DNA of 33,612 nt, the filler included, from an uncultured virus (IMG/VR IMGVR_UViG_2061766007_003009) (taxonomy: Duplodnaviria; Heunggongvirae; Uroviricota; Caudoviricetes). It is 3 parts of one record of this genome, joined end to end, with 100 filler letters (N's around TTAATTAATTAA, not from the genome) between each part and the next. Parts side by side here need not be neighbours in the genome. Positions count along the whole stretch, not along the records: positions 4,057 to 31,498 come from IMGVR_UViG_2061766007_003009; 2 more parts are not named here. One strand, written 5' to 3'. Of this stretch, positions 1 through 33,612 are shown piece after piece (position 1 is the first letter of the stretch; the number at the start of each line of letters is the position of its first letter). The notes beneath the pieces are model-generated. The model worked only from the letters and a program-made list of their open reading frames with translations. It was not told the DNA's origin and did not search any database. Made by a program: the position numbers and the translations under genes.

Positions 1-122
1 TACTTCTTTTCCTCCTTTTCCCTTTTCTCCTTCTCTATGGCATCCCACAGGCCAGCGGAATAACCGCAGTTAAAGACGGGGAGCAGGAGGGCGAGCAAGA
101 GGATAACTGCGACAAAGAGCAT
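1..122 (-). CDS. small single-pass membrane protein (40 aa), paralog of 2780-2914
   Basis: Manual translation MLFVAVILLLALLLPVFNCGYSAGLWDAIEKEKREKEEKK; AAAGGTAGG RBS-like motif upstream; stop cut by the window edge; below the ORF-track cutoff. Confidence 0.7.
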   Translation of the reverse strand, partial: MLFVAVILLLALLLPVFNCGYSAGLWDAIEKEKREKEEKK

Positions 123-243
123 ACTGTACCTACCTTTCGTTTGCGTGCGGACACCCGAACAACCTTGCTATGCACTCCGGACAATGCCGGAACATCCCCC
201 ATCCCTGCCGGGTGCATGGGGGATTCCGCCCGACTGCAAGCGT

Positions 244-273
244 GAGCCTGCCGGAGGGGTATCCGGCAGGCTC
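244..273. terminator. 12-bp GC-rich hairpin downstream of 297-473
   Basis: GAGCCTGCCGGA-ggggta-TCCGGCAGGCTC perfect inverted repeat; no clear U-tract. Confidence 0.5.
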
Positions 274-296
274 CGCCCTTTAGGCAGGGTAAAGCC

Positions 297-473
297 CTAT
301 AAGGCCATCATCTCGTTTGCTACGTGGCAGATGGTCATTGCGTCGCCCGCAAGCATCGCATCCCGCCAATCGGCCTGCATGCCCTTGATGAACTGCATGC
401 TCTTGCTTGCGGGGATTCCGTACACGCTTGCGAGGTGTGCAGTCAAGCCCTTGAGTGTGAAACGCCTTGCCAT
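297..473 (-). CDS. hypothetical protein (58 aa)
   Basis: Manual translation MARRFTLKGLTAHLASVYGIPASKSMQFIKGMQADWRDAMLAGDAMTICHVANEMMAL; same CGGGTGTCCG...AAAGGCAGG leader as neighbouring genes. Confidence 0.65.
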   Translation of the reverse strand: MARRFTLKGLTAHLASVYGIPASKSMQFIKGMQADWRDAMLAGDAMTICHVANEMMAL

Positions 474-1008
474 ATCGTACCTGCCTTTTTCCTAGCACGG
501 ACACCCGTGCCTTGTTCCATATACCGAAGGCCGACCTCCCGGACATCCCCCATCCCGGCAGGGTAACTGCACCCATACTGGCATGCAGCCTCCTCGACTG
601 TCCCGGGCAGTTCCCGGAAGCCACCGCTGTCCTCCCGGGGCNNNNNNNNNNCATCCGTACCGGGTGGCTCCGGGGATACTGGTGCTGCCTGGGACCTATG
701 TCGACGTCAGGCGCCTTACCGTTACCGATGTCCTCCCGGGACATCCCCCATCCGTACCGGGTGGCTCCGGGAGGTCCTGTCCCGAAGCCTCTGGCCAGCG
801 GCCCTGAGCATCCCCGTCATCACGGGCTGACCCATAGGGCATCCCCCATCCCGGAAGGGTGCTATCCCTCTGCAGCCTGGGTCGACGCCGGGACTGTCGC
901 TCGCGGGCCCGCGGCAGTACGCTGTCGTCTCCCGGGCATCCCCCATCCTCCCCGGGTGGCACCGGGTGTACCTGTGCTGCACGGGACCTGAGCGGGGGAC
1001 TCTGGGAG

Positions 1009-1058
1009 AACCTGACCCATAGGGGTATATACCCCCCATTAGTTTGTAAGTGCTCTAC
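1009..1058 (+). repeat. 50-bp element copy 1, containing palindrome GGGGTATATACCCC
   Basis: AACCTGACCCATAGGGGTATATACCCCCCATTAGTTTGTAAGTGCTCTAC is identical at 3907-3956. Confidence 0.9.
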
Positions 1059-1315
1059 GCCGGTTCCTGGGTGGGAACTTTCGTTCCAGTTCCTCCCGGT
1101 GGCTCCCCGGTGGCTCCCGGTGCATGCTTGGTGGCTCCCGGTGGTTCCTCCCGGTGCATACGTGGTTCGCTCCCGGTGGCAGCCGGCATATCCCCGTAGA
1201 AAAAATCAAAGAAAATTCCAGGGTACGAAGAATGGAAAAAATAAATCGGCCTGTCATGCCGATTGTAACAAAAAATTTACCTAGGGGGGTATAGGGGATA
1301 TTTTTGCTGGGGTAC

Positions 1316-1901
1316 CTCCCGGAGACCCCCCGGTGGCTTTCCGGGAGAATGCGGGTGGTGGGTGTTTCAGAAAAAATTGCTGGGGGGTGCCTCCCGGAGA
1401 CCCCCGGGGGTTTTCCTGTGAGAGACCTGGGATAGGCTCTTGAAAAATTATGGGGCAGGGGGGTTGGACGGGAGTTTTCCCCAGCATTCCACGGATGCCA
1501 TACGGATATGTACCGGTGGTATGCGGCGGGAATATCTTACGCATCGTCTCCTGGGGTCCATGACGATATCCGGGGAAATGCTATCCTGTACGAGGGACTT
1601 CCTGGGAATACGGAGGAGGATGCCGCCGGGGATTTCGTAGGTTTCCCTGTTCGGGGCTAGGAAGACGCATGGGAATATGGACTGGTGTCTATCCGGGTAC
1701 TTTTCGTTGAACTCTTTGTAATGGTACCGGTAGTCTTCGCCGGTTTTCGGGAGGAGGCCGAATCTTGCTATTCTGGGGAGGCATTCCCGGAAGGTCCAGT
1801 GGTATAGGAATCTGTTTGGCATGTGTCGTGGATTGGTTATCTCCCGGAGACCCCCGGTGGCTTTCCGGGAGAATGCCGGGGTGGTAGTTTCAGAAAAAAT
1901 T
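1316..1901 (+). repeat. ~60-bp direct repeats flanking gene 1448-1822
   Basis: CTCCCGGAGACCCCC(C)GGTGGCTTTCCGGGAGAATGC...TTTCAGAAAAAATT at 1316-1378 and 1841-1901; degenerate third copy at ~1391-1448; internal inverted repeat CTCCCGGA/TCCGGGAG. Confidence 0.85.
1448..1822 (-). CDS. putative ADP-ribosyltransferase-fold (KptA/Tpt1 C-terminal-like) protein
   Basis: Motif order LYHWT...LPRIARFGLLP...VFLAP...ILLRIP...RIPPVHI matches the LYHxT / GLxP / VxL / IPPxxI pattern of small phage ART-fold proteins. Confidence 0.55.
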   Translation of the reverse strand: MPNRFLYHWTFRECLPRIARFGLLPKTGEDYRYHYKEFNEKYPDRHQSIFPCVFLAPNRETYEIPGGILLRIPRKSLVQDSISPDIVMDPRRRCVRYSRRIPPVHIRMASVECWGKLPSNPPAP

Positions 1902-1932
1902 TGGGCCCTGGGGGTAAAATGGGTTTTCCTTG

Positions 1933-2172
1933 TCAGTGGTAGGTTTTGACTATGGAGTGCATCCTGTCACTGTTGTTCCTGTCTTCCATCAATGCGTCGT
2001 AAGCCTGCTTGGCCTCGTCGAAGGAGTTATAGTAGATTGGGTGGTGAGGTTTCCAGTTACCGGAGTATCCGCAGTATTCCTGCAGTTGGGCGTGGCCGTC
2101 GTCATATACGGCTATTCGGAGCTGTCCGTCCCTGGGGAAGAGTCTGCGGAGGAGTTTCTGCATGAAGTTCAT
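1933..2172 (-). CDS. hypothetical protein (79 aa, MNFMQKLLRRLFP...)
   Basis: C-terminal part of ORF 1933..2745; leader AATTTACACAAGGGACCCACC-ATG resembles that of 2199-2540. Confidence 0.65.
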   Translation of the reverse strand: MNFMQKLLRRLFPRDGQLRIAVYDDGHAQLQEYCGYSGNWKPHHPIYYNSFDEAKQAYDALMEDRNNSDRMHSIVKTYH

Positions 2173-2198
2173 GGTGGGTCCCTTGTGTAAATTTGAAT

Positions 2199-2540
2199 TT
2201 ACCATCTGATGGTTGCGTGTCCGGAGGTTGGTCCGTAGGAGGCGCCGAAGGCGAAACCCATATGATGGAGTTCGTCTATTACCTGCCTGAAGTGCGGGGC
2301 GGTCATGTAGAATAATGGGTTCCCCCGGTTCTTGCTCGACCAGAACCGGCATGTTCCCCTGGAGTCCCCGGTGGCCTCGTAGTCTATGGTGAGTTCGGAT
2401 ACGTTGCACTTGTACGGGTTGTCTGCAATCCTGGCAATTTCTTCCTTGATTTTCTGTATGGCGTCGTCGAGCTGTTCCTTGGGGATTGGTGCGTTTCGGA
2501 ATTTCGCCTGTTTTTCGCGGATTTCTTCTATGAATGACAT
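2199..2540 (-). CDS. hypothetical protein (113 aa)
   Basis: ORF with AAGGAG RBS; weak resemblance to 27872-28250. Confidence 0.75.
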   Translation of the reverse strand: MSFIEEIREKQAKFRNAPIPKEQLDDAIQKIKEEIARIADNPYKCNVSELTIDYEATGDSRGTCRFWSSKNRGNPLFYMTAPHFRQVIDELHHMGFAFGASYGPTSGHATIRW

Positions 2541-2753
2541 GGTGTGCTCCTTTTGTAAATTTTGGATTACCTGGATGGGGTGGAGTTGAAGTTATGTTCC
2601 ATATAGGTACCTCCCTATTCNNNNNNNNNNCGCTCGCGGCAGTTCCGCTGACCCCCACGACGGCAACGGCAAGCCCCACGTCCTCCTCCGGTGGAAACGC
2701 CATCCCCCCGCCGCCCCCTGACATCCCCGCGGCGTCCTGACCCATACCAACGG

Positions 2754-2777
2754 AAAAGGCGGGCTTTCGCCCGCCTT
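2754..2777 (-). terminator. rho-independent terminator
   Basis: Minus strand AAGGCGGGC-GAAA-GCCCGCCTT-TT immediately after the stop of 2780-2914. Confidence 0.8.
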
Positions 2778-2779
2778 CT

Positions 2780-2914
2780 CTACTCTCCCTTCTGCTCCTT
2801 CTTCTCCCGTTCCTCCCTCTCCTTCTCCTTCTGAGCCCACAGCCCCGTAAGGTAGCCGGGAGAGAACAAGGGATAGAAGACCACGAGCAAGAGCAACACC
2901 AAGATAGCGACCAT
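2780..2914 (-). CDS. small single-pass membrane protein (44 aa), paralog of 1-122
   Basis: Manual translation MVAILVLLLLVVFYPLFSPGYLTGLWAQKEKEREEREKKEQKGE; AAAGGCAGG upstream; terminator downstream. Confidence 0.75.
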   Translation of the reverse strand: MVAILVLLLLVVFYPLFSPGYLTGLWAQKEKEREEREKKEQKGE

Positions 2915-3072
2915 ATTAGACCTGCCTTTCGTTCCGCGGGGCAACATCGCCCCGCAATATACCTATACGCTACCCGAGCCCTCCGGCTTGCCCCCCGTCC
3001 GTTTCCGGTGGAAACGCAGGGAAACCCACCGGAACGCTCCGGCAGGTTTCCCGCTTTCGGCAGGTCAAAACC

Positions 3073-3426
3073 CTACTTGCCCGTAAAGGCTATATCCTCA
3101 AGCAGGCTCTCGAAAATCTCGTTCAGATAACGCTCGCGGTCTTCCGCAGGCACGCGGGAGAGCCAAATGTGACGCAAGCCCGAGCTCGCGTAGAAACTGC
3201 CGTCATTAGAGAGCTCAAAGTACGCTTTGCGGTCGCCCTTGTAGAGTTCGTAGGTTTTCCCGTTCTCGCTGATGCTCGCGATGACGGCCACGTCCCCGCT
3301 CCGCACGCAGGAGATGTTAGGCTCTCCCGCAAACTCCTCGCACACCGGCAAATCTGCCGCCATGCCGATACCAAACGCCAACCCGACCACTACGGGGATT
3401 TTCCTGCAAGCCATTCCGATAGCCAT
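3073..3426 (-). CDS. hypothetical exported protein (signal-peptide-like N-terminus)
   Basis: RK followed by IPVVVGLAFGIGMAA; same CGGGTGTCCG...AAAGGCAGG leader. Confidence 0.7.
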   Translation of the reverse strand: MAIGMACRKIPVVVGLAFGIGMAADLPVCEEFAGEPNISCVRSGDVAVIASISENGKTYELYKGDRKAYFELSNDGSFYASSGLRHIWLSRVPAEDRERYLNEIFESLLEDIAFTGK

Positions 3427-3563
3427 ATAGCCCTGCCTTTCTCTTGGGCGGACACCCGCCCGACAATATGACTATACGCCACCCGAGCCCTCCGGCTTTC
3501 CCCCCGTCCTCCTCCGGTGGTATCGCGGGGAACTCCCGGAGGCTGCCACGGTGGTCCCAGTGA

Positions 3564-3780
3564 TGCCGCTGGGGGTGACCTTAGTGCTCAGTTGTGCAGT
3601 GGGGCATTCCCCCCGTCCACGTCCGGTGGACACCGGGAGGGACAGCCGGCCGTCGAAGCCTCTGGACAGGGGCTGCCGCTGGGGGTGACCTTAGTGCTCA
3701 GTTGGGCAGTGGGGAATTCCCCCCGTCTGCACCCGGTGGACACCGGGAGGGCCAGCCGGCCGTCGAAGCCTCTGGACAGG
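3564..3780 (+). repeat. tandem duplication, ~107-bp unit, period 110
   Basis: TGCCGCTGGGGGTGACCTTAGTGCTCAGTTG...GCCGGCCGTCGAAGCCTCTGGACAGG at 3564-3670 and 3674-3780 with few mismatches. Confidence 0.9.
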
Positions 3781-3906
3781 ACCGTACTGGACACAGTCAG
3801 GCACCGGGATGCCCCCCGTCCCGCCCCGGTGGAGGCCACCGGGATGACGCCGGCCTGGCGTCGTCTGGCACCGTGCAGCAGTCGCTCAGGCAGAACCTCC
3901 TCAGAA

Positions 3907-3956
3907 AACCTGACCCATAGGGGTATATACCCCCCATTAGTTTGTAAGTGCTCTAC
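3907..3956 (+). repeat. 50-bp element copy 2 (at contig end)
   Basis: Identical to 1009-1058. Confidence 0.9.
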
Positions 3957-4000
3957 NNNNNNNNNNNNNNNNNNNNNNNNNNNNNNNNNNNNNNNNNNNN

Positions 4001-4012
4001 TTAATTAATTAA
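4001..4012. other. artificial contig linker
   Basis: TTAATTAATTAA (stops in all six frames) embedded in an N run. Confidence 0.95.
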
Positions 4013-4083
4013 NNNNNNNNNNNNNNNNNNNNNNNNNNNNNNNNNNNNNNNNNNNNTCCTTGATGAATTCGTCTACTTCCATG

Positions 4084-4308
4084 TTACCTCCCGTCGCCAG
4101 AGCCGTAACCGGAACCGTAACCGGAGCAGTCGTCGGAACCGTATCCGGAGATGGAGCCGGTGCAGTAGCCGNNNNNNNNNNAGCAGTAGCCTGAGCAGTA
4201 ACCTGAGCCGGAGCCTCTGCCTGAGACTCTGCCGTTGATTATGTCTAAGTAGCAGGCGTACTCATAGGTGTCTACCGACGTGTTCTTGAGAAATTCGTCT
4301 ACTTCCAT
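4084..4308 (-). CDS. Gly/Ser/Tyr-rich small protein (MEVDEFLKN...GSGYGSGYGSGDGR)
   Basis: GGAGG RBS; GSGY repeats; a sibling starting MEVDEFIK begins at 4082; internal gap. Confidence 0.65.
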   Translation of the reverse strand: MEVDEFLKNTSVDTYEYACYLDIINGRVSGRGSGSGYCSGYCXXXXGYCTGSISGYGSDDCSGYGSGYGSGDGR

Positions 4309-4309
4309 G

Positions 4310-4554
4310 TTACCTCCCGGAGCAATTGTCGTAGCCGTCGCCGCATGCCTCGCCCCAGCCGTAGCCGGAGCCGGNNNNNNNNNNNNNNNNNNNNNNNNNN
4401 NNNNNNNNNNNNNNNNNNNNNNNNNNNNNNNNNNNNNNNNNNNNNNNNNNNNNNNNNNNNNNNNNNNNNNTGACCCGTCGCCGAAGCCTAAGCCGGAGCT
4501 GGTGCCGTGTCCGAACCAGTAGCCGGAAGGCGCCGGGTTGACCAAGAACTGCAT
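4310..4554 (-). CDS. Gly/Ser/Tyr-rich small protein (MQFLVNPAPSGY...GSGYGWGEACGDGYDNCSGR), gapped
   Basis: Both ends read across an N gap; a variant start also lies at ~5094-5161. Confidence 0.55.
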
Positions 4555-4555
4555 G

Positions 4556-5056
4556 CTACTTGATTTCATCACTCAGGCCAAGTTTCTCGATGACCGAGCG
4601 GATGATGTCACTGCCGAAGGCGTCCTTCGTCAAGCGGAGGAACTCCTTGGTTGTCATCTTCCCGTCAAGGTCGACGTTGTGGTCTTTCGCGAAGCTGTCT
4701 CGGCCGAACGTGCAGCTGCCGGTGAGGATGCCGTGCCAGTTGTAGAAGTCCATGGTCGGGTATGTCCCGTCCTTGTCGAACTTCTTGACGAACTCGTCCA
4801 CCTTCTCGTCGACGTTCATGTTGCTGATAATCTTGCGCTCGAGCTCGTTCGCCGCGCCCCTCGCCGTCTTCCCGTGGGCGAAAAGGCCGTGACCCTTCGC
4901 GATGTAGCACTCGGTAATGGTGAGGTCGTTGTTAATTGTGTATCCAGATGCAATGTCGCCGTGAACGTGGTGAATCACGGTAGGCATGCCGTCGATGTAG
5001 TGGACCTGCTCGCCGTTGAATCTGGATATCGTTGATGAAGTGGGTACGTTAACCAT
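4556..5056 (-). CDS. conserved phage hypothetical protein (FNG..V.YIDG / FAHG / WH..LTGSC..GR family)
   Basis: Motifs FNGEQVHYIDG, GLFAHGKT and WHGILTGSCTFGRDSF; a family I recall next to DUF6948 and GYG-repeat genes in phages. Confidence 0.75.
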   Translation of the reverse strand: MVNVPTSSTISRFNGEQVHYIDGMPTVIHHVHGDIASGYTINNDLTITECYIAKGHGLFAHGKTARGAANELERKIISNMNVDEKVDEFVKKFDKDGTYPTMDFYNWHGILTGSCTFGRDSFAKDHNVDLDGKMTTKEFLRLTKDAFGSDIIRSVIEKLGLSDEIK

Positions 5057-5162
5057 GCGCTATGCCTTCCATTCGGGTACGCCNNNNNNNNNNCCGTAGC
5101 CGGCGCCTGTACTATTGCCGTACCCGTAGCCGGAAGGTGCCGGGTTGACCAAGAACTGCATC

Positions 5163-5645
5163 CTATTTGATTTCATCACTCAGGCCAAGTTTCTCGATGA
5201 CCGAGCGGATGATGTCACTGCCGAAGGCGTCCTTCGTCAAGCGGAGGAACTCCTTGGTTGTCATATTACCGTCAAGGTCGACGTTGTGGTCTTTCGCGAA
5301 GCTGTCTCGGCCGAACGTNNNNNNNNNNNNNNNNNNNNNNNNNNNNNNNNNNNNGCCGTCCCTGTCGAACTTCTTGACGAACTCGGAAACCTTCTCGTCG
5401 ACATTCATGTTGCTGATAATCTTGCGTTCGAGCTCGTTCGCCGCGCCCCTCGCCGTCGTCCCGTGGGCGAAAAGTCCGTGACCCTTCGCGATGTAGCACT
5501 CGGAAGTGGTGAGGTCGTTGTTGATTGTGTATCCAGATGCAATGTCTCCGTGAACGTGGTGAATCACGGTAGGCATGCCGTCGATGTAGTGGACCTGCTC
5601 GCCGTTGAATCTGGAAATCGTCGATGAAGTGGGTACGTTAACCAT
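5163..5645 (-). CDS. near-identical second copy or allele of 4556-5056 (gapped)
   Basis: Only a few substitutions (e.g. ITE/TSE, KT/TT); separated by 10-N gaps. Confidence 0.7.
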   Translation of the reverse strand: MVNVPTSSTISRFNGEQVHYIDGMPTVIHHVHGDIASGYTINNDLTTSECYIAKGHGLFAHGTTARGAANELERKIISNMNVDEKVSEFVKKFDRDGXXXXXXXXXXXXTFGRDSFAKDHNVDLDGNMTTKEFLRLTKDAFGSDIIRSVIEKLGLSDEIK

Positions 5646-5648
5646 GCG

Positions 5649-6180
5649 CTATGCCTTCCATTCGGGTACGCCTTCGATGCTGGCAGCCGCCTTGTCGGTC
5701 GTCGGGATAATCTGGCAGATGCCGACGATGGCGATGCTGTTGACCGTGACGGTGAACTTGCACTTGTCCGGGAGGCTGGTGCCGGAGGAGGCGATTTCCT
5801 CGACAGCGGCGGCGCCTTCCCAGTACCAGAGCTTGCGGGCCTTGGAGAGCTCGCAGGAGCAGCCNNNNNNNNNNCGACCGTGACGGTGAACTTGCACTTG
5901 TCCGGGAGGTTGGTGCCGGATGCGGCGATTTCCTCGACAGCGGCGGCACCTTCCCAGTACCAGAGCTTGCGGGCCTTGGAGAGCTCGCAGGAGCAGCCGT
6001 CGGGAGTAACTGCGTCGAGGGTTCCGAAGAACACGCCGGCGTTGATGGAGCGGACGATGACCTTCTTGCCGATNNNNNNNNNNTAGTAACGGAGTCGAGG
6101 GTGCCGAAGAACACGCCGGCGTTGATGGAGCGGACGATGACCTTCTTGCCGATGAGATTGGAGAAGATGTTTTCAGACAT
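5649..6180 (-). CDS. DUF6948-like phage protein (assembled as overlapping redundant fragments)
   Basis: MSENIFSNLIGKKVIVRSINAGVFFGTL...ARKLWYWEGAAAV...CKFTVTV...IEGVPEWKA; segments repeat on either side of 10-N gaps. Confidence 0.75.
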
Positions 6181-6220
6181 GGTATTTTCCTTTTTTGGCT
6201 TAGATTTTGTGTTGACAATA

Positions 6221-6261
6221 CAAATATAGCAAAAAGCGGGTGTGGGAAATTGCTATATTTG
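6221..6261. promoter_or_regulatory. back-to-back promoter pair CAAATATAGCAA / TTGCTATATTTG
   Basis: 12-bp inverted copies at 6221-6232 and 6250-6261 between divergent genes; contains TAnnTTTG. Confidence 0.8.
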
Positions 6262-6269
6262 TGGTCGAT

Positions 6270-6692
6270 ATGAGGATACCTGTAGACATTAGGGTTGGGG
6301 TGTACGTCGGGCTGGTACTGGGTTTCTCCCGGAAATTGCTGGGGAAGGTACTGAGGCCATCCGGTACGAGGCTGTTCCGGGAGGTTGTAGGGAAGGAGCG
6401 GAAGATATCCCTGTGTGTGGACCACGAGGGTCTGGGGTTGCGTGGGTACGTCGGGGGACCCTGGGTGATAGGGGACATGGGGGAGCTGTACCGTGCGATG
6501 GAGATAGCGGGAGCATGGGATGGCAGGCTGCCCGAGAACATGTCATTGGCGGTTGTGTGCGGGGACTGCAGTGACAGGATGGGGCTGTGTAGGTTCATGG
6601 AGCTGTCCCGTCTAGGGGAGAGGGAGTCTGCGGCACGTGCTTCGGTGGAGGGGTGCCGGGTGGACATAATGAAGATGCTTGGTGAGTTATGA
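6270..6692 (+). CDS. shared-leader family protein
   Basis: MRIPVDIRVGVYVGLVLGFSRKLLGKVLRPSG; body nearly identical to 7184-7603. Confidence 0.85.
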   Translation: MRIPVDIRVGVYVGLVLGFSRKLLGKVLRPSGTRLFREVVGKERKISLCVDHEGLGLRGYVGGPWVIGDMGELYRAMEIAGAWDGRLPENMSLAVVCGDCSDRMGLCRFMELSRLGERESAARASVEGCRVDIMKMLGEL

Positions 6693-6799
6693 GCATACCT
6701 GTGGACATTAGGATTGGGGTATATGCCGGAGTCGTGCTGGGTTTCTCCCGGAGGCTGTTGCGGAGGGTGCTGGTATCTCCCGGTAGGCACCCGTTGAGG
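6689..6799 (+). CDS. shared-leader family protein, 5' part only (gap)
   Basis: Manual translation MSIPVDIRIGVYAGVVLGFSRRLLRRVLVSPGRHPLR; ATGA overlap with the previous stop. Confidence 0.75.
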
Positions 6800-6855
6800 N
6801 NNNNNNNNNTGACATGGTATTTTCCTTTTTTGGTTTAGGTTTTGTATTGATATCA

Positions 6856-6867
6856 CAAATATAGCAA
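6856..6867 (-). promoter_or_regulatory. TTGCTATATTTG promoter (minus strand)
   Basis: CAAATATAGCAA; 6811-6867 duplicates the DUF6948 leader at 6177-6232. Confidence 0.7.
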
Positions 6868-6874
6868 AAATCTG

Positions 6875-7129
6875 CTAGCGGGAAGTTTCCGTGGTTTCCG
6901 GGGAGTTTTCGAGGATGCTGTCGCGGAAGTTGTCGAAGTCCTTGCGTTCGTATACGCGGTACGTGACATCATCGGAGGATGAGCCGCTAGTCTGGTAGAC
7001 TATACGGACCTCGTGTTTCGTTGGTGCGGTGGTAGATACGGTCTCCGTGTAACCGAACGAGGAGATTGCGTCCCTGCGGAAGAACTTCTCCCCCTGGAGA
7101 GTCCTTAGTTTGGCGAATTTGCTGTTCAT
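6875..7129 (-). CDS. hypothetical protein (84 aa, MNSKFAKLRTLQGEK...)
   Basis: ATG 5 nt after the minus-strand promoter motif; C-terminal part of ORF 6875..7339. Confidence 0.75.
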   Translation of the reverse strand: MNSKFAKLRTLQGEKFFRRDAISSFGYTETVSTTAPTKHEVRIVYQTSGSSSDDVTYRVYERKDFDNFRDSILENSPETTETSR

Positions 7130-7134
7130 ACCAT

Positions 7135-7175
7135 CAAATATAGCAAAAACTGTTGCGAATAAATTGCTATATTTG
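7135..7175. promoter_or_regulatory. back-to-back promoter pair
   Basis: CAAATATAGCAA at 7135-7146 and TTGCTATATTTG at 7164-7175. Confidence 0.8.
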
Positions 7176-7183
7176 TGGTCGAT

Positions 7184-7603
7184 ATGAGGATGCCTGCAGA
7201 TATTCGTGTTTCGGTGTATATTGGCGTGGTCCTGGGTTTCTCCCGGAGGCTTCTGAGGAAGGTATTGGTTCCATCCGGTACGAGGCTGTTCCGGGAGGTT
7301 GTAGGGAAGGAACGGAAGATATCCCTGTGTGTGGACCACGAGGGCCTGGGGTTGCGTGGGTACGTTGGTGGACCCTGGGTTATAAGGGGAATGGGAGAGC
7401 TGTACCGTGCGATGGAGATAGCTGGCGCATGGGAGGGCAGGCTGCCCGAGAATATGTCATTGGCGGTTGTGTGCGGGGACTGCAGTGATAAAATGGGCCT
7501 GTGCAGGTTCATGGAGCTTTCCCGTCTAGGGGATAGGGAGTCGGTGGCACGTGCTACGATTGAGGGGTGCCGGGTGGACATAATAAAGATGCTGGGAGAC
7601 TGA
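7184..7603 (+). CDS. shared-leader family protein
   Basis: MRMPADIRVSVYIGVVLGFSRRLLRKVLVPSG. Confidence 0.85.
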   Translation: MRMPADIRVSVYIGVVLGFSRRLLRKVLVPSGTRLFREVVGKERKISLCVDHEGLGLRGYVGGPWVIRGMGELYRAMEIAGAWEGRLPENMSLAVVCGDCSDKMGLCRFMELSRLGDRESVARATIEGCRVDIIKMLGD

Positions 7604-8016
7604 TGAGTATACCTGTGGACATTAGGGTTGGTGTATATGCCGGAGTCGTGCTGGGTTTCTCCCGGAAGCTTCTGAGTAAGGTACTGAGGCCTTCCCGGAA
7701 GGCTATTGTTGGTGACCTGGTGAGGGAGTACGAGGCCTCGCTGTGCCTGGAGTACCGTGGGACTGGGCTCCGGTGCCACGTTGCCGGTCCGTGGAAGGTG
7801 GATTGGGGCACATTGGCGAGATTGTGCTACATAGCGTCGGAATGGACTAAGAAGATGCCGGAGGGATTCGGGCTGTCGTTGCCCGGATGCGACTGTTCGG
7901 ACAGGATGGGCATTGGCGAGCTGTTGCATTGTGCCAAGGTAGGGCCGGATGTCAAGCGCGAGGTGCAGGACGCATTATACGATTGCCTGGCGGAGATTGG
8001 TGGACTCGGGATATGA
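7603..8016 (+). CDS. shared-leader family protein
   Basis: MSIPVDIRVGVYAGVVLGFSRKLLSKVLRPS; TGATG overlap. Confidence 0.85.
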   Translation: MSIPVDIRVGVYAGVVLGFSRKLLSKVLRPSRKAIVGDLVREYEASLCLEYRGTGLRCHVAGPWKVDWGTLARLCYIASEWTKKMPEGFGLSLPGCDCSDRMGIGELLHCAKVGPDVKREVQDALYDCLAEIGGLGI

Positions 8017-8402
8017 GGGCGGTGTACTTGGCGATAGTGTTGGGTTTCCTCCGTCGGTTAATGCGGAGGGTACTGTTACCTTCAGGTGGTCACCGGGAGT
8101 ATGTCGAGGGGGATTTCCTGGTTGTCGTAGTGAGGAGGGAATACTTCTACCAGGAGGAGAGGTACTGGGTTCTCGGTTTCGGCGGCCGGTGGCAGGTCGG
8201 GAAGATGCGTCGGGAGCTGCGGGAGCTTGGCTTAGGGAAGCTGCCCTACGGCTGGGTGATTGCTGTGGTGGAGAAGACTGCGGAGAACCGGGATATGCTT
8301 CGGTCGATGAAGTACTGGTCGATGATATCGGACCGGAATGTCAGGGATGCTGTCGAGGAAGTAGACGCCTGGTGGGACGCGAACCGAGGGAGGTTCATGT
8401 GA
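8013..8402 (+). CDS. shared-leader family protein
   Basis: MRAVYLAIVLGFLRRLMRRVLLPSG; ATGA overlap. Confidence 0.85.
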   Translation: MRAVYLAIVLGFLRRLMRRVLLPSGGHREYVEGDFLVVVVRREYFYQEERYWVLGFGGRWQVGKMRRELRELGLGKLPYGWVIAVVEKTAENRDMLRSMKYWSMISDRNVRDAVEEVDAWWDANRGRFM

Positions 8403-8764
8403 GGGCTGTCTATCTGGTCATAATACTGGGTTTCCTCCGGAGGCTGCTGCGGAGGGTACTGGTTCCTTCCGGTAAGTACCTGCATAGGCACGGGGGATAC
8501 GTGCTGTGCATGACGGTGAAGGAGGATGGCGTGCTGCACAACTACGGGATAGTGTGTTTCGGCGGGAATGCCCGTGCGAAGGATATCCTTGCTGATGTAT
8601 GCAGTGAATTTCATGGGGTGCTTCCCGGATACTGCATGCTGGATATAGTCGGCGGGAGGCTCGCGGACATGCGGACTTGGCGGGAGATAGGGGACGATTT
8701 CGCTAGGTATGCCGCATGCGAGATATCCAAGTGGTGGACAAGGAACGGGAGGAAGTACCTGTGA
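8399..8764 (+). CDS. shared-leader family protein
   Basis: GTG start, (M)RAVYLVIILGFLRRLLRRVLVPSG; GTGA overlap. Confidence 0.85.
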   Translation: MRAVYLVIILGFLRRLLRRVLVPSGKYLHRHGGYVLCMTVKEDGVLHNYGIVCFGGNARAKDILADVCSEFHGVLPGYCMLDIVGGRLADMRTWREIGDDFARYAACEISKWWTRNGRKYL

Positions 8765-9129
8765 GGGCCGTGTATGTACTGATTGTGCTAGGTTTCCTCC
8801 GGAGGCTGCTGCGGAGGGTACTGGTACCTGCCGGAAACATCCGGGTGGTGTGCCTGGAGATAGCTGGACGGGGTTACGGGTTGCGAGTGGCGGGTCCGTG
8901 GCGGGTGCCTGCCGGGAAGATGTGGGAGGCCGAGAGCATAGTTCGGGCATGGGCGGAGGAGCTCCCGGAGGGGTTCCGGTTCTGGCTCCGGGAGGTTCGT
9001 GACGGAGCGGGGCTCGGGAGGCTTGATGGGTTCATGGCTGATGTAGGCCTTGGGGCCAGGGAGCGGACCATGGTACGTGGCTCGGTTGCGAGCTGCGTAG
9101 GTAGCATGAAGAGTCTGACGGGCAGATAA
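8761..9129 (+). CDS. shared-leader family protein
   Basis: GTG start, (M)RAVYVLIVLGFLRRLLRRVLVPAG; GTGA overlap. Confidence 0.85.
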   Translation: MRAVYVLIVLGFLRRLLRRVLVPAGNIRVVCLEIAGRGYGLRVAGPWRVPAGKMWEAESIVRAWAEELPEGFRFWLREVRDGAGLGRLDGFMADVGLGARERTMVRGSVASCVGSMKSLTGR

Positions 9130-9168
9130 CCTGTCCGATATTGCCTCAAGGAGGAATAATCCCGGTAT

Positions 9169-9570
9169 CTACCGGTGCATCCACCGGTTCAGAACCTTGT
9201 TCGCCTCGGTGGGGTCGGTAGTTTCCCGACTCTGCCCGTGGGTGGCAGCGAAGTTCGGCACGTCGGGCCAGTGGTCTGGGTTCCCGGTGAAGTCGAATAC
9301 GGACTTGAACTTATAGTATGCGCTGTGCCCCTGCCAGTCGTCCAGGCACTCTATCTCAATCTGACACCGGACATGCTGCTTCAGGAGGAAGCGGAATTTT
9401 ACAGCCTGCTCTTTGGTTCGGAACGAGCCTACGATTGCGGACTCGTTCGCGAACGGGTATATTGCCAGATATCTCCGGTCGTTCTGCCGGCTGTCCGGGT
9501 TGAGTTTACTGGCGGTCTTCCTTGCGAAGTGCAGGAACATGGCGAGGTATGCTGCATTTTTCAGTTTCAT
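9169..9570 (-). CDS. shared-leader family protein
   Basis: MKLKNAAYLAMFLHFARKTASKLNP; ATGA overlap with 9567-9890. Confidence 0.8.
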   Translation of the reverse strand: MKLKNAAYLAMFLHFARKTASKLNPDSRQNDRRYLAIYPFANESAIVGSFRTKEQAVKFRFLLKQHVRCQIEIECLDDWQGHSAYYKFKSVFDFTGNPDHWPDVPNFAATHGQSRETTDPTEANKVLNRWMHR

Positions 9571-9890
9571 TCGTCGTACCTGAAGTCGTCGTGGGTTTCT
9601 ATCAGCACCAGGTGTCGTTCGTATTGCTGCTGAATCCTTTCCTCGATATCTTTCATGGCAAATTCCGTGCGTTCCTCTGCGCCTATAAGGTACGTACCTG
9701 TATGACTGACGTTGACGACGAACACGGAGTTGTACCCGTGGGCTTTCTCGAGGAGTTCCGCGGTATCTACAGTGGAGTTCCGGTAGACTTCCGCGCAGAT
9801 ACCGGAATGCTGCAGCCGCTCGAGCCACTGGAAGAAGTGGGTACGGGTCTTGCGCTCGAAGTTCGGCACTATCATATCGTATTCGTGCAT
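9567..9890 (-). CDS. hypothetical protein (107 aa)
   Basis: Translationally coupled to both neighbours. Confidence 0.75.
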   Translation of the reverse strand: MHEYDMIVPNFERKTRTHFFQWLERLQHSGICAEVYRNSTVDTAELLEKAHGYNSVFVVNVSHTGTYLIGAEERTEFAMKDIEERIQQQYERHLVLIETHDDFRYDE

Positions 9891-11104
9891 CAGTACTTCG
9901 CCGCCTCCATCGGGTTGAGGAAGCCGTGTATGCCGGAGGCGCAGTCTAGTTGGCTCATGTCGAACGGCTGCTTAGGCTTTGCCACCTTTCCTATCTTGTA
10001 ACAGAAACTGCTGTCGTACTTGGACCTGAGTCTTGCCAGCAGGGGGACTTTTGACTCCTCAATCGCTATTGCCCGGCCTTCCTTGTCGGTTACAATCATG
10101 TACATTTTCTGTGGAATTGCTGCAGAAACACGGATTTTGTGGGAGAACTCGTCGTATCTGGCTTGGGCATATGTCGGTACCTTCAGTTCGAGGATGACAT
10201 CGACAACATCGTCATTGCTGCATATGCCGAAACGGTCAAGTACCACCTTCTTGTATATTGTCGGCGAGCACATGTGGAAGCCGGCCGAGTTGTATGCCGC
10301 GGTGAGCGTTGGACATGACGGGTGCATTAAATGAGATTCGCACGCGGAGGTCTTTGCTGTGATTAGGTCTACCTTGGACATCTGGTCGACACTCAGGATG
10401 TACATCGTTGCCCGGTGGAACATTAGCGTGCTAATGTTCGTGTCCGATATCGACATCCGCTGCAGTGCAGAACGGGATACCGAGAATATGCCACGGATGC
10501 CAGATGCATCTATGTCTACGCTGGCCGTGTTCATCAGGTAGTCCATCTCGAGTACTGGTGTTTGCCGGTCTGGTAAGCCTAGAAAGCTGGACTTCTTCAA
10601 CGATACTGACGTAGAAATGTTCTCCAGGGATAGGTATTTTACTGACAGGTCGACTGCGGTGAATGACATAAGATTAAGGACGTGCATGTGGTTCAGACAG
10701 CAACCAATAATTTCAATTTCTTTCCCCCCGGCTACGAGAAGATTATTCCCGGTGCAGCAACGGAATAACAGTGTGTTATGATGCTCTGAATGTACCATTA
10801 TACGTGCCCACTGGCTGTCGACTGATAAGAATTCACAGTCAGTAAAAAACGCCCTGGTGTTGACTACGATGGAACCGAGGCACATGCGCTCCGGGATGAA
10901 CTTGCACTTGACGAATTCCACGTTACCCTGCTGCGGAAGAACAAGGTCGTATTCGTCTAAGAAGAACGTATACCCTTCCACCCGGAGGTCCCCGGATAGA
11001 CCCTTGGTGGCGTATTCTTCCAGGCTGAAGCCCTTGCCCACGATGATGTCGAGCACCTTCGGCTCCTTTACCTTCTTAATTGCTTGACGTTTTTTCTTTT
11101 TCAT
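9890..11104 (-). CDS. beta-solenoid-like N-terminus plus DUF5758-like C-terminal domain protein
   Basis: C-terminal IYKK...ILELKVP...SKYDSSFCYKIGK...FD...CASGIHGF...EAAKY matches the DUF5758 pattern; N-terminal periodic F/C/I-rich repeats. Confidence 0.7.
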   Translation of the reverse strand: MKKKKRQAIKKVKEPKVLDIIVGKGFSLEEYATKGLSGDLRVEGYTFFLDEYDLVLPQQGNVEFVKCKFIPERMCLGSIVVNTRAFFTDCEFLSVDSQWARIMVHSEHHNTLLFRCCTGNNLLVAGGKEIEIIGCCLNHMHVLNLMSFTAVDLSVKYLSLENISTSVSLKKSSFLGLPDRQTPVLEMDYLMNTASVDIDASGIRGIFSVSRSALQRMSISDTNISTLMFHRATMYILSVDQMSKVDLITAKTSACESHLMHPSCPTLTAAYNSAGFHMCSPTIYKKVVLDRFGICSNDDVVDVILELKVPTYAQARYDEFSHKIRVSAAIPQKMYMIVTDKEGRAIAIEESKVPLLARLRSKYDSSFCYKIGKVAKPKQPFDMSQLDCASGIHGFLNPMEAAKY

Positions 11105-11109
11105 GCCTA

Positions 11110-11147
11110 CAAATATAGCAAAAAATCACGATAAATTGCTATATTTG
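11110..11147. promoter_or_regulatory. back-to-back promoter pair
   Basis: CAAATATAGCAA at 11110-11121 and TTGCTATATTTG at 11136-11147; each 5 nt from an ATG. Confidence 0.85.
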
Positions 11148-11152
11148 GTGCA

Positions 11153-11572
11153 ATGAAGATTGCTGTGTACCTGTCCATAATCTTGTATTTTCTACGGCGG
11201 TTATTCCGTAGAGTTCTTGCTCCTGCAAGGAAGCTCCGGCGGAAGCCAGGCAGCAAGTACCCGTGCCACATCAACCTGTTCCAGATAGACAGCATGGGGA
11301 GGCTGGGGAGGTTCTACCATGTCGGGCCGTTACTGATGCTAAACGAGCGTACCCGGAGTGCCGCCGAGGACTACCTGGACAAGACCTACGGGAAGGTGTT
11401 TTCCGAATTGGGAGACTGGATTGTCGGAATAGGTACGGACGACAATGACGACGGGAGCTTCCAGGACCTTATCGAACAGGTACCGGAAGAGGACCGTGTA
11501 CTGTTCAGGCGGGAGTGCTGGAAAATGGTATATGTAGTAAAGAAAGCTATATCGGGGTTTGAGAATGCGTAG
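11153..11572 (+). CDS. shared-leader family protein
   Basis: MKIAVYLSIILYFLRRLFRRVLAPA. Confidence 0.85.
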   Translation: MKIAVYLSIILYFLRRLFRRVLAPARKLRRKPGSKYPCHINLFQIDSMGRLGRFYHVGPLLMLNERTRSAAEDYLDKTYGKVFSELGDWIVGIGTDDNDDGSFQDLIEQVPEEDRVLFRRECWKMVYVVKKAISGFENA

Positions 11573-11969
11573 GGCTGTGTATTGTGCGATGGTCATTTCG
11601 TTCCTCCGCAGGATTTTCCGGAAGACCCTGGCACCTGCCGGTGGAGACCGGGTGAAGTCCAGGCATGGCGACACTCCGCGGGAATGCGCGATGTTCCTGT
11701 ACAAGGTGAGCACGATTAACTACCGTATAGGAGGCGAGTTCATGGTCGGCGGAAGGACATCCTGGGATGTCAACGACATGCTGTGCGCCAGGTACGAGCA
11801 TAGGGCAAGGGCGTTAGGCTACCACATAGGTTTCTACTCTACCAGGAAGGATGACGTGGTGAGCGGCTATCCCAACGATATTACCTCCCCCAAGATGATG
11901 AATTTCCTGAACGAAGCATATGATTATGTGCTGAAGATATTGCCAAAGGACTGCAAGAGGAAATTTTGA
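11565..11969 (+). CDS. shared-leader family protein
   Basis: MRRAVYCAMVISFLRRIFRKTLAPAG. Confidence 0.85.
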   Translation: MRRAVYCAMVISFLRRIFRKTLAPAGGDRVKSRHGDTPRECAMFLYKVSTINYRIGGEFMVGGRTSWDVNDMLCARYEHRARALGYHIGFYSTRKDDVVSGYPNDITSPKMMNFLNEAYDYVLKILPKDCKRKF

Positions 11970-11971
11970 TA

Positions 11972-12340
11972 ATGAAGAACGCCATATACTTTGCCATATT
12001 CCTCTATTTCCTGCGGAAAGTGTTTCGCCGGCTTATCCCGGTAGACTCCAGTGCTCCCTGGATGGTTCTCTGGCTATTGAGGTATGATGACAACAATGGA
12101 CCCAGGGACCGGTACGTGAGGGTATACGAGGGGCATTCCATGCTGGCGGCATGCTGGGCCCGTGATACCATGATAAGGCAGGAGTGGGCGAAGGACTGCA
12201 TACTGCTGTGCAGGAAGGGACAGGAGCGGGACATACGGCAGCTCGATATCGAGGCTGACTTCAGCGAGATATACGACCTCATGGACGATACCTGCGCGGA
12301 AGAGCTTGCCGACATCCACAGGAGGGCCATGGAACTATGA
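11972..12340 (+). CDS. shared-leader family protein
   Basis: MKNAIYFAIFLYFLRKVFRRLIP. Confidence 0.85.
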   Translation: MKNAIYFAIFLYFLRKVFRRLIPVDSSAPWMVLWLLRYDDNNGPRDRYVRVYEGHSMLAACWARDTMIRQEWAKDCILLCRKGQERDIRQLDIEADFSEIYDLMDDTCAEELADIHRRAMEL

Positions 12341-12771
12341 GGAAGGCTATATACCTGTCTATATTCCTGTGGTTCGTCCGCAGGTTGCTGAGGAAGACCA
12401 AGCCCGCATCGAGAGAGGTAGTTTCCGGTTCTCCCGGTAATCCCCTTCCTCCTTCCGGAAAGTACGCGATGTTCCTAGTGGACCACTGCGAGGAACCTTA
12501 CTACTTCATGTACGGGAGCAAGTTCGAGGTACCCGATGATGCTGATTCAAGACTGAAACTTGATACCCTCCAGAGGCTAATCAAGTTCCACTACAGTGCT
12601 GCCCAGACACAGGTTGCCTTCAACGTAGAGATACTGCCGTCGGAAGGCCCGGAGGACTTCGTTGGAATGTATCCGGCCTGGAATGCACACTACGAGCAGT
12701 ACGACAAGATAATGAGTGCAGCATACGGGCACGTACTGGACATAATTCCATCGGGTTGGTTCCTTGACTAG
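12337..12771 (+). CDS. shared-leader family protein
   Basis: MRKAIYLSIFLWFVRRLLRKTKPA. Confidence 0.85.
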   Translation: MRKAIYLSIFLWFVRRLLRKTKPASREVVSGSPGNPLPPSGKYAMFLVDHCEEPYYFMYGSKFEVPDDADSRLKLDTLQRLIKFHYSAAQTQVAFNVEILPSEGPEDFVGMYPAWNAHYEQYDKIMSAAYGHVLDIIPSGWFLD

Positions 12772-13189
12772 GGCGGTGTACATGGCGATATTCATAGGTT
12801 TCCTCCGGAGGCTGCTCAGGAAGATGCTGGAACCTGCCGGTAGTTCCAAGGTGGACCCGTTCAGTCCGGGAGGGAAGACCTACAGAATGTACATGGTCGA
12901 TATCGACCTGCACGAGGTCTACTTCAGGTACGGGTTGGAAGTTGCCGTCCCGGCGGACGCCGAGTCGGTACGACGCTTTGTTGAAATAAGGAAATGGCTC
13001 GAGCAGAAGTACACCGACGCGGAAACCGGGATGCCGTTCTGTATTCTGCTTCTTAGTTCTTTCGTTTCGGATACGAGGTGGACAAGCTATCCCAGGTACA
13101 TGGACTACCGGAGTGTACTTGAACATGCCTGGGCCGACCTAACGACGGTAATACCGGGAGAGTGGTTGAGGTACCCGAATGGCAGGTAG
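12764..13189 (+). CDS. shared-leader family protein
   Basis: TTG start, (M)TRAVYMAIFIGFLRRLLRKMLEPAG. Confidence 0.8.
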   Translation: MTRAVYMAIFIGFLRRLLRKMLEPAGSSKVDPFSPGGKTYRMYMVDIDLHEVYFRYGLEVAVPADAESVRRFVEIRKWLEQKYTDAETGMPFCILLLSSFVSDTRWTSYPRYMDYRSVLEHAWADLTTVIPGEWLRYPNGR

Positions 13190-13583
13190 GGCATTTTACA
13201 TCGCGATTGTACTGGGTTTTCTCCGGAGGCTGCTCCGGAAGATGCTGGTACCTGCCGGTAAGAAACCGGGAGGTACCGGGGAGATGAAGGAGTCCGCTCT
13301 GTTCCTGGTGGACGGCATGGACTACTACGTGTTTCAGGGAACAGCCCACATGATGGACGACGAGACTGCGGACTGGCTATGCAGCGAATTGCAGGATGAA
13401 TGGCAGAATTATTGCAAAATGGTGATGCCCGGCCTGTCCATACATGTGTTGCATACCGGTCCGGTGGACGTTCCGTTAATTACACTGGCAGCCAAGCTCG
13501 ATTCTGCGGCAAGGGAAAGGCTGCATTGCCTGGTGAACGGTGCACGGAACACATACAACGACAAGTGGCGGCGTGGGAAATGA
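13179..13583 (+). CDS. shared-leader family protein
   Basis: MAGRAFYIAIVLGFLRRLLRKMLVPAG. Confidence 0.85.
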   Translation: MAGRAFYIAIVLGFLRRLLRKMLVPAGKKPGGTGEMKESALFLVDGMDYYVFQGTAHMMDDETADWLCSELQDEWQNYCKMVMPGLSIHVLHTGPVDVPLITLAAKLDSAARERLHCLVNGARNTYNDKWRRGK

Positions 13584-13900
13584 AATCTGCGGTGTACATA
13601 GCGATATTCCTGCACTTTGCCAGGAAGACCGTTAGGAAGATTTCCGAGAGCAAGGAGGAATGGGCGAGACGCCTAGTTGCCCGTATGGACGAAAACCGTG
13701 TAAAGATATACCGGGATATGTATGCCGACTCGTCCAAGTGCCTTGTAGGATACAAGGGATACTCGGACATGCCGTACAAGGTTACCTTCGCGCTGCGGCA
13801 CCTCTATACCGACGACGACAGGAAGAAACGCGATTCGATAAAAGATTCATACGAAATCGTCACGGACATTCTCAAAAACCACTACCCGAGCAACTGGTGA
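13580..13900 (+). CDS. shared-leader family protein
   Basis: MKSAVYIAIFLHFARKTVRKISE; ATGA overlap. Confidence 0.85.
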   Translation: MKSAVYIAIFLHFARKTVRKISESKEEWARRLVARMDENRVKIYRDMYADSSKCLVGYKGYSDMPYKVTFALRHLYTDDDRKKRDSIKDSYEIVTDILKNHYPSNW

Positions 13901-13904
13901 AACA

Positions 13905-14138
13905 ATGAAGAATGCTATCTACATACTGATATTCCTCCGGTTTATCCGGAGGACGCTCCGGCGGATAATACCGGCAGGCGGCCAGCGGTACATGTGCCTG
14001 GTCGAGCTGACTTCGGGAGACTCCTACTGCTTCGCCTCGTACGGCAGCATACTGAAGTCCCGGGAGGCGACCATGATGCTCCGGGATGCGATACGGAACG
14101 AAGGACTGTCGGACTTCGTCCTGGGAAGTCAACTGTAA
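13905..14138 (+). CDS. shared-leader family protein (short, 77 aa)
   Basis: MKNAIYILIFLRFIRRTLRRIIPAG. Confidence 0.8.
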   Translation: MKNAIYILIFLRFIRRTLRRIIPAGGQRYMCLVELTSGDSYCFASYGSILKSREATMMLRDAIRNEGLSDFVLGSQL

Positions 14139-14481
14139 ACAAAATTTTTCATAATTTCTAACCTTTTCTACNNNNNNNNNNGTGTTTCCGATGGCGTTCT
14201 ACACTTTGGCCCATTTCGGTCGACCGTTGTATCTGCATATAATATATCGATTCGACTATATGGGTTAACGGTATGACTTTCTTGTTGAATATTGAAATCT
14301 TGTCCGATTTGAGCAAATTCGAATTGTTCACCCTGACGGCTTCGTTGTAGGCGATGCCGCCGCGGTAATCGGTCGATATCAGGTCTACNNNNNNNNNNGG
14401 ACATTGACCCTCTTCCGACCTTGGAAGAGTTTCAGAAGTATCTCGACAACGCAGCCGAATACATGGGTATCGAGGTGGAAG

Positions 14482-15135
14482 ATGGGGAAGAAAGTAAGAA
14501 CTAAGGCTGCCTGCGACATTCTCGGCTGCTGCCCGAACACTCTCCGCAGATGGACGGAAGAGGGCAAGTTCAAGGTCTACCGCTCCGGCAAGAGCGGGAA
14601 CAGACGCTGGGACGAGGACGACCTTCGCCGCTACCTGGGCGAGAAGGTGGATGAACCGGAGGTTGAAACCAAGGCCGGAACCCGTGTGGTCATCTACTGC
14701 CGAGTATCGACCTCTGACCAAAAGTCCCATGGTGATTTGGATAGGCAGAAGCTACGCTTGATGGAATACTGTGTCAACAAGAAGTATTCCGTGGTGGAAA
14801 TCTTCGAGGAAGTGGGTTCGGGGTTGAACGACAACCGCAAGAAGCTGCTCCGAATGATGCGTCTTGCTGCCGAGCACAAGTTTGACAAGGTGGTTATCGA
14901 GCACTACGACCGACTGACGAGGTTCAACTACAATCTCCTGGTCGAATACTTCCGGTCCCACGGGGTCGATGTGGAATATACCGAGTCGGCGTTGAGCGAG
15001 TCGTTCGAGGCCGACCTGGTAAAGGACATGCTGTCGCTCCTTGCCGTCTTCTCGGCGAAACTCTACAGCAGACGCGGCAAGGAGAACCGCAAGAAACGAA
15101 AAGAAGCAAACCAAATCATCACTAAGGAAACCTAA
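14482..15135 (+). CDS. tnpA: IS607-family transposase (MerR-like HTH plus serine recombinase)
   Basis: AACDILGCCPNTLRRW HTH; IYCRVST catalytic Ser; DLDRQ; EVGSGLNDNRKKL; EHYDRLTRF; FSAKLYSRR. Confidence 0.92.
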   Translation: MGKKVRTKAACDILGCCPNTLRRWTEEGKFKVYRSGKSGNRRWDEDDLRRYLGEKVDEPEVETKAGTRVVIYCRVSTSDQKSHGDLDRQKLRLMEYCVNKKYSVVEIFEEVGSGLNDNRKKLLRMMRLAAEHKFDKVVIEHYDRLTRFNYNLLVEYFRSHGVDVEYTESALSESFEADLVKDMLSLLAVFSAKLYSRRGKENRKKRKEANQIITKET

Positions 15136-15137
15136 GT

Positions 15138-16382
15138 ATGACTGGCACTATATATACACAAGAGTATTGTTATGAATTAGCTCTTAAATGTGCTAGTCGT
15201 AATGAGTATAGAACCAAATATCCATATCCATACAAACTTTCGCTGCGAAACAAATGGATTAACCAGTACAAATGGTTTAAGACTCCGTTGCATAAGGGGA
15301 AAACTAAATATACCAAGAAGGAATGTTTTAAGCTCGCAAAGAAATGTATATCATGCGGAGATATGCGCAAACGCTATGCACATGCGTATAAAATTGCTAA
15401 ACAACAGGGTTATTTATCAGAATATACTTGGTGGCTAACAACGCATGAAGCATTAAGTTTGTCAAAACAGAAGCTAAGTGATGACGAAGTTATTAAGTGT
15501 TCAAAACAATTCACCTTATTGAGAGATTTTAGAACGAAACTCAATAATGTATATCAAATGGCGTTAGTAAGAGGACTACTGCCTTGCATGACTTGGCTGC
15601 ATAGAAATGATGAGGCTGCTGAGCGTAAATTTACCGATTTGGTTTATGCGTATGAGTTCAGTGATTATAATGTAGTGTATGTTGGGCGAACGATAAATCC
15701 AATAAAAAGACACCGTGAGCATTGTGCACCAAATGATTCTGTTGCAAAATTCGCTGCGTTACATGATATTTTAGTTCCACAGCCTGTTATCCTGACCGAT
15801 GGGTTATCACCCAATGATGGTGGGGTAGCCGAGTGCAAGTTCATGGAATTATACAAAATTGCTGGGTGGACCTTACTAAATAAATGTAAAGGAGGGTCGC
15901 TTGGTGCGTTAATGTGTGATAAGCTATCTAAGTCATATTGCATGCGAGTTGCTAAACGATTTACAAGATTATCAGATTTCGAACAGCAAGAACAGTCGGT
16001 ATGTGCGAAGATGCGCCGAATGAAATGGCTTGATGAATGTACTTGGCTCATTAAAGAAAACAATAACGGATATTGGTCCAAGATGACATTGGATGAAATG
16101 AGAACGCTGAGTGCAACATGTTCTATGCGTAAAGAATTTCAGCAGAAATATCCAGTTGCATATTTATGGGCATGCCGTCGTAATTGGATTTCCATATTAT
16201 TTCCAGATAACCACAATTTTCAGAAGGTCGCCCATTATGACAAAGATGGCAATTTAATCAAAATATACTCATCTATGCTGGATGCCACGGCTGATACTGG
16301 AATCAAAAGATTGGCTATTAACCGTTCATGCCATGGAATGACAGCTAGTTGTAAGGATGGGACATCCTTTAAGTATATGTAA
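15138..16382 (+). CDS. GIY-YIG endonuclease with five helical repeats and a C-terminal NUMOD1-like domain
   Basis: VYAYEFSDYNVVYVGRTINPIKRHREH and TLLNK; repeats of the type TxxxCxxxAKxxxxxxEFxxKYPxAY...W; KVAHYDKDGNLIKIYSS; visibly AT-rich. Confidence 0.8.
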   Translation: MTGTIYTQEYCYELALKCASRNEYRTKYPYPYKLSLRNKWINQYKWFKTPLHKGKTKYTKKECFKLAKKCISCGDMRKRYAHAYKIAKQQGYLSEYTWWLTTHEALSLSKQKLSDDEVIKCSKQFTLLRDFRTKLNNVYQMALVRGLLPCMTWLHRNDEAAERKFTDLVYAYEFSDYNVVYVGRTINPIKRHREHCAPNDSVAKFAALHDILVPQPVILTDGLSPNDGGVAECKFMELYKIAGWTLLNKCKGGSLGALMCDKLSKSYCMRVAKRFTRLSDFEQQEQSVCAKMRRMKWLDECTWLIKENNNGYWSKMTLDEMRTLSATCSMRKEFQQKYPVAYLWACRRNWISILFPDNHNFQKVAHYDKDGNLIKIYSSMLDATADTGIKRLAINRSCHGMTASCKDGTSFKYM

Positions 16383-16392
16383 GGAATAGGCT

Positions 16393-17590
16393 ATGAAACA
16401 GCAGTGCGGAAGGAAAATATGCTTGAAGCCGAGCAAGGCGCAGGTACGGACAATGTACCGTATGTGTGCCGTTTCCCGCCGTGCCTACAACTGGAAACTG
16501 GCTGAACAGAACAAGGCTTATGAGGAGGCCAAGGCCAACACTCCGGAAGGCGAGAAAGTCAGGTGTACCCTTGGAACGCCGAGGGACTGGCACAAGGAAT
16601 GGTGCATCTACAAGAAACTCCCCGATAACAAATGGATGACGGAAGTCTCCAAGTTCTGCGGTCAGGAAGCCCTAATCGACCTCGGCTCCGCATGGAAGCG
16701 ATTCTTCAAGGGTCTAGCCAAGCACCCACGCTTCCACCGCTACAACCAGGANNNNNNNNNNATACCTACGCTTGGCAGAATCAAGCTCCGTGAAAAGGAC
16801 TACATCAAGATACCGAAGGACTCCGAGAAGATACCACTTGCTATGGCAACAGTATCTGTCGATGCTGCTGGCAAGTGGTATGTCTCATTTGCCTATGTAG
16901 CCGACATCGTTCCAGTCCACGAATCCATATCCTCGTTCGAGGAGCAGGACATCGTGGGTGTCGATTTCGGTGTCAAGGACCTCGCAATCACGAGTGACGG
17001 TATCGTTTACGCCAACCCGAAAGCCTACCGACATGCAAAGGCTAGGCTCCGCCGCGCTCAACGGGCACTCTCCCGCCAGAAGAAACACTCCAAGAACCGG
17101 GAGCGGTGCAAGAGGCTACTTGGCAGAATACATAGAAGAATTACTAATATCCGTGTCAATGCGGCTCACCAGTTCACTGCTGACCTCACGAAACACACGA
17201 AGCCCAAGGCTATCGTCATCGAGGACTTGAAGCCGAAGAACATGTCCAAGAACCACAAGCTGGCTTCCGCTATATTGGATGCCAATTTCGGAAGGATGCG
17301 ACAGTTCCTAGAATACAAGTGTGCATGGCTAGGCATACTGCTGTTTTTCGCTCCGCAGTTCTACGCTTCTAGCCGTTACTGCTCGCACTGTGGGCAATAC
17401 TACAACAAGGATTTGACCCTGGATGATAGGGAATGGGTATGCCCGGTATGCGGACATAAACATGACAGAGATTACAATGCAGCCAGGAACCTACAGTTCT
17501 ATGGCTTGTGGCTACTAAATCTAGTAGTCCCAACTGAAACCAATGCGGTGAGATACACCGTAAGTGGAGAAACTTCCACGAATGCTTGCC
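16393..17590 (+). CDS. tnpB: RNA-guided endonuclease TnpB (3' end runs into gap)
   Basis: N-terminal OrfB-type HTH; RuvC-I VGVDFG, RuvC-II VIEDL, Zn ribbon CSHC/CPVC, RuvC-III DRDYNAARN. Confidence 0.92.
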
Positions 17591-17725
17591 NNNNNNNNNN
17601 NNNNNNNNNNNNNNNNNNNNNNNNNNNNNNNNNNNNNNNNNNNNNNNNNNNNNNNNNNNNNNNNNNNNNNNNNNNNNNNNNNNNNNNNNNNNNNNNNNNN
17701 NNNNNNNNNNNNNNNNNNNNNNNNN

Positions 17726-18112
17726 CGCCGGTTGTTCGTTACCAAGCTGAAGATGCTTGCAAACCTGCATAAGTTCAACCTGATAGAGGTGAACCCGGCA
17801 TATTCCTCCATAGTAGGCAACTTCGCCTACGGCAACGAGAGTACACCTGATATGGTTGCCGCAAGCATCGAGATTGCACGGCGTGCATACAAGAAGTTTG
17901 AAAAGAGATGGTTCTATCCACGATTCAATATTCAGTTCCGAGATGAGCAATGGAAGCAAACACTCGGTCCGGTGGATGACTGGAAAGCGCTATTCTCGAA
18001 AATCAAAGAAACGGGACTGAAATACCGTTTCCTGCTACGGGATTATGTCCAGAATGCAGTCTTCAGCAAGAACTATATCCAAAAGTGCTATTCTATCTAC
18101 ACTTTTGCATAG
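17726..18112 (+). CDS. C-terminal fragment of a second, Zn-ribbon-less TnpB-related protein
   Basis: IEVNPAYSSIVGN...PDMVAASIEIARR, typical of IS200/IS605 TnpB-related proteins. Confidence 0.7.
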   Translation, partial: RRLFVTKLKMLANLHKFNLIEVNPAYSSIVGNFAYGNESTPDMVAASIEIARRAYKKFEKRWFYPRFNIQFRDEQWKQTLGPVDDWKALFSKIKETGLKYRFLLRDYVQNAVFSKNYIQKCYSIYTFA

Positions 18113-18180
18113 TTGTATATAGTTCTTGTATTTTACGGAAATATAGAACGCTGTGTATATATTCTTTGCCATCTGCCTAC

Positions 18181-18218
18181 CAAATATAGCAAAATATTGT
18201 AGAAAATTGCTATATTTG
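18181..18218. promoter_or_regulatory. back-to-back promoter pair
   Basis: CAAATATAGCAA at 18181-18192 and TTGCTATATTTG at 18207-18218. Confidence 0.8.
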
Positions 18219-18235
18219 CGGAAAAGAGGTAAATC

Positions 18236-18955
18236 ATGGAAGAATGCAAGTCCACGATGGACATAAATATCGAGAAGTTCCTCGAGCAGGCCAAGCTCGG
18301 CTACGAGGTCATTGACGAGAANNNNNNNNNNNNNNNNNNNNNNNNNNNNNNNNNNNNNNNNNNNNNNNNNNNNNNNNNNNNNNNNNNNNNNNNNNNNNNN
18401 NNNNNNNNNNNNNNNNNNNNNNNNNNNNNNNNNNNNNNNNNNNNNNNNNNNNNNNNNNNNNNNNNCGGATGACCCGCTCCTTGTACGTATCATGGAGATG
18501 ATTAGGTACGAGATTATTGAGCCAGAAAAACTCATGCCTCTTGTCAAGGGATTCCTTACCACGCTGGGTAAGCTTGGCGAGGACTGGGAGTTCAGTACGG
18601 AGGACGTGGCNNNNNNNNNNNNNNNNNNNNNNNNNNNNNNNNNNNNNNNNNNNNNNNNNNNNNNNNNNNNNNNNNNNNNNNNNNNNNNNNNNNNNNNNNN
18701 NNNNNNNNNNNNNNNNNNNNNNNNNNNNNNNNNNNNNNNNNNNNNNNNNNNNNNNNNNNNNNNNNNNNNNNNNNNNNNNNNNNNNNNNNNCAATCCCGAC
18801 TTCACCGATATGCTGCCAAAGGTTGACTTGAGCATTTCCAATATCGCACGGTTCTCCATCGAGTCACGGGGCGAGAATAATACCGGTATGCTACCGGGAG
18901 AACCAGTGGAGGGACTGGGGATACTGGACGACTCCCTGCTCGACATGCTCGCCGA
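18236..18955 (+). CDS. hypothetical protein(s), heavily gapped
   Basis: Three open coding-like islands between N runs; AGAGGT RBS before ATG 18236. Confidence 0.45.
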
Positions 18956-19797
18956 NNNNNNNNNNNNNNNNNNNNNNNNNNNNNNNNNNNNNNNNNNNNN
19001 NNNNNNNNNNNNNNNNNNNNNNNNNNNNNNNNNNNNNNNNNNNNNNNNNNNNNNNNNNNNNNNNNNNNNNNNNNNNNNNNNNNNNNNNNNNNNNNNNNNN
19101 NNNNNNNNNNNNNNNNNNNNNNNNNNNNNNNNNNNNNNNNNNNNNNNNNNNNNNNNNNNNNNNNNNNNNNNNNNNNNNNNNNNNNNNNNNNNNNNNNNNN
19201 NNNNNNNNNNNNNNNNNNNNNNNNNNNNNNNNNNNNNNNNNNNNNNNNNNNNNNNNNNNNNNNNNNNNNNNNNNNNNNNNNNNNNNNNNNNNNNNNNNNN
19301 NNNNNNNNNNNNNNNNNNNNNNNNNNNNNNNNNNNNNNNNNNNNNNNNNNNNNNNNNNNNNNNNNNNNNNNNNNNNNNNNNNNNNNNNNNNNNNNNNNNN
19401 NNNNNNNNNNNNNNNNNNNNNNNNNNNNNNNNNNNNNNNNNNNNNNNNNNNNNNNNNNNNNNNNNNNNNNNNNNNNNNNNNNNNNNNNNNNNNNNNNNNN
19501 NNNNNNNNNNNNNNNNNNNNNNNNNNNNNNNNNNNNNNNNNNNNNNNNNNNNNNNNNNNNNNNNNNNNNNNNNNNNNNNNNNNNNNNNNNNNNNNNNNNN
19601 NNNNNNNNNNNNNNNNNNNNNNNNNNNNNNNNNNNNNNNNNNNNNNNNNNNNNNNNNNNNNNNNNNNNNNNNNNNNNNNNNNNNNNNNNNNNNNNNNNNN
19701 NNNNNNNNNNNNNNNNNNNNNNNNNNNNNNNNNNNNNNNNNNNNNNNNNNNNNNNNNNNNNNNNNTTTGTGTACAGTGTCAACGCGGAGAAGAACAA

Positions 19798-20235
19798 ATG
19801 ATTTCCGACTTTTTCTACCTGAACAAGCCGAAGGCTACCGAGGACGAGCGCATCGCCTACTACCAGAAGCAGCTCGGCAAGGTCCAGGATATGCTATCGC
19901 AGAAGTTCTTCAAGCCGGAACCGGCATACAAGGAAGCCTACCTTAATAACACAAAGGTGTCCTACATAGCGACTTCCGGCCAGGACTGGATTATCTACGT
20001 GACCACCGACCAGGTATACATCAACAGAAACTGGTGGGACCGGGAGATTGACAGGTTCCAGCAGGAGAACCGCTGCAAGATTCCTGAAATCGACTATGTC
20101 TGTATCCTGATGCGCATGTTCCACGAGTGCGGCATAATGGTACGCCCGTGCGACGGCACGCTGTGCATCACGCTGTACAAGCACTGGCAGGACGATGACG
20201 AGTTCGAATACGATGAAGAGGCCGAAGATGAGTAA
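19798..20235 (+). CDS. hypothetical protein with acidic tail
   Basis: 145-aa ORF overlapping the next start. Confidence 0.75.
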   Translation: MISDFFYLNKPKATEDERIAYYQKQLGKVQDMLSQKFFKPEPAYKEAYLNNTKVSYIATSGQDWIIYVTTDQVYINRNWWDREIDRFQQENRCKIPEIDYVCILMRMFHECGIMVRPCDGTLCITLYKHWQDDDEFEYDEEAEDE

Positions 20236-20875
20236 CCAGCCGAAATACCCGATATCCGACCAGGATATGCACGAACTTCTCACTAAGTACCCGTTCCTCC
20301 GGTATCTCCCGGAGGACCCCGGTAGTCCCGAAAATGATGCCGAACAGCTTGCAGTCAACTACTACAAGACGTGGGACGGGACCGGCTGGGAGGACCTGTG
20401 GAAGCACCGGTACCTTCCCCGGCTGTTTGCCATGTACGACACCTGGGATGAGGAGAAGCGGTCCGCCTTCCAGTTCACCGACGTGAAGTCCAAGTACGGT
20501 GGCATGCGCATCTACACATCGGTACCTACCGGGGAGGACTCCCTGGAGGGAATCGCGGAGAGTCTGTCCGAGTGGACATGCGAGCGCTGCGGGGAGGAAC
20601 CGAGAAACCGCGGGGGGTACCGGGAAATATGGACCACGAATGGCTGGATTATGAACCTGTGCAAGCACTGCATGCTCCGGGAGCTGATGGTGCATGGCGA
20701 TGACGGCAACACTATGACCAGGCAGGAAGCCGAGGGGAAGCTGGATAGCCTGCACCATGTGTGCGAAAAGGGCTTCGGGTATACTCGCTTCAGCCAGAAG
20801 GGGACCGTCACTGTCAGGTTCCGGGAGACACCGGACGGATGGCTCGCTCGTGACCGAGTGGAGGTCACCAAGTGA
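20228..20875 (+). CDS. conserved phage hypothetical protein (GW..L / K.KYG..R.Y / TCExCG family)
   Basis: GTGWEDLW, DVKSKYGGMRIY, SEWTCERCG and LCKHC Zn-binding-like motifs. Confidence 0.75.
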   Translation: MSNQPKYPISDQDMHELLTKYPFLRYLPEDPGSPENDAEQLAVNYYKTWDGTGWEDLWKHRYLPRLFAMYDTWDEEKRSAFQFTDVKSKYGGMRIYTSVPTGEDSLEGIAESLSEWTCERCGEEPRNRGGYREIWTTNGWIMNLCKHCMLRELMVHGDDGNTMTRQEAEGKLDSLHHVCEKGFGYTRFSQKGTVTVRFRETPDGWLARDRVEVTK

Positions 20876-21249
20876 GGTGGCTGTCCATATACGACGGAAT
20901 CTACATGGCGATAGCCATATGGTTCGCGCGAAAGCTTGTTGACAAGCTAGGGCTGGACACCGGCAGGCTGTGTGTTGTAATGGACTTTCCCGACACGCCA
21001 TACATCATTGTCGGAATGGCAAACCGTGGCAACACCCCGGGACAGAAGGAAGACCACATAAAACTCATTACCGAAGACGAGCTTGTCGAAACGGAACGGG
21101 ACACCATAACGCTAATGGAAGCCGCCTACAGGTATCCCGAAAAATGGAAAAGCGCATCGCAGGTCAGCACGTTCCAGGGGAACCGTAAGGCAGTCGGCGC
21201 GGCAATCACCAGGATACGCAGAAGAAAAGGAAAGAAGGTGCTCAAATGA
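20872..21249 (+). CDS. shared-leader family protein (divergent)
   Basis: GIYMAIAIWFARKLVDKLG; GTGA overlap. Confidence 0.75.
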   Translation: MRWLSIYDGIYMAIAIWFARKLVDKLGLDTGRLCVVMDFPDTPYIIVGMANRGNTPGQKEDHIKLITEDELVETERDTITLMEAAYRYPEKWKSASQVSTFQGNRKAVGAAITRIRRRKGKKVLK

Positions 21250-21653
21250 ACAGTACACAACCATTCAACGAGATAGAGCTAGTGTTCGAGAACTGCGAGA
21301 GCATCCTCGTGGACGCGTCCGCGATAGTGTCACTCAGGTTCAGTGAGAAGGGGCGCAGTTACACGTGGGAGAGACGGTCATACACGCTGGACTACCGGAT
21401 GGACCTGTCATTCTTCGAACTGACGCTGGACCTGTCCGACCCGAGGAAGTTCCGGAGGTACGCGGGACAGCCCGACGAGCAATGGGGGTCACCGGTAGAG
21501 CGCTTGAAGAAGTGCAGCGACCTGTGTCACGTGTACATCAACGGCGAGTGCTTTGCGGTACCGTGGGGCGACGAGGGACATGCCTATATGAACTCCTGCC
21601 AGGCGACGACCCTGGAAGGGGACACGGCGACAATCAGGTGCAAGGAAAATTAG
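21246..21653 (+). CDS. hypothetical protein (ELVFENCE motif)
   Basis: 135-aa ORF; ATGA overlap; terminator follows. Confidence 0.75.
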   Translation: MNSTQPFNEIELVFENCESILVDASAIVSLRFSEKGRSYTWERRSYTLDYRMDLSFFELTLDLSDPRKFRRYAGQPDEQWGSPVERLKKCSDLCHVYINGECFAVPWGDEGHAYMNSCQATTLEGDTATIRCKEN

Positions 21654-21657
21654 CGAT

Positions 21658-21688
21658 AAACTCCGGGTGTTGAAACTCGGAGTTTTTT
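21658..21688 (+). terminator. rho-independent terminator
   Basis: AAACTCCGGGT-gttgaa-ACTCGGAGTTT-TTT. Confidence 0.7.
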
Positions 21689-22380
21689 ATGAACAGGTAC
21701 TTGGCAATCAGCGTAAACGGCGGCGGCGCCCTCGGAATCGGCCCCCTGGCATTCATGTGTAGGCTCGAGCAGGACACCGGGAAGAAACTGGGAGACCTGG
21801 CAGTCGCGTTCGCCGGTACCTCCACGGGTGCAATCATCGCAGCCGGTCTGGACGAGGGTTACTCCGCACATGACCTGTTCGACATGTACAGGGACAATCT
21901 CCCGAAGATTTTCACGAAGTACCCGTGGTACAAGCGGATGACCGCCGGTTGCCCTACGTATGACAACAGTTACCTGACTAAGTTGCTCAAGTCGAAGTTC
22001 ACTGGAACGATGGAGCAGTTCAAGAAGCCCATCTTCATTCCTACCACCCATACGAACGGCAAGAGCGTCGAGAAGGTGTGGGACCTTGGTGACAAGGGAG
22101 TGGATAAGTGGTTCGCGGTGCTCACCAGTACGGCCGCGCCTACCTACTTCGACTGCGTGCAGAAGGACGGGGAGAACTACGTTGATGGTGGAATGTGGTC
22201 GAACGACGCCATAGCCGTGCTCAATGCTGGTCTCAAGCGTTCCGCCTACGGAAAGAGCCTGCGCATCCTATCGTTCAATACCGGCATGGACACGCCTAAT
22301 ACCCTGAAGGGCAACCAGACGCTTATCGGGTGGGCCGAGTACATATTCAAGGAATGGGTGGCCAGGGCTGGAAAGAGCAA
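21689..22380 (+). CDS. patatin-like phospholipase (3' end in gap)
   Basis: NGGGALG oxyanion loop, GTSTG nucleophile, TAAPTYF, DGG catalytic Asp. Confidence 0.9.
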
Positions 22381-22463
22381 NNNNNNNNNNAATCCAACGA
22401 CTTCTGCGACATAATGATTTCTGCCAAAGACACATTCAAGATGCTTACAAAGGAACTCAAGTA

Positions 22464-22817
22464 ATGGCTCTACCACTTGGCGAATATCCCTGTCACCACC
22501 TGGACCACGGCCCGGACACCGTAGAGGTGCACCGGGAGGACTACGAAATTGCCCTTGACGCCAAGGAGAAACTCAAGGTAGCCACCGGTACCATCCGGAA
22601 GCTCCGTATCGCATATGCGAAGTCACAAAAGAGGTTCTGGCAGTTCATCATTGACGACGAGGAGCAGAATCCCGACTTTCCCTTCCCGGACGCGTACCTC
22701 ATTGACGGCACCGGGATATTCCGGAAGGACTTCAAGGAAACCACCCGCACCTACCGGTGTGCAACCGACTGGTACTGGGCATGGGACCTGGTATTACACC
22801 TGCTGGAGGCGCGATGA
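22464..22817 (+). CDS. hypothetical protein, near-identical to 23702-24055
   Basis: MALPLGEYPCHHLDHGPD... Confidence 0.75.
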   Translation: MALPLGEYPCHHLDHGPDTVEVHREDYEIALDAKEKLKVATGTIRKLRIAYAKSQKRFWQFIIDDEEQNPDFPFPDAYLIDGTGIFRKDFKETTRTYRCATDWYWAWDLVLHLLEAR

Positions 22818-23327
22818 AGGACCTGGACAACTACCTGGACGACTGGATGTATGTCATCGCAGAAATACTGGGCGCCAAGTGTCCCGACGGATACGAGTGC
22901 TTCTGGAAGAAGTACTTTGATAGGCACTGCATTGACCGGGATTAGCAATGCTCCTAGTAGAGATAACAGCCGGTGCATCGGAAGCGGACTACCGGNNNNN
23001 NNNNNAGTCAGTGCCGACCTCGGCTCGGAGAACGTGGCGTCTGCATCACCGTCGTGCAGCAAGAAGCTGGACATGGACGACACCTCGTCGAAGAACCTCG
23101 ACCGAGTAATCGGAATTTGGACTGACTACTACGAGGCCAACCGGGAATACTTCAAGAAGTTCGTCCTTGGCAACTAGAGATTTAAGCACAGGTCTCTAGT
23201 TGAGGTGGACCGGATTATAGGAATTATCACATCCCGGTCGCCCATGCGGCACTTGATTCGGTCGAAACCGAGCGGATTGCTGTCGTTGGACTCGGCCAGC
23301 ACCCGGGGCTTCCGGTATTTCATTTTC

Positions 23328-23705
23328 TCAGCGAACAAGCCGGGATTTCTGGATAATGCACTGTACTTGGATGCTTCGCACTCCCTGGTAGGCATTCGGC
23401 ATTTCGCCATAATGCGCCTTGCCATCTGAAGTACAATAGTACCGTATACTGCAACCCGTATACTTCTCCACAGTTCCATTTCGTTCTTCTCCAGCAATAG
23501 GATACCAGACATTCTGTTCCAGTTTAATCCGTTCGATGTTATCCTTGTACAACTGTAAGTTCCTATCGTATGCTTCGCGAAACTCATTGCTGTTGATATA
23601 GTCGTATATGGTAGTGGTAGGAGTCCTAGCCACATTGACCTTCCGGAGTATCTTCCGGAGGCCCCACAGGAATATACCGGCATATGCCGCGGTTCGTATC
23701 CTCAT
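23328..23705 (-). CDS. shared-leader family protein (divergent)
   Basis: MRIRTAAYAGIFLWGLRKILRKV; ATGA overlap. Confidence 0.7.
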   Translation of the reverse strand: MRIRTAAYAGIFLWGLRKILRKVNVARTPTTTIYDYINSNEFREAYDRNLQLYKDNIERIKLEQNVWYPIAGEERNGTVEKYTGCSIRYYCTSDGKAHYGEMPNAYQGVRSIQVQCIIQKSRLVR

Positions 23706-24055
23706 TTCGATTCCAACAGGTGGATTACCAGGTCCCATACCCAGTACCAGTCTGTTGCACACCGGTAGATGCGGGTGGTTTCCTTGAAGTCCTTCTGGAA
23801 TATCCCGTAGCCGTCGATAAGGTACGCGTCCGGGAAGGGAAAGCCGGGATTCTGCTCCTCGTTGTCAATGATGTACTGCCAGAACCTCTTTTGTGACTTC
23901 GCGTATGCAATCCGGAGCTTCCGGATGGTACCGGTAGCTACCTTGAGTTTCTCCTTGGCGTCAAGGGCAATTTCATAGTCCTCCCGGTGCACCTCTACGG
24001 TGTCCGGGCCGTGGTCCAGGTGGTGACAGGGGTAATCTCCGAGCGGTAGAGCCAT
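23702..24055 (-). CDS. hypothetical protein
   Basis: 117-aa ORF coupled to neighbours; copy at 22464. Confidence 0.8.
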   Translation of the reverse strand: MALPLGDYPCHHLDHGPDTVEVHREDYEIALDAKEKLKVATGTIRKLRIAYAKSQKRFWQYIIDNEEQNPGFPFPDAYLIDGYGIFQKDFKETTRIYRCATDWYWVWDLVIHLLESK

Positions 24056-24471
24056 TACTTCATTTCCTTAGTTAGCATCTTGAAGGTGTCTTTGGCAGAA
24101 ATCATTATGTCGCAGAAGTCGTTGGATGCTGCGTAGTCTAGGTTCTCGACCAGTTCGTTCGGGTCCTCGGTGGGCATGTCGGCATACTGTAGTACGGCGA
24201 ACTCGCGCTTTTCATGGAGAAGCGAGAAGAACCTGTCCATGTACTTGTAGGTTAGTGCGCTCTCTATCTGGAACGCATCGCGTGCCGTGCAGCGGCATGA
24301 GAGGTACATTGGCCAGTACTTGCTTCCGTCGGACAGGTAGAGGAAGTACGGGCGGGACTTGCCGTCGTGCCCGTTGAACATCTTCTTGGCCGGCACCAGC
24401 AGCTTCCGGGTTATCCGGCGGGCGGCATGGAGGAGGATGGCGGTGTATGCAGCAGCCTTCAGTGACGCCAT
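24055..24471 (-). CDS. shared-leader family protein
   Basis: MASLKAAAYTAILLHAARRITRKLLVPA. Confidence 0.8.
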   Translation of the reverse strand: MASLKAAAYTAILLHAARRITRKLLVPAKKMFNGHDGKSRPYFLYLSDGSKYWPMYLSCRCTARDAFQIESALTYKYMDRFFSLLHEKREFAVLQYADMPTEDPNELVENLDYAASNDFCDIMISAKDTFKMLTKEMK

Positions 24472-24472
24472 T

Positions 24473-24868
24473 CTAGAACCTCTCTATTGCCTTGTTTTCC
24501 GTCATGAACGGCATGTCGCCCGACATCATGCGGGAGACGAGCGAGTTGACCGTATCTATGGGTATCAGCGTGCTTGCGCGCATCTTGAAGTAGGCTCCTT
24601 CGGCCTGGTCGGTAACCACCTCGAGCGCGGGCCTTCCGTCTGCCATCCGTTCCTTGGTGTTGCGCACGGCGAGAACACTGGCGCTTCCGCCGCCCGCCTT
24701 GAGTATGAGCGCTGCGGCATACTGGATGCATGCGTACATCCGGACCGCGTTGCGCAGTTCCGGAAAGTCCGGGGAAGTCCGGTTCGTTGGAAGCGTGTGT
24801 CTCATCTCGTCCTCGGTTTCTTGCGTGAAATACAAGCCACTTTCCTGTTCCTGCATATCTTCTGCCAT
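24473..24868 (-). CDS. hypothetical protein (131 aa)
   Basis: ORF in minus-strand operon; CAGGA RBS-like motif. Confidence 0.7.
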   Translation of the reverse strand: MAEDMQEQESGLYFTQETEDEMRHTLPTNRTSPDFPELRNAVRMYACIQYAAALILKAGGGSASVLAVRNTKERMADGRPALEVVTDQAEGAYFKMRASTLIPIDTVNSLVSRMMSGDMPFMTENKAIERF

Positions 24869-24883
24869 TCCTGTTCGAGTTCA

Positions 24884-25246
24884 CTATAGGAGGGAAGGTT
24901 GTACTTCTGCTCCTGTTCCCTTATTGCCTTCTTTCGGTCCATTGTCAATCCTTGTAAGTCCGGCGATTAGCTTGTCGCGGTTCCGCGTCAGAATCTCCCG
25001 GACTTCCATCTTGTCTAGTTCCTTGCATTTTGCGGAGTACTTTCTGATACCCGCCTCGAATATGTGGCGGAGGATGTTGAAATATGCCGGCCTGTTGCGG
25101 TCAATGTCGGGCACCTTCTGCCTTGCCGACTGCTTGGCCATGCGGTACATCGCCTCAACCTTCGTGAGGGGGATGCCGTAGACTATGGCCTTGTCGACGA
25201 GCATCCTTGCCACGCGCGCGGGATATCTGTTTTCTATGGTACTCAT
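24884..25246 (-). CDS. hypothetical basic protein (MSTIENRYPARV...)
   Basis: ATG 4 nt after the minus-strand promoter motif. Confidence 0.7.
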   Translation of the reverse strand: MSTIENRYPARVARMLVDKAIVYGIPLTKVEAMYRMAKQSARQKVPDIDRNRPAYFNILRHIFEAGIRKYSAKCKELDKMEVREILTRNRDKLIAGLTRIDNGPKEGNKGTGAEVQPSLL

Positions 25247-25250
25247 GCCC

Positions 25251-25298
25251 CAAATATAGCAAAAAATCGGACGGAGAAACGGGAAATTGCTATATTTG
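25251..25298. promoter_or_regulatory. back-to-back promoter pair
   Basis: CAAATATAGCAA at 25251-25262 and TTGCTATATTTG at 25287-25298. Confidence 0.8.
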
Positions 25299-25336
25299 GT
25301 CGAGTAGATATCCCGCGCGAGACATAGTTTAAGAGT

Positions 25337-26374
25337 ATGCCAGAGAAACAGCTTTATCCCATCGAATATCTTGGGAAGACATACAATACGACAATACACA
25401 GGGACCTTACTGACGAGGAGTACGAGGGAATAGTCGCCGGCATCCGCGCGAGACCCTCCCGGGAGGAAGTCCTCGCCCAGCTGAAGAGCGTCGCCGCCGG
25501 AGGCACCCGCATGGACAAGGTGTACTCATACTACTTCAAGGAGTGCGCCTACAAGACATGCCTCGTGTACAACAACTGGTCAATCGACGAGGCGCTCCGG
25601 CACAAGCCTCTCATGGAGTTCTTCGCCGGGAAGAGCGCCGACAACAAGAAGGTGTATCCAGACACGATGCCGCTGTGGAAGAAGGTCGAGACGGCGTTCA
25701 GGCTATGCGGGTTCAAGACCTGCTCCAAGCCGAGCAACTTCCCCATGAAGGCAATCGACGGCCTGCTAGAAGAATACTGCCCTGCAGGCGGGAACTACCT
25801 CGACTACTCCTGCGGATGGGGCGTAAGGCTGCTTTCCGCCCTGAAGCACGGGGTGAACTACTTCGGCACCGACCCCAACTACGAGCTCGTACCGAAGCTC
25901 CGGGAGATGGCGGTGGACTACCGGGAGGCTACCGGTGGCGCACCGGTGGTGGACGTGAGATGCACCGGGAGCGAGCACCTGCAGGAGGACTGGGTCGGCC
26001 GGATGGACCTGGCGTTCACGAGCCCGCCGTACTTCAACCTGGAGGACTACCGTATCGGCGACCAGTCGTACAAGGAGGGCACTGAATACGATTCCTGGAA
26101 GGAGAACTACGTCGAGCCTACCGTGAGGAACGGCAGAGATTACCTGAAGCCCGGCGGCATATTCGCGTTCAACATAAAGAACAACTTCAAGTACGTGAAG
26201 CACGACCTGGAGGGCGACTGGGCCAGGATAGCCGAGGAGGCCGGGCTGGAATATATCGGGGAAGTGCCGCTGGAGAACATCACGAGGGTATCGGGGCACC
26301 GCCACGAGGACTCCGGGAATACCATGCTGAAGCACGACAACGACGAGGTAATCCGCCTGTACCGCAAAGCATAA
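25337..26374 (+). CDS. DNA amino-methyltransferase (N4-C/N6-A type)
   Basis: SAM-binding LDYSCGWGVRL precedes catalytic FTSPPYFNLEDY; LKPGG. Confidence 0.85.
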   Translation: MPEKQLYPIEYLGKTYNTTIHRDLTDEEYEGIVAGIRARPSREEVLAQLKSVAAGGTRMDKVYSYYFKECAYKTCLVYNNWSIDEALRHKPLMEFFAGKSADNKKVYPDTMPLWKKVETAFRLCGFKTCSKPSNFPMKAIDGLLEEYCPAGGNYLDYSCGWGVRLLSALKHGVNYFGTDPNYELVPKLREMAVDYREATGGAPVVDVRCTGSEHLQEDWVGRMDLAFTSPPYFNLEDYRIGDQSYKEGTEYDSWKENYVEPTVRNGRDYLKPGGIFAFNIKNNFKYVKHDLEGDWARIAEEAGLEYIGEVPLENITRVSGHRHEDSGNTMLKHDNDEVIRLYRKA

Positions 26375-26408
26375 ACTGCGGTCGGCAACGAAAAACAAGG
26401 GGTTTGAG

Positions 26409-27704
26409 ATGGAGGGGAAACTTCCTAACAAGTGGCTGAACTGCGCGATTCCGGGGGTGGCACTGACCACCTGCATCGGGTCGGTATACTGTTGGAGCCA
26501 GTTCTCGAGGGAACTCATGGAGACCTTCGGGACGACAAGGTTCCAGACGGACATCGGCTTCACTCTAATCATATTCTTCCTCGGCATGTGCGCGGCCATA
26601 TTCGGTAGCACAATCGAGAAGAATCCGAGGACGGGGGCGTGGTTGTCCACAATCGTGTTCATCACCGGCTTCCTGATGCTCGGGGTGGCCGTCTATACCA
26701 AGTGCCTACCGGCATTCTACATAGCGACTGCGGTGATAGGGGCAGGTACCGGCATCGGGTACGTAACCCCGGTGAAGACCCTGATGGCCTTCTTCGCCGA
26801 CCACAAGGGGATGGCCTCCGGTCTCGCAATCACCGGGTTCGGCCTCGCGAAGTTCGTCGCCTCCCCGGTAATCGAGTGGCTGCTCGCCACCGTGCCGCTC
26901 TACGGGGTGTTCTTCTCGCTCGGCGCGATATACGCCGCCGTGATGGTGGCATCCTCCCTTCTGCTCAGGAAGTACCCCATGATGGAGAAGGAATACGGGA
27001 ACCCGGACTTCCGGTACTCCCTGGTGTTCAAGCGTAAGGAATGGTGGGCCATATGGTTCATGTTCATGACAAATATCAGTTGTGGCCTCGCCATCATCTC
27101 CCAGGAGAAGGGACTGCTTCTCGGACTTGGAATAGCCTCGGTGGCCGTCATCCTCTCCGGGACGGCACTGGCAAACTCCGGGGGACGCATCGGCTTTTCT
27201 ACCCTGTCCGACAGGATAGGTAGGAAGGCGAGCTACCACTTCGTGTGCTCGTTCGGAATCCTCGGCGCCTTGTTCTGCGTGACCGGGAGCCCGGCATTGA
27301 CCGTCATCGGCATTCTGCTCTGCGAGGCTGCATACGGCGGAAACTTCAGCGTACTGCCCAGCCTGCTCGCCAAGCGCTTCGGGATGTCAAGCGCCTCCCG
27401 GATTCACTCGATGACCCTGACCGGGTGGAGCATCGGCNNNNNNNNNNTATTGACCGTTATCGGCATCCTGCTCTGCGAGGCTGCATACGGCGGAAACTTC
27501 AGCGTACTGCCCAGCTTGCTAGCCAAGCGATTCGGGATGTCAAGCGCCTCCCGGATTCACTCCATGACGCTCACCGGATGGAGCGTGGGAGGCATCTTCG
27601 GGCCGGTGCTGGCGAACACCTTTACGGGCACCACGCTGTATCTGGTCCTTGCCGTTCTCTACTTTATCGCCTTCACGGTGATGGAAATTAACGTGAAGAA
27701 GTAG
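26409..27704 (+). CDS. MFS transporter, OFA (oxalate/formate antiporter)-like; internal assembly duplication
   Basis: CIGSVYCWS, GTGIGYVTPVKTL..FFADHKGMASGLAITGFG, GRIGFSTLSDRIGRK, YGGNFS; many hydrophobic helices. Confidence 0.88.
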   Translation: MEGKLPNKWLNCAIPGVALTTCIGSVYCWSQFSRELMETFGTTRFQTDIGFTLIIFFLGMCAAIFGSTIEKNPRTGAWLSTIVFITGFLMLGVAVYTKCLPAFYIATAVIGAGTGIGYVTPVKTLMAFFADHKGMASGLAITGFGLAKFVASPVIEWLLATVPLYGVFFSLGAIYAAVMVASSLLLRKYPMMEKEYGNPDFRYSLVFKRKEWWAIWFMFMTNISCGLAIISQEKGLLLGLGIASVAVILSGTALANSGGRIGFSTLSDRIGRKASYHFVCSFGILGALFCVTGSPALTVIGILLCEAAYGGNFSVLPSLLAKRFGMSSASRIHSMTLTGWSIGXXXXLTVIGILLCEAAYGGNFSVLPSLLAKRFGMSSASRIHSMTLTGWSVGGIFGPVLANTFTGTTLYLVLAVLYFIAFTVMEINVKK

Positions 27705-27720
27705 AATTCCTCGGCAAAAT

Positions 27721-27732
27721 TTGCTATATTTG
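27721..27732 (+). promoter_or_regulatory. TTGCTATATTTG promoter
   Basis: Exact motif just after the MFS stop, ahead of the next plus-strand cluster. Confidence 0.7.
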
Positions 27733-27871
27733 GGGACGGCAATCGTCCCTTTTCTTTTAGGAATTGTTGATGTACGAATATCTTACCAACNNNNNNNNNN
27801 NNNNNNNNNNNNNNNNNNNNNNNNNNNNNNNNNNNNNNNNNNNNNNNNNNNNNNNNNNNNNNNNNNNNNNN

Positions 27872-28250
27872 GCTCGCGATAGAGGCCAGGAACAAGAAGC
27901 TGAGGAAGGACCTAACCGACGCCTACCGGTTCATCAAGAAGGCAATTTACCACGCAAGCACCGGTAATGCCGGGTGTAAGCTCACCGTGTGCATATGGAA
28001 ATGGTGCAAGTACTATTTCAATCAGTATGACGCGGCAACCTGCAAGGAACTGTTCGTCGACCGTCTGGTAAGCAGGCTCCTGGACGAGGGGTTCAGCGCG
28101 GAGTACCTCCCTAACGGGGATAGCGGGGTTAAGTCCAAGGAACCTTCCCTTAAGGTCATGTGGGGAGAGTCGAGCGACGACCTGGAACGGATGGTGGAGG
28201 AAGAACTGGAGAAACCGGGAGAAACCGGGAAGGAAGGTGCGACATGGTGA
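27872..28250 (+). CDS. hypothetical protein, 5' end in gap
   Basis: Frame open from the gap: LAIEARNKKLRKDLTDAYRFIKKAIYHAS...CIWKW... Confidence 0.6.
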
Positions 28251-28396
28251 AGTCGTTGATGAACGCAGTGTATGTAGCAATCGGGTTGGCGTTCGCCAGG
28301 AAGATTTACGAGAAGGCATGCAGTGACCCGTACGGAGACTTGACGCGAGCTGCCAGGGCATATCATGGCAAGTCATTAACCATGCTGGTAGGCGAG
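28244..28396 (+). CDS. shared-leader family protein, 5' part (gap)
   Basis: MVKSLMNAVYVAIGLAFARKIYEK. Confidence 0.7.
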
Positions 28397-28562
28397 NNNN
28401 NNNNNNNNNNNNNNNNNNNNNNNNNNNNNNNATAATAGAGTTGAGTCGCCAAATAAGCACGCAGAGCCTCATGCCAGATATCCCAACGTTCCCGAGTACA
28501 CCGAAACTGGGTAATTCGTGGAAGCCGTTCCCGTGGTCTCCTATGGACAAGGAACTCTAGTC

Positions 28563-29000
28563 ATGGAACGTGCAGCATATTTCCTGATTTTCGTGTACTT
28601 CCTGCGCAAGATGTTCAGGAAGCTTCTGTGCAGGCCAAGGCTACCGGTCCGCAGGTGCACTTCCCGGGATACCCCTAGCGGATATGCCCGCCTTGTCATA
28701 TCCGGGAACGACGTCGACCTGTGTTCAAACTTCTGCGTGAAGACTCCAAGGGGCTTCCACAGCAACGGACTGGAAGAGCATGTGGAGAAGGAACTCGCAC
28801 TGATGTTCAGCGCGAGGATAATGTCCGCCAGCGGCGGCGAATACTGCAGCAAGTCTGGCGGTGGAATCATAGTCTACCGTGGACGGCTTGCCCCAAGGGA
28901 CCTGGAGTTCGACGAGACCGGCGATGGTACCGGGGTACCCGGGGAGCTCCGGGGGCTACTGGCGTCGGCAACAGAAGAATTCGTTAGACTGATGAGGTAA
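28563..29000 (+). CDS. shared-leader family protein
   Basis: MERAAYFLIFVYFLRKMFRKLLCRP. Confidence 0.8.
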   Translation: MERAAYFLIFVYFLRKMFRKLLCRPRLPVRRCTSRDTPSGYARLVISGNDVDLCSNFCVKTPRGFHSNGLEEHVEKELALMFSARIMSASGGEYCSKSGGGIIVYRGRLAPRDLEFDETGDGTGVPGELRGLLASATEEFVRLMR

Positions 29001-29001
29001 T

Positions 29002-30117
29002 ATGTACGAGGAAAGGATAAGCCTTGAAGAACTCATAAATCCTGAACATTTTCCCAGTAGCTTCATGCGACGGCATAAGGGAAGGGAAACCTTGCTGATT
29101 ACGGTTAGTGGACTGGGATACTTGCCACTGGCGAAGCTTGTCAGTGTTGGAATACGGTTCTACGGAGTAGTGACGAACGATGACGAGGTATACCTGTCCT
29201 GCCGGTACCAGCTCCCGGAGAAACACGCGCTGTACCGGGAGCGCAACAAGGAAGTCGAGGTTGCCGTGATATTCCCTGGCAAGTCCATGGCCGCCTCGAT
29301 GTACATGATACCGGAAGTCTTCTATGATTTTGATACACTCACCGACCCGATAGTACCGGGATTTAAGCTGTGGCCGTGCAAGTGGATAACGTACAGCGCT
29401 ACCGACGCGGCTGAGACTGTACTGAAGGGACTGGACTACTTCCATGCTGCTGTACCGAGGCTAATTCGCACCCTGAATACCCGGGCAGACCAGTGCATCC
29501 GGCATTACCTGGGGATTGACCGTGGACCCGGCTATAAGGGAAGGAAGTCAATACTCGAGAGTTACTTCAGGCGAGCCAGACTGAATCACCCGGTAGCAAG
29601 TTTCGCACGGGTGCGCCTGATGGACACGTTCGCCTATGCGTATATCGGGTATGACTTCATTATGTTCTTTGCGAAGGGATATCCTGGAATAACAGTAGTC
29701 AGCATCACCAGGGACATTTCACGTACCCTACCGCCGGTTGAATGCGACGGCATGCGGAGGTTCATCGAGTTCTGCAAGAGAATGCCGAACATCGAGCACT
29801 TCAACAACGCTGCCGTCGATGCCCTGTTCGAGACATTCGTTGCGAGAGGAATCACCGTTACCGTCAATGAACGGTTGAATGATGACGGTGAGGTAAATAC
29901 CATAAAGTTCGAGGGCAACCCCAGGGAGGAGGTAATCCTGTATAACTCCAGACACCTGTACAGGTGGGAACTGGAAGATGCCAGTACCTCCCGGGCAGTA
30001 CGGGTATCATACAGCAAGAGCCATGGTGTCATCAGGGAGTTTCCGGGAGAGAAGACCCAGAACCTGAACGATGACTGCCGTTCATTGATTTTCGAAATGA
30101 ACACTAGGCTGAACTAA
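29002..30117 (+). CDS. hypothetical protein (371 aa)
   Basis: Long ORF, GAGGT RBS; no recognised motif. Confidence 0.75.
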   Translation: MYEERISLEELINPEHFPSSFMRRHKGRETLLITVSGLGYLPLAKLVSVGIRFYGVVTNDDEVYLSCRYQLPEKHALYRERNKEVEVAVIFPGKSMAASMYMIPEVFYDFDTLTDPIVPGFKLWPCKWITYSATDAAETVLKGLDYFHAAVPRLIRTLNTRADQCIRHYLGIDRGPGYKGRKSILESYFRRARLNHPVASFARVRLMDTFAYAYIGYDFIMFFAKGYPGITVVSITRDISRTLPPVECDGMRRFIEFCKRMPNIEHFNNAAVDALFETFVARGITVTVNERLNDDGEVNTIKFEGNPREEVILYNSRHLYRWELEDASTSRAVRVSYSKSHGVIREFPGEKTQNLNDDCRSLIFEMNTRLN

Positions 30118-30140
30118 GATTAAAAGTTGGTTACTATGGG

Positions 30141-30172
30141 AAAAGGGCCGGGAATTCTTCCCGGCCCTCTTT
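30141..30172. terminator. bidirectional terminator
   Basis: AAA-AGGGCCGGGAA-ttc-TTCCCGGCCCT-CTTT between convergent genes. Confidence 0.8.
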
Positions 30173-30195
30173 CGTTGCCTTAGGAGGTTAAACGG

Positions 30196-31380
30196 TTAGT
30201 TCTTGGTGGTTTCCCGTAGTGCCTGGCGTATAATCTTCTTGCGTACGAGCCAGAACATCATGCGCAGGGCAAGGGTATCCTCGGTAGGACGGTACGGCCA
30301 GCGGAGCGCGACCGACTCCCATTCGTCGGAGTTCTGGACAATCCTTCCGAGGTTTTCCGGGTGCAGCGTGGCCAGTTCGTTGGAAAGCAGCACGCAGATG
30401 CGGTCGATGAGGATATACTTGGTACCGACATAGTTGGAAACTAGTCCGTGTCTTATTTTGTCGAAGTCCGGGCCGTGCGATACCAGGTTGGCGACGAAGA
30501 CTGCCACGTTTTTGATTGCCTTGGCCAGTACCGGGAGATTCTCGTTGATGAATGCCCACCTTTTTGCCGGAGTGTGCGGGTGGGCAAGTTCGTACAGCTC
30601 GTCGGTGAGTTCGGTCTTCGGAGTACTACCATGTGTCATCAGTCCAAGCCGGTAGTACCCGTTGAGCGCCAGGATTGCGTTCGGGAGGTCCTTGTCGCAC
30701 TTCATGAGGGACCTGGCCCATTCCTTATCGATTTCGCTCCACGACCTGTCGCTGGAGCAGATGTCCACGTACTTCTGGCTGAAGGTGAAGGACTTTGCGT
30801 ACTTCCTGAGCTCGTTCCTGGTGTTCTTGTAGAGGAACCTCTTCGCAAGCGACTCGTGCTGCCAGGCAAGGACGTTTGCGACTGCCCTGCCGTAGTACCT
30901 GCGCACCTTGTCGAGCACCCGGTCGGTGACATAGGAAATTGCTCCCGGTGCATTGTCGTTGGCAAGCACGGTCTTGAGCGGGCGATACTTCTCCTTGTGC
31001 TCGATTTCCCGGATGAACTCCTTCACCTTCTGGGCAATCCTCGATTCGCATTCCGGGTCGTCGTCAATGGTGTACCGCTTGAGAAGGATATGGGTGGGGT
31101 TTACCGCGACAGCCTTTTCGGCTTTTTCGTTATCACCGGTACGGTAACGTATTACCTGTGCATTGAGTTCAGCGGCAGGATTTTCCAGGGCGATGAGCCT
31201 GTTTGCCCATGACGCTACCGTCAATGCGTTGTCTTGGGTGGCATAGCATTCGGCAAACCGGATTTCGTGTGTAAAGGTCTTGAGCTCCTTTCCGGCCGCA
31301 AGGAGTGCCAGACGGGATGCAACGTAGGCATACTTTCCGTCGGTTGTGACTCTGACAATGTATAATCCCTTTGTACTCAT
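30196..31380 (-). CDS. hypothetical protein (394 aa)
   Basis: Long ORF with AAGGA RBS and promoter motif at 31401-31412. Confidence 0.8.
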   Translation of the reverse strand: MSTKGLYIVRVTTDGKYAYVASRLALLAAGKELKTFTHEIRFAECYATQDNALTVASWANRLIALENPAAELNAQVIRYRTGDNEKAEKAVAVNPTHILLKRYTIDDDPECESRIAQKVKEFIREIEHKEKYRPLKTVLANDNAPGAISYVTDRVLDKVRRYYGRAVANVLAWQHESLAKRFLYKNTRNELRKYAKSFTFSQKYVDICSSDRSWSEIDKEWARSLMKCDKDLPNAILALNGYYRLGLMTHGSTPKTELTDELYELAHPHTPAKRWAFINENLPVLAKAIKNVAVFVANLVSHGPDFDKIRHGLVSNYVGTKYILIDRICVLLSNELATLHPENLGRIVQNSDEWESVALRWPYRPTEDTLALRMMFWLVRKKIIRQALRETTKN

Positions 31381-31400
31381 ATTGGTATTCCTTTTTCTCC

Positions 31401-31412
31401 CAAATATAGCAA
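31401..31412 (-). promoter_or_regulatory. TTGCTATATTTG promoter (minus strand)
   Basis: CAAATATAGCAA. Confidence 0.7.
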
Positions 31413-31542
31413 AAAATATGATAAACTGTCGAACATGAGCGCAAAATCCGTCATAGAGGCAGCTTCCGGTGCCTACCGGTGCATTTTCGGGGAGGAAANN
31501 NNNNNNNNNNNNNNNNNNNNNNNNNNNNNNNNNNNNNNNNNN

Positions 31543-31554
31543 TTAATTAATTAA
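31543..31554. other. artificial contig linker
   Basis: TTAATTAATTAA within an N run. Confidence 0.95.
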
Positions 31555-31602
31555 NNNNNNNNNNNNNNNNNNNNNNNNNNNNNNNNNNNNNNNNNNNNCC
31601 CG

Positions 31603-31944
31603 ATGGCGGACGAGCTCAAGGAGTCCCACTGTCTTGCATACGACGGGTGCGACATATGCTCCGGGAGGGGAGCTGTAGTGTTTGTCGGCTCGGGCGAGTA
31701 CGTGAACAGTGCCTTCGAACGCGAGGACCAGGTCATAGTCGACAAGCGTACCGTACACGGGGCGCTGTATGTGACCCCGCACGGGGAGGTATACGGTATA
31801 AATCACCGCATGCTGAAGGACGGTTATTCGGGAAGCAAGTACATTGACGGGTTCCGCTGGATTGTGGACAACCAGGAGAAGGCCATATCGAACATGTTCC
31901 CGTGGGATAACCTTGGGACGGTTCCTTCAATAAACCCGATATAG
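31603..31944 (+). CDS. hypothetical protein (possibly 5'-truncated)
   Basis: ORF at contig start. Confidence 0.55.
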   Translation: MADELKESHCLAYDGCDICSGRGAVVFVGSGEYVNSAFEREDQVIVDKRTVHGALYVTPHGEVYGINHRMLKDGYSGSKYIDGFRWIVDNQEKAISNMFPWDNLGTVPSINPI

Positions 31945-31969
31945 TTTTTATGATGCGCAAGGAGACAGT

Positions 31970-32602
31970 ATGAGCATCTACGTAGTAGGCTCCAGCAGGA
32001 ACACGTTCCTCCCGCTGGACGACATCAGGACCAAGTTCCTGGTGGACAAGAAGCACGAAGGACCCAACATCGACGGGCTCAACCCGATGTTCTGTGAGCT
32101 CACCGGGCTATTCCACATGTGGAAGAACTGCAAGGATGATATCGTAGGCCTGGAGCACTACCGGAGATACCTGTCGGTTGACGGGAAGAAACCGGTAGGG
32201 AAGGCAAAAATTGAGGAACTACTTAACAAGTCAGATGTTCTGACCATTGACATCGAGTACCGTACCCGCCCGATAATGAGCTACTTCTGGCTGTCAAAGC
32301 CGGAACTCGCCCCGATATTCAGGGACTACATCACACACCTGGGTGCAGTAATCGGAGAGAAGTACGCAAGGCACTGCGAGGACTACCTCAACGGACACCA
32401 CCACGTACTCGGCAACATGTTCATATCGAGAAAGGAACTAATGGACGAGTACTGCAAGTACCTGTTCGGTACGCTGATGACGNNNNNNNNNNNNNNNNNN
32501 NNNNNNNNNNNNNNNNNNNNNNNNNNNNNNNNNNNNCTTTTTGGGGCCTGGCTTTCCTGGAACCACAAACGTCGGCATAACCTGAAACTACTGATGGTAT
32601 AG
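31970..32602 (+). CDS. DUF4422-domain putative glycosyltransferase
   Basis: NIDGLNPMFCELTGLFHMWKN...VGLEHYRRY...NMFI..KEL.DEYC.YLF. Confidence 0.85.
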   Translation: MSIYVVGSSRNTFLPLDDIRTKFLVDKKHEGPNIDGLNPMFCELTGLFHMWKNCKDDIVGLEHYRRYLSVDGKKPVGKAKIEELLNKSDVLTIDIEYRTRPIMSYFWLSKPELAPIFRDYITHLGAVIGEKYARHCEDYLNGHHHVLGNMFISRKELMDEYCKYLFGTLMTXXXXXXXXXXXXXXXXXXLFGAWLSWNHKRRHNLKLLMV

Positions 32603-32604
32603 GT

Positions 32605-33298
32605 ATGGACTGCATTATCTCGATGACATCGTGGAAGCNNNNNNNNNNNNNNNNNNNNNNNNNNNNNNNNNNNNNNNNNNNNNNNNCGTACTGTCCTCCG
32701 ACGAGTTCACCGGAAAGGAAAAAGATATTCCCAAGGGAATACTGGCATTGACCAAGCACCCTCGGTTCGAGATACTCTGGACTGAAAAGAACACCAGGGC
32801 GTACAAGAAGTACTACCCTACTTTCCGGAAGTACCCGGGAGTTCCCATAATCACCGTGGACGACGACGCGCCGGCAAAGCCGAACTTCCTCAGGGATATC
32901 TGGAATCTGCACCGGAAGGACCCGAAACGGGTTATCTACGGGTACAACAGGTATCCCTGTAACCGGAAGGGCATAGACTGTGTAAGGTATGGCTNNNNNN
33001 NNNNNNNNNNNNNNNNNNNNNNNNNNNNNNNNNNNNNNNNNNNNNNNNNGGCATGCGGGTGTTCGGGAACATGGACGACGAGCACTTCAGGCTGTGCCAC
33101 GTGCTTGCTGGAAGCAAGTACTATAACATTAACGCCTACGACGTACTGCACATCAACCTGATAGACCAGGAGTCGTCACTGAGCGCCGAAATTGGCTCCC
33201 GGTGGACGGAACTGCAGGACCGGTGGGACCGAATGTTCGCCGCAATGCCGGAACTGCACAAGCTCTGGAAGAAGAACGTTGCAATGAGCAACAAGTAG
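32605..33298 (+). CDS. GT-A-fold glycosyltransferase-like protein (gapped)
   Basis: MDCIISMTSW...EILW...AYKKYYP...IITVDDD (DxD); segments joined across two gaps. Confidence 0.65.
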
Positions 33299-33477
33299 TG
33301 GACTACTATTCCTCGAATATGTCAGGCTGGTCCATCTCGCCGCCGTACACCCAGCAGTTATACAGGATGGNNNNNNNNNNNNNNNNNNNNNNNNNNNNNN
33401 NNNNNNNNNNNNNNNNNNNNNNNNNNNNNNNNNNNNNNNNNNNNNNNNNNNNNNNNNNNNNNNNNNNNNNNNNNNNN

Positions 33478-33603
33478 CACCTCGTCGATTTCCTTCTCGA
33501 GGTAGTCCATTATCTTCTCTGCCCAGGTGAAACAGTAACGGCCATAACCGTCCTTGTTCTTGGCCTTCCATTCTTCGTATTTTTGCTTGTCCTTCAGTTT
33601 CAT
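33478..33603 (-). CDS. hypothetical protein, 5' part
   Basis: MKLKDKQKYEEWKAKNKDGYGRYCFTWAEK... runs into a gap. Confidence 0.55.
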
Positions 33604-33612
33604 GGTATGTTC

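Follow-up and report, generated by a model that had tools for sequence, protein, structure and literature searches.

A family of small proteins with a common leader

Twenty-two proteins encoded in the window, meaning the whole 33.6-kb stretch of DNA that was analysed, very probably belong, as paralogues, to a single undescribed small-protein family (about 100-145 aa) whose architecture has three parts: an N-terminal leader helix, a linker and a body. In our interpretation these are rapidly diverging paralogues whose leader forms a separable module, rather than unrelated domains fitted with a portable tag. The family occupies about 8 kb of this region, which belongs to a large, uncultivated, phage-like element from cattle gut. 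The original prediction had listed 21 ORFs beginning with one motif, and every one was confirmed: a regular expression anchored on Tyr and Arg/Lys detected 22 leader-motif sites in the six-frame translation of the window, these 21 and one further site at 23174-23476 (-). The same expression gave a mean of 0.24 matches, and at most 2, in 50 shuffled windows. A leader HMM, which had been proposed as a check, was built from 58 external representatives with none taken from the window; it recovered the same 22 sites at 23-48 bits and had no matches in 20 shuffled windows. Alignments included 20 of the 22 members, omitting those at 6689 and 28244, which are cut by N runs.

The first member (6270-6692, +; 140 aa, cluster A; leader HMM 33.5 bits) lies directly behind a promoter-like motif at 6250-6261, and the second (6689-6799, +; 38.0 bits) has an intact leader and a body cut by an N run (6800-6809). 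A 139-aa cluster A copy at 7184-7603 (+), behind a motif at 7164-7175, is 87% identical to the 6270 copy; cluster A also includes 7603-8016 (+; 137 aa), which we modelled with AlphaFold, and 8761-9129 (+; 122 aa; 41.8 bits). Cluster F is represented by 8013-8402 (+; 129 aa; 40.7 bits), which overlaps its neighbours by 4 nt, and 8399-8764 (+; 121 aa), whose body has been replaced or has diverged in one contig of run X10. The member at 9169-9570 (-; 133 aa; 36.6 bits) is the last gene of a minus-strand unit starting at a motif at 11110-11121. An eight-gene array behind the motif at 11136-11147 is headed by 11153-11572 (+; 139 aa). Further along are 11565-11969 (+; 134 aa; 41.5 bits), 11972-12340 (+; 122 aa, cluster B; found by both motif and leader HMM), 12337-12771 (+; 144 aa, cluster D), for which one contig of run X6 shows a replaced or diverged body, 12764-13189 (+; 141 aa, cluster D), which has the top leader score of 48.1 bits, 13179-13583 (+; 134 aa, cluster H; again found by motif and leader HMM), 13580-13900 (+; 106 aa, cluster I; 43.3 bits) and 13905-14138 (+; 77 aa). 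The last of these is possibly truncated, its relatives P0047 and P0061 being 136 and 133 aa long.

The remaining members include 20872-21249 (+; 125 aa; 31.4 bits), with a divergent leader that has Asp at +13, and 23328-23705 (-; 125 aa, cluster K), located between the arms of a 426-nt inverted repeat. The possible 22nd member at 23174-23476 (-; 30.6 bits) is doubtful, since about 149 nt of it coincide, in a different frame, with the 3' end of 23328-23705; an orthologue of it exists elsewhere (P0060). Orthologues of 24055-24471 (-; 138 aa, cluster E) were present in loci L001 and L002. The copy at 28244-28396 (+; 24.2 bits) has a body cut by an N run (28397-28431), and 28563-29000 (+; 145 aa, cluster C) was the second protein modelled with AlphaFold.

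The promoter-like 12-mer TTGCTATATTTG is present in 13 exact copies in the window, and 15 matches were found at up to 2 mismatches, with 1.45 expected. It forms a divergent pair at 6221-6261 and further pairs at 7135/7164, 11110/11136, 18181/18207 and 25251/25287, and sits 5-9 nt ahead of the first ATG of the arrays. The 12-mer includes TAnnTTTG, which is the host-type -7 consensus (PMC4747536). This motif and a few PHROG matches were the basis for assigning host and phage nature, and suggest that the hosts of these elements are probably Bacteroidota. The arrays are accompanied by a DNA methylase and further accessory genes. Neither a capsid nor a terminase gene was seen, and structural, protease and scaffold genes were seen neither in the window nor in the 20-kb locus L002.

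As anticipated, the family was not recognized by existing resources. None of 20 members matched Pfam above cut-off (two sub-threshold matches resembled chance), none of 20 matched NCBIfam or PADLOC, none of 10 matched PHROGs, and a profile search of PDB sequences returned nothing at E up to 1. Relatives were exclusively metagenomic, forming 64 clusters at 50% identity, and one clade of uncultivated phage-like elements from animal gut metagenomes, with contigs of up to 431 kb, accounts for the whole family. In 63 of the 64 clusters the protein was 57-168 aa long with the leader at its N-terminus, and no relative found carried the leader on a larger or different protein.

Anatomy of the leader and the level of constraint

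The leader consists of small-x-Tyr, 11-12 uncharged residues and an Arg/Lys-rich amphipathic half, together a helix of about 20 residues, broken by Pro at Tyr+16 to +19; a variable, disordered linker comes next. Invariance had been claimed for Tyr(0) and Arg(+9), and it holds for all 22 copies in the window and for all 78 sequences when window members are combined with 50%-identity representatives. Ala-2, Ile+3 and Phe+7 are nearly invariant in the 78-sequence set, and the conserved residues sit on two faces of the helix. The predicted hydrophobic stretch of about 11 residues ahead of a basic helix was also borne out: the uncharged run spans 11 or 12 residues in 96 of 108 sequences (median 11, longest 15), and net charge is +1 ahead of Tyr and +5 beyond Arg+9. 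Amphipathicity is strong in the C-terminal half (muH 0.69-0.89); in the N-terminal half the moment is weak and aligns with that of the C-terminal half at a median angle of 53-58 degrees, and none of 200 shuffles had a median below 61. Pro follows the helix in 66 of 78 sequences, with a P-[SAT]-G turn in 21.

Small residues line the polar side of the N-terminal half: Ala, Gly or Ser at -2 in 78/78 and Ala, Ser, Gly or Thr at +2 in 67/78. Position +6 is Gly in 28/78, and cluster A leaders read G-x-x-x-G-x-x-x-G. Small-xxx-small patterns are a rule for helix packing, and the leader could be a self-association helix whose small face bundles like or unlike paralogues, possibly in the membrane, which would result in mixed oligomers or membrane-perturbing assemblies. 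The presence of the helix in all paralogues, many of them co-transcribed in arrays, is consistent with this. However, +6 is His, Trp or Tyr in 36/78, hence the zipper is not general, and we consider this explanation improbable.

A Sec (SPI) signal has a positively charged n-region, a hydrophobic h-region and an uncharged c-region with a small-x-small cleavage site. No uncharged small-x-small region directly followed the hydrophobic run in any of the 78 sequences, and the median net charge there is +5. The twin-arginine motif was likewise absent (0/78), the leader arginines coming behind the hydrophobic run, and, as predicted, there was no lipobox ([LVI][ASTVI][GAS]C) in the first 40 residues (0/78). 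For a classical transmembrane (TM) anchor the criterion was an unbroken, mostly apolar stretch of some 18 residues or longer, together with a 19-residue Kyte-Doolittle mean of at least 1.6. On crude hydrophobicity scales, 11 of 108 sequences reached 1.6 over such a window and none had a summed insertion energy at or below 0; these low scores suggest that the leader may not be a normal TM segment. By these crude scales the leader thus appears to differ from ordinary Sec, Tat and lipoprotein signals, in agreement with the original prediction, and from a classical TM helix. There was no conserved Glu behind the leader, no column from Tyr+17 to Tyr+25 having Glu in more than 10 of 78 sequences, and GG within Tyr+16 to +26 occurred in only 8/78.

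The proposal that synonymous codon variation reflects constraint on the protein was supported. Third codon positions in the leader carry little information (bits per codon position 2.0/2.0/1.0 for Tyr and 1.2/2.0/0.1 for Ile+3); Tyr is encoded by TAC and TAT, and Arg+9 by CGG, CGT, CGC, CGA and AGG. Across all 231 paralogue pairs, leader pS was 0.64 and pN 0.37. The free third positions together with this ratio place the constraint on the protein. Conserved 5' ends might instead be a nucleic-acid feature, such as a recombination site, a translational signal or an RNA structure, with peptide conservation as a by-product, and in metagenome contigs several rearrangement joints do lie within a leader-coding segment or immediately after one (6317->7232, 8040->6738, 12398->12850). 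However, the information resides at codon positions 1 and 2, five Arg+9 codons are in use, paralogues differ freely at synonymous sites, and Rfam found nothing. The codon pattern largely refutes a nucleic-acid origin, which we regard as highly improbable. The location of the joints shows that leaders act as homology for unequal exchange. At two joints in contigs from other samples (8473->8760 and 12395->12730), leader DNA is kept at a likeness of at least 80% while the body is replaced or more diverged.

Divergence and predicted fold of the bodies

Without their leaders, the bodies fall into 41 BLAST clusters, and 0 of 55 hhalign pairs exceeded 8%. Leader identity was higher than body identity in 11/11 orthologue clusters. 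Relative to L002 orthologues (3 genes), pN/pS was 0.22 for the leader and 0.34 for the rest, so the proposed comparison of substitution rates found the leader more conserved. Bodies that are unrecognizable between paralogues are nevertheless under purifying selection between orthologues.

Two independent AlphaFold models came out with one layout: the N-terminal helix, predicted with low confidence, leads through a disordered linker to a compact alpha/beta domain of the order strand-strand-helix-strand-helix. In the cluster A protein 7603-8016, pLDDT was about 50-58 for the helix (residues 7-27), below 50 for the linker (28-41) and 85-94 for the body. In the cluster C protein 28563-29000, the model placed helix 3-22, strands 41-46 and 53-60, helix 70-90, strand 102-105 and helix 127-144; the remaining four AlphaFold models of cluster C had mean pLDDT of 43-62. 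The best-50 VIA lists of the two modelled proteins had 7 chains in common. The bodies of clusters A and C, which BLAST and hhalign do not relate, thus appear to have one secondary-structure plan in the two cases modelled, as judged from the order of secondary structure in 2 of 41 clusters using shallow alignments (22 and 9 sequences). Because the plan is the same in both, this looks like one rapidly diverging paralogue family. The idea of one tag delivering unrelated effector domains was not upheld, since the 63 true matches are all 57-168 aa and both modelled bodies follow one plan. The part of it that stood is the separability of the leader, which the models place as a separate low-confidence helix before a disordered linker, outside the globular domain.

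Possible roles of the leader

We tentatively propose that the leader may be a membrane-association module, the likeliest of the roles considered, acting on the cytoplasmic side of the host inner membrane. This reading comes from the sequence features described above: the uncharged run with its median of 11 residues, the +1/+5 flanks, the amphipathic C-terminal half, the small polar-side residues and the Pro. The leader would be embedded in the cytoplasmic face, or rest on it obliquely, with its bulky face and N-terminal half buried and its four basic residues at the phospholipid head groups, and would keep a diversified collection of cytoplasmic domains at the membrane. Our guess at the role of the family is host takeover, superinfection exclusion or counter-defence, because the arrays lie directly behind TAnnTTTG motifs together with the DNA methylase and other accessory genes.

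Some N-terminal signal-anchors, for example those of microsomal cytochromes P450, run into a basic cluster and then a Pro-rich hinge. The leader resembles them in its order of hydrophobic stretch, basic cluster, Pro/Gly break and cytoplasmic domain, and its charge bias would place the body in the cytoplasm; however, its uncharged run is about half a membrane-spanning helix, and summed insertion energy on the crude scale was favourable in none of the 108 leaders. MinD and FtsA targeting sequences and the anchor helices of viral replication proteins likewise combine a basic amphipathic helix, a continuous hydrophobic face, a flexible linker and a soluble domain. Such helices are amphipathic throughout and tolerate substitution, whereas the N-terminal half of the leader is almost wholly hydrophobic and two of its residues are invariant. 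Lipid-binding helices usually tolerate substitution, and the strict Tyr/Arg conservation and the two conserved faces count against membrane association, being a better fit to a specific protein partner.

The leader could instead be a docking or address helix for one partner of the element or host, such as a chaperone, a hub, or a prohead scaffold or portal by which ejected proteins would be packaged, in the manner of the T4 capsid targeting sequence (CTS). Its predicted structural separation from the body and the retention of leader DNA beside replaced or more diverged bodies would also suit docking. The T4 CTS is about 10 residues long, and the prohead protease cuts it off behind a Glu; the leader is a hydrophobic and Arg-rich helix of about 20 residues with no conserved Glu after it. 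T4-type internal proteins are nonetheless similar in that a short conserved N-terminal leader is carried on very diverse small phage proteins at variable loci, and PMC3012670 describes T-even internal proteins as diverse defence proteins with only the CTS in common, a precedent for docking. The bodies here differ in that they seem, from the two models, to be of one fold. Body charge is mixed (42 acidic and 26 basic of 77), which argues against uniformly basic DNA-embedded virion proteins. With no cleavage motif behind the leader, no leader on proteins of other size or kind, no structural, protease or scaffold gene at either locus, and a fully hydrophobic run of 11-12 residues that would be unusual in a soluble docking peptide, we consider docking rather unlikely. 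We give about the same modest weight to a broader version, in which the leader would be an address module for one dedicated receptor (a packaging adaptor, membrane insertase or hub), the arrays would be a library of interchangeable domains sent to one place, and new bodies would arise or swap between strains by recombination at the leader boundary. If true, such a 'one address, many cargoes' arrangement encoded by a phage would be of a kind undescribed for Bacteroidota phages.

Double-glycine bacteriocin/RiPP precursors have GG (or GA/GS) at the end of the leader and are associated with a peptidase-exporter or modifying enzyme. The family shares with them many tandem paralogues, a conserved leader with a hypervariable rest and, in 21/78, the P-[SAT]-G turn. 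However, its bodies are folded domains of about 100 residues rather than short core peptides, and membership was rejected given the scarcity of GG and the absence of any maturation or modifying enzyme or peptidase-ABC exporter among the 22 neighbouring ORFs of the window. Many copies of one small protein family in one big phage genome also recall jumbo-phage expansions; PMC7824862 describes about 35 zinc-ribbon copies in Bacillus phage G as a lineage-specific expansion. The present family differs in fold, has no known domain, and concentrates its conservation in a terminal helix.

Huge phages hold large blocks of unannotated small genes, and here such a block contains one hidden family, visible only by a 20-residue helix. 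Its modular anatomy, an HMM and invariant residues to mutate turn a block of 'ORFans' into a testable system. Should the leader prove to be an address for the membrane or for packaging, it would offer a way to study how large Bacteroidota phages position many accessory proteins, and would supply engineers with a portable tag. Should it be no more than a conserved structural helix, the family would still stand out for how extremely its domains have diverged while under purifying selection.

The leader and the level of its constraint

We searched a six-frame translation of the window with a motif anchored on the leader's Tyr and Arg/Lys residues, which occurred at 22 places, compared with a mean of 0.24 and a maximum of 2 in 50 shuffled windows. 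A leader-only HMM of 25 columns, for which we used 58 representatives from outside the window and none from within it, recovered the same 22 places with scores of 23-48 bits and gave no match in 20 shuffled windows. All 21 leader-bearing starts listed in the original prediction were confirmed by both the motif and this independent HMM. The 22nd site, ORF 23174-23476 on the minus strand, was absent from that list. We regard it as a doubtful member because it shares about 149 nt, read in another frame, with the conserved 3' end of 23328-23705; an orthologue (P0060) exists outside the window. The window, 33,612 nt of scaffolded metagenomic sequence, contains 29 N runs (2,087 N in sum), and since N runs cut the members at 6689 and 28244, 20 of the 22 members were used in alignments.

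The leader codons of the 22 window copies carried information at positions 1 and 2, with position 3 nearly free, and the Arg at +9 (counting from the Tyr as 0) was encoded by five different codons. Over all 231 pairs of paralogues, pS in the leader was 0.64 and pN 0.37. If the conserved element were a nucleic acid, it should not have this codon pattern, and this explanation of the conservation is largely excluded; Rfam and tRNA scans of the window were both empty. The constraint therefore acts on the peptide and not on DNA or RNA, as had been proposed from the synonymous variation. One public protein record for 12764-13189 begins at an internal Met (residue 7), with loss of the conserved Ala-x-Tyr; where translation really begins at TTG or GTG, truncation of the leader may be a systematic fault of gene calling.

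Leader anatomy and candidate roles

An alignment of 78 sequences anchored on the Tyr (20 window members and the 58 representatives) defined the conserved positions of the leader. The Tyr and Arg+9, noted earlier as invariant, were present in 22/22 window copies and 78/78 aligned sequences, and position -2 was always Ala, Gly or Ser (78/78). Other positions were strongly biased: Ile at +3 (66/78), Leu or Ile at +5 (77/78), Phe at +7 (71/78), Arg or Lys at +10 (74/78), Arg at +13 (56/78) and Lys or Arg at +14 (77/78), with a Pro at +16 to +19 in 66/78. The uncharged run was 11 or 12 residues long in 96 of 108 sequences, and net charge was +1 ahead of the Tyr and +5 over the 15 residues from Arg+9. 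Sec, Tat and lipoprotein signal tests were each negative for all sequences (0/78), in agreement with the earlier view that the leader is not a Sec/Tat signal and has no lipobox. The Kyte-Doolittle threshold for a transmembrane segment was reached by 11/108 leaders and summed insertion energy was favourable in 0/108; on these crude scales the leader is not predicted to be a classical transmembrane segment. The order of its elements alone resembles that of signal-anchors with a basic cluster and Pro hinge, and also that of in-plane membrane-targeting helices.

The C-terminal half of the leader was strongly amphipathic (muH 0.69-0.89). The N-terminal half had a weak moment in the same direction: the median angle between the halves was 53-58 degrees, compared with a median near 90 degrees for shuffled N-terminal halves, and no shuffle of 200 came below 61. 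Its polar-side residues were small (Ala, Ser, Gly). These properties fit a membrane-interface helix, a reading that we hold tentatively and with somewhat less than even confidence. The helix would lie in or obliquely at the membrane interface and place its four basic residues among the head groups, and the Pro break and a flexible tether would join it to a cytoplasmic domain. Body charge was mixed (42 acidic and 26 basic of 77).

Against a membrane role, the Tyr and Arg are strictly invariant and conserved residues lie on two faces of the helix, a pattern more usual where a helix binds a specific protein, so two rivals remain serious. The leader might be the contact for a specific docking or packaging partner, which we consider less likely than the membrane reading. 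Self-association of the helix through its small-xxx-small face seems to us more doubtful still. With regard to packaging, the T-even internal proteins, described in PMC3012670 as a diverse set with only the capsid targeting sequence in common, are on that description the closest analogy in logic to the leader family. The leader differs from the T-even capsid targeting sequence in length and chemistry and is without a conserved Glu.

Gene arrays, promoter-like motif and genomic setting

The members are tightly packed, many with overlaps of 4-11 nt, and form two plus-strand arrays (6270-9129 and 11153-14138), with the remainder scattered. GC skew was unusually high over the cluster-A/F array (0.31-0.35 at 6001-9000) and 0.05-0.12 over the second. 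The arrays begin 5-9 nt after an exact copy of the 12-mer TTGCTATATTTG, which mostly sits just this short distance ahead of start codons. Of the 13 exact copies in the window, most form divergent pairs, arranged back to back and 14-24 nt apart (6221-6261, 7135-7175, 11110-11147, 18181-18218 and 25251-25298), and the others are single (6856, 27721 and 31401); up to two mismatches gave 15 matches versus 1.45 expected. The 12-mer includes TAnnTTTG, the Bacteroides -7 promoter consensus given in PMC4747536. It looks like a uniform Bacteroidota -7-type promoter that would give leaderless or nearly leaderless mRNAs, and this motif, our one indication of the host, suggests a member of the Bacteroidota.

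Several neighbours behind the promoter-like motif were syntenic in L002, a related JGI locus: a patatin-like phospholipase (21689-22414), an N6/N4 DNA methylase (25337-26374), an MFS transporter (26409-27704) and a DUF4422 protein (31970-32602). The methylase shared 33-34% identity with proteins from Twort-like Staphylococcus phages and had relatives in 25 phage records, including 12 Staphylococcus and 6 Bacteroides phages. PHROGs of unknown function were matched by 4/17 neighbours. Neither the window nor L002 showed a capsid, portal or terminase gene, and we therefore call the source element no more than a likely huge phage. Jumbo phages are known to carry small proteins in expanded copy number (PMC7824862).

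Directly after the eight-gene array, the region is interrupted by an IS607-like unit (14404-17772; GC 0.40-0.47 versus about 0.55) comprising a MerR-HTH serine recombinase of IS607 type (14404-15135), a 414-aa protein that matches GIY-YIG weakly (15138-16382) and TnpB (16393-17772). L002 has a different TnpB in another place. A 426-nt inverted repeat (22392-22817 and 23702-24127, 92% complementary, a 117-aa ORF in each arm) flanks an 884-nt segment with both 23328-23705, a family member, and the doubtful 23174-23476, and this segment may be invertible or inverted-duplicated. The 10-N runs 5865-5874 and 27438-27447 are each flanked by a direct repeat, one of 123 nt (97% identical; 5742-5998) and one of 141 nt (92% identical; 27296-27589), where the assembler seems to have joined scaffold ends that overlap, or strain variants; one of these repeats artificially lengthens the MFS transporter ORF. 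A tandem duplicate on the minus strand (4491-5066 and 5098-5655) encodes a 160-166-aa ORF, 93-95% identical and with no family match, as a second, smaller paralogue set. A further tandem repeat at 3564-3780 (110 nt, 2 copies, 93% matches) lies in a GC-rich stretch without convincing ORFs.

Relatives, bodies and array turnover

A word-indexed search of 5.8 billion proteins returned 32 relatives on contigs of up to 431,172 nt, all from metagenomes and without name or Pfam domain. Exhaustive HMM search of 1.84 billion representatives gave 64 clusters at 50% identity (E up to 0.001), 63 of them of 57-168 aa. The leader Tyr lay 4-14 residues from the first residue in 62 of these 63 short representatives; in the exception, P0053, a first leader copy is near the N-terminus and the profile's best match is a second, internal copy at 39-84. 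For P0060 and P0066 the gene calls extend further at the N-terminus. The 64th representative, P0050 (1,678 aa), was rejected as a long leader protein as it matches body columns 54-105 only, without the leader, and a restricted search of 248-2000 aa proteins, which gives weak evidence, found no leader.

Within reach of pattern scans, IMG/VR gave no related locus with two single proteins or the leader alignment as query, and GTDB species genomes gave no match to the leader alignment or the IS607-type recombinase; no host could therefore be named by that route. Among phage GenBank records, neither 6000-14200 (compared as DNA) nor the 404-aa neighbour (by tblastn) had a match. L001 and L002, both JGI loci, were syntenic with the window at 20-29 kb, with the same promoter-like motif and 8 leader matches each. 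Public runs containing the array were labelled bovine gut or gut metagenomes (13 studies, with 2 rows possibly the source sample). Two candidate Pfam identities, DUF4632 (20.4 bits versus a cut-off of 27) and Gp23 (17.9 versus 24.4), were judged to be chance. The family had not been recognised in the original prediction; it matched no family in Pfam, NCBIfam, PHROGs, PADLOC or PDB sequences, and full-text literature on huge-phage paralogues, rumen jumbo phages or megaphages and leader peptide strings, searched without supplements, gave nothing on it.

We grouped 108 leaderless bodies into 41 BLAST clusters (E < 0.001). In profile-profile comparison of the 11 clusters with at least three members, none of 55 pairs exceeded 7.7% probability, and the alignments of the two best pairs were limited to the first strand after the linker. 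Clusters A and C, without sequence link to each other, were each modelled from their own alignment. The cluster A model (7603-8016; 22 sequences, mean pLDDT 77) has a helix at 7-27 (pLDDT about 50-58), a stretch without secondary structure at 28-42 (below 50 at 28-39), and a body at pLDDT 85-94 with strands 43-51 and 56-66, helix 68-83, strand 89-92 and helices 104-110 and 115-133. In the cluster C model (28563-29000; 9 sequences, mean pLDDT 76, against 43-62 for the other four models of this cluster), a helix at 3-22 and a weak linker precede two strands (41-46 and 53-60), a helix (70-90), a third strand (102-105) and a last helix (127-144). The order of elements was identical in the cluster A and C models. 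Clusters D, H and E, jointly aligned, had the same hydrophobic strand/helix pattern, and the VIA best-50 lists of both modelled bodies had 7 chains in common. Foldseek against PDB and BFVD gave no match at E <= 0.001, and no solved or viral predicted structure was a convincing match to the modelled bodies; the ESM Atlas had no model and no usable match for two members. Extending from these two of 41 clusters, we infer that the bodies share one small alpha/beta domain diverged past sequence recognition, and that the leader is a separate module and no helix of that domain.

Within each of the 11 clusters the leader (Tyr-2 to Tyr+16) was more conserved than the rest (0.73 versus 0.34 in cluster A, 0.94 versus 0.72 in cluster E), and leaders of different clusters had 46% mean identity over 182 pairs. 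Against L002 orthologues, pN/pS was 0.22 for the leader and 0.34 for the rest (three genes, uncorrected proportions); the bodies have therefore been kept as proteins and are not in decay. Contigs from four further runs (X3, X4, X6 and X10; 80% likeness, covered array parts only) showed rearranged arrays, with leader-to-leader joints (6317->7232 and 8040->6738), deletion of a unit (12398->12850) and duplication of a unit (13181->12768). At 8473->8760 (307 nt between) and 12395->12730 (343 nt between), the body was replaced by, or had diverged to, sequence of similar length with the leader still alignable. These metagenome contigs, matched at low stringency and open to assembly effects, give no more than a hint of turnover in what the arrays contain, with breaks at the leader boundary.

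The original prediction of a tag on unrelated effectors thus held in one part. Its separable leader stands, while for the cargo the evidence, with two sequence-unlinked clusters sharing one element order, favours a single diverging paralogue family over unrelated domains. In this undescribed family the leader is a real module, both separable and under specific constraint, and the roles given for it here are predicted ones.
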